Shown here: in pieces, positions 1 through 64,000 of the stretch
Layout of the letters: every line of letters begins with the position of its first letter
How positions within the stretch are numbered: position 1 is the first letter of the stretch
The notes under the pieces: model-generated
What the model was told of the DNA's origin: nothing
Seen by the model: the letters and a program-made list of their open reading frames with translations, nothing else
Databases searched by the model: none
Translations under genes and position numbers: made by a program
IMG/VR virus record: IMGVR_UViG_3300029305_005547
Location: 96,001-160,000 of that record
Origin: a virus
Taxonomy: Duplodnaviria; Caudoviricetes
Length of the DNA stretch: 64,000 bases
Direction: 5' to 3' (one strand)

Positions 1-105
1 GGATCACTATCCGAATTATATGACCAACTTTTAGATGAAGAAGAAGCATATATCAAATCTCAATTAGATTCGCGAAACTACATGAATGACATGGACGGAA
101 TTTAG
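1..105 (+). CDS. 3' end of an upstream gene (partial); its stop codon lies inside repeat copy 1
   Basis: Frame 1 is open: GSLSELYDQLLDEEEAYIKSQLDSRNYMNDMDGI*, with TAG at 103-105 inside ACGGAATTTAG. Confidence 0.6.
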   Translation, partial: GSLSELYDQLLDEEEAYIKSQLDSRNYMNDMDGI

Positions 106-175
106 TTAAGTAAAATTTCTGTAAGTCTCGATATTTCTCGAGACTTACAGATTCTTTATTTAGCTAAATTAGTAA
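95..175 (+). repeat. 80-bp cassette repeat, copy 1 (extra T in core: CTAAATTAGTAA)
   Basis: Direct match to the other nine copies. Confidence 0.97.
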
Positions 176-464
176 TGTAACATCAGCTCTCAAATGTAGA
201 ATTGCGTCATTTTATAATCAAATTACTGCAATGAATCCAAATATAAAATATACATTATCACTAAATTTTCTGCCTTCAACATGTTTGTATATATTTATAT
301 CATGTAATAACTTATATTATACTGAAGTGGTATTGCTTGCTAATTACTGGAGGTCAACATTTGGTAATGGGTATTATATTGATTTCACATATGATGGTAA
401 TGCATATGAAATAACTGCTGTAAGTAATGTGACACGCAGATTTCATATTTTTACGTCAAATTAA
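171..464 (+). CDS. Silent tail-fibre tip cassette 1 (start-less, SNVTSALKCRI...)
   Basis: Open frame from AGT AAT of the core through ORF 231-464; no RBS. Confidence 0.65.
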   Translation, partial: SNVTSALKCRIASFYNQITAMNPNIKYTLSLNFLPSTCLYIFISCNNLYYTEVVLLANYWRSTFGNGYYIDFTYDGNAYEITAVSNVTRRFHIFTSN

Positions 465-470
465 AATGAT

Positions 471-501
471 AAGAAAGATATCAGGATTCTGATGTCTTTC
501 T
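471..501. terminator. Intrinsic terminator hairpin
   Basis: AAGAAAGATATCAG...CTGATGTCTTTCTT followed by a T-run. Confidence 0.7.
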
Positions 502-559
502 TATTTTTATGCATATATTATTTTTATGTATAATAATAAACTCTGGAGGTACAAAAGTT

Positions 560-1243
560 ATGCAAAAAATTATTTTCCAATCATTACGTGAACCGCTTGA
601 TATTTTAAAAGCGAAATTCATTCCTTCCCAAGCAGATTCATGCCCGTCTACAAAAACTGAACGTAAAGTAATACCAGTTCCAGGTGGTCAATTTTACGCA
701 ACTATGCAAGAATATAATATCAAAAGAGATATGCAATGTGCTATGTTTATGTGTCCTTGTTGCTTTGAAGTTTTTGTTGTTCAAATGGAGTATTCAATAA
801 ATATCAATGCTGTAAACTTAACACGAGGCTTAAAATTAGATTTTGGTCATATTCTTAAAGTGTTTGCAGATGAAGGATGTCCTGAGTGTAATGAAGAAGT
901 TGAATTTGTGAAATTAGATCCTAATATTGCTTCTACAATTTCGATATTAAATCAGAAAGGTTATTATACAGCTTTTTGTTGTGAACACCATTTTGGTGAA
1001 GACTGTGGTTCATCTTCTCCATATGTTGCATTTAAAAATACTGACATATTTGATTACCTTGATTATTTACCAGACTCGTGGTATCCGGATTTTGAAAGCT
1101 ATAAATTATATGGTACCCCTGTATTAAGGGCAACTACGCCTAGAAATCCTTATGAATTAAAGGAAACAATTTTTGAATTGTTAGATTTTGTAAGGCAACT
1201 TCCAATTTCTAAAACACTAAGTAGTAAATTACAAGTACAATAA
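560..1243 (+). CDS. Hypothetical Zn-binding protein
   Basis: GGAGG at 545 favours ATG 560; CPCC, CPEC and CCEHH motifs; TATATTATT motif upstream. Confidence 0.65.
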   Translation: MQKIIFQSLREPLDILKAKFIPSQADSCPSTKTERKVIPVPGGQFYATMQEYNIKRDMQCAMFMCPCCFEVFVVQMEYSININAVNLTRGLKLDFGHILKVFADEGCPECNEEVEFVKLDPNIASTISILNQKGYYTAFCCEHHFGEDCGSSSPYVAFKNTDIFDYLDYLPDSWYPDFESYKLYGTPVLRATTPRNPYELKETIFELLDFVRQLPISKTLSSKLQVQ

Positions 1244-1346
1244 TTTAGATAAAAGAGTATACTTTTTAAGGTGTACTCTTTTATTTTTTCCTTTCTTATG
1301 CTCTAAAAGACATTCAAGTAATAATCTTACAGAAAGGAAAAATGAT

Positions 1347-3458
1347 ATGAAAAGTCCTTTTTTAGAATTCTATAAAGCAGATGCAGTAGATGCTTTGTTA
1401 GATATTAACCCTGAATGGGATAGAGATGAAGTAGATGAAATTGTGGAAAAGGAAATGAAAAAATCATTTTCAAATCCATCAGTTGTAATAGATAATAATT
1501 TTAAAAGAGAAACACAAAGTTCGACATTACTCACAATAATGGATTGGGCTATAGATAAAGAGCCTCTTATTGCGGGTAATGGTACTTTTTATAAAAATCA
1601 ACATCAAGCAGCAAATCCTATTGCTAATATGCTTGATGGTATGTTAAAACGAAGAAAAGCTTTAAAGAAAGAAATGTTTAAAGTTGAAGATAAAACAAGC
1701 CAGCGATATAAAGATCTCGATTTGGCACAACAAATTCAGAAGATAAATGCGAATAGCTACTACGGTGCTAGTGGTATGCCAGCATCTGCATTTTTTAGTA
1801 AATGGTCTGGTGGATGTACCACAGGTTCTTGCCAATCTGTTATTAGTACTTGCTATTCAACATTTGAAGCTTTTATTGCAGATAATTTTGTTTTTATGGA
1901 TATTAATGAATGCTTTAATTGGTTAAAAGTAGTAAGAGAACAAATAGCATTGGATCCAGAAACAGTATCGTGGTTGAAACCACATACAAAAAGAGATGTT
2001 TACGAAAAATTAAAAGGTATGTTTTTTCATTGGAAAGACTCTTATGAAGATATGCTTTGGAAATATGTATGTAATTTAGATGATAATGAAATCAATAGAA
2101 TTTATTATCGTAATAGATTACAGGAATTTACAGAAGATCATAAATATGTAATTGAACTTAATAAACGTATTTTGGATAATGTAAATATTTATCCAGTTCT
2201 TCCAAAAAAACTAGCTGAAAAGAAAGATGGATCTTGGGAAAAGGAAATCCCTCAAGAGTTTGTTGGAAAATTTTTAAGTGGTTTGGATTATAATTCGTTT
2301 GCTTGTAAAGAAGCATTCATGGATCCAAATGATATTCCCAAGAGTGTTGAAAAGGAGGTTAAAGAATTAGGTGCTTTATATATGAAATATGTATATACAC
2401 AATATCTAGTCTTTGACCGTATTTACAGACTTAAAAACTTTGGAAGAAAAACAGTAATGGTTATAGATACAGACTCAAACATTTTAGCACTTGATGAATG
2501 GATTGAGTTTGTTTTCGATAAATTTGCAAAATTGTCTGATAAACCTAAGGAAAATATTGAGTTTATTTTGATAAATACAATCACATATACGCTTACTCAG
2601 GTAGTAACAGACATACTTCTATTTTATGGTAAGTGCTCTAATATACCTGAAGAATTTAGAGGACGATATGCTATGAAGAATGAATTCTTTATGAGAAGAT
2701 TAATTATCTCTGAAGTAAAGAAAAGATACATGTCATTATTTAAACTTAGAGAAGGTAATTTACTTAATCCTCCTAAGACCGATATCAAGGGATTTGATTT
2801 TAAAAAGTCAGCTACATCTGATGTTTGTGAGGAAATATTTACAAGATTATCAGAAGATTATTTATTAAAAGCTGAAGAAATCGATGTTAAAGGTCTTAGA
2901 AATGAATTAATGGAACTTCAAAAAACTATCATGGAAGACATTCAGTGTGGTAATTTAACTTATTTACCAAATGCTAATGCTAAAGAATTAGCAGCGTATG
3001 CTGAACCTGGAAGTGAACAATCTGTACGAGGAGTAATTGCTTGGAATTTATTAAATCCTGAAAGCCAGATAGAACTTCCTTCTAAAGTAAAATTACTTAA
3101 GCTTATGATATTTAAAGAAGAAGACATTGAACCTCTTAGAAGAACTAATCCAGATATTCATAAAATTATTATTGATGAAATATTCAATGATACATCTGGA
3201 ATATTTGTAACCAAGAGTGTTAAAAATGGAAAAGTTAATATCAAATCAAAAGGAATGCAAGTGTTAGCAATACCCAATAATGCTTCAATTCCAGATTGGG
3301 TAAAACCATATATTGACTATACAAATGTAATTGGTTCTATTATGGCACCATACAAATCTGTAACTGACCTTCTTAAAATAAACTGTGTAAGTACAGGATA
3401 TAAAAAGAATGGTATTAATAGAGAAACAGAATCATTTACAAATATAATCACATTTTAA
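1347..3458 (+). CDS. Family B DNA polymerase, catalytic subunit of the split jumbo-phage type
   Basis: KINANSYYG (motif B), DTDS (motif C), KKRY, DIKGFDFKKS; no proofreading exonuclease domain seen. Confidence 0.88.
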   Translation: MKSPFLEFYKADAVDALLDINPEWDRDEVDEIVEKEMKKSFSNPSVVIDNNFKRETQSSTLLTIMDWAIDKEPLIAGNGTFYKNQHQAANPIANMLDGMLKRRKALKKEMFKVEDKTSQRYKDLDLAQQIQKINANSYYGASGMPASAFFSKWSGGCTTGSCQSVISTCYSTFEAFIADNFVFMDINECFNWLKVVREQIALDPETVSWLKPHTKRDVYEKLKGMFFHWKDSYEDMLWKYVCNLDDNEINRIYYRNRLQEFTEDHKYVIELNKRILDNVNIYPVLPKKLAEKKDGSWEKEIPQEFVGKFLSGLDYNSFACKEAFMDPNDIPKSVEKEVKELGALYMKYVYTQYLVFDRIYRLKNFGRKTVMVIDTDSNILALDEWIEFVFDKFAKLSDKPKENIEFILINTITYTLTQVVTDILLFYGKCSNIPEEFRGRYAMKNEFFMRRLIISEVKKRYMSLFKLREGNLLNPPKTDIKGFDFKKSATSDVCEEIFTRLSEDYLLKAEEIDVKGLRNELMELQKTIMEDIQCGNLTYLPNANAKELAAYAEPGSEQSVRGVIAWNLLNPESQIELPSKVKLLKLMIFKEEDIEPLRRTNPDIHKIIIDEIFNDTSGIFVTKSVKNGKVNIKSKGMQVLAIPNNASIPDWVKPYIDYTNVIGSIMAPYKSVTDLLKINCVSTGYKKNGINRETESFTNIITF

Positions 3459-3470
3459 TGAGGTGATAAA

Positions 3471-3707
3471 ATGACAGAATATGAAAAAGTTAAATCTTTA
3501 TTAGATGAACTTAAAATTCCATATGAAGAAAAAGATGCAGATTATTGGAAGAATAGTGTAACTATTCCAGATAAAGAAGATATAATAAAAGAATTGAATG
3601 AAACAGGTGCTAAAGGATTAGAAGTTACATTAACGTTAGGATTTGGTTTTTGCAATATTCTCTTTACGAGAAATACTGAAAGGTTTATTGCTGTAGAAAC
3701 TGATTAA
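3471..3707 (+). CDS. Hypothetical protein
   Basis: ORF with GAGGTG RBS, followed by a terminator hairpin. Confidence 0.7.
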   Translation: MTEYEKVKSLLDELKIPYEEKDADYWKNSVTIPDKEDIIKELNETGAKGLEVTLTLGFGFCNILFTRNTERFIAVETD

Positions 3708-3801
3708 TAGAAATAGGAGATGATTTTGTTTCATCTCCTATTTATTTTTTGTGGAAAATGCAACAAAAAATTCGACAAAATTCGACATTTACTTAGATAT
3801 G

Positions 3802-3881
3802 ACGGAATTTAGTTAAGTAAGTTTTCTGTAAGTCTCGATATTTCTCGAGACTTACAGATTCTTTATTTAGCTAAATAGTAA
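3802..3881 (+). repeat. 80-bp cassette repeat, copy 2
   Basis: ACGGAATTTAGTTAAGTAAGTTTTCTGTAAGTCTCGATATTTCTCGAGACTTACAGATTCTTTATTTAGCTAAATAGTAA. Confidence 0.98.
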
Positions 3882-4428
3882 TGGACCTAGTAGTGGTTGT
3901 ATGCGTTCTCTTGAAGATCAATACGTTTTAAAAATACAAGATGATAGTAATCTTGTAGTGTATAAAGTAAGTGATGATACAGTTGCATGGTCATCTAATT
4001 ATCATACACATAGTTATTTATCATTAGCAGGTGGTACATTAACTGGAACTATTTCAACTAGAGGTATTCAACCTTCTACTACAGCTACATATTCATTAGG
4101 CACAACACAATATATGTGGTCTGGAGTATGTTCTAAATACTTCTATTCTATTGGCACTGACACTGGGGTATATGCACAAATATATCCTGCTACATTAGGT
4201 ACAACAAGTACTGTTGGTAAAGCATATGTTCATGTTGGTAATAATACAGCGTCAGGTACTGCTAAGAATGCTAGAGGATATTTAAGATTATTTGGTTCAT
4301 CATCAGGATATACAGATATTCAAACAGGATATAACTCTACATCAAATATTACACTTACACTTCCTAGTAAAACAGGTACTATTCCTATTGTATCTTTATC
4401 TGGTACAACTTTAACTATTACTACTTAG
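3871..4428 (+). CDS. Silent tail-fibre tip cassette 2 (bulb-lectin-like motif plus fibre repeat; ends LSGTTLTITT)
   Basis: In frame from LNSNGPSSGC; QDDSNLVVY motif; SYLSLAGGTLTG...GYLRLF segment resembles the tip of 40210-42090. Confidence 0.85.
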   Translation, partial: LNSNGPSSGCMRSLEDQYVLKIQDDSNLVVYKVSDDTVAWSSNYHTHSYLSLAGGTLTGTISTRGIQPSTTATYSLGTTQYMWSGVCSKYFYSIGTDTGVYAQIYPATLGTTSTVGKAYVHVGNNTASGTAKNARGYLRLFGSSSGYTDIQTGYNSTSNITLTLPSKTGTIPIVSLSGTTLTITT

Positions 4429-4439
4429 GAGGTATAAAT

Positions 4440-5033
4440 ATGGCTATTGTTATGAATGGAACTACTATACCTACTAAAAAAGGTAATATTAAATTTAATG
4501 GTACCGAAATTACAGAGGTTATTTGTAATGGAACATCTGTATGGAAAGTAGTATCAGACCCTATTTATATAGTAAAAGATGGTGTGTTACAAGATACTAT
4601 AGCTCCTAATCCATCATATCAGGCACCAGGACACTCATTATCATACGGTAACTGGTTACTTAGTGCAACTGATCCTTTATGGGGAGTTGGTGGTCATACT
4701 AATGGTTCAACCGTATCTGTATGGTATGCTAAAACTGGATCTATAAATACTGAAGGTGCATCAACATTAGACATATCTGTTAGAGTTGCATGTGATGGTG
4801 ATGCATATGCAAAAAATATAAGAACTATTGTAAAAAGCGGTTCTACAGAAATTTTTTCAAAAAATGAAGTTTATGATGTGGTAACTAACTATTCGTGTTT
4901 ATTTTGGGATAGATTTAGTTATTCAGTCGACATTTCAAAATATTCAACTATAGAAATAATTATAGAATCAAATTCTACCAGCAGCTCTAATGCATGGATA
5001 CGAATTGGTGTTGAAAGTGCTGTTATGAAATAA
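4440..5033 (+). CDS. Partner adhesin / fibre-tip protein of cassette 2
   Basis: GGAGG RBS; N-terminus MAIVMNGTTIPTKKG...CNGTSVWK shared with 23500, 29364 and 30488; variable beta-rich C-terminus. Confidence 0.75.
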   Translation: MAIVMNGTTIPTKKGNIKFNGTEITEVICNGTSVWKVVSDPIYIVKDGVLQDTIAPNPSYQAPGHSLSYGNWLLSATDPLWGVGGHTNGSTVSVWYAKTGSINTEGASTLDISVRVACDGDAYAKNIRTIVKSGSTEIFSKNEVYDVVTNYSCLFWDRFSYSVDISKYSTIEIIIESNSTSSSNAWIRIGVESAVMK

Positions 5034-5076
5034 TAATGGTTAGTTATAAAGATAAATGCGAGTAAGGGAATTTCCC

Positions 5077-6336
5077 TTACTCACATTTATATTCTTTATC
5101 AGCAGGTTTATCTGCAATACCTGTCTTATTAAATTCATTTACTGTCTGTTTAATAATATACAACAAAATAGGTGTAATGAAGAACATTTCCAAATTTGCA
5201 TCTAATTGTATAAGTTCGTCATTAAGAGACAGATCAATATCATAAATATTCAAAGGAGATTCATTTCGAATAAACTTCTGAATAAGTTTAAGATACTTTG
5301 ATTTAGTAGGTCCGTTAAGTCTTATAGTTTCTACCGTAACTTGTGGTAAAATATTATATACTTCTTCACTAAGACCATCTATAACACCACCCGGAAGATC
5401 TACAACTTTAATCGATTCATCTCCCCATCTACAGAATGCTGACTCTTGTCGGGCCATACCTTTAAATAAAGTATATGGAAATGTCTTAATAAGTTCAACA
5501 TCACGTCTTTCAAAAAATCTGAAAATACTTCTTTCATATTTAAGTTTCTTTTTATTATCAGCTATCTGATCTGCTTCAAGATAAACAGTTTCAAGAGAAT
5601 TCTTCTTTTTGAATAACTCATGGTTATTAATAAAAGAACACATAAAAGGATCATATATTCTAAAACCACCAGGAAGTTCTCCGATGATTGCATTGTATCT
5701 TTCATCATAGAAAATTGAAATATATAATGAAACCATATCCGAAAACATCTTATCCACTTTATCAAGTTGCTCTTTGAAATCTTCTTGAATAATACATTTA
5801 TTTTCAGATCCAATATTTTCAAGCACACAAGTATATTTATCATATACTTGGTCATTTAAACTTTTTGCTTTATCATCATCGATAGAATCTAATTTGAATG
5901 AGAACTTATAAAAATTATCAGATCTCATTGTATCGTAAAAAATTTCAGTTAATCTGAATAATACATTACCGCCTACATATGAAATTACAAAGTAATCATT
6001 AGGAAGTGGTTTTATTGTGTTGGGAAGAATTGTAGCTTCTCCTTCATATGAAGAATCAATACCTACCTCAGTTTCCTGTAATTGAGCAACTATTTGTTCT
6101 AATCCATAAATTGGAAAACTTTTGATTTGTTGATATTTGAGAGGAGAATTTTTCCCAACTACTGTATCGACATCCATAAAACCAGCATCTGTTGTAGATT
6201 CATCCATATTAATATGATAATATGTAACAAATGTAGGGGTCTGATCTATAAAACGTGTAATAGGACTTTGTATTCTTTCGTCCAACTTAGCAACACTTTC
6301 ATCAATGAATCTTTCTTCATTTATAAAAAAAGCCAT
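5077..6336 (-). CDS. Probable virion structural (neck-like) protein
   Basis: 419-aa ORF, GGAGG RBS, late-type GACA-N6-TAAG promoter; family call from recalled resemblance only. Confidence 0.5.
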   Translation of the reverse strand: MAFFINEERFIDESVAKLDERIQSPITRFIDQTPTFVTYYHINMDESTTDAGFMDVDTVVGKNSPLKYQQIKSFPIYGLEQIVAQLQETEVGIDSSYEGEATILPNTIKPLPNDYFVISYVGGNVLFRLTEIFYDTMRSDNFYKFSFKLDSIDDDKAKSLNDQVYDKYTCVLENIGSENKCIIQEDFKEQLDKVDKMFSDMVSLYISIFYDERYNAIIGELPGGFRIYDPFMCSFINNHELFKKKNSLETVYLEADQIADNKKKLKYERSIFRFFERRDVELIKTFPYTLFKGMARQESAFCRWGDESIKVVDLPGGVIDGLSEEVYNILPQVTVETIRLNGPTKSKYLKLIQKFIRNESPLNIYDIDLSLNDELIQLDANLEMFFITPILLYIIKQTVNEFNKTGIADKPADKEYKCE

Positions 6337-6452
6337 TATATCTGACCTCCGTTTCTATTTTACTTATAAGAATGTCATTTGATTATATTATGCTTAGTTA
6401 ATGAAGAGATATATTATTTATTTAGAATTATTAGAAAGATGGTGATGTATTA

Positions 6453-6791
6453 ATGGGAATGGGTAAAAGAAAAGATCCTTTTTGCGTGTTTAGTAAAATA
6501 ACAGAAGAAGAAAATTATCCATTATATCAACATAGAGTAGATATATTGGATCTAAGGGATGATATTGTTCATAGAACAGATAATGCATATGATAAAATTA
6601 AAAAAGATAAAAATATTGATTATATTACATTACTTACAACTCTACAAGATTTATATTCTTCATTAGGTGATGTAAACCATCATAACGAAATTAAAGAAGA
6701 ATATGATAAAATGAGGTTACGTGTTTCAAGTCATTTACTATTTAGAGAAGCGCATATTTTAAAATGGAATAGAATAGAGGAGTGGTTTTGA
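6453..6791 (+). CDS. Hypothetical protein
   Basis: ORF downstream of a TATATTATT motif. Confidence 0.65.
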   Translation: MGMGKRKDPFCVFSKITEEENYPLYQHRVDILDLRDDIVHRTDNAYDKIKKDKNIDYITLLTTLQDLYSSLGDVNHHNEIKEEYDKMRLRVSSHLLFREAHILKWNRIEEWF

Positions 6792-6792
6792 T

Positions 6793-7392
6793 ATGGGAGT
6801 TAATATACAAATGATGGATACAACAAGTTTAATGCCTGGAATTAAAATGGTAATGAATAGTATTTATGGAGTTATGAATGATGCATTATGTTTAGATACA
6901 ACATCTCAAATGAAGTATTTAAGTGATTCTGATTTTGATAGAAATGACGAAACTTATAATATGACTATGCAAGATATGAGAGGATTTAACGAACATAATT
7001 TACCAGTTGATAATATTAGAAGTAAAGAATCATTATATTTTGAATTATTTATCAAACGAGAAAGCCATTCAGAATTAGATTTAGATGAAATATTTAGTGA
7101 AGTTACTGAAGACTATAATAATGATGACTTATTTGAAGATGAAATAGAATATTTGCTCAGTCCTATTTATTCATTTTCGTCTTCGAATCCTAGATTACAT
7201 CTGTGTGGTGATTGTGAAAGTGATTATTCATTTATGAATATAGACCATTCATATAATAGAACTATATTGGAAGATAGTTGTAAAATAGTACGTAGAGAAA
7301 AGGAAGCAAAAATCTTTCAAGAAGTTTTTAATAGACGTTTACAGTCAAAATCTAAAGGTTCTTTTGGTATATATAAAATCAATATTGTATAA
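6793..7392 (+). CDS. Hypothetical protein
   Basis: ORF closely coupled to the previous gene. Confidence 0.65.
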   Translation: MGVNIQMMDTTSLMPGIKMVMNSIYGVMNDALCLDTTSQMKYLSDSDFDRNDETYNMTMQDMRGFNEHNLPVDNIRSKESLYFELFIKRESHSELDLDEIFSEVTEDYNNDDLFEDEIEYLLSPIYSFSSSNPRLHLCGDCESDYSFMNIDHSYNRTILEDSCKIVRREKEAKIFQEVFNRRLQSKSKGSFGIYKINIV

Positions 7393-7431
7393 AAAAATAA
7401 GAGGTGATAATTATATTATCACCTCTTAAAT

Positions 7432-7731
7432 TTAATCGTCATTCTCATCATTGAAAGCAAGCTTGTCAATATCTATTTTTGCATATCGTTTACCCTTACT
7501 TTCTTTTTTCTTTTTCTTCTTCTCGTGTTTAGCGAGACGTTTCGTAATAGCAAGCTTATCTTCAGGATGAATTACTTCACCGGAAATAGCATCTGCAAGA
7601 TTTCTAGGTTTTCCGTTAGAGTAAGTACCAAATAATGCTTTTTGCAAATTCGCATTCTCTGAGATATGTTCTTCAGCTTTCTTCAATACTTCTCCACCAA
7701 CTGATACAACGTCTTTTAAATTAATGCCCAT
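7432..7731 (-). CDS. Hypothetical basic protein
   Basis: AAAGGAAGG RBS; Lys-rich C-terminus. Confidence 0.7.
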   Translation of the reverse strand: MGINLKDVVSVGGEVLKKAEEHISENANLQKALFGTYSNGKPRNLADAISGEVIHPEDKLAITKRLAKHEKKKKKKESKGKRYAKIDIDKLAFNDENDD

Positions 7732-7833
7732 GGGAATCCTTCCTTTCTTTTATTCTAAATAAATAATATATCACTTAAATCTAAAAGTTTCAGTTGATAT
7801 AAAATTGGCTTGAAAACAATAGTTTAAGGCAGA

Positions 7834-9402
7834 ATGCAAAGAAAGAAGGTGAAAATAACCTTGGATTACGCTGTCGTAAATACAAAAAGATCATCATTAA
7901 AAGTATACTCTACAACTAACACGTCTGAAAAGAATTTGTTAGGTACTATAAAAGATGGAGAGATTGTAGAATTTAGTGATTTTAGAACAGTAAATAATGT
8001 TGAATGGGTAAAAATAAGTACTAAAGAAATTGCTGGATGGGTAATTTTAAAACACCCATCTGTTAATTATTCGTATTTAGAACCTATGGATGCAATGTTA
8101 TATGCTAACACAGACGCATCATTTAATGCTGCTATTGCAAGGCAGACTGATAAAAGTTCTGTTGTAAATAAAGTTTCTGCAGAAAATATGTCTGGAACAA
8201 AACGAGAAACAACAGGTGTTTGGTCTAATGCAAATGATAAAATAAAAAAAAGTACTGTAGAACTTACTCCTGCTGAAAAATCTTCTATTAAAAATTTCAG
8301 TTTTGGGGGTCAAAGAGAATATAGAGACAAGCCAGATTCCGCTATGCCTCCTCAAAAGGTACAGAATGCGAAAGGTTATCCTTTTTTAGGTGTTTACAAT
8401 AATCAAACAAAACGATATGAATATGACTATGGGACTGATTACTCTAATAATGAATTTATTACTGCTGTAAATGATTTAAGAAGTATTCATAATATGCAAG
8501 AAGAATCATCAATCCAATTGCATGATAGATATAGTAGATTCTATAATAGATTTAAGGTAGCAACACCTGATGACGTTTTATCAAGAACTTTTGCACATGT
8601 ATTTTTTACACGACCTGATTGCAATATTTTAAACTTTAATGGATCTGTGAGTTTAAGTGAACAAGTTTCCACTAACCCTGATTTTGTTCTTGAATCACAA
8701 AATAACATGTCTACTCTCATGCAATTGGTAAAAAATGTTGGTTTAAATCATCAATTTATGATGTTACCATCTAATAGAGTGACAAGTTTTGAATGTAAAG
8801 ACAGAACTATCAAATCTGATACTTATGGGAGAACTAAACATGGAAATAGTATTGCTTATGGACGCCATATTGACGATTCACAGGCTGCTAGTGAAGTGAG
8901 TATTGCTTTTACAGATGATAGAAACCTAAGATTATTTAGGATGCATCAGTTATGGGTTCAATATATATCTGATGTAAATAAAGGATTTCTTAAGCCATTT
9001 CAGAATCATCTTGCTAATAGAGAGCTTGACTATGCTTGTTCAGCATACTATATCGTGTGTGCAGAAAATGGAGAAGACATTATCTATTGGTCGAAGTTAT
9101 ACGGAGTATTTCCAACAAATATTCCAGATTCTATAATGACTTGGTCTAAGGGTCAATATGTAACAAATCCTGAAATTAATATTACATATCAGTATTCATT
9201 TAAACGTGATTGGAATGCTGATATTATTTCTGAATTTAACATGATGCACAATATAGCCAATTATGGCAGTACAACATATGTTAAAACATACGATAAAAAT
9301 ATTTTGTCTACTGGAAATACATGGGTAGGATCTCCGTTTATTGAAATGGTGAAAGATCCACTAGGACGTACAGTATACAAATTAAGATTTAGAAGATATT
9401 AA
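7834..9402 (+). CDS. Virion protein: N-terminal SH3b-like domain plus tail-tube/baseplate-hub-like domain
   Basis: N-terminal ...GEIVEF...EWVKI...GWV pattern; C-terminal KLYGVFPTNIP...INITYQY tube-like pattern; late promoter. Confidence 0.55.
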   Translation: MQRKKVKITLDYAVVNTKRSSLKVYSTTNTSEKNLLGTIKDGEIVEFSDFRTVNNVEWVKISTKEIAGWVILKHPSVNYSYLEPMDAMLYANTDASFNAAIARQTDKSSVVNKVSAENMSGTKRETTGVWSNANDKIKKSTVELTPAEKSSIKNFSFGGQREYRDKPDSAMPPQKVQNAKGYPFLGVYNNQTKRYEYDYGTDYSNNEFITAVNDLRSIHNMQEESSIQLHDRYSRFYNRFKVATPDDVLSRTFAHVFFTRPDCNILNFNGSVSLSEQVSTNPDFVLESQNNMSTLMQLVKNVGLNHQFMMLPSNRVTSFECKDRTIKSDTYGRTKHGNSIAYGRHIDDSQAASEVSIAFTDDRNLRLFRMHQLWVQYISDVNKGFLKPFQNHLANRELDYACSAYYIVCAENGEDIIYWSKLYGVFPTNIPDSIMTWSKGQYVTNPEINITYQYSFKRDWNADIISEFNMMHNIANYGSTTYVKTYDKNILSTGNTWVGSPFIEMVKDPLGRTVYKLRFRRY

Positions 9403-9412
9403 ATGAAATGAG

Positions 9413-12400
9413 GTGAGTCTTAAGTTGGAAAGTACAACAAGAAATTATCGCGATAATTTCGATATAAAAGCCCTTACAACAGATGTACTTATCCCTAAGT
9501 ATTTCCCTGGTCAGGATATATCAACAAGATCATCCGGACTTATTGGACTTACTACAGAGCAGATAGCTACAATATCTGAAGATACTTTTTATACAACTTC
9601 TACGTTGTTAAAAGAGTTTTTTATACAAAAAGCTACATTACCTGAATCAATATATAGTTACGCATCGTTGTTTCAGTTAAGTAATGTATTAGGATCTGCA
9701 TCTAAATGTAGATTTTTACTTGTTCTCGATGAGAATGAACTTAGTAAAGTATTCGAAGAAGCTAATATGTATGCAACTTCAACGACTCAGAATACTATTT
9801 ATCTGAGTAAGAATACTATGATTTATGTAGAAGACATTCCATTTGTGTTTGATTACGATATTGAAATTACTCGTAAAAAGACAAAACTGGCTTCTACAGA
9901 ATATGTTTATGGTGCTAAGTATGTAGTAACAGAGTTTAACAACTCAATTTCTGATATAACGAATCCGTATATCAAGATTAGAAGAACTGTCGATGGTTAT
10001 TTTGCTCTTGAAGTTATTGGACGCCAGTGTATCAGAACAGAAACTACTGAGGCACTTATTGACAACTCAGTTATTAATTATCCTATAATTGATGTAAGAT
10101 TCGATGGAATTCTTGCTGGTTTTGATGCTTGGTATAAACCACCTGGAGCTACCGAATATACACAGTTATTATTAAGAGTTGAAAACTCTTTACCTGAAAA
10201 GGATCCGTTCTGTTATTACAAGATGGCTGATGAAAATGTTCTTAGGCTTTCTTTTAGTTTAAACGATTCATATTTTCAGCCTGAATTTAATTCAGAACTT
10301 AAGATTATTACCTATACTACTATGGGTAAGAATGGTAACTTTAAATCTTACTCTGGTAAGGCAGTTACTATAATTAAAGATTCTGAGACTTATTCATATA
10401 ATGAGTCTTTCATAATTGGAGCTGTTGTTACTTCAGCTGCTGAAGGTGGTCAGGACAATATTAGTATTGAAGATTTGAGAAGACTTACGGCTACTCAATT
10501 TAGTACAGCTTCTGTACTTAGCACAGACCATGACCTTGAGTTGTATTTTGAGAATTACGAAGCTAGAAATGGAAATGTAATTAATTTCATTAAGCGCCGT
10601 GATGATTTAGCAGCTCGTTTGTATACAGGATTTATGGTATGTAAAAATGAAGACTATGTATATCCTACAAATACATTGGATATTTCTATGAATTATAACG
10701 AATGGGAAAATCCTGATGGTGGATATACGTTTACACATGATCCTGGTTTTCTTTATACTTATGAAATGGAATCCGGTTCAAATAATCGTGTTGTTCCGTT
10801 GTATAAAGAAGGATTCAAAGATAATAAAGGTTTTATTAATTTCCAAGGACAAACTGTGTATCAAAACTTGATGAAAGATTATTTTGAATGGTTGAATGAA
10901 ATCAATCCTTCAGTTAATCCTAACTATGATAGAGAAGATCCTGATTGGGAATTAAACTGGATCGCTTCTAAAAGTGAAACAGAAACTTTGAAATATTATA
11001 TCGAGAATGTGGTTATGACTTGTCCTGATTGTGGTTATCAAACCCACAGATATTATGAGGATGAAGAAGGTAATAAACTTTGTCCTTGTTGTCATGGATC
11101 AAGCGAAAGAACTACAGGTAATAATGAGATCAATGATTACGGACTAACTGTTTTTGATTCTGAGGAAATTGAAAGTCGTATTACAAAAGATATGTTTGTA
11201 TATTCAAACCCTTTCCTTATGAGTTTGACAAAACATCCCGGTCTTGTTAATTATTATTTGACGATCATTAATCAAACATCATTACTTGACTTTATTAATT
11301 ATAACATAAATGTACCAACACAGTTCATTATCAGTCAGGCTACAGTTCAAAGACCATTGAGTAAAATGAAAGAATATACTGTATCTTTACGACTTATGGC
11401 ATCCATGCAGTGGAATCCGGAATTACTTATTCCTGGAATTTCAAAAGAAGATTATGTTGGTAAACGTACACAGGTTAAAAATAACTATGTGCGTGTTATG
11501 ATGATTATTCAAGATGGTGGTACTGAAGCGTGCTACCTTGAAATGGTTCCTACATCTTATGACAAAGAACTTGACGTTATTACGTTTGAGTGTAAGTTTA
11601 AGACTAATGACCATGTTACTTTAGGTAATCAAATGCAACTTCAGGATTATACTAATGAGGAGCTTGGGTATATCCCTCATTATGATGAAACTTCTTCTAC
11701 AGAATATACTCTTGAAGAAGAGGAAACAATGAAAGTATTTGTGGAAGAAAGAGAATACATTGAAGATAGTATTGATACAACATCATATGATGTATCTTTA
11801 ATGAGTGAACTTAGTGACGCTACCTTTGACGAAACGGAAGAATCAACAGATGAAGAATCTGGTGATATTTTACCTGATGAAACTCCTATGGTTGATAATT
11901 CTAATACAAGAGGTAATTTCACGTATATCACAAATAAATCTTCAAAACTTATCCCTATGACTGAAGTCGATATTCGTTTTGTGGTTCTTTATAAGGATCC
12001 GGAAGTCGATGAAGAAAAAGGTGAAACACATGTAACCAATAATTATCCTAATTCTGCAGCATTCTTTAGTTTGATAGGTTATGAGTGGACCAACATCTAT
12101 TCTACATTCACAGATAGAGTTGATCTTATCAAACCTTTATCAATGCTTAGAAGTACGATGTATTTTAGAGATGATAGGTTATATAATGTAACGAATGGAG
12201 ATATATATCTTTATTCTTCTCCTATGGTTAAGTATTCACTTATGAATCACTATAATTCAAAAGGAGAACTTACAAAAAATGAATCAGGTAAAACCAATTA
12301 TGAGATGTTTACTTATTTGATAGATCAGTGGTATTCTCAGTATCAGAACTTAGAAGTAGTGCTATCTTCTATTATCTGTCAGGCGTCATATATTGACCTT

Positions 12401-12862
12401 AAATGGTATAATACCTACGGAAGAAGTAAGAACTACATCATTGGTGATGAAGATCAGATCATCGATAGAGTTAATATCTCTATTGCGTTCCATATTTATT
12501 TGGTTGCTGGAACTGATTCTATTAAAGCAAATGATGAATTAAAGACGTTCATTAAAGAAACGATTGAGAGTCTTAACTCAGAAGGAATCAATGAACTTCA
12601 TATTTCTAACATCATGAGAACCATTGAAAACAACTTTGCATATGTTGATCATATTAAGTTTATTGGTATCAATGGCGAAGTTGGTGAAGATGGAAATTAC
12701 AAGAGAACTGAAACTATGGGTTATAGTACAGACTATCAGTCAATTAAGAGTATAACATCTGATATCAATGAACTTAGTAAAGAGGAGCGTTTTTCCTATG
12801 TTCCTGAAATGCTTTGTATTAATAAAGATCAGATTTGTCTCGTTTTCTACGAAGAAAATTAA
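9413..12862 (+). CDS. Large baseplate wedge-like structural protein with Zn-ribbon and acidic insertions
   Basis: 1149 aa, GTG start; GG.D..SIEDLR pattern recalling gp6-like wedges; CPDC...CPCC. Confidence 0.55.
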   Translation: MSLKLESTTRNYRDNFDIKALTTDVLIPKYFPGQDISTRSSGLIGLTTEQIATISEDTFYTTSTLLKEFFIQKATLPESIYSYASLFQLSNVLGSASKCRFLLVLDENELSKVFEEANMYATSTTQNTIYLSKNTMIYVEDIPFVFDYDIEITRKKTKLASTEYVYGAKYVVTEFNNSISDITNPYIKIRRTVDGYFALEVIGRQCIRTETTEALIDNSVINYPIIDVRFDGILAGFDAWYKPPGATEYTQLLLRVENSLPEKDPFCYYKMADENVLRLSFSLNDSYFQPEFNSELKIITYTTMGKNGNFKSYSGKAVTIIKDSETYSYNESFIIGAVVTSAAEGGQDNISIEDLRRLTATQFSTASVLSTDHDLELYFENYEARNGNVINFIKRRDDLAARLYTGFMVCKNEDYVYPTNTLDISMNYNEWENPDGGYTFTHDPGFLYTYEMESGSNNRVVPLYKEGFKDNKGFINFQGQTVYQNLMKDYFEWLNEINPSVNPNYDREDPDWELNWIASKSETETLKYYIENVVMTCPDCGYQTHRYYEDEEGNKLCPCCHGSSERTTGNNEINDYGLTVFDSEEIESRITKDMFVYSNPFLMSLTKHPGLVNYYLTIINQTSLLDFINYNINVPTQFIISQATVQRPLSKMKEYTVSLRLMASMQWNPELLIPGISKEDYVGKRTQVKNNYVRVMMIIQDGGTEACYLEMVPTSYDKELDVITFECKFKTNDHVTLGNQMQLQDYTNEELGYIPHYDETSSTEYTLEEEETMKVFVEEREYIEDSIDTTSYDVSLMSELSDATFDETEESTDEESGDILPDETPMVDNSNTRGNFTYITNKSSKLIPMTEVDIRFVVLYKDPEVDEEKGETHVTNNYPNSAAFFSLIGYEWTNIYSTFTDRVDLIKPLSMLRSTMYFRDDRLYNVTNGDIYLYSSPMVKYSLMNHYNSKGELTKNESGKTNYEMFTYLIDQWYSQYQNLEVVLSSIICQASYIDLKWYNTYGRSKNYIIGDEDQIIDRVNISIAFHIYLVAGTDSIKANDELKTFIKETIESLNSEGINELHISNIMRTIENNFAYVDHIKFIGINGEVGEDGNYKRTETMGYSTDYQSIKSITSDINELSKEERFSYVPEMLCINKDQICLVFYEEN

Positions 12863-12883
12863 AAAAGAAGACCAGTGTGTTTT

Positions 12884-13969
12884 TCACACTGGTCTTCCTG
12901 TTTTTGAATCTGTATAGGTAATTTCTTCAACCTCTGGGCTATCAATCTTTAACGATAGTGTATAAATACATAACCAATCATTAGTAATAAGTATTTTGTC
13001 TACTTTAAGGAAGTTAATAGGTATGCCGAAATTTTTAAACTTGGTATTAGCCTCCAATTCCTTCACTATATATGCATCGTATTCTTTCTTGTGCTTCTTA
13101 AAATCTTCTCTGAATTTTCTAATATCATTATCAAACCCAGAGGAGATCACTGATAATTCTATAGTAATATAATCAAAGGTTTTCCGGCGATTGTTGTGGG
13201 CAAACTTTTCAAATGAAATCTTTATTTTCGGCATAATAGGAAGATCTAAATCTATGCTGTTATAATTCCTTTGAATAATAATTTCATTCCTATGATTATA
13301 CTTATCCCGAAGTTCGCTTGGATGTTGCCCCTCTTTTAATTCATTGATTATGTCTGTCATCATCGCTAAAGGTTTTAATTTCTTTGTCGTCATCATTCCG
13401 GTAATAGATTTTTCAAATCCTACGAAGTTATACACACAAATATATGCATCACTGAGGTTATTTTCGTATTTTTGATGAAGTCTATTTACAAACATTTGAT
13501 ATGGTTTCATAACCCGTTCTCTGTATAAAACATTCGTGCTGAAATGTACCTCATACGCAAATTCATATTCACTTACAATCCCTGTATTTTTATTAATCGT
13601 TTTTATACTAAACGAAAATACATGATTTATTTTAGTTCCGATAAATATTGATGTATCAGATGATGTTAATGGTTTGTAATATACACGATCATCATAATAT
13701 CCATTGCCTGAACGATAATACATATCGGAAATATATCTTGGACTATTACGGCTAATATCTATAAATCCGGTATCCAAATAATTAGTGATACCTTCAGTGA
13801 AATTTCCGAAATCTTTCGATACAGGCATCGATAAAATGATTTCGTGTTTAAAATCAACATCACTTATGGAATTAAACAAATTAAATTCGCTCAAATCTTT
13901 CAGAGTTAATTCTATAGTTTTCATTAGTATCATCCTCTCTACTTGTCTTCTTCTGGTGTATAGCCACAT
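12884..13969 (-). CDS. Hypothetical protein (true start probably nearer 13931)
   Basis: Long ORF in a minus-strand operon. Confidence 0.65.
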   Translation of the reverse strand: MWLYTRRRQVERMILMKTIELTLKDLSEFNLFNSISDVDFKHEIILSMPVSKDFGNFTEGITNYLDTGFIDISRNSPRYISDMYYRSGNGYYDDRVYYKPLTSSDTSIFIGTKINHVFSFSIKTINKNTGIVSEYEFAYEVHFSTNVLYRERVMKPYQMFVNRLHQKYENNLSDAYICVYNFVGFEKSITGMMTTKKLKPLAMMTDIINELKEGQHPSELRDKYNHRNEIIIQRNYNSIDLDLPIMPKIKISFEKFAHNNRRKTFDYITIELSVISSGFDNDIRKFREDFKKHKKEYDAYIVKELEANTKFKNFGIPINFLKVDKILITNDWLCIYTLSLKIDSPEVEEITYTDSKTGRPV

Positions 13970-14943
13970 TCTTTATACATAGTTCTAAACGAATTTCCAA
14001 CACCACTTTGTAATCTGTATACTATGTCAAATAATGGTGTATCATTAGCCTTTGCTAATGTGGTAAGATTAATTTTTTGTATATAGAACTTGTACCATAC
14101 ATTTGTAACATGCTGGTACTGGTGCTGAATTTTATTTAGAAACTCTTCTAGTTTAGACTTATCAATCATAAGTTCTAAAGATTCTGGTGTTGTTATTGTT
14201 ATTATTTCAGCATTCGCATCATTTAACATCTGTACTACTTCCGGATAAGTAATATCCATTTTAAACATCTTATACCATTCAAACACCAAGTTATAAGGAA
14301 ATTCGGTATTAGTCAAAGGTACTCCGGAAAAGAGTAATGATGAACTTAATCTATTTAGAATTTTCTCCATTTCGGAACCCTTGAATTTATTCATCTCGAA
14401 AATATGATATAATCTTGATGACTTATCCATCAGCATTTTTCTAGGGTATACTCTTACAACATGATGTTGCACTGAGTTAAGATAATAGTCATTATTATCA
14501 AAATACCATTTTTCAACATCTGAAAACGATGACAAATTTTCCAGACCGTGTAACTCTAGTAACGAAATCTTGTACTTTGAAAAATCGTCCCATGATCCTA
14601 CTAAGTCACTTAGATATTCAAACTCATCCCTGCTCTCAGTATTCTCAAAATACTTATGAGGATTCATGAATACATCTTTTATACCTAACACCACCATTAA
14701 ATAGTTTCTTCTTGAATCAAAAACATAACTATCAAATTCATCAATCTCTCTTCCTGTCAATTTCCAATCAGTCAAACTAATCACATGATCAACGAAATCT
14801 TGGACTGTTATAATATCATTTTTCTTCATAAAAGGGATTACATGTTTGGAAATATCACATATAATCAAAATTTTTTCAGATCCTTTTACATAACGATCTA
14901 ATGGTTTTGAATAATATTCTTTCAATTTACATTTAATTGCCAT
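13939..14943 (-). CDS. Hypothetical protein
   Basis: AAGGAG RBS, 334 aa. Confidence 0.7.
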   Translation of the reverse strand: MAIKCKLKEYYSKPLDRYVKGSEKILIICDISKHVIPFMKKNDIITVQDFVDHVISLTDWKLTGREIDEFDSYVFDSRRNYLMVVLGIKDVFMNPHKYFENTESRDEFEYLSDLVGSWDDFSKYKISLLELHGLENLSSFSDVEKWYFDNNDYYLNSVQHHVVRVYPRKMLMDKSSRLYHIFEMNKFKGSEMEKILNRLSSSLLFSGVPLTNTEFPYNLVFEWYKMFKMDITYPEVVQMLNDANAEIITITTPESLELMIDKSKLEEFLNKIQHQYQHVTNVWYKFYIQKINLTTLAKANDTPLFDIVYRLQSGVGNSFRTMYKECGYTPEEDK

Positions 14944-14994
14944 AAGTCATTCTCCTTTAAAAATAATGAGGGTGATATTTTATCACCCTCATTA

Positions 14995-16056
14995 TTACAT
15001 GATTATTGTTTTACCTTTAAAAGGTTTATCTTTATTTTTGTTATATGACTCGATATAAATAGTTTTACCAGTCTTTTTATAATGTCTGAAATGTCCTGTA
15101 ACAGAATATTGATATTCACAAGGTCTTCTAGCACGTCTTTGAAACGTTTCATAAGATTTTCTGTCACTAAATTTAATAACCATATCATCTATAGTAATAA
15201 CCTTTCTATCATCAGTTTTAGTAACAGGTTTTTGTTCTCGTGAACTAAGATTAGATAATCTTTTTAAACTATTATGAGAAGACACCTTTATTGTCGGTCG
15301 TGTAGCAAGTTGACACTGGATCTCATAATTAATAGCAATGCAAAATAATGCTATAGAATTAACATTGAATAATAGGTCACCTATATGATCTGCTGCATAT
15401 TTAAAAATATCTTGTTTATATTCATTTCTCATTTTGTCTATCATCTGTAATTGACTTTCAATACTTGACATAGTCCAAATACTACTATCAATGAAAAACG
15501 GTATATAGATATGCTGAAGGATTTCCATTGTTATAGGTATATGAGAATCATCTAAACCAGCAGATAAATATGGTTTTGATATAATCTCAACGTCTAAAAT
15601 TTCAGGATCGACAAATATTGTAGTATAATCAGCTTTACCTAAACCATAACCTGGTTCAAACGAATATATGTCAATAACCGCTAAATTATTTTCTTTCGGA
15701 TCACTGTTACGTATATGAACCCACCAACTCGTTCCGGATTGCTGTTTATTAGGAATTCTTATAATAAATTCCTCAAAAATGAATGAGAATGGTAGTTTTA
15801 AATCTGAATAGGATTTGAATATATTTTTGGCATATTTTACCATTCTATCACAATTAAAACTATCAATTAGTTCAATACGATTTCGTTGTTTTATTTCTTT
15901 GAATGATAGATGATGAATAGACTCAAAATCATCCATATCATCGTAATTAATATATTTACTAGGTATTCGTGTTGACGAATGCATAGTTTTGAGAGATTGT
16001 GTAATCTCTTGAGTTAAATAACTATTAAAATCGAAATTCTTCATAAAATCAAACAT
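14995..16056 (-). CDS. Hypothetical phage protein with C-terminal VxGHFRHY motif
   Basis: AGGAGG RBS; early-type promoter; VTGHFRHYKKTGKTIYIESY tail. Confidence 0.7.
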   Translation of the reverse strand: MFDFMKNFDFNSYLTQEITQSLKTMHSSTRIPSKYINYDDMDDFESIHHLSFKEIKQRNRIELIDSFNCDRMVKYAKNIFKSYSDLKLPFSFIFEEFIIRIPNKQQSGTSWWVHIRNSDPKENNLAVIDIYSFEPGYGLGKADYTTIFVDPEILDVEIISKPYLSAGLDDSHIPITMEILQHIYIPFFIDSSIWTMSSIESQLQMIDKMRNEYKQDIFKYAADHIGDLLFNVNSIALFCIAINYEIQCQLATRPTIKVSSHNSLKRLSNLSSREQKPVTKTDDRKVITIDDMVIKFSDRKSYETFQRRARRPCEYQYSVTGHFRHYKKTGKTIYIESYNKNKDKPFKGKTIIM

Positions 16057-16281
16057 GGTATAGCCCTCCTTGGTATTTTCATATATTCTATATAAATAAT
16101 ATATCTTTCAAAATACAGATTTTATCAGGTGTCTTGGGGTCATGGTGAAGTTCTTCCAATGTTCATTGTAATTTTTGATAATAAGTATCTCTAGTAGAAA
16201 TTGATCTATTAGAGATATTTATTTATTCCACATTATAATAAAAATCAAGTTATTTTTAAATGTATCAAAAGAGAGGTTACA

Positions 16282-16464
16282 GTGATGGTATTATCTGAAA
16301 AGAGTGCTGCTAGTCAGTATAGTGGATACTTAGAAAATCTTTGTAATCCATTTTTCTTATCTAAAGCAGCATTAAAAACAATGGAACGAAAACCATACCA
16401 TTTAGATAACGGTAGAAACCTTATCAAAGAGTATGAAGAACTTCTTAAAAAGAAAGGACGGTAA
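16282..16464 (+). CDS. Small hypothetical protein
   Basis: GAGG RBS and CACA-N6-TAAA promoter; precedes the lysin. Confidence 0.55.
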   Translation: MMVLSEKSAASQYSGYLENLCNPFFLSKAALKTMERKPYHLDNGRNLIKEYEELLKKKGR

Positions 16465-16470
16465 ACAATA

Positions 16471-17412
16471 ATGGCAAATGTTGTTTCACAGAACCAGGTT
16501 GTTGATTGGTTTGAAAAACTGTATGCTACGGGAGCTGTTTATGTTTGGGGTGCTAATGGTGATAATATCACTAAGACCTTAATGGATAAGCTCTATGCAT
16601 GTTATGGATCAGCAACCTATAACAAAGACTATTATAATGCTAAATTAGCAGAAGGAAAAGGAAAAATTGGAGCAGACTGCTCTGGTGCGTTCTTTAAATT
16701 ATCCGGTGTTGATAGAACAGCTAAAGGATACTACAAGAACTGTACTAAGACTGGAAGAATTGCTTCTATTCCTAAGGACAAAGTATGTCTTGTATTTAAC
16801 AAGAATTTGACACATGTTGGTTGTTATCTCGGTAATGGATATACTATTGAGATGAGAAGTTCTAAGCTCAATGTATATAAAGAGAAACTTAAAACAAGCA
16901 GATGGTATTACTTTGGTTTGGCAGATTTCATCGATTATTCAACTCCTGTTGAAACTCTTGAAACTGAAATTGCTGCAGCTAATGTAGTTATTTGTGAATA
17001 TCAGAAATGGGTCAATTCTATTCTTGACGGTTCCGATATCAATGCTGATGGTGTTTGGGGACCTAAGACAAAGAAACAGACAGTAAGACTGCTTCAGCAT
17101 ATCTTTAATACATACTATGGTACTAAGCTTGTTGAAGATGGTTCTTATGGACCTAAAACAAAGAAAGCTTGCCCTGGTTATTCTGTATTGAAGAAAAATG
17201 CAGAGGCATTTGAAATGATTACATACATCGTTCATGTATATTTATATGCTGTATGTAAATATGAGATGGAAGGTATTATTAACGTAACCAAGGTATCTAA
17301 AACATATAACGACTATACTAAGTTGTATGTATCCGAATACCAGAATGATACACGTGGACTTAAAGTTGATGGACTTGCAGGTCCTGCTACATTGTATCAG
17401 ATGTTTAAATAA
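16471..17412 (+). CDS. Peptidoglycan hydrolase: NlpC/P60-type catalytic domain plus peptidoglycan-binding repeats
   Basis: YVWGA...GADCSG...HVGCY; DGVWGPKT, DGSYGPKT and DGLAGPAT repeats. Confidence 0.85.
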   Translation: MANVVSQNQVVDWFEKLYATGAVYVWGANGDNITKTLMDKLYACYGSATYNKDYYNAKLAEGKGKIGADCSGAFFKLSGVDRTAKGYYKNCTKTGRIASIPKDKVCLVFNKNLTHVGCYLGNGYTIEMRSSKLNVYKEKLKTSRWYYFGLADFIDYSTPVETLETEIAAANVVICEYQKWVNSILDGSDINADGVWGPKTKKQTVRLLQHIFNTYYGTKLVEDGSYGPKTKKACPGYSVLKKNAEAFEMITYIVHVYLYAVCKYEMEGIINVTKVSKTYNDYTKLYVSEYQNDTRGLKVDGLAGPATLYQMFK

Positions 17413-17476
17413 CTTGATTTTTTGAGTAAGGTATGATTAAGTTCATACCTTACTTTTTATTATTAAAACAAACTTA

Positions 17477-17681
17477 TAAGTAATTAGAAAGCTGCAGTAT
17501 TTCTTTTGCAATACGGACACGTTTTGTTATGTATGGGTAACACCTCCTGTATGATTATGTATAGATGCGGATTGTAATCTTTTCGAGATTACTTTATGAA
17601 AATTCCAATGTTAACTCCTTTCTGGGTATTTCTAATTACTTGGGCAAAAGATTCCCTAGGTGGATTATCCACCTAGGGAAT
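17477..17681 (+). ncRNA. Candidate structured small RNA
   Basis: AACA-N6-TAAG promoter, 13-bp closing stem 17478-17490/17629-17641, strong terminator 17651-17681, no credible ORF. Confidence 0.4.
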
Positions 17682-17687
17682 TTATTT

Positions 17688-20270
17688 TTAATTATATTTA
17701 AGTTCAATAAAATTAGCCATTCTATGATCTTCAGGTTTTTTATTTATTACAGATATTACATCTACTGGATACATTGAGAACATGTTATTATGTGATATAC
17801 AGAAAATTTGTTCTGCCTCAATTAGTTCTCTTAACTTTTCAATTAATGCTATGAAATGAGATCTATTGGATTCATCCAATACAGAATCCAATTCATCAAG
17901 TAGCATGATATTATATCTACTCATACTTTCAAATGAAATTGCAAATGATAATGCAATAGAGAAGAATGATCTTTCTCCTTGAGACGCATATCTGATATCC
18001 TGAATAGATTTTCCTTCTTTGTTAAAAGGAATTGTAAAACTATCATCTTTAATATCAAATTTTTCTACAAATATTTTACCTCCATAAATTTGATCGAGTA
18101 AAGCATTAACTACAGCTTTTGCTTTCTTAAGATAAAGATCAATGAATATAAGAGGAATTCCTGTATTTGATGATAATGATTCTTTAAGTACAACCCAATC
18201 ATCATAAAATTTTTGATATACTGATAATTCTTGTCTATATTGTTTTAATTGCTCAATATTGTGAGAAAGTTTTGAAATAAGATTCTGTAATCTAACTTTC
18301 TCGTTTTTATAAGAATTAAGAATATTTTCTTCCTTGAATTTAGTTTCAAGCAATTCCTGCTTTAATGAAACCTGCTTCTTAGATGATTCATAAGTTTCTT
18401 CAAGTTCTTGTTTCTTTTCAACGATTTCCATTAATGATTTTACATCATCTAATGTAGCTTCATCCCTTCGTATATTTCCTTCAAGAACTCTTATTTCTTC
18501 TTTCGTTTCAGCTAATTTATTAATATAATCTTCTAAAGATTTTTCAGCTTCATTTAAATGAACCTGCAGTAATGTAATTGGTGATGTTTTTAAAAGGTTT
18601 TTAAGTTCCTTCTTTTTAACTTCTAAGGTTTCTTTCATTTCTTTGAAATTTTCATATTCAGTAATAAAAGATAATTCATCAAAAAATATTTTTTGATCAT
18701 AAATAAATTCGGTGGATCTAATTTTATGAAATAACACATCAGTTTTAAATCCAGTTTTAATATGATCTGGCATTCGTTCAAATAAATCTCTTTTATCTGA
18801 AAATGACAACATCACATTTTTTATATTTGTATATGCTAATGACATATACGAATAGAATTCTCTTCCTATGCTGTCGTGATCTTTAACTGAAGATGATAGT
18901 GAATTTAACGTATCCCACAGTTCTATAAAAGAACAACTTTTAGGACATCCTTTAGGGACAGTTGGATTATATTGTAACAAAAGTCTATTTAATAAACTTC
19001 TTCCACTTTCTATTTCTTCATCTTCAATTACTCTCTTTAAATGATCTTGAATATAAACAGGTACATTTACACCTTTCATCATAAGATCAACTACACGTTT
19101 AATAGGTTCTATACCAAATTCATATGTTGAATTTAAAGCTTCCTGTTTTTCTTTAAGGAAAGATAAAACTTCTTCAACATCTTTTTTTGTGTAATTAATT
19201 TCTTCTATTTTATTATATTTACCTTCTTCATTCTTTATCTGAATCTCTAATGTTTGAATTAATCCTTTCAAACCTTCAAGATCAGATTCGGACATGATAT
19301 GATCGATTTTCACCTTAGTAGAATCTATTTCATTTCGTTTTTCATCAATAGATTCTAAATATATACCAAGGTTTTCTGTAAGGGTTTTCTTCTTTTCCCT
19401 TCCTGATATTATTGATGTTTCTAAGGTTTTTTCTTTTAATTTTAATGATTCTAAAGTTTCAAATGAACCATCAGAACCCTTCATCAATTTATTCAATTTC
19501 TTTTCAGCATCTCTCATAGTTTCAACTATATCCGAAGGAATCTGAGATAACTGATAAGTTGTTTTTCCTATACTGTCTGATATAGAAATAATAGAAGATT
19601 CAATTGCATCAAGTTCTTCTTTTCTTGTTTTAAGTTCATCTTTGGCATCATCGAAGTCTTCTATTTCAGTTTTCTTTATTTTATCCATAACCATAGAAAT
19701 CATGGTTTTTAATGCATTAAGTTCTGAATTAATTTTCTTATAATGAAGCAAATACACATTTACTTCTTCAAGACGTTTAGACATAAAGGTTTTTCTTTCA
19801 GCACTCTTTAAGTCTATCATATTAATTACATTATTTCCAAGTCTTATAAGTTTCATATAATCTTGGTCCATATCAAGTTCAATTTTTACCATCTCTTTAA
19901 AAGATGTCACATTACCGTTTGGATTTAGTTCTTCTCCATTTTTCTTAATATAACTTTTTACAGTATGTGAAGTCTTCGATGGCGTATAGAAATGGTCAAT
20001 CTCATATTCATTACCATCATCAAGGATAATAATCTTTTTATGACCTGTTTTTTCTTTTATTATAAGAGGTAATGCATCTCTCTCATCTAAAGTACCCAAT
20101 GTTGCAAATGGATTTAACTGCGAAAGTAATACAGTTTTTCCATGACCATTGGGTCCTGTTATCAAACAAATATTATTTTTTGAACTTCTTAAATCGAGTT
20201 TGATGTAATTAGTATGCATAGCTACTAATACACCCTCGAAGTTCTCTAAAACTAATTCTAAAATTTTCAT
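17688..20270 (-). CDS. SbcC/Rad50-like SMC ATPase
   Basis: Walker A GPNGHGKT, long coiled coil, central CPKSC hook, SQGE signature, LLDELD Walker B, ISH. Confidence 0.92.
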   Translation of the reverse strand: MKILELVLENFEGVLVAMHTNYIKLDLRSSKNNICLITGPNGHGKTVLLSQLNPFATLGTLDERDALPLIIKEKTGHKKIIILDDGNEYEIDHFYTPSKTSHTVKSYIKKNGEELNPNGNVTSFKEMVKIELDMDQDYMKLIRLGNNVINMIDLKSAERKTFMSKRLEEVNVYLLHYKKINSELNALKTMISMVMDKIKKTEIEDFDDAKDELKTRKEELDAIESSIISISDSIGKTTYQLSQIPSDIVETMRDAEKKLNKLMKGSDGSFETLESLKLKEKTLETSIISGREKKKTLTENLGIYLESIDEKRNEIDSTKVKIDHIMSESDLEGLKGLIQTLEIQIKNEEGKYNKIEEINYTKKDVEEVLSFLKEKQEALNSTYEFGIEPIKRVVDLMMKGVNVPVYIQDHLKRVIEDEEIESGRSLLNRLLLQYNPTVPKGCPKSCSFIELWDTLNSLSSSVKDHDSIGREFYSYMSLAYTNIKNVMLSFSDKRDLFERMPDHIKTGFKTDVLFHKIRSTEFIYDQKIFFDELSFITEYENFKEMKETLEVKKKELKNLLKTSPITLLQVHLNEAEKSLEDYINKLAETKEEIRVLEGNIRRDEATLDDVKSLMEIVEKKQELEETYESSKKQVSLKQELLETKFKEENILNSYKNEKVRLQNLISKLSHNIEQLKQYRQELSVYQKFYDDWVVLKESLSSNTGIPLIFIDLYLKKAKAVVNALLDQIYGGKIFVEKFDIKDDSFTIPFNKEGKSIQDIRYASQGERSFFSIALSFAISFESMSRYNIMLLDELDSVLDESNRSHFIALIEKLRELIEAEQIFCISHNNMFSMYPVDVISVINKKPEDHRMANFIELKYN

Positions 20271-20332
20271 AGTTAACTTCCTTTCAGTTACTTAATTTTT
20301 TGTCAAAAGGAAAATAAGAAGATAGAGTATAA

Positions 20333-20722
20333 CTACTCTATCTTCTCATAGAAATTTTTAGCATCTTTTATCTTCTCGTATTCAACATGTTTATCAATCT
20401 TCGAAGAATCTTTACAACAGCAATGACACATATAATTACATTCAGTAGTATCTTCGTTGCACTGAATAATTCCTTCATTCACTGCTATGTAATTATTCAC
20501 GATCGTTTTAAACATCTTATGAAGACAAACTATATCATTTGAAAAATAAAATATTGAATCACTTTTGCAATCAAGAAGTCTACCATAATATCTAAACCGT
20601 GATCGTAAATCTTTACTGATTTTGGATTCATCATCTTTTGGATCATTAACTAATAAATGAACAGGAGTATGTTCAATTGATCCTCTGTAACCACGATACT
20701 CTTTAAAATATCCGATAATCAT
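20333..20722 (-). CDS. Hypothetical protein, weak HicB-like N-terminus
   Basis: YRGYRGSIE...YYGRLL pattern; GAGGTG RBS. Confidence 0.5.
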   Translation of the reverse strand: MIIGYFKEYRGYRGSIEHTPVHLLVNDPKDDESKISKDLRSRFRYYGRLLDCKSDSIFYFSNDIVCLHKMFKTIVNNYIAVNEGIIQCNEDTTECNYMCHCCCKDSSKIDKHVEYEKIKDAKNFYEKIE

Positions 20723-20733
20723 AATTCACCTCA

Positions 20734-21150
20734 TTATATATTTACGAATTTAAGGAAATCTTCATAACCAATTCCAATTTCCTTTGCACTTATAGAAATT
20801 ATTTTTATGTCACGTGAATCTTGAATAATAAAGAATTCATTGAATTCACTAGATAAAAATTTAGCAAGTGAGGTGAAAAAGTTATTAATATCTGCATTTT
20901 TAATGCTTTCCTGATTCTTTGTTACAATGTGTAATTTAGCTCTTAAAATAGCTCGAATAACAAGAGCGTTTCTGTTGTAATGACCATAGATAAGATTTAG
21001 ATCACATTCATTTGTGAATAGATTGATAATATGATTCAAATCTTTTCTAAGACTTTCCATGTCTCTTGAAAATCTTTTAATCCCACTATCATGAATAAAT
21101 TTAACGGTTTCTTCAAACATAAGCATGACTACCATACCCTCCTTCGTCAA
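20734..21150 (-). CDS. Hypothetical protein
   Basis: ORF with GGAGG near the start. Confidence 0.6.
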   Translation of the reverse strand: MTKEGMVVMLMFEETVKFIHDSGIKRFSRDMESLRKDLNHIINLFTNECDLNLIYGHYNRNALVIRAILRAKLHIVTKNQESIKNADINNFFTSLAKFLSSEFNEFFIIQDSRDIKIISISAKEIGIGYEDFLKFVNI

Positions 21151-21209
21151 AAGCTTTACATAATTGTCTAAAAAGATTTAGAGATATGGTTTTATACCAT
21201 ATCTCTAAA

Positions 21210-21629
21210 TTAATAAATATTTATTTCTTTTTCTTGTTCAACTTTAAGTAAAACCTCATTCAGTATTTGATGAATCTTTGAAGGTGAATAATATTTCACC
21301 TTTCTTACATTGAATTTGGTTCTACTTATACAGTTATTAAGTTCAAGTAACGTAAACCAGAAATGAACTGTTCCATATAAAGCTTCTGATAGAACTTGAG
21401 GATTTTGTCTAAACGTTTCATACTGAACTTCGTCAAGTTCAATAGTTTCTATATAATCTTCAAGATAATATCTATATTTATTGATTAATGAATTATATGG
21501 AACAACAATAGAATCACCACTCTTCGAATCTGTTATTTTGAGGGGATCTGTCATTTGTCTAAACCCAAGTTCATACGTTTGTTCATCTTGTACTTGAAGT
21601 TGTATTGTATCGTAATTTTTTGTAGCCAT
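21210..21629 (-). CDS. Baseplate wedge protein, gp53/LysM-like
   Basis: PQVLSEALYGTVHFWFTLLELN matches the P..LS..LYG....W..LL.N pattern. Confidence 0.65.
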   Translation of the reverse strand: MATKNYDTIQLQVQDEQTYELGFRQMTDPLKITDSKSGDSIVVPYNSLINKYRYYLEDYIETIELDEVQYETFRQNPQVLSEALYGTVHFWFTLLELNNCISRTKFNVRKVKYYSPSKIHQILNEVLLKVEQEKEINIY

Positions 21630-21641
21630 TGTTTGTCACCT

Positions 21642-22028
21642 CTAATCATTCGAGAATGTAAGGTCATTTAATGAATTACTCGGACAATTACAAATTACTT
21701 TCGTATTTTTATTAATAGTATATGTATTGTCTGGATTTTTAATACCTTGACCTTCCCAAGATTTATTTCGTTCAAAAGGAACATCCAAATAATTTTGGTT
21801 TTTTAATAAAGTTGCTGTAAGTATTTTACATTCAGGAGCATTTTTGAAGCAAATAACTCCTTTAGAAAAAACAGCACCTGTTTTAGGTTCACCCATTTTA
21901 ATTTTAGGCATTAAATGTGGTATATACAAAGGATAAGTTTTACCAACTGTAGGAGCAATACCTGTTTTAGAAAGGTATGCTGGTTCTTTATCCTTTATTT
22001 TAAATATATGCTTAGTATCTGTTAACAT
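21642..22028 (-). CDS. Hypothetical late protein
   Basis: RBS and AACA-N6-TAAT promoter. Confidence 0.6.
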   Translation of the reverse strand: MLTDTKHIFKIKDKEPAYLSKTGIAPTVGKTYPLYIPHLMPKIKMGEPKTGAVFSKGVICFKNAPECKILTATLLKNQNYLDVPFERNKSWEGQGIKNPDNTYTINKNTKVICNCPSNSLNDLTFSND

Positions 22029-22119
22029 AATAATCCACCTTCCTATACATTAAAAAAATGTTTTAATAGTTAAAATATGAGAGTATTGTGTTAACCTTGT
22101 AATAAGGTTGGGTGGGTTG

Positions 22120-22199
22120 ACGGAATTTAGTTAAGTAAAATTTCTGTAAGTCTCGATATTTCTAGGGACTTACAGATTCTTTATTTAGCTAAATAGTAA
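22120..22199 (+). repeat. 80-bp cassette repeat, copy 3
   Basis: Direct match; stem variant TAGGGAC. Confidence 0.97.
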
Positions 22200-22737
22200 C
22201 AAAGCAGATACTAATCATACTCATAGTGGATATGCAACGAGTTCTCACACTCATAGTTATTTACCGCTTGGTGGTGGAACGTGTACAGGTGTTGTTATTG
22301 TAAATAACAATATAAAGGCTAGTCAATATAGAGCGTTAGATAATAGAGATGTATATTTAGTATCAGCATCTAATTCATATGTCGCGAGACTTTGTGCTAA
22401 GGAAATTCATTGTAATAATACAGGTGTGACTGCTAATGTACCTATATATGCATCTGCATTTACAAATCCTAGTAGTATACGATATAAAGAAAATGTCAAA
22501 GATCTTGATTTAGAATATGCTAAACAAATTTTAAAATTAAGACCTGTAACGTATGATTATAAAAATAAAGAAAACGGAATTAATTGTGTAGGTCTTATAG
22601 CAGAAGAAGTGTATGATTATATTTCGTATCCAGTTATTTTTAGCGAAAATGTAATTGAAGGTTTAGATTATGCTAAATTGGTCACACCAATTCTTAAAAT
22701 TTTACAGGATCATGAAAAACGTCTATCTTTTTTATAA
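22189..22737 (+). CDS. Silent tail-fibre tip cassette 3 with HTH(S) repeats and a peptidase S74-like chaperone domain
   Basis: In frame LNSNKADTNHTHSGYATSSHTHSYLPLGGG...SSIRYKENVKDL...LRPVTYDY...GLIAEEV...LDYAKL. Confidence 0.88.
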   Translation, partial: LNSNKADTNHTHSGYATSSHTHSYLPLGGGTCTGVVIVNNNIKASQYRALDNRDVYLVSASNSYVARLCAKEIHCNNTGVTANVPIYASAFTNPSSIRYKENVKDLDLEYAKQILKLRPVTYDYKNKENGINCVGLIAEEVYDYISYPVIFSENVIEGLDYAKLVTPILKILQDHEKRLSFL

Positions 22738-22769
22738 ATAATTAATAATTTTATATCATGTGGGAGTGG

Positions 22770-22849
22770 ACGGAATTTAGTTAAGTAAAATTTCTGTAAG
22801 TCTCGATATTTCTCGAGACTTACAGATTTCTTATTTAGCTAAATAGTAA
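22770..22849 (+). repeat. 80-bp cassette repeat, copy 4
   Basis: Direct match. Confidence 0.97.
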
Positions 22850-23486
22850 TATGGTGACTGTACATGGCGGACGAATGAAAGGCAATCTTCAATTGAAACC
22901 TTTAACAGGTGGAACTGATGGTGCTGAAGGTGGTGAATTACAGTTAAGTGCAGCTGACGATGGAAAGAAGTATTCTAATTTAACTTTGGATAACTATAAA
23001 GGATATTTTAGATTATTTGGACTTAAATCTGAAGATGGTACGACAGTAGTAGGTGAATCTGCAATGATTCAGATTCACCCATTTAATAAAACAATGACAA
23101 TTGATAGCAATTATAAAATAAATAATAAAACTACTATTGATAAACTTGGATATTTATCAAATGTTACCAGCGATATACAAACACAACTTAATGCAAAAGC
23201 AGTAAAAACATCGAATTCATTCACTGGAGCACAAAAAGTATCTATGGCATTTGCCCCAGCTAATAATAACTATACTGCAGCCCATTTTTCAGCAGAGGCT
23301 AGTAATGCTAGTACAACTTCAAATAGAGCTAGTTATGGTTTTCATAATTCTGGAGTTGTTGCAGGCATATTATATTTAGATAATGATGGAAATCTTAAAT
23401 ATATTAATAATAGTGGAACTATATCAAAAATAATGAGATCTTCGCATTTTTCTTTAAGTGGTACAACATTAACTATTACTTTATAG
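22839..23486 (+). CDS. Silent tail-fibre tip cassette 4 (ends LSGTTLTITL)
   Basis: In frame LNSNMVTVHGG; LGYLSNVTSDIQTQLNAK fibre motif; no RBS. Confidence 0.85.
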   Translation, partial: LNSNMVTVHGGRMKGNLQLKPLTGGTDGAEGGELQLSAADDGKKYSNLTLDNYKGYFRLFGLKSEDGTTVVGESAMIQIHPFNKTMTIDSNYKINNKTTIDKLGYLSNVTSDIQTQLNAKAVKTSNSFTGAQKVSMAFAPANNNYTAAHFSAEASNASTTSNRASYGFHNSGVVAGILYLDNDGNLKYINNSGTISKIMRSSHFSLSGTTLTITL

Positions 23487-23499
23487 GAGGTATTGTGAT

Positions 23500-24402
23500 A
23501 TGGCTATTAAAGTTGGAAATACTACTATACCAACTACAGAAGGTAGTTTAAAAGTTGGATCTACTAAAATAACTAAAGTTAATGTGGTGAAAGATGGAGT
23601 AACAACAACTGTATGGCAAGTTTCTAGTTTTTCATCTAAAGAATTTAATTATACAGGAGGAGTACAAGCGTTTACTGTACCTGTTACAGGTACATACCTT
23701 CTTGAAGTTAAGGGTGCACGAGGCGGTCATGTAACTAACCATATTGCAGGTGGTTTTGGAGGATATGCTAAAGGATATGCAAATCTTACAGCAGGTCAAA
23801 CTATATATGTCTGTGTGGGTGGACAAGGAACAGATTGTAGTCAAAGAGGTAGTGAAATAAACACTCAGCCAATAACTTACCCTGGTGGATATAATGGTGG
23901 TGCTAATGCACCTACAGTATTATATTATAATGGAAGTGGAGGAGGATGTACTCATATAGGTACATTCAACTCAACGTTAGCTGATCATGGATCTACAAAC
24001 GGATTATTTATTGTAGCTGGTGGTGGAGGAGGCGCTTCATATCACGATGATACGCATTATGGTGTTGGTGGTACTGGTGGTGGAACTACTGGTGGAAATG
24101 GAACCGTTATAGGAGATTATGTTTCAGATGATTACTTTTCATATGGAACTGGCGGTACACAAACTGCCGGTGGTTATAATGATATAGGTGAAACCCCTGA
24201 CCTATATAGAGGATTTTTCGGAAAAGCTAATAGTGATATCCATAATTCTGCTGGTGGCGGAGGCGGATTATATGGTGGTGGTCCTGGTGGAGGATGGTCT
24301 GGAGCTGGTGGTGGTTCTGGATATATAGGAGGAGTCACATCAGGTTCTATGGAAAATGGTGTTCGAGATGGAAATGGTTGGGCTAAAATTACATTAGTCT
24401 AA
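23500..24402 (+). CDS. Glycine-rich partner adhesin of cassette 4
   Basis: GGAGG RBS; shared MAI...TTIPT N-terminus; FNYTGGVQAFTVP and many GGGGG runs. Confidence 0.8.
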   Translation: MAIKVGNTTIPTTEGSLKVGSTKITKVNVVKDGVTTTVWQVSSFSSKEFNYTGGVQAFTVPVTGTYLLEVKGARGGHVTNHIAGGFGGYAKGYANLTAGQTIYVCVGGQGTDCSQRGSEINTQPITYPGGYNGGANAPTVLYYNGSGGGCTHIGTFNSTLADHGSTNGLFIVAGGGGGASYHDDTHYGVGGTGGGTTGGNGTVIGDYVSDDYFSYGTGGTQTAGGYNDIGETPDLYRGFFGKANSDIHNSAGGGGGLYGGGPGGGWSGAGGGSGYIGGVTSGSMENGVRDGNGWAKITLV

Positions 24403-24460
24403 ATTTATGAAAATAGGTTAGTTAAAAGACCAGTGAGTAAAAACACTCACTGGTCTTTTC

Positions 24461-24952
24461 CTATTCAAGAAAATGATCCATACAATCAGACAACACACAA
24501 CCGACGTCGTCGTATCTGTGGTTAAGATATACTTTAAGCTTCGAAGCATAGTCTAATGTACAGAGGATAAACAGAATAGGGTCTTCATGTTTCGCTTTTT
24601 CTATTACAGTATACATCTTTAATGCATTACTCTTATCAAGAAGAATGAATTCATTCATTACTTTCATGATACGTAAAAATTCATTAATATGTATAGAATA
24701 GTTTAAAGCGGTATAACGTATAGAAAGTTCCTCTTCTGTCATAACTTTACCAGGTAACAAGTACATCAGTACTGCTACATCAGACAAAAAGTCATCCCCT
24801 GGATATTCAATACCATGGGATAAGCATCTAACTTTGAGAGAATCAAAGAATTTAGAAGATAACTTATATGACATAATTGCGAGCCGTTTTAATAACGGAG
24901 GTAAAGATAAACAGAGATCGGTTCTTTCATCATTTAATAACACACTATTCAT
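24461..24952 (-). CDS. Hypothetical protein
   Basis: 163-aa ORF with AAAGGGA RBS. Confidence 0.6.
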   Translation of the reverse strand: MNSVLLNDERTDLCLSLPPLLKRLAIMSYKLSSKFFDSLKVRCLSHGIEYPGDDFLSDVAVLMYLLPGKVMTEEELSIRYTALNYSIHINEFLRIMKVMNEFILLDKSNALKMYTVIEKAKHEDPILFILCTLDYASKLKVYLNHRYDDVGCVLSDCMDHFLE

Positions 24953-25057
24953 TTTAAACCATCCCTTTCATTTTTCTTATAATAATGTGATAATTTACGA
25001 AAACGTCTTTATAGAAAAAAAAATAAGAGGGTGATGAATAACCACCACCCTCTTATC

Positions 25058-25903
25058 TTAAAATTCAGTTATTGATATTGGATCTTTCCCTGATGGATTA
25101 TCTCCAAGCAATCCTCTAACAAATGTTTCTGTTAATATTGATGAAAATGCATTGTAATTCTCTTCATCAGGAATAGGAAATACGAATTTCATCTCTGGAT
25201 ACTTTTTAAGTTCATCACAAAATATTCTTGCAACTACTTCAGGATTGTTTTTGAAGACTCCACAACCGAATGCTCCAAGGAATAATGTTTTAACACCATG
25301 AGATTTAGCAACCTCGAGTGTACAAATTATTCGTTCTCTCATAGTAGTTTCAATTTCATCTTCGGATACTCCGTTTTTAAGTGCAGCTCCTCTATTAGGT
25401 GCTGCAATAGTGATAACATCTACTAATCGTTTTTTGTTTCCTTCCATAATCACTATATCAGGACTATACAGCATTCTATTCGTATAGAGTGCTTTGTTTT
25501 TATTTTCTCTGTTGAAATGATAGAACGTATCATTGAACGATTCTAATACTGGAAATAATGTACTGGAATGACAAATACACTCTTCTTGAGCAGAAGAACC
25601 ATTGAGATACATCCCACCAGGATTTTTATAAGATGCAAAATTGAGTATTGCAATTTTCGATTTACTTTTATTATCGAGAACTGCTTCGATGATACCTTTT
25701 CTTTCAAAATCTACAGAAATACAATAACCCATAGAGTCTTCACTCTCTAAGTTACGAATAAGAAACATTCTACAATCATCTTCTGTATATTCTTCGGTAT
25801 TTTCAATACTTTTTGAGATTTCTTTTGCGAAATACTTACATACTTCTGTAAGGTGTTCAATTGCATGTTGTTTGTTTAGTGTCTTTTTTGACCAGTAATT
25901 CAT
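25058..25903 (-). CDS. TIGR02452/DUF2263-type macrodomain protein (bacterial PARG-like)
   Basis: LNFASYKNPGG...GSSAQEECIC...YSPD...LGAFGCGVFKN. Confidence 0.85.
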   Translation of the reverse strand: MNYWSKKTLNKQHAIEHLTEVCKYFAKEISKSIENTEEYTEDDCRMFLIRNLESEDSMGYCISVDFERKGIIEAVLDNKSKSKIAILNFASYKNPGGMYLNGSSAQEECICHSSTLFPVLESFNDTFYHFNRENKNKALYTNRMLYSPDIVIMEGNKKRLVDVITIAAPNRGAALKNGVSEDEIETTMRERIICTLEVAKSHGVKTLFLGAFGCGVFKNNPEVVARIFCDELKKYPEMKFVFPIPDEENYNAFSSILTETFVRGLLGDNPSGKDPISITEF

Positions 25904-26131
25904 TAACGATCACTCCTTTCTTTTATCTATTAAAATAATATATCAATGAAAAAATTAGTATTTACTTTGTAAAAGTAACGATTTATAAAAGTATATTATT
26001 TTCGTGTACAAGGTGCTTGTACATAGTTGTATGGTGTTTATTCGTACAGCACCTTTGGTGCAATTTATTTTTTTTTCTTTTTTATACCAAAACAAGGTAT
26101 TAATAAACTTATAGAAAGGAAGTAATCAATC

Positions 26132-26530
26132 ATGGATAATGTTAAAAGAGTTAAATTAGCTGTTTTTGAAGCAGTTGATGAAAATCTTATTGATAAAGAT
26201 CTTTCTGAAAGTATGCTTAACTTCTGTGAGTCTGCTGATATGCAGAAGGAGGAAGATGTTAAGATGCTTGCTGATATCACTCAGACTCTTATCAATATAA
26301 AAGAATCCGTGGATGCTACTACTGAACCTACTGCAGAAGAGTCTGTAGTTGAGGGTGCATCTGAGGAACCTGTTGTAGAAAATCCTACTGCAGAAGAGTC
26401 TGTAGTTGAATCTGCTATTGATGAGGGTTTCACTAGAGATGAAATCGCTCTTATGATTTATGAGAGCGAAAAGAATGGTGAAATTACTGCTGAAGAAAGA
26501 GCAGAACTTTTTGCAAAACTTGATGCATAA
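26132..26530 (+). CDS. Acidic probable inner-head protein with IYES.....IT.EER motif
   Basis: Late promoter; motif shared with 45786 and 51016; 26-bp internal duplication 26327-26352/26384-26409. Confidence 0.6.
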   Translation: MDNVKRVKLAVFEAVDENLIDKDLSESMLNFCESADMQKEEDVKMLADITQTLINIKESVDATTEPTAEESVVEGASEEPVVENPTAEESVVESAIDEGFTRDEIALMIYESEKNGEITAEERAELFAKLDA

Positions 26531-26648
26531 AACATATATGACCTTGTAGATTTCTCTACAAGGTCATATTTTAAGAGGTCAAAATGTCAAACAAAACCAA
26601 TCAGATGGAATATTCATATCAGACCACAAATTCTGATTTAAATATTTG

Positions 26649-27128
26649 TTATTTCGGAAAATACTCCGTTACTGTATTTTCAAATATTTTGACCAATACA
26701 TCAGGAAGATTATGTTTTTTAGCATTGATTTTAACACCTTCTGAATAAGGTGTATCTGATTTAGTTGACGCTGAATAGGTATCAACGAAATATTCGACTA
26801 AATCGACTAAAGTAAATTCTTCAATACCATTTTCAAAATGTTCTGGATGATGCCTGTTTACCTCATAGTGATGAGATAAACATCTATCCATCATATCTTT
26901 ACGAATCTGATTATACTTTTCTGATCCGTATTTTGCTTTTCTAAGTTCAGGAATCAAACTATCGTATCCTTCCCTTTCAGGAGATTCTAACTTAGAGTTA
27001 TCATGAATACTTGCTCTATAAACAAGATCTTCAATTATAACTTTCATTGTTTTCTCAACAATTTTCTTATGCTCCAATGCATCTACAGTTGAATCATAAT
27101 TTAACATATTATATTTCTTTCCTTTCAT
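26649..27128 (-). CDS. HD-like (DUF5662-type) protein
   Basis: HDNSK...HHYEVNRHHPEHF...DLVE. Confidence 0.7.
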   Translation of the reverse strand: MKGKKYNMLNYDSTVDALEHKKIVEKTMKVIIEDLVYRASIHDNSKLESPEREGYDSLIPELRKAKYGSEKYNQIRKDMMDRCLSHHYEVNRHHPEHFENGIEEFTLVDLVEYFVDTYSASTKSDTPYSEGVKINAKKHNLPDVLVKIFENTVTEYFPK

Positions 27129-27573
27129 TTAAAATTTTTCTCCGAGTTTGAATATCGGAATATAATGCATTAATATCTTCTTGTTTCTTTATGAGTTTTT
27201 TATATTCTAAGTACTCACCAGATGATATCATACCTTTATTAATAAGAAGTTGAACCAATGACATTTGATTTGCATAAGTGTCAACTAAAAATGTCTCCAT
27301 ATCAAGAATACGTTCTTCAAGTTCAATATTTGGATCGTAATCTTCATTTAATTCTTCTTCCATATCTTTCAATAATTCCATGGAAGTTTTTAAAAAAGGA
27401 TCCTCAAAATCTATTTCAGGTCCTGGAGTTTTATGTAAAGTTACACCATTAGTTGGTGTTTTGTTTTTTTTAATTTCTTTATTTTTTATTTCTTCACACC
27501 TTCTACGATTAATAGTATCAGTAGTAACTTCATTCGTTTTATTTCCTAGTATTATAGGTAAAATAGGTATCAT
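27109..27573 (-). CDS. Hypothetical protein
   Basis: 154-aa ORF. Confidence 0.6.
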   Translation of the reverse strand: MIPILPIILGNKTNEVTTDTINRRRCEEIKNKEIKKNKTPTNGVTLHKTPGPEIDFEDPFLKTSMELLKDMEEELNEDYDPNIELEERILDMETFLVDTYANQMSLVQLLINKGMISSGEYLEYKKLIKKQEDINALYSDIQTRRKILNERKEI

Positions 27574-27642
27574 AATATAAACTCTCTTTCTATATTTATT
27601 TTAACTATAAGTTAAAACTATTATTAGAAAGAAGGTTTTATT

Positions 27643-28089
27643 GTGATAGGAAAAATGGATATAGATAGATTTAAAACGATTTTTTCATGCATACTTAATA
27701 AACGAATAGTTCCGTTTGTAGAAGAACACGTTCTTGAAATATTAGATAATAAGAATTTTACAGGTTATTATAAAAATGAAACTATTGGAGATCAGACTTT
27801 TATTAGACCTATATTTGGTCTTGAAATATTCGATCTTCCTATTTTAGGTCTTATAGTATATGAACTTAATAATCCTGAATTTAAAAAGGAATTACATATT
27901 GATATTCTTCCTGTAAATGAACGATTTTTCTTTTTATGGTTACGTTTATATTTACAAGAAAAGAAGTTATTATTTCATATAATGTATAAAGACCCAAAAA
28001 CAAATGAAGAAACAGAATTAACTTTTTATGGTATGTTAGAATTAAATTATTCTGATATAACAAGACGCGGATATGAATATTTGCTTTAA
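27643..28089 (+). CDS. Hypothetical protein
   Basis: ORF with RBS and downstream terminator. Confidence 0.6.
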   Translation: MIGKMDIDRFKTIFSCILNKRIVPFVEEHVLEILDNKNFTGYYKNETIGDQTFIRPIFGLEIFDLPILGLIVYELNNPEFKKELHIDILPVNERFFFLWLRLYLQEKKLLFHIMYKDPKTNEETELTFYGMLELNYSDITRRGYEYLL

Positions 28090-28126
28090 ATAATCCCTTG
28101 GAGAGTAATTTCTCCAAGGGATATTT

Positions 28127-28846
28127 TTATGCCCAATAAATGGTCTTTTGCTCTAAGTGGAAATTATCATCCCACTCTCTTAGCAATTCTTCACGTTTAC
28201 TATCTGCTTCAGCCCAGTCATCAATTTTTAAACTGATACGTCCGTGAGCAGTTTCAAGTTCGTTGTAGTGTTTAAGTACACTATATAATACTTTCTTTAC
28301 ATCAATTAATGCAATTTTAAAGAAAGTTTCTTCTTGAGATACAGGAATAGATGCAAGTGATTGATCATGAAGTTTAGCATATTTAATAAATATGCTTCCT
28401 CCATATAAATGCCATACTCTAAGCCTATTAGGAGTATCAAATCTCCATGTTAATTTAGGAAACATCATATTTGTTAAATCAGCTCCTACATTAGTAGTTA
28501 AAACATCTGCTAACATATTTGGTGTGTATATAGGCATACCTGCACCATAATAACCAATGCCACTGACATCAGATGCATCATAATATACATCAGCAACAAA
28601 AACTATTTCTTGACCTGTAGGAACCTCTAAAATCAAATCAGTATATTCAAGATTTCTAGAAGCCTTTTCTATTTCAGCACTAGGTTTTCTTATAATATCA
28701 TATTGTGGAAAATACTGGGAATAAGTTCTTAAAGTTATATCTTTAATTACTTTACTAATAGTTCCATCTATATCTTCAATAGGTAATGCTATAGCATATA
28801 TACCGAGTTCTAATTTTATTCTTGTAATAAGAGAAGATAAGTTCAT
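28127..28846 (-). CDS. Probable head-tail connector/neck protein
   Basis: Late promoter, AAAGGAAG RBS; family call from recalled resemblance only. Confidence 0.5.
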   Translation of the reverse strand: MNLSSLITRIKLELGIYAIALPIEDIDGTISKVIKDITLRTYSQYFPQYDIIRKPSAEIEKASRNLEYTDLILEVPTGQEIVFVADVYYDASDVSGIGYYGAGMPIYTPNMLADVLTTNVGADLTNMMFPKLTWRFDTPNRLRVWHLYGGSIFIKYAKLHDQSLASIPVSQEETFFKIALIDVKKVLYSVLKHYNELETAHGRISLKIDDWAEADSKREELLREWDDNFHLEQKTIYWA

Positions 28847-28947
28847 TTTTTCACTTCCTTTCTATACATTACAAAAATGTTGAAAAATTAAGAAAATCTA
28901 GATAGGTATAAGATTTTTCTATATTTTTGGAGAGTAGGGTGGTCGTC

Positions 28948-29027
28948 ACGGAATTTAGTTAAGTAAGTTTTCTGTAAGTCTCGATATTTCTCGGGACTTA
29001 CAGATTCTTTATTTAGCTAAATAGTAA
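28948..29027 (+). repeat. 80-bp cassette repeat, copy 5
   Basis: Direct match; stem variant TCGGGAC. Confidence 0.97.
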
Positions 29028-29352
29028 TGGACCTAGTGGTGCTTGTTTTAAATCTGCACAAAACGGATATACATTTATATTACAAAGTGATGGAAATCTT
29101 GTATTATATAATTCATCCAATAACGCTATATGGGATTCACAATCACGCCCTGCCACAGGTTCTTCTCCATTTTTTGCAAGTATCCATTTAGGCTCAGCTA
29201 GTGGTTTAGGACCATATATTTATACTGATGCAAATAATGGTTATGATTTACTATTCAGATATAAGAAAAGTGATGGTAATTTTGGATATAAAAACATGAG
29301 GAATATAGGTCATATGACATTATCTGGAACTACTCTTACTATTACAATTTAG
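29017..29352 (+). CDS. Silent tail-fibre tip cassette 5 (not in ORF track; bulb-lectin-like; ends LSGTTLTITI)
   Basis: Hand translation: LNSNGPSGACFKSAQNGYTFILQSDGNLVLYNSSNNAIWDS...HMTLSGTTLTITI*. Confidence 0.88.
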   Translation, partial: LNSNGPSGACFKSAQNGYTFILQSDGNLVLYNSSNNAIWDSQSRPATGSSPFFASIHLGSASGLGPYIYTDANNGYDLLFRYKKSDGNFGYKNMRNIGHMTLSGTTLTITI

Positions 29353-29363
29353 GGAGGTATAAT

Positions 29364-29849
29364 ATGTCTATTATTGTAAATGGAACCACTATACCTACAT
29401 CAAAGGGTAAAATTGTAGTTAATGGTGTGCAAATAACAGAAGTTAAATGTAATGGAACTAGTGTATGGAAATCATCAGCAACACCAATAACTAAAACATA
29501 TTCATATACGGATAATTCAAGTGATGATCAAGAATACAGAACTTATAGTTCTACGTTAGATACAGTATCACTTAGTGGTCATACTAAATTAACTATAAGT
29601 GCTTCTGTAAAAACTGCTTCATGGAATAGCTGGGATGGTAACGGAGTAGATGCTAATGTTGTTGTTGATGGAACTGTTTATTCTTTATACAAACGAACAC
29701 AATGGGATGGAACATCTCAAGGTTCTACATATACAAAAACTTTAGAAATAAATATTTCTGGAAAATCTTCCGTTACTATAGGAGTATCTGGTGGAGATAT
29801 AGGATCTACGCATACTATAACGACATCTTTGACATGTACTTTCACATAA
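29364..29849 (+). CDS. Partner adhesin of cassette 5
   Basis: GGAGG RBS; MSIIVNGTTIPTSKG...CNGTSVWK. Confidence 0.78.
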   Translation: MSIIVNGTTIPTSKGKIVVNGVQITEVKCNGTSVWKSSATPITKTYSYTDNSSDDQEYRTYSSTLDTVSLSGHTKLTISASVKTASWNSWDGNGVDANVVVDGTVYSLYKRTQWDGTSQGSTYTKTLEINISGKSSVTIGVSGGDIGSTHTITTSLTCTFT

Positions 29850-29885
29850 AAATCAAAGATATTTTATATTTCTAGGTTAGTTATA

Positions 29886-29965
29886 ACGGAATTTAGTTAA
29901 GTAAGTTTTCTGTAAGTCTCGATATTTCTCGAGACTTACAGATTCTTTATTTAGCTAAATAGTAA
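29886..29965 (+). repeat. 80-bp cassette repeat, copy 6
   Basis: Direct match; directly follows the GGTTAGTTATA end motif of cassette 5. Confidence 0.97.
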
Positions 29966-30476
29966 CGTAAATAAAGTTATTTCTGGAGAAACTGCTGTAG
30001 GATTAGCATATCTATTACATTCAGGTTCTAATGCTCCAGTATATGGTAAATCTGGATTAGAATATATGAATACGACCGGAGATGGAACAACGTCAGGTCC
30101 AAAGAAGAATTCAACACCTGTTGCAAATACATGGTTTCATAAAATACGAATGAATCATGCAAATGGAGATGGATACTATACTGAAGTAGCATTTCCAATG
30201 GTTAATGATAATGGTATTCATTATAGAGTTATTTCAGCTGGTCATGAAATATTTACATGGAGACAACTTGTAGATATAACATATCTGTCATCTCTAAATT
30301 ATGCAACAATGACTGGAGTAGAATCTAATGGAAACTTGGTCAGAAGGCATCCATCTTATTCAAATATAATGTATTTAGGATGGAATGGATCCAGTATTGT
30401 ATGTAGAGTAGATACTACAGATTTTACACTTTGTAGAGCGTCATTATCCGGTACAACACTTACTATTACAATTTAG
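29955..30476 (+). CDS. Silent tail-fibre tip cassette 6 (ends LSGTTLTITI)
   Basis: In frame LNSNVNKVISGETAVG... running into ORF 30066-30476. Confidence 0.85.
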   Translation, partial: LNSNVNKVISGETAVGLAYLLHSGSNAPVYGKSGLEYMNTTGDGTTSGPKKNSTPVANTWFHKIRMNHANGDGYYTEVAFPMVNDNGIHYRVISAGHEIFTWRQLVDITYLSSLNYATMTGVESNGNLVRRHPSYSNIMYLGWNGSSIVCRVDTTDFTLCRASLSGTTLTITI

Positions 30477-30487
30477 GGAGGTATAAT

Positions 30488-31102
30488 ATGTCTATTATTG
30501 TAAATGGAACCACTATACCTTCATCAGGAACGATTAAAGTTGGTAATACTAATGTAACAAAAGTAAATGTTGTAAAAGGTTCTACAACTACTACAGTATG
30601 GGAAAAGATTACTGACATTAATATTACGTCATACACTCTTCAATCAAGTGGTTATACTGATGGTTGGATTGATTATGACCGTCCTTCTAATCCTATAGTT
30701 TTATCTGGTAATAGTATCACTATTCAAATTGATGCTGGTGGTGGATATAATGGTTATGGATATGCGTACTTACTTTCAACAAATACCTTTACTCCATCAG
30801 GACAAAGATTAACTATAACTGGTACTGTATATTGGAATGGTAACCATTATGGTGTTAATAAGATGGCAGTAGAATTATACAATACATCAACAGGAGCAAC
30901 AACTACTGTTATGAGTCTTGCAAGTATAAGTGGCAGTGCTGATGGTAGAGGAGTACTTCAATCTACAGCTGTTAATAAAACATTTACATTACCATCATTA
31001 TCAGGCACATATAAACTGAGAATCCGATATGACACTGAAGGATATTTTGATGGTACTGGTTATGGTAAATTAACATTAACGAGTGTTGTTATAAAACCTT
31101 AA
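30488..31102 (+). CDS. Partner adhesin of cassette 6
   Basis: GGAGG RBS; MSIIVNGTTIPSSG...TKVNVVKG...TVWEK. Confidence 0.78.
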   Translation: MSIIVNGTTIPSSGTIKVGNTNVTKVNVVKGSTTTTVWEKITDINITSYTLQSSGYTDGWIDYDRPSNPIVLSGNSITIQIDAGGGYNGYGYAYLLSTNTFTPSGQRLTITGTVYWNGNHYGVNKMAVELYNTSTGATTTVMSLASISGSADGRGVLQSTAVNKTFTLPSLSGTYKLRIRYDTEGYFDGTGYGKLTLTSVVIKP

Positions 31103-31201
31103 CATATGAATGTATAGGTTAGTTATATAGTAAAATCATATCTCTTGCGATTGATTTATAGATATGATATATTGACTTTGTGAAGAGTGGTGACAGGGGG
31201 G

Positions 31202-31281
31202 ACGGAATTTAGTTAAGTAAGTTTTCTGTAAGTCTCGATATTTCTCGAGACTTACAGATTCTTTATTTAGCTAAATAGTAA
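31202..31281 (+). repeat. 80-bp cassette repeat, copy 7
   Basis: Direct match. Confidence 0.97.
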
Positions 31282-31873
31282 CAAGCAAAATTCACTAGGA
31301 TTTGTTCCTGTTAGACAAGGAGGCGGTGTAGATCAAAGCTCTAATACGGTTAATATTGGTTGGACTGGTTCAAAGTTAAAATGTACAATAGATGGATGGT
31401 ATGACTTAGGTGGGTTCTCATTTGAGAGTCATACTCATAATAGTTTAACTAATATTTCATTTGGACAAGATCCGGAAGGAAATTGGGGATACATACCAAG
31501 CGGTGCTGATACAGTAACCCCTTTTAAAAGTTTACATGATGGTAAATGGATACAAGCGGAAATTGAAGCTAAGTTTGTTATATATAAACCTTGGACTACT
31601 GATGTAACATCATATATTTCACCATCTGATTTTAATCAATTACTAGGATATATTGTTGAAGCTAAGAGTGGTGCCGTAGGAACAGCTTGTTTCTTAATGT
31701 CAGATGGAACTTATTCAGTGTCAAACTGGCATACAAGTAATGGTACTAATAGAAAATTTGTTAGTGCTTCAGATGTATATGAAAAAACTTCAACATCAGT
31801 AATCATAAAATCTCCTTATTGGTTAGGATTAACAAATACAAATATGAGATCATATTTCATTATGTATAAATAA
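31271..31873 (+). CDS. Silent tail-fibre tip cassette 7 (200 codons, not in ORF track)
   Basis: Hand translation: LNSNKQNSLGFVPVRQGGGVDQSSNTVNIGWTGSKLKCTIDG...GNWGYIPSGADTVTPFK...RSYFIMYK*. Confidence 0.88.
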   Translation, partial: LNSNKQNSLGFVPVRQGGGVDQSSNTVNIGWTGSKLKCTIDGWYDLGGFSFESHTHNSLTNISFGQDPEGNWGYIPSGADTVTPFKSLHDGKWIQAEIEAKFVIYKPWTTDVTSYISPSDFNQLLGYIVEAKSGAVGTACFLMSDGTYSVSNWHTSNGTNRKFVSASDVYEKTSTSVIIKSPYWLGLTNTNMRSYFIMYK

Positions 31874-32055
31874 TTAATAAATGATAAACAGATTTGTAAT
31901 GGATAATTCCATATAAAAATACTAATTTGGTCTTTTTAAAGAATCAAAATCGAACACAAAGTACCTTTCGAGATAGGATACATTTTTGTATCCTATCTCA
32001 CTTTCATTTTTCATTATAGTGACAGTCCCATAAAATCTTAAAAGGAGATTATTTT

Positions 32056-33240
32056 ATGGGAAGAATTGAATTAAATTCAGACCAGATATTTGCTGGTATT
32101 GAAGCAAGTAGATGGTGGCATTCTGCCAGTTCAGATCAGATATTTGAAATATCTGGCGCTGCTGGTACAGGAAAGACGACTTCTATAAAATACATATTAC
32201 AAGAATTAGGTCTTGATCCTTTTCATGATGTGTTATTTGTTGCATATACAGGTAAAGCTGCTACACAGTTAGCCCGAAATAGTTTACCTGCTATTACATG
32301 TCATTCAGCATTTTACGAATATATAAAAGAAATAGATAGAGATGAAGATGGAAGAGCTATTATACTTCCTAATGGAAAACCTAAATTAAAAGGCGTTTTC
32401 AGACCGAAAGATCATCTTAAAAAACGTTATAAAGCTATTTGTATTGATGAAGCTACGATGATTAATCAAGAGATGAAAACTGACATAACTAATTTTGGAT
32501 TACCTATTTTCGCATTAGGTGATACAAATCAGTTACCTCCAGTATTTGGAAAATCTGTATTTTTGGTTGATCCTAATGTAACGTTACGAAAACTCATGAG
32601 ACAGGCTGAAGACAATCCAATTGTATATATTGCTCATAGAATTCTTGATGGTTATGATTTAAGACCCGGTGTATATGGTTCTAGTGCAATTATACGAAAG
32701 AAAGATTTAGATCCATATCAGCTTAAAAATGCAGATATTGTATTAACTGTAACAAATAACCTTAAGCAACATATAAACAACTTATTCCGTGAGGAATTTT
32801 GTGGATTTACAAGACTTGATCTTCCATATGTTGGAGAAAAAGTAATATGTAGACGAAACGATTGGTCTAAATCTGTTGGAGATAATTTATTTCTTACAAA
32901 CGGAACCACAGGTTTCCTAGATTATGTCAATAAAGAAACTTATAATGGTAGAAGTATTGAATGCGATTTTAGACCAGATTTTACACCTAAAACATTTAGA
33001 AATCTTCCTATTGATTATAAGCACTTGATGAGACTTGAAAAGAGTGAATCACAAGCAGCCATGAGCTTTGGAATGAATATATTTGAATTTGCATATGCTA
33101 TCACTGTATATTCATCTCAAGGATCTCAGTGGCCTAATGTAACTGCTCTTGCCGAACTTTATGGTGCTGAAGATTTTAAGAGGAAGGTATTATACACAAT
33201 GGTTACAAGAGCAAGTGAATCTGTCACACTTGCAATTTAA
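32056..33240 (+). CDS. SF1B helicase, Dda/RecD-like
   Basis: GAAGTGKT, AYTGKAA, IDEATM, GDTNQLPPV, AYAITVYSSQGSQW, YTMVTRA. Confidence 0.92.
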   Translation: MGRIELNSDQIFAGIEASRWWHSASSDQIFEISGAAGTGKTTSIKYILQELGLDPFHDVLFVAYTGKAATQLARNSLPAITCHSAFYEYIKEIDRDEDGRAIILPNGKPKLKGVFRPKDHLKKRYKAICIDEATMINQEMKTDITNFGLPIFALGDTNQLPPVFGKSVFLVDPNVTLRKLMRQAEDNPIVYIAHRILDGYDLRPGVYGSSAIIRKKDLDPYQLKNADIVLTVTNNLKQHINNLFREEFCGFTRLDLPYVGEKVICRRNDWSKSVGDNLFLTNGTTGFLDYVNKETYNGRSIECDFRPDFTPKTFRNLPIDYKHLMRLEKSESQAAMSFGMNIFEFAYAITVYSSQGSQWPNVTALAELYGAEDFKRKVLYTMVTRASESVTLAI

Positions 33241-33327
33241 AGAAGTATATTATTTATTTGAAATAGTTGAGAAGGATATAGTAAAAACCTTCTCAACTAT
33301 AAATTTTTATAGTAAAGGAGATTTAAA

Positions 33328-33669
33328 ATGAGTACAGTGGATGTAGCACAATTTAGACAAAATTTTCACGTCCCAAAAGAAGCATTTAGAGAACTTATTA
33401 CATTATATGATCTGAGTTTTGTAGATCTTAAAGTAATTTGCTATTTGCTTACAGTATTAAGTGGTTATAACAAAACCCGTCGTATTAATACGACAAATCC
33501 AGGACCTGATCCTAATAATTTTACAAAGATCCATATAGATCTAATGAGTGAAGAATTAGGAATCAAAGTAAAGAAAATAAAAAAATCTATTAAATACCTT
33601 ACTGAAATACAGGTTTTAGAAAAAGGAAATGGAGCTGCTGTAAAAGGTGGTTACAGATTTACATTTTAA
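33328..33669 (+). CDS. Small winged-HTH-like DNA-binding protein
   Basis: DLMSEELGIKVKKIKKSIKYLTEIQVL pattern. Confidence 0.55.
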   Translation: MSTVDVAQFRQNFHVPKEAFRELITLYDLSFVDLKVICYLLTVLSGYNKTRRINTTNPGPDPNNFTKIHIDLMSEELGIKVKKIKKSIKYLTEIQVLEKGNGAAVKGGYRFTF

Positions 33670-33680
33670 AGGAGGACAAA

Positions 33681-35054
33681 ATGGAAACTACTGTAGAAAA
33701 CACTAAAATTATTATCCCTATTAACTTCACACATAGTGCAGACATCGATGGTATTGTGTGTGGAATCTTAACCAATTCTATATGTCTTGGTGGTGTAAAT
33801 TGTGGTGATGCTTATTTTGCTAAACCATTTATAATTGGAATGCCTGCTAATACAGAGCAGATGGAATCTATTATACAAGAAAAGATTACGCATAAAAATA
33901 TTACAGACTATACTGAATATGCATGCAGTTCACATTATACATCAGACACAATAGAAGGTGAAAACCTTGAATACCTTATTATTGTAACTGATTTACATGT
34001 ACCTACTGTATTTATTGATTATGTGAAGAAAGTTATCACTGATTGCTATCCTGATTCACATATTGGATTTTGGGAATTTGATCATCACGCATCAAACCCT
34101 GAATTTGGTAAATTTACATATAATTTCAATGAAGATGAATTTTATCTTCCTGAAAGAGTATGTATCTGCGATAACTATTTCAAAACACATGGAAAGTGTA
34201 AAGTTCCGGAATTAGATATTACATTTAATAAATTATGTGGTGCAAAAGATATAAAACGAGAAATTGAAGAATTGATTGTACAATATAAACTCGATGGTGG
34301 TCTTTCTGTTGCAGAAAGGTCTGCCGCATATGTATACTTTAGATTTCTTCTTGATATGGGATTATTTGATTTTCATGATTTAAATTTCATGATAAACTTG
34401 ATCAAACTTGTATATCATACATCTATGTATGATACCTTTGAGTTTTCAAAGAAAGATAGAGATTGTGTTATTGACCATGATTACATGGATGCTTTAACTG
34501 TTTTATGGAAAAGCTATAAAGGAGATTTCTTCAGATTCTTAAATATGGTTTATGATTCATTAGATGATATACCTTTAGTTGGTGAATATGAATATCTTCC
34601 AACTCTTCCGAAATCAGAACTTTTGAAATTGTCTTTCTTGTTTGATCAGAGAAAGACAGAATACAGAGGAGTGACTAAAGGTATAAGAGTATTTCCATAC
34701 GAACGAATTAAATATGCGTTGAATCTTGAATGTAATGAAGAGCTTAAATATGAAGATAACGTAGCCGTAATTCTTCAGGATGTCACGGATGCGTCTTTTG
34801 TAGGAAATACTCTCTTAAAAGATTATCCAAAAATCAAATTAGTTATTATGTTATTTACAAATTCTCGTACTGCATCTTTCAGGAGTAGTAATCTTATTGA
34901 TGATGCTCCTGATTGTGGTAAGATTGCTACTTTAGATTTAAATGGTGGTGGTCACAAACATGCTGCTGGTGCTGTTTTGTCTCAGGATAAGTTTATTAAT
35001 ATCTTAACTTTATTCTGGAATACAGATAAAGCTAATATGGATGATTATAAGTAA
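33681..35054 (+). CDS. DHH/DHHA1 family phosphoesterase
   Basis: THSADIDG, VTDL, FDHH, GGGHKHAAG. Confidence 0.88.
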   Translation: METTVENTKIIIPINFTHSADIDGIVCGILTNSICLGGVNCGDAYFAKPFIIGMPANTEQMESIIQEKITHKNITDYTEYACSSHYTSDTIEGENLEYLIIVTDLHVPTVFIDYVKKVITDCYPDSHIGFWEFDHHASNPEFGKFTYNFNEDEFYLPERVCICDNYFKTHGKCKVPELDITFNKLCGAKDIKREIEELIVQYKLDGGLSVAERSAAYVYFRFLLDMGLFDFHDLNFMINLIKLVYHTSMYDTFEFSKKDRDCVIDHDYMDALTVLWKSYKGDFFRFLNMVYDSLDDIPLVGEYEYLPTLPKSELLKLSFLFDQRKTEYRGVTKGIRVFPYERIKYALNLECNEELKYEDNVAVILQDVTDASFVGNTLLKDYPKIKLVIMLFTNSRTASFRSSNLIDDAPDCGKIATLDLNGGGHKHAAGAVLSQDKFINILTLFWNTDKANMDDYK

Positions 35055-35270
35055 GACGAAATAAAGGGATCTTTTGGATCCCTTTATTTTTTTATTAGTA
35101 TAACAAATCTTTAATGGATAATATCCATATGAAAATTCCAATAATAGAGCAGATTACTCATTATTTAGAGGTAAACTTGCATGTAATAACTTTTGTTCTG
35201 GTGAGAGTAGGATTTGGCTACCTACTCTCACCAGCTCCGTTCTTTTTGTATGATTTTTTGGAGTGTGGGG

Positions 35271-35350
35271 ACGGAATTTAGTTAAGTAAAATTTCTGTAA
35301 GTCTCGATATTTCTCGGGACTTACAGATTCTTTATTTAGCTAAATAGTAA
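35271..35350 (+). repeat. 80-bp cassette repeat, copy 8
   Basis: Direct match. Confidence 0.97.
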
Positions 35351-35627
35351 GGTGGATAAATCGGGAATTGTTTTTAGAAATTTTAGATCATTTTCAGTTA
35401 AAAGTACAAATCCTATTGCGGTAAACGCTTATGAAATAATCACCCTAGATTTGTCTTCATATAATTATACAAAAAGTCCACATGCATTTATTTCTTCAAC
35501 TTTTTTATGTTCAGTTACTATATCTAATACATCGGCAACTTCAGTAACAGTTACATTATATAATTTATACGGATCATCTCAACAGTGCAGTTGTGTAATA
35601 TATTTATTTGAGTTAAATTCAGTATAA
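35340..35627 (+). CDS. Silent tail-fibre tip cassette 8
   Basis: In frame LNSKVDKSGIVF...; small beta-rich domain; no RBS. Confidence 0.8.
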   Translation, partial: LNSKVDKSGIVFRNFRSFSVKSTNPIAVNAYEIITLDLSSYNYTKSPHAFISSTFLCSVTISNTSATSVTVTLYNLYGSSQQCSCVIYLFELNSV

Positions 35628-35722
35628 TAAATAAATGAGAATGAAGATATCTTCATTCTCATTTATTTTTCCACATAAATACTACAAATAAAAACATTAT
35701 ACTAAACTATTAAAACGAAAGG

Positions 35723-37267
35723 ATGATAAAGACTATGGATCCTTTAATGAATAACTCCGTAATCAATTTCATTGACGAAGTTAATAAGCAGCGTTCTTTA
35801 GACGAATCTATCAACAAGATCAATGATGATCCGGTTGTGAAACTCCGTCGTTTGAACGAGACTAAACAACAGGGTGTCAATGCTTGTATGAATTCTATAT
35901 TAGCTAAAATCTGCAAAGATGCAGTTCCCGAGGTTAACGGACGAGTAGCTTCTACTCCCGATTTGGATAAAGTAGTAGCAGACTATGTTTCCAGAAGAAC
36001 CGGTGGAAAAGACTTAGAGTTCTATGTAAAAGAAGCAATCAGACGTAACCCTAAGAACACATCAGTGATTAAGAACGTATTTGAATCTGTAGAGCGTATC
36101 GTAAGAGAGCAATACACAGACAAATCTCTCAATCCTGATACAATTACCGAAGATGATTACAAGTTTGAAATAACTCCTGAGATTGATGACAAACTCGTTG
36201 CAGTCATTCGTGATAATAATCTTGATGATCTTGCAGAAGTTATCAAAGATAACGTAAGAGAAACTGCAATCTCTGAAGTAGAACTTGCGAAAAAAGAAAA
36301 AGAAGAGCGTTTAGCTCTTGAAGAAGAACTTACTAACGATGAATCTATCACTACAGAAGCTGCTCTTGAAGAAGCTTTAAGAGAAAGAGGAATCGGTAAG
36401 ACTACTTCTATCTATACACCTTCATTATTTGAAGCTGTTATGGTTAATAAGTTTAATTCTATGAATATGACAGAATCTGTCATCACAGATGTTACTTATG
36501 AAGCCGGATATGTTACTGAAGGTGTAATTGATAAACTTAAAAACGCATTCAAGGCTAAATCAGAGGCTGATGCAAAAGAAACTATTGCAAAGAATCATTC
36601 AAATTTCCTTGCAAATATCGAAGAATGGTACAAAACTGTCTACTCTGATTACCGCAGCAAGATTAGTCCGGTTGACTTTAAGAAATTAGCAAAGACTGCT
36701 AAAGAAATTTTAGCAGATCCTCATGTTGATAACATTACTGTCAATGGTCCCATTCTTTCTGATGTTAAAGATGCATCTGTATCCTATAAAGATAACATGA
36801 AGAATCTCATGAATGAGAAGAAGTATGTAGCGTTTAGCGTTCCTACATCTAAGAAGAGTTATCCTGCAAAAGATGCTATAGATGAAATGATGAAAGCAGT
36901 AGATGCTCTTGACAGTTATTTTGAAAAGCCTGATGTTAAATCATACGTTAACAAAGCATCTGCATACATCAGTGCTAAAGCTAACAAATGTGAAAATCCT
37001 AAGGATGTCAAGACTGTTTATGATCTTGGTGTTCAGTATTATCTTGCAGATTTGGCATACTACATGGTTGCGATTACATTTGTAGATTCTGTAGTTAGTG
37101 CTATGAAGCAGATGATTAAGACATATGAAAAAGTTGCTGTTAAGGAAGCAGCATTTGATGCTGCAGTAACAGAGTATACTTTACTTAGTCTTTCTAAAGC
37201 GTTATATCTTGAAAGTTTTAAACTTGCAGATATTGACAGCTTAGCTAAGGAATATGCTATGAATTAA
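35723..37267 (+). CDS. Probable virion/inner-head protein
   Basis: Late promoter AACA-N6-TAAA; many xxES/xxEA motifs. Confidence 0.55.
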   Translation: MIKTMDPLMNNSVINFIDEVNKQRSLDESINKINDDPVVKLRRLNETKQQGVNACMNSILAKICKDAVPEVNGRVASTPDLDKVVADYVSRRTGGKDLEFYVKEAIRRNPKNTSVIKNVFESVERIVREQYTDKSLNPDTITEDDYKFEITPEIDDKLVAVIRDNNLDDLAEVIKDNVRETAISEVELAKKEKEERLALEEELTNDESITTEAALEEALRERGIGKTTSIYTPSLFEAVMVNKFNSMNMTESVITDVTYEAGYVTEGVIDKLKNAFKAKSEADAKETIAKNHSNFLANIEEWYKTVYSDYRSKISPVDFKKLAKTAKEILADPHVDNITVNGPILSDVKDASVSYKDNMKNLMNEKKYVAFSVPTSKKSYPAKDAIDEMMKAVDALDSYFEKPDVKSYVNKASAYISAKANKCENPKDVKTVYDLGVQYYLADLAYYMVAITFVDSVVSAMKQMIKTYEKVAVKEAAFDAAVTEYTLLSLSKALYLESFKLADIDSLAKEYAMN

Positions 37268-37309
37268 ATATATCACCTTACTCCAAATCGGAGTAAGGTG
37301 ATAATTATT

Positions 37310-38830
37310 TTATTTTATTGAATCTGATAATAATGTGAATTCATCTAATGATAATTCATTATTAATAAATGATTCTTTTAAAGCAGATTCAGTTGTAGTT
37401 GTTGATTTAATTTCTTCTACTGGAATAGGAAGGCTTGTATCTACATAAATAGATCCAGCATTGAATGATTTACATGTAGGATCAATAAATGCAGTTCTTA
37501 TATTTTCTTTTGGAGTATATCGTGACAGATCAGATTCTGGAACATCCTCACCTCTGTAATCTTTACTAAGAGTAAAATATACTCTTTTTGTAGGGTATAA
37601 TTTACTGCCTTCACGTTTTCCTTTAAAAGATGGAATCAATTCTTTTATTCCTTTTTTAGGTGAAACATGAAGAAGCATTGTTTCATTAGGAATTGTTATT
37701 TTTCTTGGTTCAGCTTCAGTGTAATCGCATATAGCTTTATCACCGTCAACAGTAATTTTTTTGATAATAGAATTTTTTCCAATACCAAAAAACTTACAAA
37801 TCCAATTAAATGCTTTCTTGTAAATAGTATAATTATTACTATTTTTAGCAATGTCATAATTAGATCTTATTTCTTTCTTGTCCTTATTAGAAATATCCTT
37901 TTCAGAAATTTCATCTTTAAGATTTTCACTTGCTTTTTTCCAAGTATCCTTTAAAAATTTAGTTCCTGAAATAGATCTTGTAATTTCTCCTATTTTTTCT
38001 TTAATTCCTTCCTGATATACTTCATCATCTTCAACAAATTTAAGACCGTAATATTCCATAAAATCTTCAAGATTATCAAATTCTGGTCCTAAATCATAAT
38101 CAACATATTCTTGTACTAAATCATCAGATTTTTTCAATATGTCCTGAATTTTCTCTACTTTAATAGGAGATGATGTAACAACATAAACAGCACCCATTGT
38201 ATATGTTGGAACTAAAGGATCTAAATATGCAGTCTTTATATTTTCAGTACATACATAAGTAGTGGTTTTCTCATTTTGTTTAATATCTGCTGCAAATTTT
38301 GGCATTTCTTTTCTCAAAGTAAAATACACTCTTTGATCTGAATACATATAACTTTTAGCAGATTTACCTTTAAATTGAGGATTTAAAGATTTAATAGAAT
38401 CATTGGTTGATGTATGATATAAAATACTACCATTAGGAATAGTAATCTTTTTAGGAGCAACGCCATAAAGAATTTCTACAGAATTATGCTCTTTATCTTT
38501 ATTCAATTTATATTGAACGATAACTACATCATTTTTAGGTATACCTGTAAGTTTACACAGTTTATTATAATAAATTTTATATTCAGTAAACGTGGATGAA
38601 GCTCTCATATCATGCAATGCTTTTGAAATTTCATGAAATTTATCTTCATCCAAATCTTTTTCTTCATAAGTTTTTGTAGCTTTTGTTGTAGGTATCCAGT
38701 CTTTTTCAATACTTAATCTATCTTTAAGTTCTCTTACTTTAGAACCAATTTTACCACGAACAGATTCTTCTACTACATCAGAGTTCTTATAGTTAGTAAC
38801 TATATTTAATAATGCTTCATAATTAGCCAT
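37310..38830 (-). CDS. Late protein with two tandem paralogous domains, possibly ADP-ribosyltransferase-like
   Basis: KITIPNGSILYHTS...LNPQFKGK...RVYFTL...GAVYV is repeated as KITIPNETMLLHVS...LIPSFKGK...RVYFTL...GSIYV. Confidence 0.55.
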   Translation of the reverse strand: MANYEALLNIVTNYKNSDVVEESVRGKIGSKVRELKDRLSIEKDWIPTTKATKTYEEKDLDEDKFHEISKALHDMRASSTFTEYKIYYNKLCKLTGIPKNDVVIVQYKLNKDKEHNSVEILYGVAPKKITIPNGSILYHTSTNDSIKSLNPQFKGKSAKSYMYSDQRVYFTLRKEMPKFAADIKQNEKTTTYVCTENIKTAYLDPLVPTYTMGAVYVVTSSPIKVEKIQDILKKSDDLVQEYVDYDLGPEFDNLEDFMEYYGLKFVEDDEVYQEGIKEKIGEITRSISGTKFLKDTWKKASENLKDEISEKDISNKDKKEIRSNYDIAKNSNNYTIYKKAFNWICKFFGIGKNSIIKKITVDGDKAICDYTEAEPRKITIPNETMLLHVSPKKGIKELIPSFKGKREGSKLYPTKRVYFTLSKDYRGEDVPESDLSRYTPKENIRTAFIDPTCKSFNAGSIYVDTSLPIPVEEIKSTTTTESALKESFINNELSLDEFTLLSDSIK

Positions 38831-38933
38831 AGTTATTTCCTTTCTATAAAGTTTATTAATAATTTGTTTCGAGCCTTAAAATACCTCAAAATAAACTATA
38901 GAAACAACTTATTTATAAGAAAGGAGTGTAATT

Positions 38934-39227
38934 ATGTTAAATTCAAACCAATTTTCAGATTTAGATGCTGCTAAAAGCGATCTTGAAAGCAAACAGATTA
39001 TTTTAAAGACAGGAATTGATGTGCAGGCATTGCTTAGAATTTTAGTCGATAAAGAAATAATCACAAGAGAAGAAATTAATAAATATAGAGAAGAGGTAAG
39101 TTCTTCTCCAAAATATGCAAATGCTCTTAAATATGTTGAGCAAACCCTTGAAGAAATTAAATATTACGAGACTCATCCTCAAGAGAGATTGCAGGAAATG
39201 TTTAGACGAAAGATGCAGGAAAAATAA
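38934..39227 (+). CDS. Hypothetical protein
   Basis: AAAGGAG RBS. Confidence 0.7.
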   Translation: MLNSNQFSDLDAAKSDLESKQIILKTGIDVQALLRILVDKEIITREEINKYREEVSSSPKYANALKYVEQTLEEIKYYETHPQERLQEMFRRKMQEK

Positions 39228-39228
39228 T

Positions 39229-39654
39229 ATGGACAATACAATTATAATTAAAAACTTTAATCCTGGTGCTAAAGGATTTAAAGTTATGAGAAAAGAACAA
39301 GAAGGATGTTCTGTATTAGCAGAATTTAAAAGAATACCAGATACAGGAATTGGTGATATGAGTGATGGATACCATACTTTTAATGAATTATATCACCATA
39401 GAGCAATATTATTTTCTGTTATCTGTAATATGTTTAAAGATAAAGCATGGAAATCATTAATGCATCATGATGGTAAGATGTATGATGGTATGTTCATTGT
39501 AGGAATTGAAACACCTAATGGGCAAGCAACATATCATTATGATGTAGATCCTTATTTTGATTTATTTGATGTAAAGGAACTTGAAAATGCTCCGGAATGG
39601 GATGGTCACACACCTGATGAAGCAATTGAAAGAATTAAATCTTTGGTTGTGTAG
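39229..39654 (+). CDS. Conserved phage protein (YHTFNELYHHR type)
   Basis: SDGYHTFNELYHHRAILF...GQATYHY...APEWDGHT; ATG 39229 follows the previous stop. Confidence 0.7.
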   Translation: MDNTIIIKNFNPGAKGFKVMRKEQEGCSVLAEFKRIPDTGIGDMSDGYHTFNELYHHRAILFSVICNMFKDKAWKSLMHHDGKMYDGMFIVGIETPNGQATYHYDVDPYFDLFDVKELENAPEWDGHTPDEAIERIKSLVV

Positions 39655-39680
39655 TATCAGACTATTGAAGTCATGTGGTC

Positions 39681-39698
39681 ACGGAATTTAGTTAAGTA
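39681..39698 (+). repeat. Left 18 bp of the cassette repeat (half-site upstream of the expressed fibre)
   Basis: ACGGAATTTAGTTAAGTA is identical to repeat positions 1-18, then the sequence diverges. Confidence 0.9.
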
Positions 39699-39846
39699 TT
39701 CTAAACAAAACCCAAAAAGTTAAGTAACTTAAAAAAAATTATATTTAATCGATAAAATAACAAAAAAAGTAAGGGTAGTTACAGCTACCCTTACTTGAAT
39801 ATTCCAAGATTGGCTTGTATGAGCATTTTGACCTCTTGTTTTCTAG

Positions 39847-40017
39847 TTAGAACAACTGATCAGACAATGCCTGAATCAAAGCCATTCTAACTGAGAAAAT
39901 GTTGGCATATCTGTTTGGATCAGACTGCCAAGCTGTCATGAAACTAGCATCGGTATCAAAACCGTTTGCTAGTTTCATTTCGTTGTATAACTTTCTCAAG
40001 TTATCAATATAACTCAT
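39847..40017 (-). CDS. 56-aa hypothetical protein between the two half-sites
   Basis: AAGGAGG RBS before ATG 40017; TATATTATT promoter; terminator 39768-39796. Confidence 0.7.
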   Translation of the reverse strand: MSYIDNLRKLYNEMKLANGFDTDASFMTAWQSDPNRYANIFSVRMALIQALSDQLF

Positions 40018-40120
40018 GTTAAAACCTCCTTCCTTAGAATATTCATGATAATAATATATCATCGAAAATATAAGGATTTCAGAGATTTTTTTACACATCT
40101 ACACAGCTTTCTAATATAAA

Positions 40121-40134
40121 AACATTCTACTAAG
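40121..40134 (+). promoter_or_regulatory. Late-type promoter of the tail-fibre gene
   Basis: AACA-TTCTAC-TAAG; the same ACA-N6-TAA spacing recurs upstream of more than 15 genes. Confidence 0.7.
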
Positions 40135-40209
40135 TAATTACCATAGAGAAATCTATGGGTCTCAATTATTTTTTCATGAAAGAATAATAGAAAAGGAGGC
40201 GCTCGAGAT

Positions 40210-42090
40210 ATGGCGACTACAAGAAAACATATTGAGATGACCCGCATTGATTCAAGCGGTAATCAGGATATATTATATCCAAAGAATACACTCGCCGATG
40301 TCCACACAAGTTCGACATCCGGCGTTACAATTGAAGGAAAGGTAATGTTCTACGGTACTTGTTCTACAGCCGCTGCAACAGCTGCAAAAGTAGCTTCTGC
40401 AACAGGTTTTGTTCTTAAGGCAGGTGCTCATGTTACCGTTAAATTTACAAATGCTATTACTGTAGCAAGTGCTACATTGAACGTAAATAGTACAGGTGCA
40501 AAGGCAATTCATTACGAAGGTGCAGCTTTAAAGGCTAACGTTATTCGTGCTGGCGCTTCTGTTGAGTTCGTTTACGATGGTACTAATTACCTCGTAGTTG
40601 CAGGTGTAAATCCTGCATATGTTGAAAATAAGAATACCACTAAGTTCTACTTACTTGGTACTCCTAATAATGCAGCAGGAATGCCTTCTGCTGAATATTT
40701 TGATACTGGTGTTTATGTAAGTACAACATCAGGTCAGTTAGTTGCAACATCATTCTCTGGTAATGGTTCTGCATTAACAAACTTAAATGCAAGTAATGTT
40801 AAAAGTGGTACATTAGCAGCTGAAAGACTTGCTACATCTGGCGCAACAGCAGGTTCATATGGATCTTCTGCAGATGCAACTGTAGCAGATTCAGGATCAT
40901 TCACTGTGCCTTATGTAACAGTAGATGCATATGGTCGTGTAACAGCAATTAAAAACGTTACTCTTACATTGACAAGTGATGCTAACTCTGATACAAAAGT
41001 TACAAATACCTTGAATACTACAGCTAAAGCTTATATTACAGGTACTACTTCTGCAACAACAAATACTGGTACTCAGGTATTTGATACTGGTGTTTACCTT
41101 GATACAACTGCAGGAAGACTTACTTCCAGCTCTTTACTTACCGGTACATGTTATTTAGGAAGTTCAACTTCTAACTACATTAACGGTACAAACTATACCG
41201 GAACTGCTGCAAAAGTTGGTACACTTTCTGGTTGGTTGATAGATAGTTGTGCTTCTGCAAGTGCTAACGGAGTAACCAATAAGGCGCTTACAGCAAACCA
41301 GGGCTATTTGTTGCAAAATCAGATTGATACACTAAATAGTAATATGAGTAGTTATTTACCTTTATCAGGTGGAACATTAACTGGTACATTAACAAGTAGA
41401 AATGTAACACCTAGTGCTAATGTATCATATTCATTAGGTTCGACAACAAGAGTATGGACAAATTCATTTGTTAAAACCATGTATATATATGATGGTACAA
41501 ATACATCATCTAATTGCGGAAGTTTTGCAGTTTCTAATGTAGGTACAACATCTGCAGAAGGAATAGCATATCTAATGGTTGGTAATGCTACTTCGTCAGG
41601 AACAGCTGGAAATTCTACTGGTAGATTGCGTCTTTATAATAAGTGGGGCGGTTATGCTGATATTATACCAACAGTTAATAGAAGAGATAATTATACTTTA
41701 AAATTACCTGGAGAAGCTGGAGTATTAGTGAGTGACAACACGATAAAACATGTTGTTGGTAGTACTAAGACTGGAAAAGTTAGTACAAATGAAATAGCTG
41801 GGTTGATTGGTGTTGGTGGAGTTATACTTTCTATGCAAGTATTTGCCCAGATAAATGGAAGTACTACTATTGTAGTATCAACGGAAATACCAAGGAAATC
41901 TGACGTTTCAAGAATAAGAGCAGGATATTTTCAAAATATGGGGGTTTCTGATTCTAATGGTGGAGCTGTATATTGGGATATAGATCAAAGTTTTAATATA
42001 TCTTTAGCATATGCCTATTTGAATGGTACTGAGTATTCAACTACAACAAAATGGTGGATTGAATATACTTATATTGACATTGTCTCATAA
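40210..42090 (+). CDS. Complete tail fibre (expression locus): 374-aa constant part plus exchangeable tip starting at LNSN
   Basis: AAAGGAGG RBS; Thr/Ala/Gly-rich fibre repeats, PYVTVDAYGRVT motif; CTAAATAGTAA at 41332-41342 in frame. Confidence 0.92.
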   Translation: MATTRKHIEMTRIDSSGNQDILYPKNTLADVHTSSTSGVTIEGKVMFYGTCSTAAATAAKVASATGFVLKAGAHVTVKFTNAITVASATLNVNSTGAKAIHYEGAALKANVIRAGASVEFVYDGTNYLVVAGVNPAYVENKNTTKFYLLGTPNNAAGMPSAEYFDTGVYVSTTSGQLVATSFSGNGSALTNLNASNVKSGTLAAERLATSGATAGSYGSSADATVADSGSFTVPYVTVDAYGRVTAIKNVTLTLTSDANSDTKVTNTLNTTAKAYITGTTSATTNTGTQVFDTGVYLDTTAGRLTSSSLLTGTCYLGSSTSNYINGTNYTGTAAKVGTLSGWLIDSCASASANGVTNKALTANQGYLLQNQIDTLNSNMSSYLPLSGGTLTGTLTSRNVTPSANVSYSLGSTTRVWTNSFVKTMYIYDGTNTSSNCGSFAVSNVGTTSAEGIAYLMVGNATSSGTAGNSTGRLRLYNKWGGYADIIPTVNRRDNYTLKLPGEAGVLVSDNTIKHVVGSTKTGKVSTNEIAGLIGVGGVILSMQVFAQINGSTTIVVSTEIPRKSDVSRIRAGYFQNMGVSDSNGGAVYWDIDQSFNISLAYAYLNGTEYSTTTKWWIEYTYIDIVS

Positions 42091-42225
42091 TCTATCTAGA
42101 TGATCCATGACTGAAAAGTTAATTACAGAATAAAAAATATGGTATACTATATAGTATACCATATTTTTACTCCGAAAATATCGAGAAAACAAAATATTAA
42201 TGTTGAAAGAAAGGAAATGAAACTC

Positions 42226-42399
42226 ATGAGTATTTTTACAAATTCTGAGAAAAACTTTCTTAGTTCTCTCGGTGATGAAATATTTGTAGAGTCTTCAAAG
42301 TCAGAATGTAAAAAAGTTTTTGATACGGCGTATAAAGTATTGGAAGAACTTGGGTTTACTCCAAATATCGGTAAAAAAGAAAAACTAAAAGTACTATAA
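42226..42399 (+). pseudogene. Apparently truncated late gene (MSIFTNSEK...)
   Basis: Late promoter and AAAGGA RBS, but it stops after 57 codons where the sequence switches to an adhesin-like frame. Confidence 0.45.
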
Positions 42400-42716
42400 A
42401 TACATCAGGAAATCTTATTACATTTAAAGCTCCATGTAAAAATTATAAATATGCTAAAGTTACTCTAGCATATGGTTATTATGCAAATTACGGTGATTTT
42501 AAAATCACTTATACATTACCCGGAGGAAGTACTGTTTCATTAATCGATAAAGCGTATAGTGATGGTCAAAGTGGTGGTATATTAACAAAAACATTTACCA
42601 TAGACACTTCTACATTAGCCAGTGATGATACAAGTACATTTAAAGGAACTCTATATCTATTAAATAGAAGTAGTAATAGTGTATATTGGGGTTTTAATGG
42701 TTGTATTGGAATATAA
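42375..42716 (+). pseudogene. Orphan 3' fragment of an adhesin-like gene
   Basis: Start-less frame TKSTINTSGNLITFKAPCKNYKYAKVTLAYGYY...; followed by TAATGGTTAGTTATA as after cassette 2. Confidence 0.6.
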
Positions 42717-42857
42717 AAAAATTGAATTGACTAACACAGCATAATGGTTAGTTATATTTTTATACAAGAGAAGACAATAAAGTCTTCTCTTGTATTATAT
42801 TTTTATCCATATATTATTATATTAGATAATTCTTAATATAATGAAAGAGGGATAAAA

Positions 42858-43445
42858 ATGAAAATATACATGTTTTATTTTAGAGATAAAGATGTTAATA
42901 GACGATTAGAACCAGTTCTTTATGCATATACGAATAGTAAAGAATTTGCTGAAAGATTTAAAGAATACCGTAATATGGATAAATTTATATGTTATGAAAG
43001 AGAACTTACGAAAGATCAGTTCAAAGACGTAACTAGAACGCATCCATCACAACAACTAACAGAAACAGAATTTGTTACAAAAGATCCAGAATTTCCAACT
43101 AAGAAAATGAATGTAAGTATTGTGTGTACATGGGATGAAGAAAAGGCTGTTATACTTGAAAGTGAAGATAGTGTCTTTAGATTATTTGAAAAACAGATGT
43201 TTGATCCATCTATGTTAAATATGGATATAAAAGGTATATTGTATAAATTTGGATTCTTTACGATATATCAATATTTGTACAATAATATGTACATATATAA
43301 TCCATTAGAAGGGTCTGAATATACTGGTGTGTTCTTTAAAGACGCTATTGCTGGAGACACAATAAGACCAGTTGCTAATATGCAAAATATTCATGCTGAT
43401 CAATTAGCAATGTTCATACATTTATTTGGAGGTACTGTAAAATAA
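42858..43445 (+). CDS. Hypothetical early protein
   Basis: TATATTATT motif, GAGG RBS. Confidence 0.7.
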   Translation: MKIYMFYFRDKDVNRRLEPVLYAYTNSKEFAERFKEYRNMDKFICYERELTKDQFKDVTRTHPSQQLTETEFVTKDPEFPTKKMNVSIVCTWDEEKAVILESEDSVFRLFEKQMFDPSMLNMDIKGILYKFGFFTIYQYLYNNMYIYNPLEGSEYTGVFFKDAIAGDTIRPVANMQNIHADQLAMFIHLFGGTVK

Positions 43446-43483
43446 TATGAAGGAAGACTATACAAATAGTCTTCCTTCTTTTT

Positions 43484-44803
43484 TTATTCATCTAAGTTAT
43501 CTACAAATTGAAATGTGAGATCTTCATCTCTATCAATAGTAATAAGCTTACGCTCTTTAGTAGATAAATCTTCATTAATCGATAATCCATATAAAGTATC
43601 TAAATCATCAGATACTGTAAATAAAACAAAATTATCATTTTCATAGTTCAGGATAGTTAACATATTATTTTCGTTATTATTCTTGATATTTGCAATCAGA
43701 ATTTTACAATCAAGTTCAGCCTGAATATACATCTTGAACTGATCGTCTATAACGAAATTAACTTTAACATTATCCCCTTTATCAATATATGATTTAACCG
43801 AGTCTGAATTAAATCTAAGTAAATCAGATTTTAATTTTTCCATATTCCCTGTAAGTGATCTGAAAATACCGGAATCACCGAAAACTGTAATATCAGACTC
43901 AGATTTACCCGAAAATTCGGGAGTAAAAATTTCAATATCAGAAGTATTTTCAAAGAAAGGTGTACATATAGCATTTTCAGATACTTTCTTTACAAATCCT
44001 GTTTTGTAAAGATGTAATGCTAATGTAACATCTTTTGCTTTTATTTCTAAATTTTCATTTTTGTTGTCACCATTTCTTCCATGAATAAATAACAGAACAA
44101 ATGGATCAGCAGCGTCATTAGATCCACGAATCAGATCAACATCAAAATTGTAAAGTTCGTAAAGTGACGATAACACATATGCGAAATCATTCGAATCCAT
44201 AGGTTTACAGAATCTCGTGTATTCTAACAACTTAAAGAAGTAATTAAAGAATGACTCTGTTAAAGTATACTCTTCTTTACTTCCCATGTATTTATATAAT
44301 AACATACATGTTCTTACACAAGGTTCCAAAATGGATTCTAATAAAAATCTTGATATCGTTTCATAATCTTTTTTTGAATGATAATTCCACATAAACATGA
44401 TATATTTCTTTACGAAGTAGCATATTTTGTAATACAGTTCTCTCACATTATCAATAGAACCTATTGTCAATGTTGAAAGATAGGTATCGAAATTCCAAAT
44501 GAATTTACCTTCATTAGTAGCTTCCTTATAACTAGGAAGTGGCTTTAATAAAGGATTATTAATCCATTTTAATCTGATATCATCAATATGCTTTGTATTT
44601 GCAACAATAAGACCATTATCATCTCTCATAAGTGGTACTTTACCATCTAATCCAAAATGGTCTTTATTCTCAATAATTATTCTTTGAACTTGGAAAGGGA
44701 GTATTGAAAATACTTTTCCCAAAAACAAAGCATCATTTTTATCAATAGAACCATTAGAGAAAGATTTTAATCTATCTCCATAATCTTGTCTTATTAAATT
44801 CAT
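43484..44803 (-). CDS. Hypothetical protein
   Basis: 439-aa ORF with AAAGGA RBS. Confidence 0.7.
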   Translation of the reverse strand: MNLIRQDYGDRLKSFSNGSIDKNDALFLGKVFSILPFQVQRIIIENKDHFGLDGKVPLMRDDNGLIVANTKHIDDIRLKWINNPLLKPLPSYKEATNEGKFIWNFDTYLSTLTIGSIDNVRELYYKICYFVKKYIMFMWNYHSKKDYETISRFLLESILEPCVRTCMLLYKYMGSKEEYTLTESFFNYFFKLLEYTRFCKPMDSNDFAYVLSSLYELYNFDVDLIRGSNDAADPFVLLFIHGRNGDNKNENLEIKAKDVTLALHLYKTGFVKKVSENAICTPFFENTSDIEIFTPEFSGKSESDITVFGDSGIFRSLTGNMEKLKSDLLRFNSDSVKSYIDKGDNVKVNFVIDDQFKMYIQAELDCKILIANIKNNNENNMLTILNYENDNFVLFTVSDDLDTLYGLSINEDLSTKERKLITIDRDEDLTFQFVDNLDE

Positions 44804-44817
44804 AATAGTTTTCCTTT

Positions 44818-45615
44818 CTAAGGCATGAAGATTTTTTCAACTTCATCATTTAAAAATTTCTGTTTTGCAACTAATAAATAGTTAAGAAACTTTACATGAT
44901 TCTTATCTTCAATCTTAACGTAATTAAACGTATTTTTATTTGATTTCATAACAGCATCTTTAAGTTTTTCTTTAACCTTATCGACATCCTGAATCTTATG
45001 ATGGGTGTTAGGGTTACTACCACCATCTTTAATTTCAACTTCAAGATTTAATGAAGGAATAAAAAAATCTGGGATATAAAAATGCTTTTCTCCGTTATAC
45101 TCATAATAATACGTATGAGGAGACGGAGAAATAATATCCCTAGGATTAAAATGAAGATCCAAATCAAGAAATTCCAAAAACGCTTTTTCATAACTCCCCG
45201 TATAAGGAATTTTAATTCTTGGATCATCACTCCACGGATATATACCGGAAATCTTTCTATTTGCAAGCATTTTCTTTTGGTGTTCAGGATCGTTGAGTAA
45301 AGTAACTTTCCCATACTTGCCAATCATTCTTTCTTTAAATATTTCTTTATATTTCTCCTTACAACGAGGATCATTACAAAATCTATTGTATTTATGTGTA
45401 GTTTCATTCCAATCGGTTTCTTCTTTACACATAACACAACTACCTTTAAGTTTTCCAGTCTTTTGATAGTAATAATATCTCCACCCTGAGAAATCAACAG
45501 GAAGAAAATCTTCGTGTTCGGTTTCTAAATGAATTGTATATGCATCAGGGTCTAAAAAATAAGTATCACAAAACTGGCAATGAATTTTTCTTCTATTTCT
45601 CATTTTCGTTGCCAT
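44818..45615 (-). CDS. Zn-finger plus PD-(D/E)XK (TnsA/head-completion-like) nuclease
   Basis: CQFC...H...H, CVMC, C...C; YEKAF...HFYIPDFFIPSLNLEVEIKD. Confidence 0.7.
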   Translation of the reverse strand: MATKMRNRRKIHCQFCDTYFLDPDAYTIHLETEHEDFLPVDFSGWRYYYYQKTGKLKGSCVMCKEETDWNETTHKYNRFCNDPRCKEKYKEIFKERMIGKYGKVTLLNDPEHQKKMLANRKISGIYPWSDDPRIKIPYTGSYEKAFLEFLDLDLHFNPRDIISPSPHTYYYEYNGEKHFYIPDFFIPSLNLEVEIKDGGSNPNTHHKIQDVDKVKEKLKDAVMKSNKNTFNYVKIEDKNHVKFLNYLLVAKQKFLNDEVEKIFMP

Positions 45616-45785
45616 AGTTGTTACCAGCCTTTCATAAATTCATTAAAATATTGTCGTCTATACTTTATTATTATATCTATTTTTTTTATAGTGAAATTCT
45701 TAAAATAAACTAAATCTATATCAATCACAATACTATAAGTACATATGTTTTAATATTCTAAATATTAAAGAAAGGAAATAACAAC

Positions 45786-46928
45786 ATGGAATTTCAAGAA
45801 TTGAAATACTTGGCTTTAGAATCAGCTGGTTATATTACAGAAGATGATTCATTATTTTTAGCAGAAGAAAAATCAATTGAAGACGTTGTTCTTGATAATA
45901 AAAAAGCTTTTGTAGTTGGTGGTGTTATTACTGCTATAGGTGCAGTATCTGCTGGAATTGCAGCTTTTATTCGCGACAAAAAAGCTAAAGATGTCATAAA
46001 GTCACATTCTGAACTTAAAGACATTGATGAGAAAATTAAAAAATCTAAAGATACTATCAAATCCCTTAAGAAAAATCTCAATTCTGATATATGGAAATAT
46101 GCAAAATTATCTACTGACGCGGATAGACTTGCGGATTTATTTGGTGCTAAAACTAAACAGGTTTATGATGGTTTCTATAAATATGATGAAACCATAGTTA
46201 ATAGATATAGAACTGAGGCTAATCCTGATTTTGATCCTAAGAAGGCTGCTGAATGGAAGAAAACAAGTGATGATGCTATGGAATGCATTTCTCGTATTAA
46301 GGATGGTAAGAAAACTTTAAAAGCGGAATTTTCAAATCTTAAGACATATCACAAGGAATTGAAAAGTCTTGCAAGAAAGTATGCAACAGCTACTCCTGAA
46401 GCTACAGAAAGATTAATTTCTTGTGTAGACAAATCTATTGAAGAAATAGATAAGTGTATATCATCAATAGATGATTTTATCAATAGTAATGAAAAATTAC
46501 TAGAGTCTGCAGATGAAATAAAGTTATCTATTTTTGAATCTCATCGTTCAGGAGATATTACTGACGAAGAAAAAACTGAATTATTGGCTTTAGTTCAGGA
46601 AGGTGTGATTGATAAAATCAAATCTAAATTTAATAAGAAAAATAATTCCTCTACCACGGATACTAATAATAATATTCCATCTATAAAAGATGAAATATCA
46701 CGTTTAAAAGAAGTAAAATCCGAAACAAAAAGTGATATTGATAAAATTAATGAAGCAAAGCAAAAACTTCTGGATGCAAAAAACAAGATGAATACAAGTA
46801 AAAATGTATCACCTGTTATTGAATCTTCAATGTCAGTTAATTCATTAAAACTTGAAATTTATGAGTCTTGTCATACAGGTGACATTACCAAAGAAGAAAG
46901 AGATATTCTTCTTGATATGGTTGAGTAA
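45786..46928 (+). CDS. Probable inner-head protein with two KLxI(F/Y)ES motifs
   Basis: IKLSIFESHRSGDITDEEK and LKLEIYESCHTGDITKEERDILL; late promoter. Confidence 0.6.
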   Translation: MEFQELKYLALESAGYITEDDSLFLAEEKSIEDVVLDNKKAFVVGGVITAIGAVSAGIAAFIRDKKAKDVIKSHSELKDIDEKIKKSKDTIKSLKKNLNSDIWKYAKLSTDADRLADLFGAKTKQVYDGFYKYDETIVNRYRTEANPDFDPKKAAEWKKTSDDAMECISRIKDGKKTLKAEFSNLKTYHKELKSLARKYATATPEATERLISCVDKSIEEIDKCISSIDDFINSNEKLLESADEIKLSIFESHRSGDITDEEKTELLALVQEGVIDKIKSKFNKKNNSSTTDTNNNIPSIKDEISRLKEVKSETKSDIDKINEAKQKLLDAKNKMNTSKNVSPVIESSMSVNSLKLEIYESCHTGDITKEERDILLDMVE

Positions 46929-46975
46929 AGGATTTGATGCGCTACTGTAGTTGAAGATATTAGGTAGGGGGTTGG

Positions 46976-47055
46976 ACGGAATTTAGTTAAGTAAAATTTC
47001 TGTAAGTCTCGATATTTCTCGGGACTTACAGATTCTTTATTTAGCTAAATAGTAA
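46976..47055 (+). repeat. 80-bp cassette repeat, copy 9
   Basis: Direct match. Confidence 0.97.
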
Positions 47056-47413
47056 CGCATCTGTTATTGGAGATATATTTACATCATATGGACAAATGAC
47101 ATGTGTTGGAAGTGAAGGTGGTGGAACTGGAAGTACAAGTACAAATGTAAATGACATACCTAATGGTATTTACTGCGCAATTATCACAGTTGAAGCATGG
47201 GTTGGACAAAATACAAACGTACAAATAAATTCTAATGGCATCAATACCAATAATACATTTATGTATGCATATCAGACAGGAAGAAATACAATTCAGCATG
47301 TATCTATAGTAAATATAACTAACGGCATATTTACAATTTATTTATTTCATAATGATTCTGTAAGTGAGGCACGTGCATTTAATTGGCGCGTTACATTAGT
47401 ACGTATAAAATAA
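47045..47413 (+). CDS. Silent tail-fibre tip cassette 9
   Basis: In frame LNSNASVIGDIFTSYGQMTCVG... Confidence 0.8.
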   Translation, partial: LNSNASVIGDIFTSYGQMTCVGSEGGGTGSTSTNVNDIPNGIYCAIITVEAWVGQNTNVQINSNGINTNNTFMYAYQTGRNTIQHVSIVNITNGIFTIYLFHNDSVSEARAFNWRVTLVRIK

Positions 47414-47516
47414 ATTACAATATATTATGAAGAGAATACAATATGTATTCTCTTCATAATTTTCAATAATTTATTATCTAAAATACACTTGAATAAGAAA
47501 GGATTGGTAATATATC

Positions 47517-47936
47517 ATGGCTATAGATCCTGGATTTGGAACCGATAATTTCGGTAATCCTAAAATGTATTCAGAAACAGAAACACTGGCAAAAAATATT
47601 TTAACAGTGTTATTTGGTAAAAAAGGAGCATATCCTACATTACCTAATCTTGGAATGGATGTCGCTAGATACGTTTTAACTATGTTTGATGAAATAAAAG
47701 AAGATGATCTTAAAACTGAATTAGTTCAGAATTGTTCATCTTTTTCTGGTGTAGTTAACAACGGAGATTTTGATGTCATAAAGACAATTCTCAAAGATCA
47801 GTATGGTAATGATGCTCCTACTATTTTATTTAAAATTCCTACTATGATAAAAAATGTAAGTAGGAGTCTTATCATTGGAATTACTGCATCCAATAACCAA
47901 GTAGAATATAATTTTAATTGGAGTACGGATGTGTAA
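47517..47936 (+). CDS. gp25-like baseplate protein
   Basis: NILTVLFGKKGAYPTLPNLG matches the gp25 ..L.T.KG.....P.FG pattern. Confidence 0.65.
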   Translation: MAIDPGFGTDNFGNPKMYSETETLAKNILTVLFGKKGAYPTLPNLGMDVARYVLTMFDEIKEDDLKTELVQNCSSFSGVVNNGDFDVIKTILKDQYGNDAPTILFKIPTMIKNVSRSLIIGITASNNQVEYNFNWSTDV

Positions 47937-47967
47937 TACATAACAAAAAAGAAAGGAAACTAAAATT

Positions 47968-49686
47968 ATGAGTGAAACAAAAATAACTCAGAATAGTAAT
48001 CTGGATGTAGCTGCCCTTTTCCAGACTGCTAAAGGAAATGCAAATTCAGAAGAACCAATAGCTACACCTAGTGCAGCTGTTAATAAAACACCTTTACAGA
48101 TGATGCAGGAGCGTCAGGGAAAAGGTGTTCCTATCGTAAATAATAATGATGATGGTCCTAAACGTGGTGGTTCTATGACTGATGAAAGAATCGACAGTGT
48201 TCAGAAGACTATGAATGACATGGATGAACTTGCTGAAAAAGCAAGACTTGTAGGAATTACTAAGCGTCCAGAAACTGACCTTGAAATGGCTGAACTCGTT
48301 GACAGATTGGATAAACTTGATATCGATGATCTTAGAGCTGCAAATCAGGAAGCTGCAGTTGAAGACGGAGATAATGTAGTTCAGTCCAGTGACGTTATTG
48401 GATCAGATATTTCTGCAGATACAATTATTGCTGGTGAACAGCGTAATATTGACAATTCAGGTTTATTTGTACCTGCTTCTGCAGTTAAAGAAAATGCTGG
48501 TGAAAACAAGCCTGAAACCCCTGTAGCTGCTCTTACAAATGCAGAAGATACTTCAAAGGTATCTGTACTGATCGAGAAAGAAGCTACTAAAGAAGGAGAT
48601 AGAACTGTAGTTGAGTTTACTCCTGAAGAAAGAGAAAAGATGAGTGTTGCTAAGCAAATTGAACTCATCACAGTTAATACAATTAATATTAATACCGGTA
48701 AAGTTGTTAAGCCGGATGAAAACTTTTTAAAAGATTTCACGAGTCAGGTTCGTAAGTCTATCGGAGTATCTGCACTGATGACATTTGTAGCATCCAGATT
48801 CAGAGTGACTTTACGTGGTCTTACTTTCGGTGAATATATGGATTTGGCATTATCAGCAGATATTACAGAGGTTGAAACTTTAACAAAGAAACTTTCTGTA
48901 ATTTATAATGCAATTATCAATTCATCAATTGGTATGTTTACAAGTTTTGATGATTTCCTTCGTAATTTTGCATTCAAGGATGTGTCTCTTGGAACATATG
49001 GTCTTTACATTGCTACAAATCCTGAATCTCTTGAACTTGGTTTGCTTTGTGGAGTTGATTCTTGTAAGAAGAATTTCTCTGTAGGATTCAATCCTCGTAA
49101 TCTTCTTATTACTAAGAGACTCAGTCCTCGTTTTATTGAGATCATGGAAACTGCAGGTAGCCTTGATGGTGAAGAAGCTGTTAAATATCACAATGATTCT
49201 TCTATTATTACAAAGCAGATCATTGAACTCCCTGGAACCGGTGTAGGACTTGAAATTGGTAACAGATCATGTTATGATATGATTCATTCAGTACTTCCGT
49301 TTATTAATGATATTGAAGCTATTATGAATGAGAAGCATCCGGATGATACCAATAAGGTTCGTGAAATTATTACTTATGTAACTAATTACGTAAGTGCAAT
49401 CTACTTCAAGGATGAAAACCAGGAATACACCATCCGTGAAGATAATATCGAAAATATCGTTGAAGTTCTTTATAACGTACCTCTTACTGATTATGAGATC
49501 ATCTCTGCTATTATGAATCAGACCGACGAAGATTACGCATACTCATTCGGTGTACAGAATGTAGTTTGTCCTAGTTGTGGTAATGTAACGGAGGTTGTCG
49601 CTGTTGACATTGATGAAGAGGTTTTTCGTCAGTTCCAGGAACTGGGCAGTACGCGAATCGACAAAAAGAGTTTACCGCGTCTCTAG
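47968..49686 (+). CDS. Baseplate-hub/tail assembly chaperone-like protein with Zn ligands; probable -1 frameshift extension to 49874
   Basis: CGVDSC and CPSCG; overlapping start-less -1 frame 49617-49874. Confidence 0.6.
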   Translation: MSETKITQNSNLDVAALFQTAKGNANSEEPIATPSAAVNKTPLQMMQERQGKGVPIVNNNDDGPKRGGSMTDERIDSVQKTMNDMDELAEKARLVGITKRPETDLEMAELVDRLDKLDIDDLRAANQEAAVEDGDNVVQSSDVIGSDISADTIIAGEQRNIDNSGLFVPASAVKENAGENKPETPVAALTNAEDTSKVSVLIEKEATKEGDRTVVEFTPEEREKMSVAKQIELITVNTININTGKVVKPDENFLKDFTSQVRKSIGVSALMTFVASRFRVTLRGLTFGEYMDLALSADITEVETLTKKLSVIYNAIINSSIGMFTSFDDFLRNFAFKDVSLGTYGLYIATNPESLELGLLCGVDSCKKNFSVGFNPRNLLITKRLSPRFIEIMETAGSLDGEEAVKYHNDSSIITKQIIELPGTGVGLEIGNRSCYDMIHSVLPFINDIEAIMNEKHPDDTNKVREIITYVTNYVSAIYFKDENQEYTIREDNIENIVEVLYNVPLTDYEIISAIMNQTDEDYAYSFGVQNVVCPSCGNVTEVVAVDIDEEVFRQFQELGSTRIDKKSLPRL

Positions 49687-49907
49687 AAAATTTTCTAGAA
49701 TTTTTTAAGGGATCTCTTACATTAGATGATATCCTTAATAAATTGCCTTATAAAACGTTACTTGGTTTACGAGATGCCAAGTTAAAACGCCTGGAAGAAG
49801 AACAAAAACACCAAAAAGAACTTGAAAACAATCAACGTTCAATGAATATTCAAAATGCAATTCTTACTAAGTAAGAAAAAAATAAATGATGTTGAGGTAG
49901 AAAAATA

Positions 49908-50225
49908 ATGGAAAGAAGAATGTCTACTTTTGCATCTAACATGGTTGGAGATGACATTGATCTTCTCTATGATTTAGTATGCAAAAAATATACGAAATTC
50001 AAACTCTTCTATAGACTAGTTGAAGAGATTTCTGATTCGATTCTTACTTTAAAATATGACTTCTCCTCAGATACTTCTTTATACGTTAGTATGACTATGG
50101 ACAAAGGGGTTAAGACCAAAGAGGTCATATCGGATCTTGAAAGAAAGATCGATTCTTCAAGTCTATATACCTACAACATCGTATCTGATGGAAAGAAAAT
50201 CAAAATTAGTATTACAGCTGAATAA
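49908..50225 (+). CDS. Hypothetical protein
   Basis: GAGG RBS. Confidence 0.65.
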   Translation: MERRMSTFASNMVGDDIDLLYDLVCKKYTKFKLFYRLVEEISDSILTLKYDFSSDTSLYVSMTMDKGVKTKEVISDLERKIDSSSLYTYNIVSDGKKIKISITAE

Positions 50226-50243
50226 AAAAGAAGGAAGATGCTT

Positions 50244-50924
50244 TTATGCATCTTCCTTCACTAACTTTGTCATTCCGTATGGTAAACCTAAGCGTCTATT
50301 AACTTCCATTAATCTACATTTTTCCCATAACTCTTCATAACCTTTTCTACCAAAATTTCTAATATTGAATTTTTGGTAATTCTTAATTTCATCAGGTGAA
50401 GGAAATAAATAACCTCCCCTATTTTTCCAGTTTAATTTAAAACCTAAATTGTATGCAAGAGACTGAATACTAGCTATGCCAGATCTAGCAAGAGCATTTG
50501 ATAATCTAGTTGTAAGATTTCTACAAGCTAAATTTTCCGTGTAATATGATTTAAATTCATCCTCAGTCATATCAGATATCTTTTTAATATCTGGATTAAA
50601 TTGATCCGATTTTAAATACATATAGTCATATAAAAGTTCTAATCCTTGGTCTACTCTTTTCTTAACAAGATAAACTGATATATCTAAAAATCTTGCAATA
50701 TTATCATATGTTTCATTAAACTTGAATCTTTTAAGAATCGCTAACATACATTGCTTTTCGTAGTTATTATCTCTCCTAAAGAAATCCGCAATAGTAGAAT
50801 CTACTTTTTCTTCCCATTCATCTACATTCTCTTTTTTATCCATATAATTAGCTGGACCTATTTGAGGAGTTCTAAAGAAAGTCTTGTTGTATAATTCTTC
50901 ATATAAGTTTTGTGGATAATTCAT
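50244..50924 (-). CDS. Early protein with sigma region-4-like HTH and RNAP alpha-CTD-like domain
   Basis: RFKFNETYDNIARFLDIS...VKKR; NLTTRLSNALARSGIASIQSL...IRNFGRKGYEEL. Confidence 0.6.
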   Translation of the reverse strand: MNYPQNLYEELYNKTFFRTPQIGPANYMDKKENVDEWEEKVDSTIADFFRRDNNYEKQCMLAILKRFKFNETYDNIARFLDISVYLVKKRVDQGLELLYDYMYLKSDQFNPDIKKISDMTEDEFKSYYTENLACRNLTTRLSNALARSGIASIQSLAYNLGFKLNWKNRGGYLFPSPDEIKNYQKFNIRNFGRKGYEELWEKCRLMEVNRRLGLPYGMTKLVKEDA

Positions 50925-51015
50925 TTATAGTCCCTCCATATCCTAATATTACTAAAATAATATATGGATAAAAATATAGAGTGGTGTTTGTAAACACCAC
51001 TCTATATTAAGAATA

Positions 51016-51663
51016 TTATTCGACGATACCAAGAAGAATATCTCTTTCTGCCTCGGTAATTTCACCTGCATGACAAGACTCATAAATGTTGAGTTTAATG
51101 TCTTCAACAGATTCTTTTACATTATCAGTATCATTAAGACCTTTCTTTACTTTCTTGAGATAAGACTCCATTGAATCCATTACTGAATTTAATTTAGCTC
51201 TACGAATGTTAAGCATTTCAATAGAGAATTCTCCTTTATTAACTTTTTTATATTGACGTACAATTCCAGCTATTTCCTGAATAAGGATCTTGATAGAATC
51301 AATTGTTCCACCAATACCTGCAAGAGGTAATGAAACAACTGTTGCTAAAAAGATTTCACAGAAATCCATGACTTCAGCAATAAAAAAGCCAGCAATAACA
51401 CTGCCAACAGTTTCTGGAGTGTCGTCAATTTCTTTTCTTGTTTTCTTCATAAGTTCAAGATATTCATCTATGGTTTTCTCAATCTTGTCAGTTTCACCGG
51501 ATTTCTTAGATTCTTTAATTTTTTTATTCAGTGCTTTATATTCTTTTCTTAAAGCTTTATATTTATATCTAATTTCGAGATTAGCACCTTCTGTGAACAG
51601 TTCATCAAATCTTGTTTCGTTATAGTCTACAACAGACTCAAGCAATTCATCAAAATTTGCCAT
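51016..51663 (-). CDS. Probable inner-head protein with KLNIYESCHAGEIT motif
   Basis: C-terminus near-identical to that of 45786; late promoter. Confidence 0.6.
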   Translation of the reverse strand: MANFDELLESVVDYNETRFDELFTEGANLEIRYKYKALRKEYKALNKKIKESKKSGETDKIEKTIDEYLELMKKTRKEIDDTPETVGSVIAGFFIAEVMDFCEIFLATVVSLPLAGIGGTIDSIKILIQEIAGIVRQYKKVNKGEFSIEMLNIRRAKLNSVMDSMESYLKKVKKGLNDTDNVKESVEDIKLNIYESCHAGEITEAERDILLGIVE

Positions 51664-51798
51664 GGTTATAACCCTTTCTTTATTTTATATTTTAAAATGC
51701 ATTTCAAAACATATGTATTTATAATAATGTGGTTTTTAAATAAATTAAAAAAAGAACTAAGTACGAGGGGTGACATAATATCACCCCTCCTTATCTTT

Positions 51799-51999
51799 TT
51801 ACATTAGCCCATTACATGAGAGAATGGAAATGATACCAATATGTTCATTGTCCTTGCACTCGTGAGTTTCAGCAATTAACATTGCTTTGTACATCTCTGA
51901 TTCATCAGTAGACATATCGTGTACATTACCTCCGAGTTGATCATATTTTACTTTTCTAAGTCCACTCTCCACAAATTCATCATATGTAACCATTTCCAT
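51799..51999 (-). CDS. Small hypothetical protein
   Basis: AAGGAGG RBS. Confidence 0.6.
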   Translation of the reverse strand: MEMVTYDEFVESGLRKVKYDQLGGNVHDMSTDESEMYKAMLIAETHECKDNEHIGIISILSCNGLM

Positions 52000-52020
52000 A
52001 CCTCCTTATTTTATTTAGTT

Positions 52021-52221
52021 TTACATATGTTTATATGTATATTTTTCTCCTAAGACATAGTACAACGCATCTAATTGAGACTCAATATTATATGAGTTCA
52101 TCAGAATACGTTTGTCGTAAGGATACGTAGCAGTTTTATATAACTCTTCATTTTCTTTTAATTTAGTTTCTAATTCTTCAATTCTATTCCGTATTTCAGA
52201 TTCATTTAAAACTTTACCCAT
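52021..52221 (-). CDS. Small hypothetical protein
   Basis: GAGGA RBS, early promoter motif. Confidence 0.6.
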   Translation of the reverse strand: MGKVLNESEIRNRIEELETKLKENEELYKTATYPYDKRILMNSYNIESQLDALYYVLGEKYTYKHM

Positions 52222-52343
52222 CTTTTTATCCTCACTTTATCATGTTATTCTATACAATAATATACGTTTGATTTTTCTTAGTTTTCTGGTATTTTTTACC
52301 CAGAAAACATTTTCGTAATGACAAAGAAAGTAGGTGACAGATA

Positions 52344-55300
52344 ATGATTTACCCTATTGATGTCCCTGAATTAACCCTATTTACAAGAAGAGTTTATCTT
52401 CCTAAGGGTGAAAAAATTGGACGAGGGAACTTAGTATATCTTTATACTGAGTCTATTCCAGAATCAATTTCTGAAATAAATAATGGGTCGAACTATACTC
52501 CTATAGGTAATTATTCCCATTATTTCTACAATACAACCTACTCTGGTAGATTAAAGAACCGTAAGTTCTATATCAGAGATAAGGAAAAGAAAAATATATA
52601 CGAAAAAGTTAAAACAGATACAGGTCTTACACCTGTACCTACGATTACACTTTCAGGATTTGATCGTAATACATACTTTGAGTTGTCAAAGTATTTACAG
52701 ATATATCATGAAATAACTGATAATTTTGATCCGTTTACAAGAGTTAATTTGTTTTGGAGTTATATGGATCAAATTATCAATGATCCAAATACTGCTGGAT
52801 ATGAAAATAAATATATCATAATCAATGCAGAAAAATATGCAGATGCGTTTTCGGGTAAGCTTAAAGAAAAATTGAACAACCCGATTTTTATGATCTATTT
52901 TACGTTATATAAAGATCATACAATCTGCTCTAAGTTCGATCATGATATTTATATTTTCTATAAAAATAGTTCTATCAAGATTAATCCGGCACATGCTGAA
53001 AAGGGTAAGACTGCCATGAAACTTAGAATGCTTCTTGCAAAGCTTATCCCTAATAGAGCAAAAAAGATTGAAGAAGCTCTTGATGATGAACTCATTAAGA
53101 AAGAAGAAACTGCTGAAAATGTACGAGTTAGTCTATCTAATGAATTTAATTTTGTAGGAGATGTAGAGAGTACAGTTACGGATAAAGATGTAGCTTCTGT
53201 TATGGTGAAACCTACAGAAAAGAAACCTACAGATATTGAAAAGAAGTTAGAAGACAAAGCAGACAATGCTGCTTCAAAAACTACAGACGAAGAGTCTGCT
53301 AAGAAATTAGCTGAAAAAGAGATTGAAAGTGATAGAAAACTTTTAGAAGATCTTTATAATAAAGCTATTGCAGATAATAAACCTGTTTCGTCAGCAAGTT
53401 CAGCAAGAGATAAACAGATTAGAGAAGAACAAGGAAAGATCATTGTAGGTGATATGACGATTGACAAGCTCAGATCTGTTCAAAGTACTCATATGCCTAT
53501 ACCATCATCAGATGTATCTAAGGTTATGAGAACTACAAATAATAACGTTAAGACTATTAAGTTTGCAAACTTTGATAGAACTTATAATGAGAAGGTTATG
53601 CCAAAAGATTTGGTTAATGCATTTGCTTCTCTTAATGAAAAGTCTATTCCTATGACTATCATTAAATATGATATCAAAGACACATCTGATGAACTTAATT
53701 ACAAGGATACTCATACTGTGGTTCTTGAAGATGTTAACAGACGTAGACATACTATTACAGTTGATATTCCTAAGTTTATTGATGATAAGTTCATGTATAT
53801 TGGTGGAGCTAAGAAGTTAATACTTAATCAGAACTTCTTATATCCTGTTGTTAAATCTGGTCCAGATAAGGTACAGATTGTAACTAATTACAACAAGATG
53901 TTCATTGAACGTTTTGGGTCTAAGTCAATTACATCACTTGAAAGACTTAAGAAATTAATATCTTCTGAAACTGATCTTGAAGAATTCTTTGAAGTTGGTT
54001 ATGCCTTTAAGTTGAACGGTGATTATATCACCACAGTTGAATACGATGAACTTAGTAAGCAGTTCATAAGGTTCAAATCTGATACTTGTGAAATAATGTT
54101 TAGTCAGCAAGAAATTGCCGATGTTATTAATAAACAAGGTATTCAGGTGGGTGAAAATGAGATTTGTATTGGTTTTGAAAACAAGAAACCTATACTTATT
54201 GATAATGAAACGCAAAGAACGATTGATAATCGTTCTATAGCAGAGGTTATTTTAGATAACCTTCCGGAAGAGTTTAGAGATAAATATGAAAGTATTAAAA
54301 CCCCTAAACGTCTTATGTATTCAGCAGCAACAACCATGTCTCAAAAAGTGTCTCTTGGATTACTTATGGGATTCTGGGAAGGAATGGGAAGTGTTTTAAA
54401 AGCGCTTAATCTTGATTATAGACTGGAAGAAAAAGTTCCTAAGACTTTGAAAGTTGGTGAATCTTTTATTCAGTTTAAGGATTGTGTTCTTGTGTATACT
54501 GAAAACGTTGCACAGTCTCTTGTAATGAATGGTTTCAGATTAATTGAAACTAAAGAATATGAAATTGCTGAAATGGAGACAAAAGAACCTTATATGAATT
54601 ATTTCGTTAAAGTATATGGTAAGAGAAATATCTCTAATGCTTTGATGAATACGTATGAGTTTACTATTGATCCTATTACAAAAGAAATACTTGCAGATTT
54701 AAATCTGCCTACTCAGTTCGTTCCACTTTGTATTTATGCAAATTCACTTCTTGCTGATTCTCAGTATACACCTGATTATAATCAGCATTTATGTCGTATA
54801 AGAAGAACTGAAATTATTCCTGCAATTCTTTATGATTCTATTGCTAAGCAGTATGTAATTTATAAGAATTCTAATGGAAGAAAGAAACTTACTATTGCTA
54901 GGGATGATGTTATTAAGAAATTATTAGCTCTTCCTACAGTAGAAGAATATTCTACACTTAATCCATTACTTGAAATGGAAAGAACTCATACAACCATGTA
55001 TAAAGGTTGGAGAGGTATTAATGAAGATAGAACTTATACTCAGGATAAACGTGTATATGATAAATCAATGGTAGGTATAATTGGTCTTTCAACGTCACCT
55101 GATGGTTCGGTTGGTGTTCAGAAAACTCTTACACTTGAACCAAATATCGTATCAGCTAGAGGATACGTGAAAGTTACTGATAATGAAAAAGAACTTAAGG
55201 ATGTTAACCTTTTCTCTCCTGCCGAGATTTTATGTCCGTTAGGACCTACACGTGATGACCCCACAAGAACTGGTCATGGAATAAAGCAGAGCAAGCACGT

Positions 55301-57182
55301 TATACCTGTAAAACATTCATCTCCTGTACTCATTTCAAACGGTGCGGAAGAAGCTATTAGATTTGATTTATCAACAGACTTCGTTATCAATGCAAAACAG
55401 GATGGTGAAGTTGTTGAAGTAAATGAAGATCTTGGTATTATCATTTGTAGATATAAAGATGGTACTTGCCAAGCTATTAATACAAAATCTCAGATTGAGA
55501 AAAATGGTGGCGGTGGTTTTTACATTGCTAATACACTTATTACGAATCTCAAACTTGGAGATAAATTTAAAAAGAATGACTTACTTGCATGGCATAAAGA
55601 CTTCTTTAAGTCTAATATGTATACAGGTAGTAGATTTAATATGGGAACTATGGCTAAAATTGCTATTATGTCCACATATAACACATACCAAGATTCTACA
55701 GTAATTACTGATAAGTTATCTCATGAGATGGCTACTGAAATGGTATTTAATAAACAGGTTGTTATTGGTAAAAATGCAACTGTCGATTATATTGCTAAAG
55801 TAGGTGATAAGGTAGATGTAGGATCTTCCTTAGTTCAGTTTGATACTTCATATGAAGATGATGAACTTAATAAACTTCTTTCCACATTAAGTGGTGCTTT
55901 AAAAGAAGGAGTAATTGAAAATAGTAGAAATAACATCCAGTCTAAGATTGCAGGAGTAATTGAAGATATTAAGATGTATTCTACAGTTGATCTTAGTGAT
56001 CTTAGTCCCTCTCTTCAGAAAATTTTTGGTAAGTATTACCATAAGATTAATGAAAAGAAGAAACTTCTTACTAAGTATGATGATAACGATTCAATCGTTA
56101 AATGTGGTTTACTTTTCAATGAAACGACTGGTAAAGTTGCACCTAATAAATATGGTGTGTTGAAAGGTCAAAAAATTGAAGATGGTGTATTGATTGAGTT
56201 TTATATTAAACATGAAGAATATCTTGAGATAGGCTCAAAAGTTGCGTATTTTACTGGGTTGAAGGCTACAATCGGCGAAGTTATTCCTCCTGGATATGAA
56301 CCATATTCTGACTTTAGAAAAGATGAAGAAGTGAGTACTTTTATTGCAGCAAACTCTGTACTTAAACGTATGACACCTTCGATCTTACTTACATCTCTTG
56401 GTAATAAATGCTTGGTAGAACTTAAGAGAAAACTCCAAGAAATTTTTACAAGTAAACCTGATGATGAAACGTGTAAAGAAGAAATGACAAATATTATTTA
56501 TCGCTTCTTTACAGCATTCGACAAAACAAAGACAAATACCAATAAGTATAAAGATATGTTTGATCCAATGAGTCCGTCTGCATTTAGACGCTGGTTTAAA
56601 GGATTTTTCATGGACGAAGATGCTTATTTAATTTTAGATATCGTTGATTATGAGAGGACTATTTCTATGGACGACATTGAAAGAGCTGCAAAAGTTATTA
56701 ATGTCCCATTATTCGAATATGTGTATTTACCTCATATCACGATGGATAAAGGAAAAACTGTAAGAACAAGAACTCCTGTTCCAGTTGGATATATTCATAT
56801 CAAACGAACCCAGCAAACAGTAGCAAAAAAGAATGGTATTTCAACTTCTAGTGATATTCGTTCACCTTTAACTGGTCAGGTTACTGGTGCTGATAAGAAT
56901 GGTCGAGAATCCGATCTTGAAAATATCATGTTGGTTTCTCTTGGTATGACGGAGTGTTTACGTGAACTTAATGGACCTAGAGCTGATGATATGGTTGCTA
57001 AACGTGAAATGCTATCAGATATCTCTAAACAAGGTTACGTTAAATTGAATGATTTGACATATGATGTCAATAATAAAACAACCCTTAATACAGTAGATGC
57101 CTACTTTATTGGTATGGGAATTAAGACTGATTTGGTTACTAAAGGTAATATGCTTAAGTCTACTCTTAAGAAAGAGTTATAA
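52344..57182 (+). CDS. Phage multisubunit RNA polymerase beta-like subunit, probably the virion enzyme
   Basis: TSPDGSVG, DDPTRTGHGIKQSKH, NTYQDSTVI, GSKVAYFTGLKATI, GQVTG..K.GRESDLE; late promoter. Confidence 0.85.
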   Translation: MIYPIDVPELTLFTRRVYLPKGEKIGRGNLVYLYTESIPESISEINNGSNYTPIGNYSHYFYNTTYSGRLKNRKFYIRDKEKKNIYEKVKTDTGLTPVPTITLSGFDRNTYFELSKYLQIYHEITDNFDPFTRVNLFWSYMDQIINDPNTAGYENKYIIINAEKYADAFSGKLKEKLNNPIFMIYFTLYKDHTICSKFDHDIYIFYKNSSIKINPAHAEKGKTAMKLRMLLAKLIPNRAKKIEEALDDELIKKEETAENVRVSLSNEFNFVGDVESTVTDKDVASVMVKPTEKKPTDIEKKLEDKADNAASKTTDEESAKKLAEKEIESDRKLLEDLYNKAIADNKPVSSASSARDKQIREEQGKIIVGDMTIDKLRSVQSTHMPIPSSDVSKVMRTTNNNVKTIKFANFDRTYNEKVMPKDLVNAFASLNEKSIPMTIIKYDIKDTSDELNYKDTHTVVLEDVNRRRHTITVDIPKFIDDKFMYIGGAKKLILNQNFLYPVVKSGPDKVQIVTNYNKMFIERFGSKSITSLERLKKLISSETDLEEFFEVGYAFKLNGDYITTVEYDELSKQFIRFKSDTCEIMFSQQEIADVINKQGIQVGENEICIGFENKKPILIDNETQRTIDNRSIAEVILDNLPEEFRDKYESIKTPKRLMYSAATTMSQKVSLGLLMGFWEGMGSVLKALNLDYRLEEKVPKTLKVGESFIQFKDCVLVYTENVAQSLVMNGFRLIETKEYEIAEMETKEPYMNYFVKVYGKRNISNALMNTYEFTIDPITKEILADLNLPTQFVPLCIYANSLLADSQYTPDYNQHLCRIRRTEIIPAILYDSIAKQYVIYKNSNGRKKLTIARDDVIKKLLALPTVEEYSTLNPLLEMERTHTTMYKGWRGINEDRTYTQDKRVYDKSMVGIIGLSTSPDGSVGVQKTLTLEPNIVSARGYVKVTDNEKELKDVNLFSPAEILCPLGPTRDDPTRTGHGIKQSKHVIPVKHSSPVLISNGAEEAIRFDLSTDFVINAKQDGEVVEVNEDLGIIICRYKDGTCQAINTKSQIEKNGGGGFYIANTLITNLKLGDKFKKNDLLAWHKDFFKSNMYTGSRFNMGTMAKIAIMSTYNTYQDSTVITDKLSHEMATEMVFNKQVVIGKNATVDYIAKVGDKVDVGSSLVQFDTSYEDDELNKLLSTLSGALKEGVIENSRNNIQSKIAGVIEDIKMYSTVDLSDLSPSLQKIFGKYYHKINEKKKLLTKYDDNDSIVKCGLLFNETTGKVAPNKYGVLKGQKIEDGVLIEFYIKHEEYLEIGSKVAYFTGLKATIGEVIPPGYEPYSDFRKDEEVSTFIAANSVLKRMTPSILLTSLGNKCLVELKRKLQEIFTSKPDDETCKEEMTNIIYRFFTAFDKTKTNTNKYKDMFDPMSPSAFRRWFKGFFMDEDAYLILDIVDYERTISMDDIERAAKVINVPLFEYVYLPHITMDKGKTVRTRTPVPVGYIHIKRTQQTVAKKNGISTSSDIRSPLTGQVTGADKNGRESDLENIMLVSLGMTECLRELNGPRADDMVAKREMLSDISKQGYVKLNDLTYDVNNKTTLNTVDAYFIGMGIKTDLVTKGNMLKSTLKKEL

Positions 57183-57222
57183 AAAAGAACGACAGTTGGT
57201 AAATTCCAACTGTCGTTTTCTT

Positions 57223-57606
57223 TTATTTTTTAAGCTCTACATATTCCTCAAGCTCACGTCTTGTCGTCATTCCTGTCTCATATTTGTAACAAAATTCTAT
57301 CATTTGTTTCTTTATAACATCAGAATGACCAAGAGCCAATGAACAACAATTTTTACAGTAGTTTACTCTAAACTGTTTGCTACCTGCAAACTCACTTACT
57401 TCGATATAACCAAGTCGAATAGCCTTTTCAATAAGTTCTTCAAATTCATCAGGTACACTAACAGTAGTACGGGTATTTATAGAATTAGTTTCACACTCTA
57501 CAAACCAGATATTACCACTATTTGCAAGACTATAAATAATCTTACCATCAGAAATGAAACCATTCAATTCTTCAATACTACTAAACTTCTTAATCTCTTT
57601 ACTCAT
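57223..57606 (-). CDS. Hypothetical protein
   Basis: GGAGG RBS. Confidence 0.65.
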   Translation of the reverse strand: MSKEIKKFSSIEELNGFISDGKIIYSLANSGNIWFVECETNSINTRTTVSVPDEFEELIEKAIRLGYIEVSEFAGSKQFRVNYCKNCCSLALGHSDVIKKQMIEFCYKYETGMTTRRELEEYVELKK

Positions 57607-57791
57607 AAGTACCTCCGGCTCTTGGATATTTTATCCTCCACCATATTTAATTTTATATTTAGTTATATTTGCCTATAGATCATTACGTTTCATGCTATAG
57701 CGCTATGTAATTTATTTTTTATTCACAAAAATATTATATGTTTGAAAATGCTGACTTTACGGTTCATAGAAAAGTAGTTTGAAGTGCTGTT

Positions 57792-57871
57792 ACGGAATTT
57801 AGTTAAGTAAGTTTTCTGTAAGTCTCGATATCTCTCGAGACTTACAGATTCTTTATTTAGCTAAATAGTAA
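57792..57871 (+). repeat. 80-bp cassette repeat, copy 10
   Basis: Direct match; loop variant TATCTC. Confidence 0.97.
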
Positions 57872-58460
57872 GAATTACCCTCCTACATGGACGTTTGGAT
57901 CTAATGGAAATGTTAATGATTTAGCATATACAATGCATACACAATTTAGTTCAGTGAAATCAGGATTTTGTTATTTAGGTGATAGTAATTCTATGTATGT
58001 CGGTATTTCTCGAACATCAGGTGATGTAGGATCTATTTTATTTGCAGATATAGCAAATACCGGAAAAGTATATTTATGGAATAGATCGACTATTCATGAA
58101 AATGGATATATACTAAAAACACTAGCATTTCAAGAATCATTTGATCCTGTTGTAGATAGTTTTACATCGTCATATATTCAAGTTACTGTATCAAAAAGCG
58201 GTAAAATAAAAAATATATTTTTTAATTCTACCCCAAGTGCTGATTTAATAGCAAAAACATCCTATCATCTTACAACCATTACTAATAGTAATTATTTACC
58301 TTCACGTGAATTTAAAAAAGAAATATGTATTTCAACTACATCTGACGGAAAAATATATACAGCTAATTTAACCATTACAACTGGCGGAGCAGTATATCTA
58401 TATCCTCGTCAAACAATTTCAGTCAGTATCCCATTATATGTAAATGAGTTTTTCATTTAA
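57861..58460 (+). CDS. Silent tail-fibre tip cassette 10
   Basis: In frame LNSKNYPPTWTFGSNG...; C-terminal SKSGKI...YLPS...LTITTGGAVYL receptor-binding-like domain. Confidence 0.83.
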   Translation, partial: LNSKNYPPTWTFGSNGNVNDLAYTMHTQFSSVKSGFCYLGDSNSMYVGISRTSGDVGSILFADIANTGKVYLWNRSTIHENGYILKTLAFQESFDPVVDSFTSSYIQVTVSKSGKIKNIFFNSTPSADLIAKTSYHLTTITNSNYLPSREFKKEICISTTSDGKIYTANLTITTGGAVYLYPRQTISVSIPLYVNEFFI

Positions 58461-58532
58461 TACATAAAGAATTATATTATCAAAAAATAATAAAAAAGTC
58501 AGGTATGAGATTTCTCTCATACCTGATTAAAT

Positions 58533-61500
58533 TTATTCTAACGGAACTTCTACATCCATAAGTTCACCAATATTAGCAGTAATCTCTTCGTTAGATTTTA
58601 CTTCTCTTCTAATATTAGTTCCCTCTACACAGTTCAAATAGAAATCTTTGGTTCCATCATAACTACCAATGAAATATTGACGTGCTTCAATTTCTTCATC
58701 GATCATTTCATTAAGTTCGTCAATGTTTAAAGCACCAAATTCTTCAAGAAGTTCATCTGCAATTTCCTGACGTCTGTCAATAATGAATTTATCATATTCA
58801 CTACAGAATAAACTCTTTCCATTAGTAAGTTCGAACCACTCCATATCTGTAGTATTAAGTTCTTTAAGATCATCATCACCATCTAAGAACTCAATTGAAA
58901 ATCCTAATGATTTTAGGATAATTTCAAAGAACTCTGCAACACGTGAATCATATGATTTACTTACTGTAATTACAGGTTCATTATCAAGTAAAGCTTTACC
59001 TAAATCTCTTCTTGCTTTAACAGAAGTTCTATATAAAGCATGAATAAGTGCTACTTCTTCCGGCATCATCGCAACGGTGAAATTACATGTGTGTTAACTT
59101 TATATCACTATAAAGATCAGACTATATCTTCAACCAATAATCTATTACCAATTATTGGTTGCCTCCCATTTCGGAATTACTTCCTACTCTACTCAGTTAC
59201 TCACTTAAGTCTTTCTCTTAAGTTACCCTTTCGATAGTCGTTGAACGTTCTTATGTTTATAACGATTAATAAAATGACGAATTCGATCAGAATTTATATT
59301 GTATTTAGAATGAATTATATTGATAATATCTTTCGTAGATTTATTATTTCTAATATAACCAAATACTTCATTCTGTACATCAATATCAATATCTGGTAAT
59401 TTCTTATCACTCGATGTGTATTTATCAACATCATAAAACTCATATAGATATTTAAATTTATCGTATCTATGAATGAGAATATTATAGATAGTAGACGTCT
59501 TCACATTAGTAATATCCATGATTTCATATACAGATAATTTGTTTTCTGATAGTAGTTTAAAGACATTTTCTATTTGTTCTTCAGAATATTCTGATTTCGT
59601 TTGTTTACAATTTTCAACATCATAAAATATTGATATATTAATCCATGATAATCGATTTTTAATCATATATAACATAGCACCATCTATACCAGTCATCAAT
59701 TCAATTTCTTTTATTGTAAACATACCACTTTCCATAAGTTCACACGATTCAATCACTTGATCTTTAGAATATTTAGCGAAGTGTGAATTATCGCCATATC
59801 TATATGTGTTCAATCCTGTTTCGAATGCATGAATATTATTTTCTGAATATGTAAGCCATTCTAAGTTATCGACATAGTTATTATGTTTATCTCCGTCTTT
59901 ATGATTAACAACTGGCAATTGATCATCATTTGGAATAAACGCAATTGCAACCAACCTATGAATAGATTTATATACAGATTTTCCATTTTTCAAGTAAATA
60001 CATACTCGAAGGTATCCGTTGTTTGTTGGAAGTGGTTTTAAAATCATATTATTTTTAGTACTATAAATTCGTCCTAGATTAGACACTAGGTATTTTGTTT
60101 CTTCGTCATTAATTATAATAGGTTTCCATATTTCATCAATATCGTTATACATATATCAATCTCCTTTATTTATATATCAAGAGAATAATATATCATCATA
60201 AGTTTCGCTGCTGATTGTCTCTCACGAGAGTTCCCAGCAATTAAAGAGGTTTTCAGTACATATTACTACGCACTGCGCCTAATTTTAAGCGTCTCAAATT
60301 CACCAAAACGAATTGCAGTTGAAGAGTATAAATCTTTATGAGATTTGGATTTATAGCTTCTTTCAGGTACACCCTTACTACTAACAGCACCAATTCCTCG
60401 TACGGAGAAACCTTTCTTTGCTGTTTGTTTAAGCATAATTGTGTACATATTCGCAATATAAGAATCCTGAATACAAGGAATTTCTCTTCCGAATTTCTGA
60501 ATATACATCTTATCCGGTTTTAAGATATTCTCATATTTATTCTTAAGTTCCATAATACGATAGAATATTGGACTACTTTCTGACATTGAAGGTTGATTAA
60601 AGTGAATCTTCTTTTCCTCACAATACTTAAGGAATGTTTTCTTACCTTCAGTATCAAGTCCTTTGTAAATATTCTTAAGATAAATATACTCATCCGGGTT
60701 AAATATATTAATAACATCGAAAAGTAACTTATCTTTTTCCTTCATCGTTTTCATATGACGCATTGTCTCACTAACCCTCTTACCAATAAAGTTAGTTGCC
60801 AGTTCCATGATTGGTCCGGCTGTTGTTCTGTTAATAATCGCAAGCATATTAAAGATCATTTCAACATATACTTTATTTCCATCAGCGTCATAGTAATACG
60901 GCATTTCTTCTTTTGGTCTAATAGAAGCTATAACAGATTTGTTTCCATAACGACCTGAAACTTTTTGTCCGACAGTTAATCCTACTTCTCTTTCAACCAA
61001 AATATGAATCTGTACATTAGAGAAAGCAGAATCTTTTTCTTTCCACTTCTTCTCTAAGTCAAGCATTTCACATGCTCTTTTATACGCATAATCCACATCA
61101 TTAGAATATTTTTCACCTGTTGCGAATATCTCTTCACATGTCTGTTTGATTTGTCTGTAATATGCATTCTGATAACACCAATATGTATATATCTGATGAT
61201 AGAATGAATTGTCAGGTAATTCTTCGTTGTTACAATAAATATCAATATCAACAACTTTACCGTTCAAATAATACTTAGTATCGGTATCAGTAGCATGATC
61301 AAGCATATCTGCTTTGAAATCAAACAAAACCTGATTATTAAATTTTCTTCTGGTTGCCATTAAAATACCAGAAGAAAACTCTCCAATATTAGGGAATACT
61401 TTATATTCCGTTTCATCCCCATAAAGGTTAAGTGGATAATCGTTTTCATTGAGTGTAGCAATATTATATTCTGTTTCAGGTGCTACCATTTTCTTAGCAA

Positions 61501-62077
61501 GTTCATCAGAAACAATTGCTGCATCTTCAGATGTGAAAGGTTCTAAAGAATACATAGTAAGAACGTCTTTTCCATATGAATAATTCATGTGTTCATCATA
61601 TGAAGTAGATCTGTATGCAATAGTACCTTCATCAATTTCTTGACCCTCTTCAAAAGAGTCAATAACATCAGTGTTGTATCTGTAACCAAATACTTCTACC
61701 AAATCTTCATCTGGTTTACGTTCAATTACTTCAAACATCTTTTTAGTTTTATTATATAAAAAGATCTTAAACACTGTAGGGTGTTCAACAAGTCCTTCAA
61801 ATTTTACAATTTTACGATAAACAACGGACTCATTTAATTTCTTATAACCATCAGAATACTTTCCTACAACATTTTCGCCACCTGTAAAGAACTGTGGGAA
61901 ATCAGGGTATAACTGATTTTTATATTGGTTTAAATGAGATGCGAACATAACACTTCGCATACTGTTGTTGTACTGAGGCATCGTAAGCATACCCTTACCT
62001 TCGATAGATCGATCACCTCTAAATAATTCATCGCTTTTAAGTAAAGCTTCTCGTAAGTTATATTTTTCTTTAGCCAT
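58533..62077 (-). CDS. Phage RNA polymerase beta C-terminal subunit, probably the non-virion enzyme; exons 62077-60288 and 59085-58533, 780 aa spliced
   Basis: RSVMFASHLNQ, EDA, GQKVSGRYGNKSVI, IRFGEFET; splicing restores ...FGEFETLNFTVAMMPEE. Confidence 0.88.
59086..60287 (-). mobile_element. Group I self-splicing intron (1202 nt)
   Basis: Minus strand shows P AAUUGCUGGGAA, Q AAUCAGCAG, R GUUCAACGACUA, S AAGAUAUAGUCU; P1 with U.G at the 5' site; terminal G; frame restored. Confidence 0.9.
59223..60152 (-). CDS. Intron-encoded NUMOD4-HNH homing endonuclease
   Basis: EIWKPI...YLVSNLGRI (NUMOD4); HRLVAIAFI...VNHKDGDKHNNYVDNLEW...EN. Confidence 0.92.
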   Translation of the reverse strand: MYNDIDEIWKPIIINDEETKYLVSNLGRIYSTKNNMILKPLPTNNGYLRVCIYLKNGKSVYKSIHRLVAIAFIPNDDQLPVVNHKDGDKHNNYVDNLEWLTYSENNIHAFETGLNTYRYGDNSHFAKYSKDQVIESCELMESGMFTIKEIELMTGIDGAMLYMIKNRLSWINISIFYDVENCKQTKSEYSEEQIENVFKLLSENKLSVYEIMDITNVKTSTIYNILIHRYDKFKYLYEFYDVDKYTSSDKKLPDIDIDVQNEVFGYIRNNKSTKDIINIIHSKYNINSDRIRHFINRYKHKNVQRLSKG

Positions 62078-62215
62078 CTCCTGTGAGCCACTCCTTTCTT
62101 TTCCTAAAAATATAATGTATTATCATATTTTAAAAATAGGAAAAAATTAATAGAATGTGAGTAAAGACATAAAAAAGAAGAGTTTCGTAAATATCACGAA
62201 ACTCTTCTCCCAGTA

Positions 62216-63823
62216 TTAACCTTTCTTAAAAGGCCATTCAATAATATGTTTTGAAAGTCCTCGTCTTTCTAGTTCTTTCATAGTTTGATTAAAACGATGT
62301 ACTACTGTAGATGATGTACAATCAAGCTTAATTGCGACCTCAACGCAAGTACCGCTGTTATTAATAAGCTTAATAAAGTTAAGTAATTCATCATCTGTAG
62401 CTTTTGAAACTTTTACATATTTAGATTTCTTTTCAACCTTTTCTTTCGTAGCAGGTGTAACAGTTTCTTCAACCTTAGATTTTTCAATCTTTGTTTCGAC
62501 TTTCGGTTCTTCTTTGGGTTCAGTCGTGATACTCATTTTCTTAAACGCTTCTGCAAATGCATTTCCTATTGTACCATTAGCGTCCTCATATACTGATTCA
62601 GGTTCGTCATCATTTTCATAAATTTGACCTGTTGTACTATTGTACCGAACACTTGAACTTTCATGAATATCAATATTCTTTGGTGATACTGGTCCGGTAT
62701 ATACATTTTCTATTGAATCATAATTACCGAGATATTGAGAATATTCATCACGAACTTTAACCTGTTCATAATCAATTTCTCTAAGGAATTCAAAATTCCA
62801 TTTCATACCAGAGTAACCGTGGAGAGGTATTTTAAAGACTGTATTGAATAACGTATACATTCTGCTTTTTCTCTTTCCTACAGACGGATACATTCTTCTT
62901 AGTGCAGCTTCAATATCTTTCTCCGAACTAACCTCAACTTCTGCATCTTCACTACTAGATATATCACAATAATATTTATACATCATTATGAAATCATTTA
63001 CTGATACGTAATTTGCACCATATCCTGTGAATATAAATGCTTTAGCTAAGAAATCATCATCAAGATTAATTTTCTCAATAATTTTAGTTGGAGCAGATTC
63101 TTCGATACTTTCAGATACTGCATCAATAATAATCTGTTCAGGAACATCATCATTTTCTTCAGATTCGTTAATATAATCCGATGTAGAATCAACGTCGTCT
63201 CGATTAGTTCCTGATATTTCTGGAACTATAGAAGTTACATCCTTACTCTCAAAAACCGTTACCCTTGTAACACCTTTCACTTTCAAATACTCTTCAGAAC
63301 CGTCAAGATTTAATACATAATCTGTGTCAATATCAACAGAATATCGAATCATGGTGATATTGTTTGCTTTCATAAACTGCAAACGATAATCCTTTACCAA
63401 TATTTTGGCTTTTTCATAATCTTTCTTTCTAGCCTTTAACAATAGTTTCTTTACCTTCAAAACAAGATTGAAAACTCTGTCAGGACATACAGAGCATCCT
63501 GTTATAGACCAAATCAGTTTTTCATTAAAGAGAAACTGAAATTGGTTACTAGTTGAAATGTAACTTATCTTTCTCTTACCTGATGATAACTCCGTAAGAA
63601 CCGGTATATCAAAATCCGAATAAGGTAAACTGGTAAGCGGCACAGCAATAATGTTAATACCATTAAATAAACCAGCACACTCCGAAACATCACTAATGAT
63701 AAGACCGGGTCTTTCTTTAAAATCATCCCCCTCTATGTTTGGAAAATCAAGACCTCTTACTATGGCTCTTTTTTGGGTTTTGGATACGTATCCAATGTTT
63801 GCATATGTGTCATCCATACGCAT
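62216..63823 (-). CDS. Protein with N-terminal PemK/MazF-like domain and C-terminal HTH
   Basis: KERPGLIISD...NIIAVPLTS; CVEVAIKLDCTSSTVVHR. Confidence 0.55.
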   Translation of the reverse strand: MRMDDTYANIGYVSKTQKRAIVRGLDFPNIEGDDFKERPGLIISDVSECAGLFNGINIIAVPLTSLPYSDFDIPVLTELSSGKRKISYISTSNQFQFLFNEKLIWSITGCSVCPDRVFNLVLKVKKLLLKARKKDYEKAKILVKDYRLQFMKANNITMIRYSVDIDTDYVLNLDGSEEYLKVKGVTRVTVFESKDVTSIVPEISGTNRDDVDSTSDYINESEENDDVPEQIIIDAVSESIEESAPTKIIEKINLDDDFLAKAFIFTGYGANYVSVNDFIMMYKYYCDISSSEDAEVEVSSEKDIEAALRRMYPSVGKRKSRMYTLFNTVFKIPLHGYSGMKWNFEFLREIDYEQVKVRDEYSQYLGNYDSIENVYTGPVSPKNIDIHESSSVRYNSTTGQIYENDDEPESVYEDANGTIGNAFAEAFKKMSITTEPKEEPKVETKIEKSKVEETVTPATKEKVEKKSKYVKVSKATDDELLNFIKLINNSGTCVEVAIKLDCTSSTVVHRFNQTMKELERRGLSKHIIEWPFKKG

Positions 63824-64000
63824 TTTCCTCCTTCTTGTATTTTTGACAAAGAATGTGAGGTAGAATGATTTCTCACTCTACCTCATTTATTTTTTTCTTT
63901 ATCTATAAAATAATATATCTTTGTATTTATAGACTTTTACTTTTTAATAATTCATTTCTTCTTCAATGACAGTAAGATCATCCTGAGTAAGCATTGACAA

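Follow-up and report, generated by a model that had tools for sequence, protein, structure and literature searches.

The switches by which phages are known to change their fibre tips – Gin of Mu and Cin of P1, shufflons and DGRs – are each confined to a single small locus and provide a handful of alternatives or point variants. In a shufflon such as that of R64, where Rci acts at sfx sites on pilV, a tyrosine recombinase joins a constant 5′ part to alternative start-less 3′ tips at a site inside the coding sequence; the conserved part of sfx consists of one arm and the central sequence only. Shufflons of the Rin type are carried by Bifidobacterium prophages (PMC6109161). Many dispersed Xer-type sites, inverted around a module and active in pairs with a common central spacer, characterise the pdif (pXerC-D) modules of Acinetobacter plasmids (PMC9947245, PMC13141974), the outcome being inversions, fusions and module shuffling. 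Here we describe an arrangement that recalls both. As in the shufflons, a constant 5′ part is joined in frame, within coding sequence, to alternative start-less 3′ parts, with a tyrosine recombinase as candidate catalyst; as in pdif, dispersed sites lie inverted around a module and comparable rearrangements would follow. On balance we think it probable, judging from the sequence, that the arrangement switches the receptor-binding tip of a jumbo-phage tail fibre by exchanging modules at the level of DNA.

The window (the whole 64-kb stretch of phage DNA presented here) contains ten 80-bp repeats, all on the + strand, at positions 95, 3802, 22120, 22770, 28948, 29886, 31202, 35271, 46976 and 57792. 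At silent loci this element comprises an 18-bp left box (L), a 51-nt hairpin spacer (H) and an 11-bp right box (R, the core), and every element is preceded by a G-rich tract. The exact core occurs ten times on the + strand of the window; allowing up to one mismatch there are 17 matches over both strands against 4.85 expected, a number reached in none of 100 shuffles. In nine of the ten copies the frame beginning at CTA reads LNS-N/K and stays free of stops for 95–215 codons. In each of these nine a TAG stands directly 5′ of the core, and stops within the core close both other frames; the fixed sequence 5′ of the core leaves no room for a start codon or SD. The tenth, copy 1, carries one extra T and reads LN followed by a stop. 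In all these respects – ten repeats on one strand, nine open L-N-S-(N/K) frames, a damaged first copy, an in-frame TAG and no ribosome-binding site – the original prediction was borne out. Searches of the window returned no Rfam family at gathering thresholds and no tRNA gene. A reading of the L box as a general promoter was ruled out: its motif, GTTAAGTAA, is almost confined to elements in this genome.

The loci behind these elements are diverse. Copy 1 (95..175, +) consists of L box, hairpin spacer and damaged R box, with no tip after it, and lies upstream of a divergent family B DNA polymerase gene (1347-3458). Copy 2 (3802-3881, +) opens a start-less tip of 185 codons (3871-4428) with the C-terminus LSGTTLTITT, after which comes an accessory gene with its own ATG (4440-5033, +), the whole locus spanning 3802..5033. 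Behind copy 3 (22120-22199, +) is a start-less tip with His-box motifs and a Peptidase_S74 chaperone domain (22189-22737); the tip of copy 4 (22770-22849, +) runs from 22839 to 23486, ends in LSGTTLTITL and is followed by the gene for a 300-aa glycine-rich (ALK_LTK_GRD) protein (23500-24402, +; locus 22770..24402). A tip at 29017-29352 and a small downstream gene (29364-29849, +) belong to copy 5 (28948-29027, +; locus 28948..29849), and a tip at 29955-30476 with an accessory gene (30488-31102, +) to copy 6 (29886-29965, +; locus 29886..31102). The remaining four, all on the + strand, are copy 7 (31202-31281; tip 31271-31873, 200 codons), copy 8 (35271-35350; tip 35340-35627, 95 codons), copy 9 (46976-47055; tip 47045-47413, 122 codons) and copy 10 (57792-57871; tip 57861-58460, 199 codons).

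These tips are mutually unrelated and are not point variants of each other. The Peptidase_S74 match of the tip at 22189 is solid (Pfam, E = 2.9e-9) and is accompanied by PHROG tail-fibre matches; the B_lectin match of the tip at 29017 is weak (E = 0.004, below the Pfam cut-off), and the other window tips have no Pfam match. Of the tip types first proposed – bulb-lectin-like, S74 chaperone, small beta domains, adhesin-docking – it is thus the S74 chaperone that stands. A few tips have an ATG or GTG directly after the core, while most lack an in-frame start near it. For three silent tips with a close partner in the related phage G001 (below), dN/dS is 0.13, 0.27 and 0.71, with few changes behind each value and hence no decisive weight.

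The window's single complete fibre gene (40210..42090, +; 626 aa) carries the same core in the same frame (QNQIDT-LNSN), as the original prediction had it: the R box (41332..41342, +), read L-N-S-N, separates a constant part from the attached tip (41332-42090). Upstream, directly after a WDGH-domain gene (39115-39654) whose exact product was absent from the records and for whose product a homology search found a near-identical protein, lies an L box (39681..39698, +), 18 nt that equal the first 18 nt of every element. Between the two boxes, at the position held by the 51-nt H in silent loci, is a 1633-nt module, M (39699..41331, +), in which the arm motif recurs 28 nt in and which also comprises a terminator, the fibre promoter region, an SD and fibre codons 1-374, together with a small minus-strand ORF (39847-40098). 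Although the fibre transcript does not include it, this L box has been retained at the expression locus and co-evolves there. The full fibre gene has no Pfam or PHROG match. Its putative assignment to the tail fibres draws on a match to the constant part that is labelled 'tail protein' in one phage record, and on the tips attached to relatives of the constant part, which belong to Phage_fiber_2, Peptidase_S74, H_lectin or DUF3751.

A search of the remaining genome for further copies and for a recombinase, an HUH nuclease or a reverse transcriptase, as the original prediction had proposed, returned the first two and neither of the others. The genome (278,849 bp) of this gut phage, whose host probably belongs to the Firmicutes, contains 18 copies of the element and one Xer-like tyrosine recombinase. 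Thirteen copies are on the + strand, sharing the fibre's orientation, and five are inverted on the minus strand; the uniform orientation that had been claimed therefore holds within the window (10 of 10) and fails genome-wide. The same frame is open for 94-457 codons in 16 of the 18, giving an archive of at least 16 start-less fibre tips. Element sites lie between 19 and 172 kb of the genome, in arrays of at most three cassettes, among essential genes such as those for DNA polymerase, RNA polymerase and SMC.

A related phage, G001 (275,512 bp), has 30 elements with a different core. A longer version of that core, CTAAACTGCAA, proved too strict, matching the fibre only; the shorter core recovered the 30 elements. 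In all 30 one fixed frame is open and the others are closed (89-457 codons over both genomes), and in both phages an in-frame stop lies zero or one codon 5′ of the core. The expression loci also agree, with a central sequence and a whole arm on the left and a central sequence and 5-6 nt of arm on the right. The core co-varies with the fibre in four lineages, matching the lineage's own fibre junction in each: CTAAATAGTAA (LNSN) here, AAACTGCAAC (LNCN) in G001, and TAAATAGTAA in the L066 and L068 lineages; within each lineage, boxes and elements change sequence together. In the L066 lineage the 210 nt 5′ of the fibre gene contain no L box. The phage GenBank collection contains no close relative by DNA or protein, the hairpin of this genome found no exact-pattern match in viral_contigs or metagenome_contigs (searches from which records near its own genome may have been excluded), and the distant fibre relatives L001-L006 carry no element.

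Evidence that tips and modules are exchanged comes from strain comparisons. Fibres of relatives have constant parts that are alike up to the LNS(N/K) junction and unrelated tips thereafter, a comparison that the original prediction had proposed; one of them, P0006, joins the constant part of G001 to a tip that G001 itself carries silently. The contigs L046 and L069 have a common left flank and L box, and a right flank of 5.7 kb from the core that is 98.9% identical, but between the boxes L046 has M and L069 the hairpin spacer. Likewise, 3′ of the WDGH gene there is M in this genome and in L011, and a hairpin element with a silent tip in L070 and L071; the upstream context of copy 1 leads to M in strain contig L010 and to H in this genome. 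This alternation between the same, non-inverted flanks is seen in both lineages, among near-identical strains. Tips also differ between strains directly after R: the M of L046 and that of L047 are 99.39% identical and have different tips attached, a sign of recent exchange. That joining occurs at the level of DNA is supported by these comparisons, and the joints themselves are seen in assembled contigs. The picture of one expression site served by dispersed silent cassettes consequently needs revision. Its archive and its in-frame joining at the core remain, but it is M that relocates between near-identical strains, swapping with H, rather than tips merely being carried to a fixed site; similarly, the 11-bp core is one joint, and the 18-bp left box also bounds the expressed module.

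Sequence divergence among the compared strains is 0.6-6%, which leaves room for exchange to be rare. In IMG/VR, six contigs that come from other samples match G001 at 100% identity and are collinear with it across many elements, indicating that the dominant arrangement is stable. Logan contigs of animal faecal metagenomes yielded no clean alternative junction. In run X1 one such contig parts from the reference precisely where the L box ends, with 12 unaligned letters, and another contig starts 30 nt short of the core's last base; either may be a single-base variant or a strain mixture, and neither is taken as evidence.

On a larger scale, alignment of this genome to G001 gives 33 synteny blocks, with an element-free backbone that is collinear and an element-bearing part that is scrambled. 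Of the 20 sites here, 19 fall in block boundaries (8.2 on average and at most 16 in 10,000 random trials), as do 30 of the 32 in G001 (10.4 on average and at most 22 in 5,000 random trials). About half of the breakpoints in this genome are without an element, and these hold only ordinary unique terminator hairpins. A 5-kb block containing the recombinase is inverted between both phages and has no convincing flanking inverted repeats.

How might M travel? Each tip lies behind an 80-bp element and has no promoter, SD or start codon of its own. In the mechanism that we propose, the element comprises two recombination joints, inverted relative to each other with H between: an L joint formed by ACGGAA and an arm of 11-13 nt, and an R joint formed by the same kind of arm and AGTAA. 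At a single locus M takes the position of H, flanked by one L and one R, and the tip to the right of that R is the one translated. Exchange at L and R between two loci would swap M and H, bringing M to another tip while keeping gene order, at any distance or orientation: by excision and then re-integration where sites are direct, by two inversions where they are inverted. Exchange at R only would place a different sequence after M, and single events, once fixed, would scramble the blocks between elements. Because the central sequences of L and R differ, pairing is expected to be restricted to L with L and R with R.

The catalyst would most likely be the phage's single Xer-like tyrosine recombinase (genome 64172-65197), which lies ~71 kb from the fibre gene, adjoins neither the fibre nor any element, and is conserved in G001 at 73% identity. 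It scores 231 bits against an XerA-type NCBIfam model (cut-off 220) and has Phage_integrase and Phage_int_SAM_4 domains (Pfam); the SAM_4 N-terminal domain also occurs in integron integrases. Integron-integrase models gave 83 bits (cut-off 265) and 51 bits (cut-off 435). The enzyme could alternatively serve dimer resolution. The arms match the XerD arm of dif (sequence from PMC2731167) at 8-9 of 11 positions, a short likeness in AT-rich DNA. Each joint has one conserved arm, its outer side being the G-rich tract (L) or tip codons (R). The genome has no PF00239 match that would indicate a serine recombinase, no RVT_1 match that would indicate a reverse transcriptase, and no Y1 HUH transposase, IS110 or RtcB. 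An RVT_1 gene is present near the fibre in the L067 lineage only. In its most specific form the proposal is one of natural recombinase-mediated cassette exchange, in which the Xer-like recombinase, acting on two heterospecific one-armed sites, would swap M with a hairpin placeholder at any of 17-36 genome-wide sites and so program the tip without disturbing essential genes, possibly at a useful rate within one infection lineage. We advance this form tentatively, as a possibility somewhat less likely than not.

The same archive might undergo the same exchange of DNA without an enzyme dedicated to it. The 80-bp repeats, along with their short L and R boxes, would then be hot spots for general or short-homology recombination by phage or host, with rare recombinants selected on a new host, much as the His-box mosaics of T-even fibres are rare recombinants that rise under selection for a new host. 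Dispersed repeats of 80 bp can be expected to draw general homologous recombination regardless, and any such repeat would yield inversions and the block scrambling observed; the genome encodes SMC/Rad50-like and Mre11-like proteins; and both the divergence of the compared strains and the stability of the G001 arrangement across samples accord with rare events. We nevertheless consider this explanation unlikely, if credible, given that identity at the expression locus amounts to only 18 + 11 bp, which is very short for homologous exchange, and that in two lineages the exchange nonetheless keeps exactly to both boxes. The concerted evolution of boxes and elements within each lineage argues in the same direction, and the central-plus-arm layout, the G-rich outer flank and the conserved Xer-like recombinase fit site-specific recombination. 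A different role for the spacer is suggested by its structure. The element folds as a long hairpin (-39.2 kcal/mol, z = -6.6) whose stem mismatches are G-T on one strand (sense -35.7 versus antisense -25.7 kcal/mol here); the homologous strand again folds better in G001, and the inner stem differs from that of L066 by three compensatory pair changes. Folded single-stranded DNA or a cruciform might thus be the recombination site, as with integron attC or attP(+) of CTX phage, one strand exchange being followed by replication, or might be cut by a structure-specific nuclease, with repair of the break by non-reciprocal conversion that copies M or H from a different locus. The SAM_4 domain of the recombinase would suit the former. 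But pairs are invariant within one genome, which therefore offers no covariation, and a palindromic protein-binding site would give the same changes between lineages; in G001 the inner part of the stem varies and pairs poorly; GC skew tracks gene orientation and reveals neither an origin nor a replication polarity; and the first of the integron-integrase scores given above is far below its cut-off. We judge such a folded site improbable.

Two further explanations place the joint outside DNA. Tips could be joined to the fibre as RNA, by trans-splicing or by polymerase template switching at the core, with the DNA differences between strains incidental: each tip has a structured leader, and its core is common with the fibre mRNA. 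This alternative, raised in the original prediction, found no support and is in our view very improbable; neither a known ribozyme family (Rfam) nor RtcB was detected, the stabler hairpin strand of G001 is antisense to the tips, the L box, though outside the fibre transcript, has been retained and co-evolves, and alternative joints are present in DNA contigs. We give least credence to translation of the tips as separate proteins, whether through an SD-like G-rich tract that the hairpin brings into proximity or through ribosomal bypass. Every element does have such a tract before it, and ATG or GTG follows the core directly in a few tips; yet for most tips the in-frame start is missing and the stop zero or one codon upstream is present, most elements have no upstream ORF reading in, and relatives display covalent fusion exactly at the junction. 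Two particular versions were rejected outright: bypass over the hairpin in the style of T4 gene 60, in which the landing codon would again lie before TAG and for which most elements have no ORF reading in, and an SD and start split across the hairpin, for which in-frame starts are absent.

Returning to switching at the level of DNA, what would it mean were it driven by an enzyme? It would constitute a natural two-site cassette exchange with sites of ~11-20 bp, of interest to genome engineering, and – if, as we infer, the fibre tip sets host range – would explain the very broad potential host range of gut jumbo phages. It would also tie host-range switching to large-scale rearrangement and account for the scrambled middle of these genomes against their collinear remainder.

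Full-text searches of the literature found no description of dispersed fibre cassettes, and comparison with described systems shows where this one departs from each. Shufflon segments are clustered within a few kb beside the recombinase and only invert, whereas here the recombinase is distant, 17-36 tips are spread over ~150 kb, every site is a pair, L and R, enclosing a spacer, and it is the promoter with the 5′ module that relocates. The pdif modules are whole genes on plasmids, bounded by full 28-bp XerC/XerD sites and moved by host enzymes; here the recombinase is likewise of the Xer family, but it is phage-encoded, the joint has one conserved arm, and the module is half a gene that needs an in-frame join. 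A palindromic 28-bp site of two inverted 11-bp arms and a 6-bp centre was found neither in this genome nor in G001. Another parallel is vsa of Mycoplasma pulmonis, in which one expression sequence, comprising promoter and 5′ end, is joined by site-specific recombination to 5′-less silent genes; that system concerns a cellular surface antigen, is confined to one or two loci and proceeds by inversions at one type of vrs site, and is not known to have a hairpin placeholder or an exchange at two sites. Integrons (IntI, attI and folded attC) offer promoter-less cassettes, imperfect palindromic sites and a SAM_4-type tyrosine recombinase, but there each cassette is an entire gene, and the cassettes are lined up at a single attI behind Pc. 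Those described here are dispersed and lack the 5′ half of the gene; there is no array at a single attI behind a common promoter, and by model score no IntI-type integrase. In Neisseria pilE/pilS, Borrelia vlsE and trypanosome VSG one expressed copy is likewise accompanied by many silent 5′-truncated copies, but these enter a fixed site by homologous gene conversion, whereas here joints are short and precise and it is the expression module that turns up at various archive sites. Gin, Cin and the DGRs have the same purpose, a change of tail-fibre tip. Here there is neither serine invertase nor reverse transcriptase, the tips are not point variants, and the alternatives are far more than two and unclustered: dozens of unrelated tips lie among essential genes and, as strain comparison reveals, the expressed front half relocates precisely between them. 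It appears to be a novel means by which a virus alters its host-recognition protein.

The ten 80-bp repeats of the original prediction were all recovered in the window, each at its predicted position, and the element folds into a two-part hairpin (-39 kcal/mol, z = -6.6). From the CTA of the 11-bp core – the right box (R) of the element – a frame stays open for 95–215 codons in nine of the ten copies; in these nine TAG lies directly 5′ of the core, and the remaining two frames are closed by stops within it. Copy 1 carries one extra T in its core, as originally reported, and is dead. The whole genome holds 18 copies (+ strand, 13; - strand, 5), including one truncated and one damaged; in all 16 intact copies the LNS(N/K) frame is open for 94–457 codons. 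The original prediction had every tip in the same orientation: given that 5 of the 18 copies lie on the - strand, this feature is an artefact of the window. The truncated element (genome 41459-41518, outside the window, - strand) comprises the left (L) box and hairpin, with no R box and no tip; it and window copy 1 each sit at a synteny breakpoint.

A critical issue is how the silent tips relate to the expressed fibre. The complete fibre gene (40210-42090) does indeed contain the identical core, in the identical frame, at 41332. In addition the L box, the first 18 nt of the element, occurs alone once, at 39681, 1633 nt upstream of the fibre-gene core. The order at the expression locus is L–M–R, where the module M contains a small divergent ORF, the fibre promoter region, an SD and fibre codons 1–374; at every silent copy the order is L–H–R–tip, H being a 51-nt hairpin spacer. 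The arm motif GTTAAGTAA occurs a second time, in direct orientation, at 39719-39727, 28 nt inside the left end of M, and is equally spaced inside M in G001, a related phage (copy at about 185965). The 83-aa ORF of M (39847-40098, - strand) has no Pfam or PHROG match and no counterpart in the G001 module; it is probably not needed for exchange.

Four window tips end in the peptide LSGT(T/V)LTIT(T/L/I) (4419-4428, 23477-23486, 29343-29352 and 30467-30476), with one more at genome 171852. Downstream of each of the four lies a gene that has its own start; the gene at 23500-24402 encodes an ALK_LTK_GRD glycine-rich domain. The products of these genes may be adhesins or chaperones that dock on the tail of this phage.

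Evidence that M and H alternate came from contigs of related strains. In the G001 lineage, L046 encodes P0006, a fibre composed of the G001 constant part and a tip that in G001 is silent at 185577. On the left it has 30 nt of unique flank and the L box in common with L069, from another sample, and on the right a flank of 5.7 kb (98.9% identity) beginning at the core; between the boxes lies M in L046 and the hairpin spacer in L069. In the lineage of this genome, the site following the WDGH-domain gene (39115-39654) holds M in this genome itself and in L011; in L070 and L071 a full hairpin element and a silent tip occupy it. Downstream of R at this site, each of four strains has a different tip. 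Likewise, at the site corresponding to the surroundings of copy 1 (95..175), L010 has M where this genome has the spacer. Although the modules of L046 and L047 share 99.39% identity, a different tip is attached to each. These comparisons together show a precise re-assortment at both L and R and, in particular, an expression module that occurs at different archive sites.

With the constant part of the fibre as query, fibres were found with identities of 95%, 74%, 71% and 66% as far as ...QNQI-x-x-LN-(S/C)-(N/K); immediately beyond this point they are unrelated. One of these, P0007, is encoded on G001 (275,512 bp, with direct terminal repeats), which contains 30 hairpin elements, on both strands, each ending in the core AAACTGCAAC; one fixed frame (N-C-N...) is open for 89–275 codons and the others close within 30 codons. 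The single G001 fibre carries AAACTGCAAC exactly at the junction ...ELNCN, with a G001 L box upstream of M. The L boxes of G001 number 36 and its exact R cores 30; some elements, for example near 124.6 kb, therefore carry variant cores. In two further lineages (L066/L067 and L068) the element core is TAAATAGTAA, matching their own fibre, and the inner stem differs from that of this genome by three compensatory pair changes. Since the core matches the fibre in each case, the coincidence of fibre junction and element end has been kept across four lineages despite differing sequences. Moreover, the G001 element is flipped relative to its tips – its R side corresponds by homology to the reverse-complemented L side of this genome – which indicates that both hairpin feet are equivalent joints. 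L067, of the third fibre lineage, has an RVT_1 reverse transcriptase gene (9266-10414) 2.2 kb downstream of its fibre gene, with a 517-aa protein encoded between the two; this may be a diversity-generating retroelement alongside the cassette system.

The window spans positions 96001-160000 of a single virus record of 278,849 bp and 32% GC, which from its size and gene content (divergent family B DNA polymerase, SMC-like, RNA-polymerase beta-like and tail-tube-like proteins in the window) is a jumbo phage; its DNA turns up in faecal and gut metagenomes from animals. The record is listed as linear and lacking end repeats, and its ends (genome 1-100 and 278748-278845, outside the window) have about 100 nt in common at 96% identity, which could be a short terminal repeat or the assembly overlap of a circularly permuted genome. 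Compared with G001 (about 70–75% DNA identity, 33 synteny blocks) the element-free backbone, of more than 100 kb, is collinear, and the element-bearing part (13–173 kb) is scrambled in both order and orientation. Sites fall in block boundaries in 19 of 20 cases in this genome (random mean 8.2, maximum 16 in 10,000 trials, with placement confined to the scrambled part) and in 30 of 32 in G001 (random mean 10.4, maximum 22 in 5,000 trials), a concentration from which it follows that these genomes have been repeatedly rearranged by recombination at the elements.

As to the enzyme, this genome encodes one tyrosine recombinase (64172-65197, outside the window; 73% identical in G001), which passes a XerA-type NCBIfam model and has a SAM_4 N-terminal domain; no serine recombinase, reverse transcriptase, Y1 HUH transposase, IS110-type enzyme or RtcB was found in it. 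In the comparison with G001, the 5-kb block around the recombinase gene (genome 62877-67880, outside the window) has the opposite orientation with respect to the blocks on either side of it, and its borders show neither an element nor a clear inverted repeat. From sequence we infer the tyrosine recombinase as candidate enzyme, together with a model of its site: each hairpin foot may be taken to consist of a central sequence, which lies outside the stem, and a conserved arm within it. The left foot here is ACGGAA followed by TTTAGTTAAGT, and the other-strand foot TTACTA followed by TTTAGCTAAAT; the G001 central sequences are GGAACC and GGTTGC, each then a similar arm. At the expression locus of both phages the left side keeps the central sequence and whole arm, and the right side the central sequence and only 5–6 nt of arm, because the remainder has to code for the conserved shaft end of the fibre. 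Compared with the XerD arm of dif (sequence from PMC2731167), the arms agree at 8–9 of 11 positions, a likeness we take only as a lead. On its outer side every L joint is rich in G (46% here and 56% in G001, against 14–16% for the genomes): the 12 nt upstream of every element form an almost C-free tract (for example 22108-22119, 31190-31201 and 46964-46975) that could serve as the site's outer arm, as a Chi-like or G4-like signal, or in some other way.

As the central sequences of L and R differ, we propose that each box would pair only with another of its own kind. M and H at two loci would then change places in two successive events, irrespective of orientation, with the intervening DNA restored, and single events would give inversions such as those seen between the genomes. 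Several observations count against a fast programmed switch: recombination was not observed directly, the metagenome contigs giving ambiguous hints; six contigs from further samples show the G001 arrangement unchanged; every alternation seen is between strains and none within a clone; and the recombinase gene is unlinked to the sites. General recombination at 80-bp repeats would, moreover, also scramble genomes. For these reasons we lean no more than slightly toward site-specific two-joint exchange. DNA recombination with no dedicated enzyme we regard as rather unlikely, and a variant proceeding through a folded strand or break repair as slightly more so. Different tips follow the constant part in related genomes, a comparison that the original prediction had proposed, and the joining is seen at the DNA level in assembled contigs; joining at the level of RNA and independent translation of the tips both seem highly improbable.

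The nearest documented behaviour to the proposed exchange is that of the Xer-site-bounded modules of Acinetobacter plasmids, in which active site pairs have a common central spacer and the outcome is inversions and fusions (PMC9947245). A constant 5′ part with alternative start-less 3′ parts is found in shufflons, the Rin shufflons of prophages, the M. pulmonis vsa locus and Gin/Cin, and the joining of such parts by DNA recombination is thus an already known principle. A full-text search of the literature returned no description of four features, which we consider new: the scattering of 17–36 tips between a virus's essential genes, across some 150 kb; a double joint with a hairpin placeholder; a promoter plus half-gene that itself relocates; and the coupling of the tip system to genome-wide block shuffling.

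What the first reader, a model, noticed from the sequence alone, without database searches (positions are those of the whole stretch)
3802..3881. Repeat anatomy: nested, strand-asymmetric hairpin with a palindrome centred on the junction
Seen: inner 14-bp stem TCTGTAAGTCTCGA/TCGAGACTTACAGA with a 6-nt loop. The outer arms ATTTAGTTAAGTAA/TTATTTAGCTAAAT pair fully on the top strand using two G.T wobbles, and the common variant TCGGGAC adds another G.T; on the bottom strand these would be C.A mismatches. The right arm holds a perfect 14-bp palindrome TATTTAG|CTAAATA, and its centre is exactly where identity with the expressed gene begins. The left arm is a degenerate copy of that site. Inference: the top strand folds as ssDNA (by analogy with integron attC or HUH-nuclease substrates) or as RNA, and strand exchange occurs at or just right of the palindrome centre.
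Basis: partly seen in the sequence, partly recalled or inferred. Interest (0 to 1): 0.82.

Follow-up and report, generated by a model that had tools for sequence, protein, structure and literature searches.

The report
Crossover head of silent fibre tips
This 80-base fold-back element heads each of 17 start-less spare tail-fibre tips in a 279-kb gut phage. Related strains show that it is a place where the DNA is recombined to change the fibre tip, but the proposed folding of one particular strand does not hold up in sister phages.

Summary
The anatomy is real: a 14-bp inner stem, a 14-15-bp outer stem with two G.T pairs, a right-arm palindrome, and identity with the expressed fibre gene starting at its centre (3871 = 41332).

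The genome has 17 full copies. Each is followed, in one fixed frame, by a start-less ORF of 92-455 codons. The element's two ends, L' (18 nt) and R' (11 nt), also flank the single promoter-plus-N-terminus module (39681-41342).

Contigs of related strains in three lineages carry that module at other flanks and on other tips. Tips that are silent in one strain are expressed in another (99%, 91% and 83% identical). So switching happens in the DNA, and breakpoints fall at L', at R' or inside the element.

The dyad symmetry is conserved, with compensatory changes. The strand bias is not: lineage B folds better on the opposite strand, and the central loop is inverted in lineage C. The junction palindrome is limited to lineage A.

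The best reading is a double-stranded, dyad-symmetric recombination site that also silences the tip. This makes it a dispersed variant of phage tail-fibre shufflons. The candidate enzyme is the genome's only detected recombinase, which is XerD-like.

The scan had already noted this element on other windows of the same genome. On other genomes it noted only ordinary invertible fibre switches.

The parts
3802..3881 (+). Focal copy of the 80-nt head element H
   Evidence: It is one of 17 full copies in the 278,849-bp genome.
3802..3819 (+). L' box, ACGGAATTTAGTTAAGTA: left end of H, shared with the expressed locus. It carries stops in all three frames.
   Evidence: The same 18 nt lie at 39681-39698. 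Upstream frames stop at offsets 8, 12 and 16.
3807..3821 (+). Outer stem, left arm
   Evidence: Fold. Pairs obey i+j=81 in alignments A1 and A2.
3825..3858 (+). Inner perfect 14-bp inverted repeat around the 6-nt centre TATTTC (3839-3844). With the following T-rich run it looks like a terminator.
   Evidence: the equivalent copies at 28971, 29909 and 31225 were flagged. The centre is inverted in lineage C.
3862..3876 (+). Outer stem, right arm. It contains the palindrome TATTTAG|CTAAATA (3864-3877) and an in-frame TAG (3868-3870).
3871..3881 (+). R' box, CTAAATAGTAA (L-N-S-N/K): right end of H and first codons of the silent tip. It is identical to the interior of the fibre gene.
3871..4428 (+). 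Start-less silent tail-fibre tip (185 codons)
   Evidence: It shares the HTHSYL..GGTLTG fibre motif with the expressed tip (family D5).
4440..5033 (+). 197-aa gene with its own RBS directly behind the tip. It is probably a tip-specific assembly or accessory protein.
   Evidence: (D2/D3 repeats). Its homologue follows the expressed tip in L041.
95..175 (+). H copy with one extra T and no fibre-like tip behind it
   Evidence: Its left flank carries the expression module in strain L041.
22120..22199 (+). H copy followed by a 182-codon tip (Peptidase_S74 chaperone domain)
22770..22849 (+). H copy followed by a 215-codon tip
28948..29027 (+). H copy followed by a 111-codon tip
29886..29965 (+). H copy followed by a 173-codon tip
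31202..31281 (+). H copy followed by a 200-codon tip
35271..35350 (+). H copy followed by a 95-codon tip
46976..47055 (+). H copy followed by a 122-codon tip
57792..57871 (+). H copy followed by a 199-codon tip
39681..41342 (+). Expressed locus: L' (39681-39698), then a 1633-nt module, then R' (41332-41342). The module holds a terminator, a small divergent ORF, the promoter, the RBS and fibre codons 1-374. It occupies the place of the 51-nt interior of H.
   Evidence: The same architecture is seen in lineages B and C.
40210..42090 (+). Expressed tail-fibre gene (626 aa), with the junction ..QIDT|LNSN.. at codon 374/375
42381..42740 (+). 3' remnant of a 200-aa gene that is intact behind a different tip at the same locus in strain L042. 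It is a scar of a tip replacement.

Best explanation
The element is the conserved head of each silent tail-fibre tip. It is a DNA recombination site of a tip-switching system, most likely read as double-stranded, dyad-symmetric DNA (or a cruciform) and not as one particular folded strand.

Its ends, L' and R', also bound the only promoter-plus-N-terminus module. Exchange at L' and R' puts that module in front of another tip. Exchange between two heads reshuffles flanks and tips, often by inversion.

While a tip is idle, the element keeps it off: it has stop codons in all frames, an in-frame stop right before the tip, and in this lineage a terminator-like hairpin.

Shown:
- DNA-level joins at L', at R' and inside the element.
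- Conservation of the dyad symmetry.
- Purifying selection on silent tips.

Inferred:
- The enzyme is the phage's only detected recombinase, an armless XerD-like tyrosine recombinase, as in Rin-type phage shufflons.
- Switching is frequent.
For: 1. All 17 full copies are followed, in the frame of AGT AAx, by start-less ORFs of 92-455 codons. The chance of an open frame this long is about 7e-4 each.

2. The expressed locus reads L'-module-R' in lineages A, B and C.

3. Strain comparisons:
- L040 has flank-L'-module-R'-c1 where L037 has the same flank-H-c1 followed by L'-module-R'-c2.
- Silent tips of L037, L155 and L124 are 99.1%, 91% and 83% identical to the expressed C-termini of P0007, P0008 and P0009. 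The N-termini of those three proteins are 95-99.5% alike.
- L124 and L168 share the right flank of one tip. It is headed by H in L124 and by the module in L168.
- In lineage A, L041 carries the module at the left flank of window copy 95, and L042 has another tip at the window's own locus.
- In lineage C, L046 and L047 share the module (96.8%) but have different flanks and tips.

4. Segments bounded by H are permuted and inverted between L099 and L037. L099 H(1870) is a chimera with its crossover between columns 31 and 35. Within this genome, markers at columns 20-21, 47 and 60-61 occur in all four combinations for the two adjacent marker pairs (20-21 with 47, and 47 with 60-61).

5. The A, B and C elements align without gaps, with 37 invariant columns. 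Their dyad symmetry shows compensatory changes at column pairs 10/71, 27/54, 31/50 and 33/48. The covariation score is 0.120, against 0.088 for shuffles (0 of 500 reach it) and at most 0.042 for slid controls.

6. Silent tips have dN/dS of 0.08-0.60.

7. The genome encodes one tyrosine recombinase. It scores 231 bits on NF040815 (cut-off 220) and has only the core-binding and catalytic domains. No serine recombinase, Y1 transposase, reverse transcriptase, RecA, RecT or RtcB was found. A 79% identical orthologue lies 7 kb from a lineage-C head on contig L171.
Against: - No experiment or read-level data show switching within one population. Only assembled contigs could be laid.
- Strains with different arrangements differ by 3-6% in the module, so the events could be rare.
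- 13 of 17 heads lie in direct orientation with the expressed locus and are spread over about 150 kb. Simple reciprocal exchange between such sites would delete DNA.
- The expressed locus shares only 11 nt (9-10 nt in lineage B) at the right join and lacks the inner repeat.
- The recombinase gene is about 71 kb away and is 54-60% identical to ordinary bacterial XerD-like proteins, so it may serve another purpose.
- In lineages A and C the sense strand does fold better.
Confidence: 0.6

Rival explanations
1. One reading: the sense (top) strand folds as single-stranded DNA into an attC-like or HUH-type hairpin substrate, and one strand is exchanged at the right-arm core.
For: - In lineages A and C the non-Watson-Crick pairs are G.T on the sense strand. 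The folds are -36 versus -26.7 kcal/mol (RNA) and -17.7 versus -16.0 (DNA).
- L' and R' pair at the base of the stem, with a compensatory change at 10/71.
- GTTAAGT fits the integron core GTTRRRY.
- A Xer/integron-like tyrosine recombinase is encoded.
- Replicative resolution of a single-strand exchange would avoid deletions between direct sites.
Against: - The bias reverses in lineage B.
- Column 65 is G.G in lineage C, and the loop is inverted between lineages A and C.
- The core and inverse core lie in the opposite order to attC.
- The integron-integrase model scores 82.7 bits against a cut-off of 265.
- There is no Y1 HUH enzyme.
- Crossovers also occur inside the element.
Confidence: 0.15
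2. Passive repeat: the element is mainly an insulator (terminator plus stop codons). Its copies, like the PeSL cassettes of T4-type phages, recombine by the general homologous or short-homology machinery during replication, with no dedicated recombinase.
For: - It looks like a terminator on the sense strand.
- Stops are present in all frames.
- Crossovers occur inside the element, and markers appear in all four combinations.
- Tip replacement has a ragged right end inside a neighbouring gene.
- There is a precedent for repeat-mediated modular shuffling (PMC2839356).
Against: - The right join uses only 9-11 nt of identity.
- The T-run is absent in lineage B although the element is conserved there.
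- Between strains that differ by 5-6% elsewhere, the 54 element bases carried by L041 are identical to window copy 28948.
- The dyad symmetry and a 37-column invariant core are kept over three lineages.
- No RecA or RecT was detected in the phage.
Confidence: 0.2
3. RNA-level joining or recoding: the start-less tips are expressed by trans-splicing, ribosome hopping over the hairpin, or stop-codon read-through.
For: - The sense-strand RNA fold is strong.
- Silent tips are under purifying selection.
- AGT-TAA in L' and AGT-AAx in R' could serve as take-off and landing codons in lineage A.
Against: - DNA contigs carry the fused genes.
- L' at the expressed locus lies upstream of the promoter, behind a terminator.
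- All three frames are closed, and reading TAG as sense does not join the frames.
- Lineage B has no matching take-off and landing codons.
- No RtcB was found and there was no Rfam match.
Confidence: 0.03

Closest known systems
Rin shufflon of Bifidobacterium prophages (Mavrich et al. 2018, PMC6109161)
   Same: It has a constant N-terminal receptor-binding-protein segment and several promoterless C-terminal segments. An 11-bp asymmetric site (rix) lies upstream of each segment and inside the full gene. The recombinase is XerD-like and lacks an arm-binding domain. Strains differ by rearrangements at the sites.
   Different: Rin has 3-5 segments clustered next to the recombinase gene and switches by inversion only. 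Here 17 tips are scattered over about 150 kb on both strands, mostly in direct orientation. Each has an 80-nt dyad-symmetric head. The promoter-plus-N-terminus piece is itself bounded by the head's two ends and sits at different loci in different strains. The recombinase gene is distant and its role is untested.
R64/IncI shufflon: Rci tyrosine recombinase with asymmetric sfx sites (bioRxiv 10.1101/2024.10.25.620183; PMC5430464)
   Same: One constant gene head (pilV) is joined to alternative C-terminal segments at short sites in which only one arm is conserved. This resembles the right join here, where only R' is shared.
   Different: It sits on a plasmid and serves pilus adhesin genes. Its segments are contiguous and it acts by inversion only. 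It has no fold-back head element.
Integron attC x attI recombination by IntI (from established knowledge)
   Same: Promoterless cassettes each carry an imperfect hairpin site. The partner site at the expression point shares only a short core. A tyrosine recombinase of the Xer-related group does the exchange.
   Different: The order of core and inverse core is reversed. No integron-type integrase is present. The strand preference is not conserved. The cassettes are half-genes fused in frame, are dispersed, and sit behind the site instead of before it.
PeSL regulatory cassettes of T4-type phages (Arbiol et al. 2010, PMC2839356)
   Same: They are short repeated intergenic elements with a stem-loop terminator. 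Recombination between them shuffles gene modules between closely related phages.
   Different: PeSLs contain a sigma-70 promoter and precede complete genes with an RBS and a start codon. The element here has no such promoter, ends in frame with start-less half-genes, and shares its two ends with one expression module.
Gin/Cin/Min invertible tail-fibre segments of Mu, P1 and p15B (as summarised in PMC6109161)
   Same: Alternative tail-fibre C-termini, with their own assembly genes, are swapped onto one constant N-terminus by site-specific recombination.
   Different: They use serine invertases with an enhancer, have 2-6 clustered segments, and rely on inverted crossover sites. No serine recombinase was found here.
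Campylobacter fetus sap system (from memory, not checked here)
   Same: A single promoter-bearing segment is moved by DNA rearrangement in front of one of several silent homologues.
   Different: It is bacterial. It acts by RecA-dependent inversion within about 600 bp of shared 5' sequence. The silent copies are complete genes, not half-genes.

Membership tests
Integron attC site / IntI system | Integron-type integrase with the IntI-specific insertion (TIGR02249) | tested here: not met
   The only tyrosine recombinase scores 82.7 bits against a cut-off of 265. Its best model is XerA-type NF040815, at 231 against 220.
Integron attC site / IntI system | Hairpin with the inverse core RYYYAAC on the 5' arm and the core GTTRRRY on the 3' arm | tested here: not met
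   GTTAAGT fits GTTRRRY but lies on the 5' arm. ACTTAAC (lineage B) or ATTTAGC (lineage A) lies on the 3' arm.
Integron attC site / IntI system | One defined strand is the folded substrate, and this is conserved among sites | tested here: not met
   The sense strand is favoured in lineages A and C and the antisense strand in lineage B.
Phage/plasmid shufflons (Rin, Rci, Min) | A constant N-terminal gene segment plus several promoterless C-terminal segments | tested here: met
   One 374-codon head and 17 start-less tips. Relatives have the same head on different tips.
Phage/plasmid shufflons (Rin, Rci, Min) | A short conserved crossover site at the fusion point of every segment and inside the full gene | tested here: met
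   CTAAATAGTAA is present, intact or with one change or insertion (copies 95 and genome 56879), at all 17 tips and at 41332. AACTGCAAC plays this role in lineage B.
Phage/plasmid shufflons (Rin, Rci, Min) | Switching by inversion between inverted sites in a compact cluster | tested here: inconclusive
   The lineage-B cluster has heads on both strands, and segments are inverted between strains. In this genome 13 of 17 heads are direct and dispersed.
Phage/plasmid shufflons (Rin, Rci, Min) | A dedicated recombinase that catalyses the exchange, usually encoded next to the segments | not testable with these tools
   An armless XerD-like recombinase is present at genome 64.2-65.2 kb, about 71 kb from the expressed locus. 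Its activity on these sites is unknown.
IS200/IS605-type single-strand transposition (HUH Y1) | A Y1 HUH transposase | tested here: not met
   PF01797 is absent from the genome.
Diversity-generating retroelement | A reverse transcriptase and a template/variable repeat pair | tested here: not met
   PF00078 is absent. The tips are unrelated to one another, not near-copies.
Intrinsic terminator | A G+C-containing stem-loop followed by a T-run on the transcribed strand, conserved among homologues | tested here: inconclusive
   Met in lineage A. Lineage B has no T-run after its weak, variable inner stem.
PeSL regulatory cassette | A sigma-70 promoter inside the repeat, followed by the RBS and start codon of a complete gene | tested here: not met
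   No promoter match lies inside the element. -10-like hexamers upstream are no more frequent than in shuffles. The downstream ORFs lack a start codon and an RBS.
Any Rfam RNA family, tRNA or tmRNA | A match at the gathering score | tested here: not met
   There are no Rfam, tRNA or tmRNA hits in the window.

The most novel reading that the evidence does not exclude
The head is a socket for conservative two-site cassette exchange, a natural counterpart of recombinase-mediated cassette exchange. A Xer-like recombinase would act at two incompatible sites, L' and R'. These may be presented on a cruciform or folded strand so that the relative orientation of the two loci does not matter. The recombinase would swap the 1.6-kb promoter-plus-half-gene module with the 51-nt interior of any of 17 dispersed heads. 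This would move a gene's front end around a 279-kb genome without deletions.
Probability: 0.2. Interest if true: 0.85.

Novelty: new variant of a known kind. Interest (0 to 1): 0.6.

Why it matters
Phages change host recognition by swapping fibre tips, and the known switches hold two to about six or seven clustered tips. This jumbo phage and two sister lineages keep up to 17 selected, start-less tips scattered through the genome behind one conserved head element. The promoter and front half of the gene are found at different heads in different strains.

Working out how the head is read would show how a large receptor repertoire is maintained and deployed by gut phages. The open points are whether it acts as duplex or folded DNA, which enzyme acts on it, and how deletions are avoided. 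The answer could also yield a recombination site and enzyme pair with unusual properties.

For this particular finding, the main result is a correction. The attractive strand-asymmetry argument does not survive comparison with homologous elements, whereas the placement of the junction does.

Tried and rejected
- GenBank phage collection: no match for the element or the fibre gene.
- Exact-pattern scans for lineage-A heads: none in IMG/VR or in the JGI metagenome contigs.
- Rfam and ARAGORN: nothing.
- Sequencing runs: no RNA holder listed.
- Laid runs: these were Logan contigs only, so there is no verdict on switching within a population. In run X4 a unitig starts exactly at 41332 and another ends 30 nt into the module's left junction. 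In run X8 the current tip is missing. These are hints only.
- A fused form of the 3802 tip: none in the protein collection closer than 58% identity.
- Ribosome hopping (AGT-TAA to AGT-AAx), TAG read-through, cis-splicing at the repeated ATTTAG, group I or II splice sites, and tmRNA-like resume codons were all considered. They were dropped because all frames stay closed or the signals are absent in lineage B.
- GTTAAGTA as a general promoter motif: its other occurrences are at chance level.
- TTTCATGAAA as a late-promoter motif: not general.
- -10-like hexamers upstream of heads: not enriched.
- The L171 tip versus P0005: only 60% identity over 64 aa, so it is not counted as a silent/expressed match.
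- The small divergent ORF in the module has no family hit and is absent from the lineage-B module.

Full report
**Context**

The window is bases 96001-160000 of a 278,849-bp IMG/VR virus record (32% G+C, CheckV 100% complete). Public runs that hold it are animal faeces and gut metagenomes.

**The observation**

- A perfect 14-bp inverted repeat (3825-3838 and 3845-3858) surrounds TATTTC.
- It is flanked by 3-4 unpaired bases on each side and by an outer 14-15-bp stem (3807-3821 and 3862-3876).
- The outer stem is Watson-Crick except for T.G at column pair 12/69 and G.T at 16/65.
- The fold is far more stable than shuffled sequence: z = -9.4 as RNA and -7.3 as DNA.

The window has 10 copies and the genome has 17 full copies, 13 on the plus strand and 4 on the minus strand. 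There is also a truncated copy at genome 41518(-) and a lone left box at window 39681. Only 8 of the first 75 columns vary among the 17 copies.

The right arm holds TATTTAG|CTAAATA. CTAAATAGTAA recurs at 41332-41342 inside the 626-aa fibre gene 40210-42090, where it encodes ..QIDT|LNSN...

**What follows the element**

All 17 copies are followed, in the frame set by AGT AAx, by ORFs of 92-455 codons. These have no start codon or RBS, and a TAG sits immediately before CTA. With 7.6% stop codons, a 92-codon open frame has a chance of about 7e-4.

Several of these ORFs carry fibre motifs or a Peptidase_S74 chaperone domain. Several are also followed by a small gene with its own RBS. They are therefore silent fibre tips. 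No silent copy of the expressed tip exists; the best match is 45%.

**The expressed locus**

This is 1633 nt upstream of R' at 41332. The stretch between them holds a terminator, a small divergent ORF, the promoter, the RBS and fibre codons 1-374. This module therefore occupies the place of the 51-nt interior of the element.

**Relatives**

A search with fibre residues 1-374 found proteins with the same N-terminus and other C-termini that diverge exactly at LNSN/K or, in another lineage, at LNCN. Their contigs define three lineages.

Lineage A (95% identical N-terminus):
- L041 has the module bounded by L'. Its left flank is the flank of window copy 95.
- L041 is followed by another tip, a 197-aa gene and the start of a further head.
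- L042 has the window's own left flank and right flank. In between it has another tip and an intact 200-aa gene, of which the window retains only a 3' remnant at 42381-42740.

Lineage B (66% identical):
- It has a homologous 81-nt head that aligns with the window's element without gaps.
- In L037 the order is flank-H-c1-L'-module-R'-c2. In L040 it is the same flank-L'-module-R'-c1-H.
- The silent tip c1 of L037 is 99.1% identical to the whole C-terminus of the expressed protein P0007.
- Silent tips in L155 and L124 match the expressed C-termini of P0008 (91%) and P0009 (83%). The three N-termini are 95-99.5% alike.
- L124 and L168 share the right flank of that tip.

Lineage C (74% identical):
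- L046 and L047 share the module (96.8%) but have different left flanks and tips.
- A full head occurs on L171.

These are DNA assemblies, so the joins exist in DNA.

**Exchange between heads**

Between L099 and L037 the segments bounded by heads are permuted and inverted. The head L099:1870 matches L037:9406 up to column 31 and L037:19066(-) from column 35 onwards. In the window's genome, markers at columns 20-21, 47 and 60-61 occur in all four combinations for the two adjacent marker pairs (20-21 with 47, and 47 with 60-61). Crossovers therefore also fall inside the element, not only at its ends.

**Structure across lineages**

In the 27-sequence alignment all pairs obey i+j=81 and 37 columns are invariant.
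- Column pairs 10/71 (A-T to T-A), 27/54 (G-C to C-G), 31/50 and 33/48 change on both sides.
- The covariation score is 0.120. Shuffles give 0.088 (0 of 500 reach the observed value) and slid controls give at most 0.042.

The dyad symmetry is therefore selected. A dyad-symmetric protein site would show the same pattern as a hairpin.

The strand bias is not conserved.
- In lineage A, non-canonical cells are 33 G.T against 6 A.C. In lineage B they are 24 against 58.
- Lineage-B heads fold better on the antisense strand: -20 and -32 kcal/mol against -15.7 and -21.1 as RNA, and -12.3 and -16.8 against -10.9 and -14.2 as DNA.
- Column 65 is T in lineage A, C in lineage B and G in lineage C, opposite an invariant G.
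- The centre of the inner repeat in lineage C is the reverse complement of that in lineage A.
- In lineage B the inner region is variable and weakly paired, the T-run is missing, and there is no palindrome at the join.

The bias in lineage A rests on 3-4 sites. Two of these also create the ATTTAG repeat shared by the left and right boxes.

**Where the joins lie**

L' identity ends right after GTTAAGT(A), at column 17/18, in lineages A and B. R' identity starts at column 70 in lineage A and at column 72/73 in lineage B. That is at the base of the right arm and in frame.

**Enzymes**

The genome encodes one tyrosine recombinase (L043:988-2013).
- It has only the SAM-like core-binding and catalytic domains.
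- It passes the XerA/Xer-type model and fails the integron-integrase model.
- It is 54-60% identical to bacterial XerD-like proteins and has 70-84% identical phage orthologues. One orthologue lies 7 kb from a lineage-C head.

Resolvase, Y1 transposase, reverse transcriptase, RecA, RecT and RtcB families were not found.

**Selection**

Orthologous tips, including pairs that are silent in both strains, have dN/dS of 0.08-0.60. The silent tips are therefore used.

**Comparison with known systems**

The logic matches phage and plasmid shufflons, most closely the Rin shufflon. Rin has an armless XerD-like recombinase and an 11-bp site before each variable segment and inside the full gene (PMC6109161).

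It differs from Rin in four ways:
- the number and dispersal of the tips;
- their mostly direct orientation;
- the 80-nt dyad-symmetric head;
- a gene head bounded by the head's two ends that sits at different loci in different strains.

attC/IntI, IS200/605 and DGR membership fail tested features. PeSL cassettes (PMC2839356) are the nearest precedent for repeat-mediated shuffling without a dedicated enzyme.

**Verdict**

The evidence for a specific folded strand is weak and is contradicted by homologues.

The mechanism remains open in three respects: which enzyme acts, whether the substrate is duplex DNA or a cruciform, and how deletions between direct sites are avoided.

Noticed in passing
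12 nt upstream of every L' box, e.g. window 3790-3801, 22108-22119, 31190-31201, 39669-39680; also L037, L099 and other lineage-B loci: There is a G-rich, C-poor tract on the cassette-sense strand: 46-47% G against 16% in the genome, and 1-6% C. It is present at all 19 lineage-A and 22 lineage-B sites, including the expressed locus. This is a conserved strand-specific feature of unknown role.
   Followed up: partly
window 39691-39698 and 39719-39726; L037:9832 and 9860: The module's left end carries a second GTTAAGTA exactly 28 nt downstream of the one in L'. This holds in both lineage A and lineage B, but not in lineage C.
   Followed up: partly
window 95-175: This copy has an extra T (CTAAATTAG) and no fibre-like tip behind it. 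The following 77-aa ORF (231-464) has its own ATG. In strain L041 the same left flank carries the expression module with a tip and a 197-aa gene.
   Followed up: partly
genome 41439-41518 (minus strand; outside the window) and L099:4799(-): These are heads that lack the R' box and a tip. The L099 copy ends in a near-perfect inverted L', as expected if two left halves were joined.
   Followed up: partly
window 42381-42740: This is a start-less 3' fragment of a 200-aa gene that is intact in L042 behind a different tip. It is a scar showing that tip replacement has a fixed left end and a ragged right end.
   Followed up: yes
window 46848-46928 and 51016-51096: An 81-nt inverted repeat (85% complementary) is formed by the 3' ends of two oppositely oriented genes. 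The first ends 48 nt before the head at 46976. A third copy of this gene end precedes the head at genome 92081.
   Followed up: no
window 1347-3458: A 703-aa divergent family B DNA polymerase (PF20286) lies between heads 95 and 3802.
   Followed up: no
L045:9266-10414: In a sister lineage (P0010, 65% identical fibre head, junction LNSK) a reverse transcriptase gene lies two genes downstream of the fibre gene. This may be a diversity-generating retroelement used instead of, or besides, cassettes.
   Followed up: no
window 39850-40098 (minus strand): A small divergent ORF (56-83 aa, no family hit) lies inside the lineage-A module. It is conserved in L041 and L042 but absent from the lineage-B module.
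   Followed up: partly

Follow-up and report, generated by a model that had tools for sequence, protein, structure and literature searches.

A tail-fibre expression module in a gut phage that relocates among dispersed hairpin repeats and probably switches the displayed tip

The expression locus

The phage studied here is a gut phage with a genome of 278,849 bp and 32% G+C (CheckV completeness 100%), across which at least 16 promoterless, predicted tail-fibre tips are spread. The stretch analysed, referred to as the window, comprises 64,000 nucleotides (bases 96001-160000 of this genome), and positions refer to the window unless the genome is named. The features of the expression locus, locus E, are listed below; handles such as L018 designate contigs from public assemblies.

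39681..39698, plus strand: left end (L), the first 18 bases of the 80-bp repeat; identical in all module-bearing and all empty contigs
39699..41331, plus strand: expression module, 1633 bp, in place of the 51-bp hairpin core; exactly 51 bp instead in L018 and L020
39718..39727, plus strand: second AGTTAAGTAA, in the module's left end; the GTTAAGTAA core within it begins 28 nt after the one in L
39767..39796, minus strand: terminator-like hairpin 3' of a small minus-strand ORF; scores as a terminator on the minus strand
39847..40017, minus strand: 56-aa ORF including the stop codon (without stop 39850-40017)
40018..40209, plus strand: intergenic stretch with a GGAGG ribosome-binding site and the presumed fibre promoter
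40210..41331, plus strand: constant fibre codons 1-374; homologue alignments end at QNQIxxLN(S/C)(N/K)
41332..41342, plus strand: right end (R), CTAAATAGTAA; the final 11 bases of the repeat, translated within the fibre as L-N-S-N(1-2); swap boundary in X8/L009
41343..42090, plus strand: tip E, the currently expressed tip, 252 aa from L375; silent behind an intact repeat in L018-L021

The first-pass annotation had described this locus as a split repeat, and both parts are exact matches, the 18-mer at 39681-39698 and the 11-mer at 41332-41342. The 1633 bp that separate them were said to stand where silent copies have a 51-bp hairpin core, and the 18 other copies agree with this. The second AGTTAAGTAA, placed near 39718, was found at 39718-39727, and the terminator, 56-aa ORF, ribosome-binding site and 374 fibre codons are all present, the terminator hairpin scoring on the minus strand. 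Since (41332-40210)/3 = 374, base 41332 is the first base of codon 375, and CTAAATAGTAA is read in frame as codons 375-378 of the 626-aa fibre ORF (40210..42090). Chance would give about 3.8 occurrences of the 9-mer GTTAAGTAA per strand in 279 kb; outside the repeats it was found just 5 times.

The ORF 40210..42090 is predicted to be a tail fibre on the basis of domains found in its homologues (PF03406, PF13884 and PF11962) and of YLPLSGGT motifs. The fibre protein itself matched no family in Pfam, PHROGs or NCBIfam, and a PDB sequence search with the fibre alignment was empty. Its homologues, of 58-95% identity, can be aligned up to QNQIxxLN(S/C)(N/K) and are unrelated beyond. The phage GenBank collection contained relatives for the neighbouring WDGH gene only. 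The 56-aa ORF had no match in Pfam, PHROG or NCBIfam. In a sigma-70 scan, sites were no more numerous than in shuffled sequence, and folding of both junctions at the occupied locus gave no structure beyond that of shuffled sequence. The module codes only for the 56-aa ORF and the front of the fibre; the transposase or recombinase of its own that an autonomous element has is not among its genes.

The repeat family and its silent tips

The 18-mer ACGGAATTTAGTTAAGTA occurs 11 times in the window, against 0.15 copies expected, and 19 times in the genome (14 plus, 5 minus). Of full-length repeats, each about 80 bp long, there are 10 in the window and 18 in the genome (13 plus, 5 minus). Their layout is ACGGAATTTAGTTAAGTA, a 51-bp core and CTAAATAGTAA, where the core reads A(G/A)(T/A)TTT CTGTAAGTCTCGA-TATTTC-TCGAGACTTACAG ATTCTTTATTTAG. 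In 16 of the 18 repeats, the L-N-S-N/K frame that begins at CTA enters ORFs of 94-457 aa that contain no stop and lack a start codon near their beginning. The stop codon abutting this CTA on the 5' side is TAG in 15 of these 16 copies and TAA in the remaining one, a minus-strand copy at genome position 56879. Two repeats are damaged, namely the one at window position 95, with an extra T, and the one at genome position 41518, where the right end is missing. The repeat sites span about 155 kb on both strands, with 13 of 18 oriented like the expression locus, and the core variants are distributed over the 18 copies as a mosaic. The sites within the window are as follows.

95..174, plus strand: repeat with a damaged R end (extra T, giving LN*); DNA polymerase gene downstream; left flank joined to the module in L008
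3802..4428, plus strand: repeat and silent tip, 185 aa
22120..22737, plus strand: repeat and silent tip, 182 aa
22770..23486, plus strand: repeat and silent tip, 215 aa
28948..29352, plus strand: repeat and silent tip, 111 aa
29886..30476, plus strand: repeat and silent tip, 173 aa
31202..31873, plus strand: repeat and silent tip, 200 aa
35271..35627, plus strand: repeat and silent tip, 95 aa; left flank joined to the module in L028, L036, L038 and L017
46976..47413, plus strand: repeat and silent tip, 122 aa
57792..58460, plus strand: repeat and silent tip, 199 aa; the site occurs with three different cores or with the module

When folded as a single plus strand, the repeat gives a 14-bp outer and a 14-bp inner stem at -17.7 kcal/mol (z = -7.3), with two G.T pairs that form on the plus strand only. 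Searches of Rfam at a permissive threshold with the full repeat and the left part of the module returned only sub-threshold chance matches, and a scan of IMG/VR for the 18-mer returned a single match, L001, by chance. The tips matched no family in Pfam, PHROGs or NCBIfam.

Two states of one locus and several sites for one module

Contigs of this region were found in public assemblies via the exact proteins that it encodes, and the small ORF of the module led to 28 contigs. A scan of the Metagenome_contigs set with the left end of the module gave no match, near-identical records possibly lying outside that set. Fifteen contigs, stemming from about 15 samples and from three assemblers and showing four kinds of left flank, carry the module without a single difference over 1,662 bases, and every complete genome seen contains exactly one module. 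Locus E also occurs in an empty state. The 82-kb contig L018 (ENA ERZ27248370) is 100.000% identical to the window at 31762-39698 and 41332-50090 (7,937 + 8,759 bases), and its sole difference at the locus is that 51 bp rather than 1633 bp lie between L and R. L020 likewise has an intact 80-bp repeat at this locus, and in both contigs the order is the WDGH left-flank gene, the same 26-nt spacer as in the window, the intact repeat, tip E and the downstream genes. In run X9, the WDGH flank leads into a canonical-form repeat, the module lying on a separate 7.7-kb contig. In run X4, the Logan unitigs are interrupted precisely at the two ends of the module (39681-39710 and 41332-41342). Occupied and empty states were detected together within single samples, namely 3300019378 (L029 and L080) and ERZ27248446.

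The left flank of the module is that of locus E in seven of the contigs examined. It is that of repeat 57792 in L027 and L033 (524 nt each), L029, L082 and L083, that of repeat 35271 in L028, L036, L038 and L017 (45-91 nt) and that of repeat 95 in L008, a 94% strain. On the 3' side, most contigs have tip E next to the module, L036 has tip 57861 (over 123 nt), and the diverged strains L008 and L009 have two further tips. Since the module exceeds the read length, contigs are an unreliable guide to which left flank belongs with which tip. Mixed pairings were seen, in which the 57792 flank goes with tip E and the 35271 flank with tip 57861, and the combination of a new-site left flank, module and tip is phased by no contig beyond the assembler word length. 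These mixed junctions may be choices of the assembler; a two-step exchange, first L x L and then R x R, would give the same junctions in its circle and deletion intermediates.

The first-pass annotation had left the choice between a module that moves among repeat sites and a fixed locus into which tips are copied, and had proposed to compare the left flank in reads or sister genomes. This comparison placed the module beside the flanks of other repeat copies (57792, 35271 and 95) and not beside that of locus E alone. Since locus E is found empty with an intact repeat and the module at other repeats, the first of the two models holds. The second survives in part, over a longer time span: the intact 80-bp repeat at locus E in L018 and L020 contradicts it, whereas a tip exchanged at an otherwise unchanged locus agrees with it. 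The latter is the case in L009 (about 5% diverged over the module; also in X8), where the locus and its left flank are the same and another tip follows, with the break exactly at 41342/41343 and the right boundary of the replaced segment near 42381, within a downstream gene. As the tip at locus E thus differs between strains at 41342/41343, tip replacement also occurs, and at the fixed locus it was seen between diverged strains only. Taken together, these data support the mobility of the 1633-bp module among repeat sites of the same strain, as far as can be judged from assembled sequence.

The cores are shuffled as well. Site 57792 carries one of three core variants or the module in different contigs of one strain, and L018 has at its empty locus E the core variant that is confined to 57792 in the reference. 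In sample ERZ27248370, this 57792-type core is present both at locus E (L018) and at 57792 (L077), so that a reciprocal swap and one-way copying are both possible, and the reciprocity of the exchange is doubtful.

Two other explanations of the locus were discarded. Ribosomal bypassing or trans-splicing across the hairpin is ruled out by the presence of both joined forms as DNA, and recombination between L and R as a simple excision would leave the site without a 51-bp core.

The same design in a sister lineage

A sister phage is represented by contigs L010-L014 and L041 and by genome G003 (275,512 bp, with terminal repeats). The front of its fibre has 66% identity to the fibre of the window, and its repeat is a homologous hairpin repeat of 83 nt, composed of GGAACCAATTTTGTTAAGT, a core and AAACTGCAAC, with 36 copies in G003. 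The frame behind the repeat starts with N-C-N and extends over 89-275 codons in all 26 distinct copies examined, and the number of tips is about 35. The fibre junction CTAAACTGCAAC (L-N-C-N) matches the end of the sister's own repeat. The left end of the repeat lies about 160 nt upstream of the fibre start, and a second GTTAAGTAA follows 28 nt further; this 28-nt spacing of two GTTAAGTA(A) is common to the modules of both phages. Upstream of the sister's fibre gene, where the module is shorter, there is no equivalent of the 56-aa ORF on that strand. The sister module also occupies different sites, being at 185925 in G003 and one site upstream, at 185505, in L041, and the cassette expressed in L041 is a silent cassette of G003. 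Between the lineages, the outer hairpin stem has been preserved, with one compensatory and two wobble changes. The design is conserved across the lineages, with L, R and the junction codons having changed together.

The recombinase of the phage

The sole tyrosine recombinase of the genome is the Xer-like protein P0124 (genome 64172-65197), which consists of a SAM-like core-binding domain (PF13495) and a catalytic domain (PF00589) and is devoid of an arm-binding domain. It scores 231 bits against NF040815 (cut-off 220), as compared to 82.7 versus 265 bits for the integron integrase model TIGR02249 and 50.6 versus 435 for NF011946. No serine recombinase was found in the genome. Homologues of P0124 with 50-60% identity are common in gut Firmicutes and are named XerD. 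Its orthologue in G003 has 73% identity, and hence the recombinase and the repeat system co-occur in two related genomes. The P0124 gene is located about 70 kb from the expression locus, and the repeat copies nearest to the gene are some 6-7 kb from it; a recombinase gene at this distance could serve another purpose. As for the sites, the tip side of R is unconserved and neither L nor R contains an evident two-armed core site, which is unusual for an Xer-type enzyme.

Discussion

We observed that one locus has two states within a single strain, that the module occupies several sites, that cores are shuffled and that a second lineage has the same design. The reading that we prefer, with a probability of roughly 0.8, is that the module (promoter region, 56-aa ORF and 374 constant codons) swaps with the 51-bp core and that this switches the displayed tip. 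The limits of the module are the first 18 (L) and the last 11 (R) bases of the 80-bp repeat, and module and core would be exchanged via breaks inside L and inside R, leaving the flanks unchanged. At the new site, the constant part of the fibre would then continue in frame, via L-N-S-N/K, into the tip present there, and the previous tip would be silenced behind a core. The latter, with its terminator-like stem, T-rich tail and TAG just before R, would keep the start-less tip downstream silent. In this scheme the exchange would be reciprocal and the tips would bind receptors. If the module swaps sites in this manner, particles of one lineage would display different ones of 16 tips (about 35 in the sister phage), and switching is most likely a host-range switch, that is, a change of the host surface recognised.

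Which activity would carry out the swap is a separate question. The Rin precedent, in which an XerD-like enzyme acts on 11-bp asymmetric sites, makes P0124 the best candidate, and we give slightly less than an even chance to the proposal that this enzyme catalyses the L and R exchanges. A broader proposal, put forward tentatively and with the odds somewhat against it, is that the system is a natural form of recombinase-mediated cassette exchange, in which a trans-acting Xer-like enzyme would use the unlike sites L and R of any two of 19-36 dispersed copies to exchange the segments that they enclose, be it the live expression module or the silencing hairpin placeholder. If this were true, recombination that pairs the L of one copy with the R of a second would carry blocks of ordinary genes to new places, which could explain why tips are scattered among essential genes such as that of the DNA polymerase, and the mixed junctions (57792 flank, module and tip E) could be circle or deletion intermediates of the two-step exchange.

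The module could also be moved by repair. The hairpin would stall replication or be cut, and repair or template switching would copy the module or a core one way via the 18-bp and 11-bp identities, or via the full 80 bp between silent copies, as in gene conversion or copy choice. We doubt this on balance and consider it a real possibility all the same: the mosaic of cores among the 18 copies is what ordinary recombination of 80-bp repeats would give, ERZ27248370 has the same otherwise unique core at two sites, and no canonical two-armed site is evident at R, since the tip side varies. However, 11 bases are very short for a homology-driven exchange, and all breaks coincide exactly with L and R in both lineages, whose L and R sequences differ. 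The single module of each complete genome seen also counts against copying, as does the second GTTAAGTAA, which at its conserved 28-nt spacing looks like a putative protein-binding site.

An improbable reading is that the junction variants are stable differences of co-existing sub-strains, or assembly chimeras, with no ongoing switching. All of the evidence comes from metagenome contigs, the module exceeds the reads in length so that wrong flanks may be joined, and many samples seemingly stem from one campaign. Yet the junctions share only 18 or 11 bases, less than any assembly word, so that each single junction must be present in reads, and the same junctions were obtained from megahit, JGI assemblies and Logan unitigs. 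With 0 differences in 16.7 kb of flanks and 0 in the 1,662 bases of the modules, the events must be very recent, and both states were present inside single samples. A fixed locus with copied-in tips as the sole mechanism is less likely still and is refuted by L018 and L020: L009/X8, which keeps left flank and module and has another tip from 41342/41343 on, conforms to it, but it is at odds with the empty locus E with its intact repeat in the same strain (L018 and L020) and with the module at other repeats.

If the relocation of the module is the switch, this would be a lytic jumbo phage that holds 16 ready-made tips (about 35 in the sister) and chooses among them by relocating the expression site, a strategy known from some bacterial systems of antigenic variation, but in a precise swap with no inversion. 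The enzyme and its two short sites, if defined, would offer a natural tool for marker-free cassette exchange, and the phage would be a tractable model for viral bet-hedging on host range in the gut. Searches of the literature on silent tail-fibre cassettes in phages turned up no moving expression module.

Comparison with known systems

In Neisseria pilE/pilS, Borrelia vlsE and trypanosome VSG, cassette sequence is copied into a fixed expression site. Like the phage, these systems combine a single expressed copy with a library of partial genes that lack a promoter, but in the phage the expression site itself moves, locus E being found empty and the module elsewhere, although tips can be replaced too (41342/41343). 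Gin, Cin, Min and Rin operate on two to a handful of clustered tips, and diversity-generating retroelements mutate one tip. A likeness to integrons exists in that hairpin-forming repeats head promoterless cassettes and in the name of the NCBIfam match ('tyrosine recombinase/integron integrase'). In contrast to integrons, GTTAAGT and its partner follow the reverse of the R''/R' box order of attC, excision of cassettes does not take place, neither attI nor a Pc array is present, and no IntI-type integrase reached the family score. An attC-like site was ruled out on the grounds of the reversed box order and of IntI scores far below the cut-off.

The shufflon of R64/IncI plasmids (Rci) provides alternative C-termini on one constant N-terminus and heterogeneous receptor specificity (PMC5430464), and among the invertible tail-fibre segments, Min, Gin and Cin use serine invertases (PMC6109161). 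The phage resembles these systems in its alternative C-termini, its one constant N-terminus and probable population heterogeneity in receptor specificity; they differ in that they invert and have 2-7 alternatives, and no serine recombinase was found here. The Mycoplasma switches vsa (M. pulmonis, HvsR), vpma (M. agalactiae, Xer1) and vsp (M. bovis) employ an Xer-like tyrosine recombinase and short sites (PMC2268961). As in the phage, a single promoter (in vsa, the promoter and the 5' coding end) is placed before silent incomplete genes. However, those switches are inversions in one compact bacterial locus, whereas here a viral 1.6-kb module relocates among dispersed sites and the vacated site regains a silencing hairpin.

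The Rin shufflon of Bifidobacterium prophages relies on a XerD-like recombinase without an arm-binding domain and on an 11-bp asymmetric repeat at the junctions (PMC6109161). It shares with the present system the constant N-terminal part of a phage receptor-binding protein, the start-less C-terminal alternatives and the short junction repeat, and a constant 5' part with start-less alternative 3' parts is indeed found here as in shufflons of the Rci, Rin and Min type. The Rin cassettes, in contrast, are clustered by the constant part and the recombinase gene and are exchanged by inversion. In the phage, the cassettes are distributed over about 155 kb on both strands, there is no recombinase gene beside the locus, and the promoter and the constant part move, trading with a 51-bp hairpin placeholder. 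The occupied and empty forms of locus E need no inversion within a clustered locus, as their flanks are collinear and identical for 8 kb on each side in both states.

The closest known systems are the Rin shufflon and the Mycoplasma expression-site switches. The logic of one promoter or gene front and many silent ends is one that the phage shares with shufflons and with vsa, vpma and vsp. The phage system is set apart by an expression site that is itself a discrete module and trades with a silencing placeholder at scattered sites of a viral genome.

Two-gene cassettes and the region behind the active tip

Four cassettes, each consisting of the 80-bp repeat and a silent, start-less fibre tip, have the common ending ...SLSGTTLTIT(T/L/I)*. 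A ribosome-binding site comes next, and behind it begins a companion gene (~200 to 300 aa) whose product opens with the conserved M(A/S)I(V/I)..NGTTIP. This shared end/start stretch occurs at the following positions:

Window 4393-4478
Window 23451-23493
Window 29317-29402
Window 30441-30526

These four cassettes form a sub-family of two-gene cassettes, and their conserved end/start stretch could act as a right-hand crossover region. A 57-aa ORF continuing into ~430 bp lies 3' of tip E, the fibre tip now joined to the expression module (window 42227-42809). An intact 200-aa gene in L009, the contig of a diverged strain, matches these ~430 bp with 92% identity over its 3' part, and the stretch looks like a remnant of the companion gene of an earlier cassette, which would have been cut by tip replacement.

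Variation in and around the module and the repeats

The module-carrying contig L028 (JGI 3300022654) is identical to the window through 40784, after which 30 of the 90 positions matching window 40785-40874 differ; this suggests a recombinant constant region derived from another strain. The intergenic stretch of the module is one of several intergenic regions with the motif ATAATAATATATC, which is probably a phage promoter element. Its sites are:

Window 7744-7779
Window 16077-16112
Window 25924-25963
Window 40040-40079, in the module

In this genome of 32% G+C, the 25 nt 5' of most repeat copies hold a tract rich in G and T (GGAGTGTGGGG and GGTAGGGGGTTGG are two forms of it), and the sister phage likewise has such a tract ahead of most of its copies. 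Examples are:

Window 35255-35270
Window 46960-46975
L010 (sister phage contig) 9390-9403

A 380-aa coiled-coil ORF (window 45786..46928) directly precedes the repeat at 46976; it is missing in the strain of sequencing run X8 (window 45684-46975), where a repeat comes 30 nt after 45683. A DNA polymerase gene (window 1347-3458; phrog_2927 match, E 6e-79) and a 244-aa ORF (window 509-1243) separate the damaged repeat at 95 from the repeat at 3802. Both are missing from L008, the contig of the 94% strain; there, the flank of repeat 95 leads into the module and then into a tip related to the 3802 cassette.

The gene at genome 65255-66301 (corresponding to 3256-4302 of contig L039, minus strand), which converges on the recombinase gene, codes for a coiled-coil protein with a weak match to DUF4376 (E 6.5e-4), a domain frequent near tail-fibre genes.

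Follow-up and report, generated by a model that had tools for sequence, protein, structure and literature searches.

The stretch of DNA immediately behind the expressed fibre tip of this phage raises the question of how two truncated genes came to be joined there, and whether the tip-switching system that surrounds them made the joint. The source record is a 278,849 bp virus genome of 32% G+C, and the window, meaning the whole 64,000-nucleotide stretch that was analysed, corresponds to its bases 96001-160000; positions refer to the window unless given as genome positions. The first-pass annotation regarded 42091-42756 as the possible scar of a past switch, in which either a donor tract had overwritten an earlier two-gene tip or a deletion had fused two loci. 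The analysis below indicates that the region is a fossil junction which probably arose from an illegitimate join, most simply a deletion of several kb in cis.

An 80-bp hairpin element is present in 18 copies in the genome, on both strands, and 16 of these copies lead into a start-less ORF of 94-457 aa, in frame immediately past TAG; the ORFs behind the elements start with LNS(N/K) and look like tail-fibre tips. The genome holds a single complete fibre gene (40210-42090), which has the same LNSN junction at 41332, and the promoter and 374 codons that make up the fibre's front half form a head module of about 1.6 kb (39681-41342). In contig L005, the segments 39600-39698 and 41332-42900, each 100% identical to the window, are joined by a full 80-bp element; additional head-less contigs retain the same gene spacing, and in contigs L001-L003 the head is present and arranged as in the window. 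Switching is thus the exchange of the promoter-plus-front-half module with a 51-bp hairpin spacer upstream of the tip, with tip and scar unmoved. Because head-less L005 and head-bearing L001-L003 have the same sequence downstream, the tip is resident at its place. Two degenerate copies of the element were also seen, at window 95-174 and at genome 41439-41518 (minus strand); one carries a one-base insertion in the core (CTAAATTAGTA), so that the frame reads LN-stop, and the other has no R half at all. The distant relative G002 (an IMG/VR record of 275,512 bp; pieces L015 and L014) has a similar system with other boxes, an L box AACCAATTTTGTTAAGT and an R box CAAAACTGCAAC; its start-less tips open with QNCN, and its fibre junction reads IDE-LNCN.

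The locus consists of the following parts:

41332-42090, plus strand: expressed tip of the one-gene type, 252 aa counted from the LNSN core and at present joined to the front half of the fibre; context, outside the scar.
42133-42168, strand unassigned: AT-rich terminator-like hairpin with a 16-pair stem, folding at -17.9 kcal/mol.
42169-42225, plus strand: upstream region (promoter, 5' leader, RBS) of a destroyed large-gene copy, recognised by homology to the upstream region of its paralogue.
42226-42399, plus strand: 57-codon ORF; its codons 1 to about 51, the stump, derive from the 5' end of a lost paralogue of a 1095-aa gene.
42375-42716, plus strand: start-less 113-codon remnant of a cassette second gene (a putative distal adhesin); its frame is -1 with respect to the 57-codon ORF.
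42376-42410, plus strand: junction zone, where resemblance to the large gene gives way to resemblance to the adhesin, with an A6 and an A5 run and the core-like word CTAAAAGTA.
42714-42744, plus strand: second lesion, a premature TAA next to an A7 run, with the ancestral end in the +1 frame.
42742-42756, plus strand: exact match to the 15-mer TAATGGTTAGTTATA, which includes the cassette end box GGTTAGTTATA (42746-42756).
42762-42795, plus strand: terminator hairpin closing the former two-gene cassette, a 14-pair stem plus T-run at -20.3 kcal/mol.
42801-42821, plus strand: conserved promoter-like box of the next gene, which marks the right edge of the variable slot.
42858-43445: next gene, 195 aa, with the promoter-like box upstream.

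The junction is real. Contigs assembled by two pipelines from at least four separate samples carry it in identical form, so that misassembly, which the first-pass annotation had named as an objection, does not account for it; gene spacing is the same in six further contigs. Across 41332-42900, the head-bearing contigs L001-L003 and head-less L005, with its full 80-bp element, are 99.9-100% identical. The scar is fixed and independent of the position of the head, and the idea that it records a past switch fails on this point, tip and scar being unchanged between head-bearing and head-less strains. The junction was likewise rejected as a switch product, as its state is constant across switch states and it holds no complete site. 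Nor is the region one ordinary gene with a single frameshift; its halves are read in different frames and have no family in common, and relatives carry them in separate, unrelated genes. Rfam gave no match in the whole window at gathering thresholds, and a blastn search of INPHARED with 41343-42860 gave none.

The tip itself ends with the stop codon at 42088-42090, and the hairpin at 42133-42168 bears out the terminator that had been placed behind it. Only about the first 132 aa of the tip resemble other tips in the genome, which contains no second copy of it (41343-42090). Beyond the shared module the tip continues, just as a one-gene tip of 457 aa does at genome 71310; judged by this layout, the 252-aa tip would be of the one-gene kind and need not be a patched stub. 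A 248-aa tip query found no relatives in the word-indexed protein search, and IMG/VR scans, from which near-identical records are apparently held back, found none for the tip, the 57-aa ORF, the 195-aa neighbour or the adhesin remnant.

The 57-codon ORF is the broken front of a large gene. It had been annotated as a late gene with a promoter and an RBS that stops after 57 codons; the ATG at 42226, the RBS before it (AAAGGAAAT) and the stop (42397-42399) stand, whereas no sigma-70-like site was scored upstream of 42226. Its final five or so codons and the stop derive from junction sequence. The ORF matches the N-terminus of an intact 1095-aa paralogue (genome 92611-95898) at 34 of 55 aa (62% identity, E 1e-15; 68% at the nucleotide level), and the similarity ends at about 42378. 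Homology extends upstream, 42169-42225 being identical to genome 92550-92610, before the intact gene, at 46 of 61 positions (75%), and the upstream motif occurs at these two loci only, genome-wide. Differences between stump and paralogue fall on codon positions 1/2/3 as 13/6/28, a third-position bias which indicates that the stump comes from a long-diverged gene under protein-level selection and which excludes a decayed recent copy of the surviving gene. An exhaustive profile search added P0006 (1300 aa) and P0007 (291 aa), whose extreme N-termini are about 50% identical to the stump. The stump corresponds to residues 1 to about 52 of proteins that are 1095-1515 aa long, and the match ends abruptly at the joint. 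Five other candidates (P0002-P0005, P0008) were rejected as homologues; these are TPR-type or repeat proteins whose scores were summed over many short stretches.

The intact paralogue carries GNAT acetyltransferase, NUDIX and conserved C-terminal phrog_2921 domains (Pfam, PHROGs), together with a HEIGH zincin-like motif spotted by eye. Immediately upstream of it stand an 80-bp element, a 113-aa tip and a terminator, the whole locus spanning genome 92081-95898. The first-pass annotation had looked to a second copy of 41343-42385 preceded by the 80-bp repeat and continuing into an intact MSIFT gene; this expectation was half answered, in that the repeat, a terminator and the intact gene do stand in this order at genome 92081-95898, with another tip and no copy of the resident one. 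Genes flanking the two large-gene loci are not paralogous, which speaks against a large segmental duplication. The genome has no leftover 3' part of the large gene, the word-indexed protein search with the 57-aa ORF returned no longer relatives, and metagenome scans for an exact stump 23-mer and for the stump protein gave zero matches.

The second half is the end of an adhesin-like gene. Its frame opens at 42375, right after the TAA at 42372-42374, ends with the TAA at 42714-42716 and contains no ATG, GTG or TTG start that gives 40 aa or more; the earlier description of a start-less adhesin-like frame was accurate as to the end and the adhesin match, and its opening moves to 42375 from 42384. 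An open frame of 113 codons has a chance of about 3e-4 at the genome's stop frequency. The remnant is 39% identical over 102 aa (E 1e-11) to a 195-aa second gene (genome 172333-172920, equal to L012:634-1221), and the match is limited to C-terminal residues ~80-186 of that gene, which belongs to the cassette at genome 171783. An intact version of the adhesin, which had been suggested as a thing to look for, is therefore represented by a related gene, but the closest one is only 39% identical. Five intact second genes have a common N-terminal module of about 40 aa and variable C-terminal parts; the remnant is without this module, and neither an orphan adhesin 5' part nor an orphan N-terminal module is present in the genome. 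Pfam and PHROGs gave no match for the stump, the remnant, the tip or the intact second genes, except for the gene at 23500. This gene (23500-24402, cassette at 22770) contains a glycine-rich ALK/LTK-type domain (PF12810, E 1e-23), the sole Pfam match to a second gene. A single-sequence model of the intact adhesin had a mean pLDDT of 59, too poor for a fold search.

A second lesion lies near the 3' end of the remnant. The ancestral C-terminus, LTNTA plus stop, is retained out of frame at 42727-42744, and compared with the intact paralogue all five of its codons show only synonymous, third-position differences. The present frame terminates nine codons early, and the ancestral stop abuts the end box. 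One such further lesion was found in the remnant, whose decay is slight. The one-base frame change near the adhesin 3' end came later and shows that maintenance of the remnant has ceased. Of a two-gene tip cassette, the locus retains no more than the second gene's 3' part, the end box and the terminator; 42091-42756 was accordingly rejected as a member of that class and is a cassette remnant only, the 80-bp site, the stub and a full second gene being missing.

Between the two halves, the breakpoint can be placed only within about 35 bases; the nearest intact adhesin is 39% identical and the nearest large gene 62%. The first-pass annotation saw in the switch point a likeness to the core context. 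The likeness exists, in that ACTAAAAGTA at 42384-42393 is the core minus one T and contains CTAAAAGTA (42385-42393), but near-matches are common: the genome has 95 matches to CTAAATAGTA within one edit, 18 of which are exact, versus about 66 in Markov-simulated genomes. The chance of a core-like match inside a junction zone of about 30 bases is roughly 0.4-1%, for a word that was selected post hoc, and as a piece of sequence the core-like word in the junction is suggestive at most. No L box or hairpin was found near the junction, and a complete recombination site (CTAAATAGTAA core plus boxes) is absent. Across the A-runs, 22 nt are common to the 57-codon ORF and the adhesin frame, and one base added to the A6 run would fuse the two; the overlap contains no X XXY YYZ slippery heptamer in the right phase, and all sampled strains have A6, with no length polymorphism. 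The stump's last codons share a microhomology with the intact adhesin (CAAATA.CGGT.AAA), on which we did not rely, as the paralogues are too distant.

Downstream of the remnant, the markers of a former cassette are in place. The 15-mer TAATGGTTAGTTATA, which had been said to follow the adhesin of cassette 2 as well, occurs exactly at 5034 and 42742 only, and it consists of the end box plus the ancestral stop codon. The end box GGTTAGTTA has 8 occurrences in the genome versus 3.7 expected, 6 of which lie just behind the six second-gene ends, and its consensus, (T)AGGTTAGTTA(T/A)A, is found at window 5038, 24416, 29875, 31117 and 42746 and at genome 172928. A hairpin follows in four of the six cases (42746, 5038, 24416 and genome 172928). 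The end box at 29875 adjoins the next 80-bp element, and TTAGTTA is common to the end box and the L box. It may thus represent a half-site, or else a leftover from the mobilisation of cassettes.

Contig L030 (Logan SRR24653759_4400; 193-1030) is a 67%-identical relative in which the site has collapsed (TTACTTAACTAAATAGTAA) but keeps the exact R core, and in which an unrelated tip of about 243 aa, again start-less, lies flush against the promoter box of the 195-aa gene. The same 21-mer box stands at L030 position 975, right behind this different start-less LNSN tip. From the exact R core and the different tip at the same promoter box, the position can be recognised as a cassette slot with turnover of its content. 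A match to L030 bases 193-218 occurs at window 3770-3795, a very short way upstream of another element. When window 42797-42857 was compared with L010, L008 and L024, synteny was found to break just left of the promoter of the 195-aa gene; in these three contigs the gene follows a block of 1100-, 410-, 70- and 80-aa genes, whose homologues here lie at genome 214297-219356. The more distant relatives G001, G002 and L010 were rejected as carriers of the locus, as their 195-aa gene follows the block that is at 214-219 kb here.

How did the two halves come together? The deletion that was said to have fused two loci is the reading that we favour: the junction unites two truncated genes, and the missing pieces are absent genome-wide. 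Since these pieces are nowhere in the genome, the event was non-reciprocal. The ancestral order would have been tip, terminator, large gene copy B, one or more cassettes ending in stub, adhesin and end box, and the 195-aa gene. A single illegitimate join, from about codon 52 of the large gene to about codon 85 of the adhesin and out of frame, would then have removed the rest of the large gene, the intervening DNA, the 80-bp cassette site, the stub and the first ~85 codons of the adhesin; the loss could have been tolerated because copy A of the large gene existed, and the one-base frame change near the adhesin 3' end would have come later. We infer the lost interval, its size and a course in cis rather than in trans.

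Related phages suggest where the large gene once stood. The intact large gene lies beside homologues of the 514-aa gene and of the small minus-strand gene at 39847-40098 in L031, adjoins a homologue of the 506-aa gene in G002, and adjoins a homologue of the helicase at 32056-33240 in L006; these neighbours are all homologues of genes just left of the present locus. The stump would accordingly mark the large gene's original site, and the event would have been a deletion in cis rather than a recombination with another genome, although rearrangement is extensive in these phage genomes and leaves the positional argument only moderate weight. The small minus-strand ORF (83 aa, 39847-40098) lies inside the head module, and its L031 homologue (40% identity, E 2e-11) is oriented divergently to the intact large gene next to it, and no fibre gene separates the two. 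This arrangement is a hint that the locus of fibre expression originated next to the large gene. Intergenic similarity to L031 may be due to common promoter motifs only. The undeleted arrangement was not found in strains or relatives in the INPHARED, IMG/VR, word-indexed protein and metagenome scans. The open 113-codon remnant and the kept RBS of the stump mean either that the event is young or that some product is still selected.

The main rival to a deletion in cis is the donor tract of the first-pass annotation, in which a gene-conversion-like copy of the 80-bp site, the 252-aa tip, the terminator and the large gene was carried into a resident two-gene cassette, entering on the left by homology at the 80-bp site and ending illegitimately on the right within the adhesin, so that the stub and the adhesin front were replaced. 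A locus of the same layout, with another tip and the intact large gene, does exist at genome 92081-95898, the cassette at genome 171783 contains relatives of both the tip's first ~132 aa (38%) and the adhesin remnant (39%), and the slot varies in content between lineages; a tract from another genome would give the same topology. The genome, however, contains no second copy of the tip or of the large-gene N-terminus, so that an overwrite would require a donor from another phage or one lost since, and the intact gene is only a 62%-identical paralogue with third-position-biased differences. Moreover, the switching that is observed moves the head and not tips, relatives put the large gene in this neighbourhood, and a tip that runs past the shared module like the 457-aa tip at 71310 need not be a patched stub. 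We therefore consider an overwrite in this form unlikely.

The other readings would make the joint something more than a deletion scar. Were it the work of the switch recombinase acting off target, two core-like pseudo-sites would have been joined and CTAAAAGTA left behind; the word one deletion from the CTAAATAGTAA core, at 42385-42393, does fall within the ~35-base junction zone, and in the frame of the 57-codon ORF it has the codon phase of the core in tips. Set against this are the frequency of near-matches (95 observed versus about 66 by chance per genome), the lack of an L box or hairpin nearby, the consideration that a true core join would give a tip start (LNSN...) rather than the middle of an adhesin, and intact paralogues that have no core-like word at the corresponding positions, though they are distant; an off-target event is thus very improbable. 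Slightly less probable still is a living chimera, in which slippage on the A6/A5 runs, by phase variation or in transcription, would yield a single protein of about 160 aa. Both frames are open, the RBS is kept, the frames overlap by 22 nt across the A-runs so that one base added in A6 fuses them, and the better-predicted C-terminal beta-rich part of the adhesin in the low-confidence model (residues ~88-192) roughly coincides with the retained piece. Against it, no canonical in-phase X XXY YYZ heptamer is present, the halves come from unrelated families and lack the N-terminal module of all intact second genes, the last ancestral strand of the remnant has been lost through the second frame change, and the A6 run is invariable in length in the sampled strains. 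That the joint is one or the other, a recombinase footprint on core-like pseudo-sites or a pair of fused frames still expressed as a phase-variable chimera, we hold to be quite improbable. A chimeric junction made by the assembler is an idea that stems solely from the many repeats of the genome and found no support; with the identical junction in at least four samples and two pipelines and the same spacing in six more contigs, its likelihood is negligible.

We favour, then, the deletion in cis, and the scar is an ordinary gene-remnant joint of illegitimate recombination that involves no new mechanism. In the picture of phage mosaicism developed by Hendrix and Hatfull, illegitimate recombination leaves gene remnants at novel joints. 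The present joint is like these in that unrelated genes were cut internally and joined out of frame, with flanking regulatory signals kept, and in that the product is fixed and decaying; unlike typical mosaic joints, it lies inside a switchable library of tail-fibre tips, and one partner keeps a dedicated end box. The lambda G/GT pair is a programmed frameshift gene pair, and it too has overlapping frames with A-rich runs in the overlap; the present locus differs in having no in-phase heptamer, halves unrelated in origin, and a downstream half that is truncated and further damaged. The Rin shufflon of Bifidobacterium prophages and the Rci shufflon of R64 are reportedly switches of tail-fibre or pilus tips, and like shufflons the system around the scar provides alternative C-terminal tips to one N-terminal part via conserved short sites; the scar, unlike shufflon products, is invariant across switch states and its junction has no complete site. 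For T4-type phages, PeSL-mediated modular shuffling is reported, with indels and replacements that cluster in plastic regions rich in small promoter-plus-stem-loop units (Arbiol et al. 2010, PMC2839356). As in those regions, a terminator hairpin and a promoter border each module here (42133-42225 and 42762-42821); unlike the shuffling it describes (PMC2839356), the join here lies inside two coding regions and not between regulatory units.

These results have several consequences for the reading of this phage. The annotation is corrected, in that the 86-aa or 57-aa call is the stump of a gene and the 113-codon frame is the dead end of an adhesin, and a conserved end box marks the 3' edge of two-gene tip cassettes. 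The switch model receives an independent test, tip and downstream sequence staying in place while the promoter-plus-front-half module moves. Were the joint, against our preference, a footprint of the recombinase, it would document, in nature, an off-target deletion caused by a tail-fibre switch of a new kind. Under the favoured history, the phage would formerly have held two diverged copies of the large GNAT/NUDIX gene, and cassettes in the tip library are lost as well as kept. There is also a hint that the fibre gene stands where the large gene stood in relatives, which bears on the origin of the switch system, inside which the scar is a useful historical marker.
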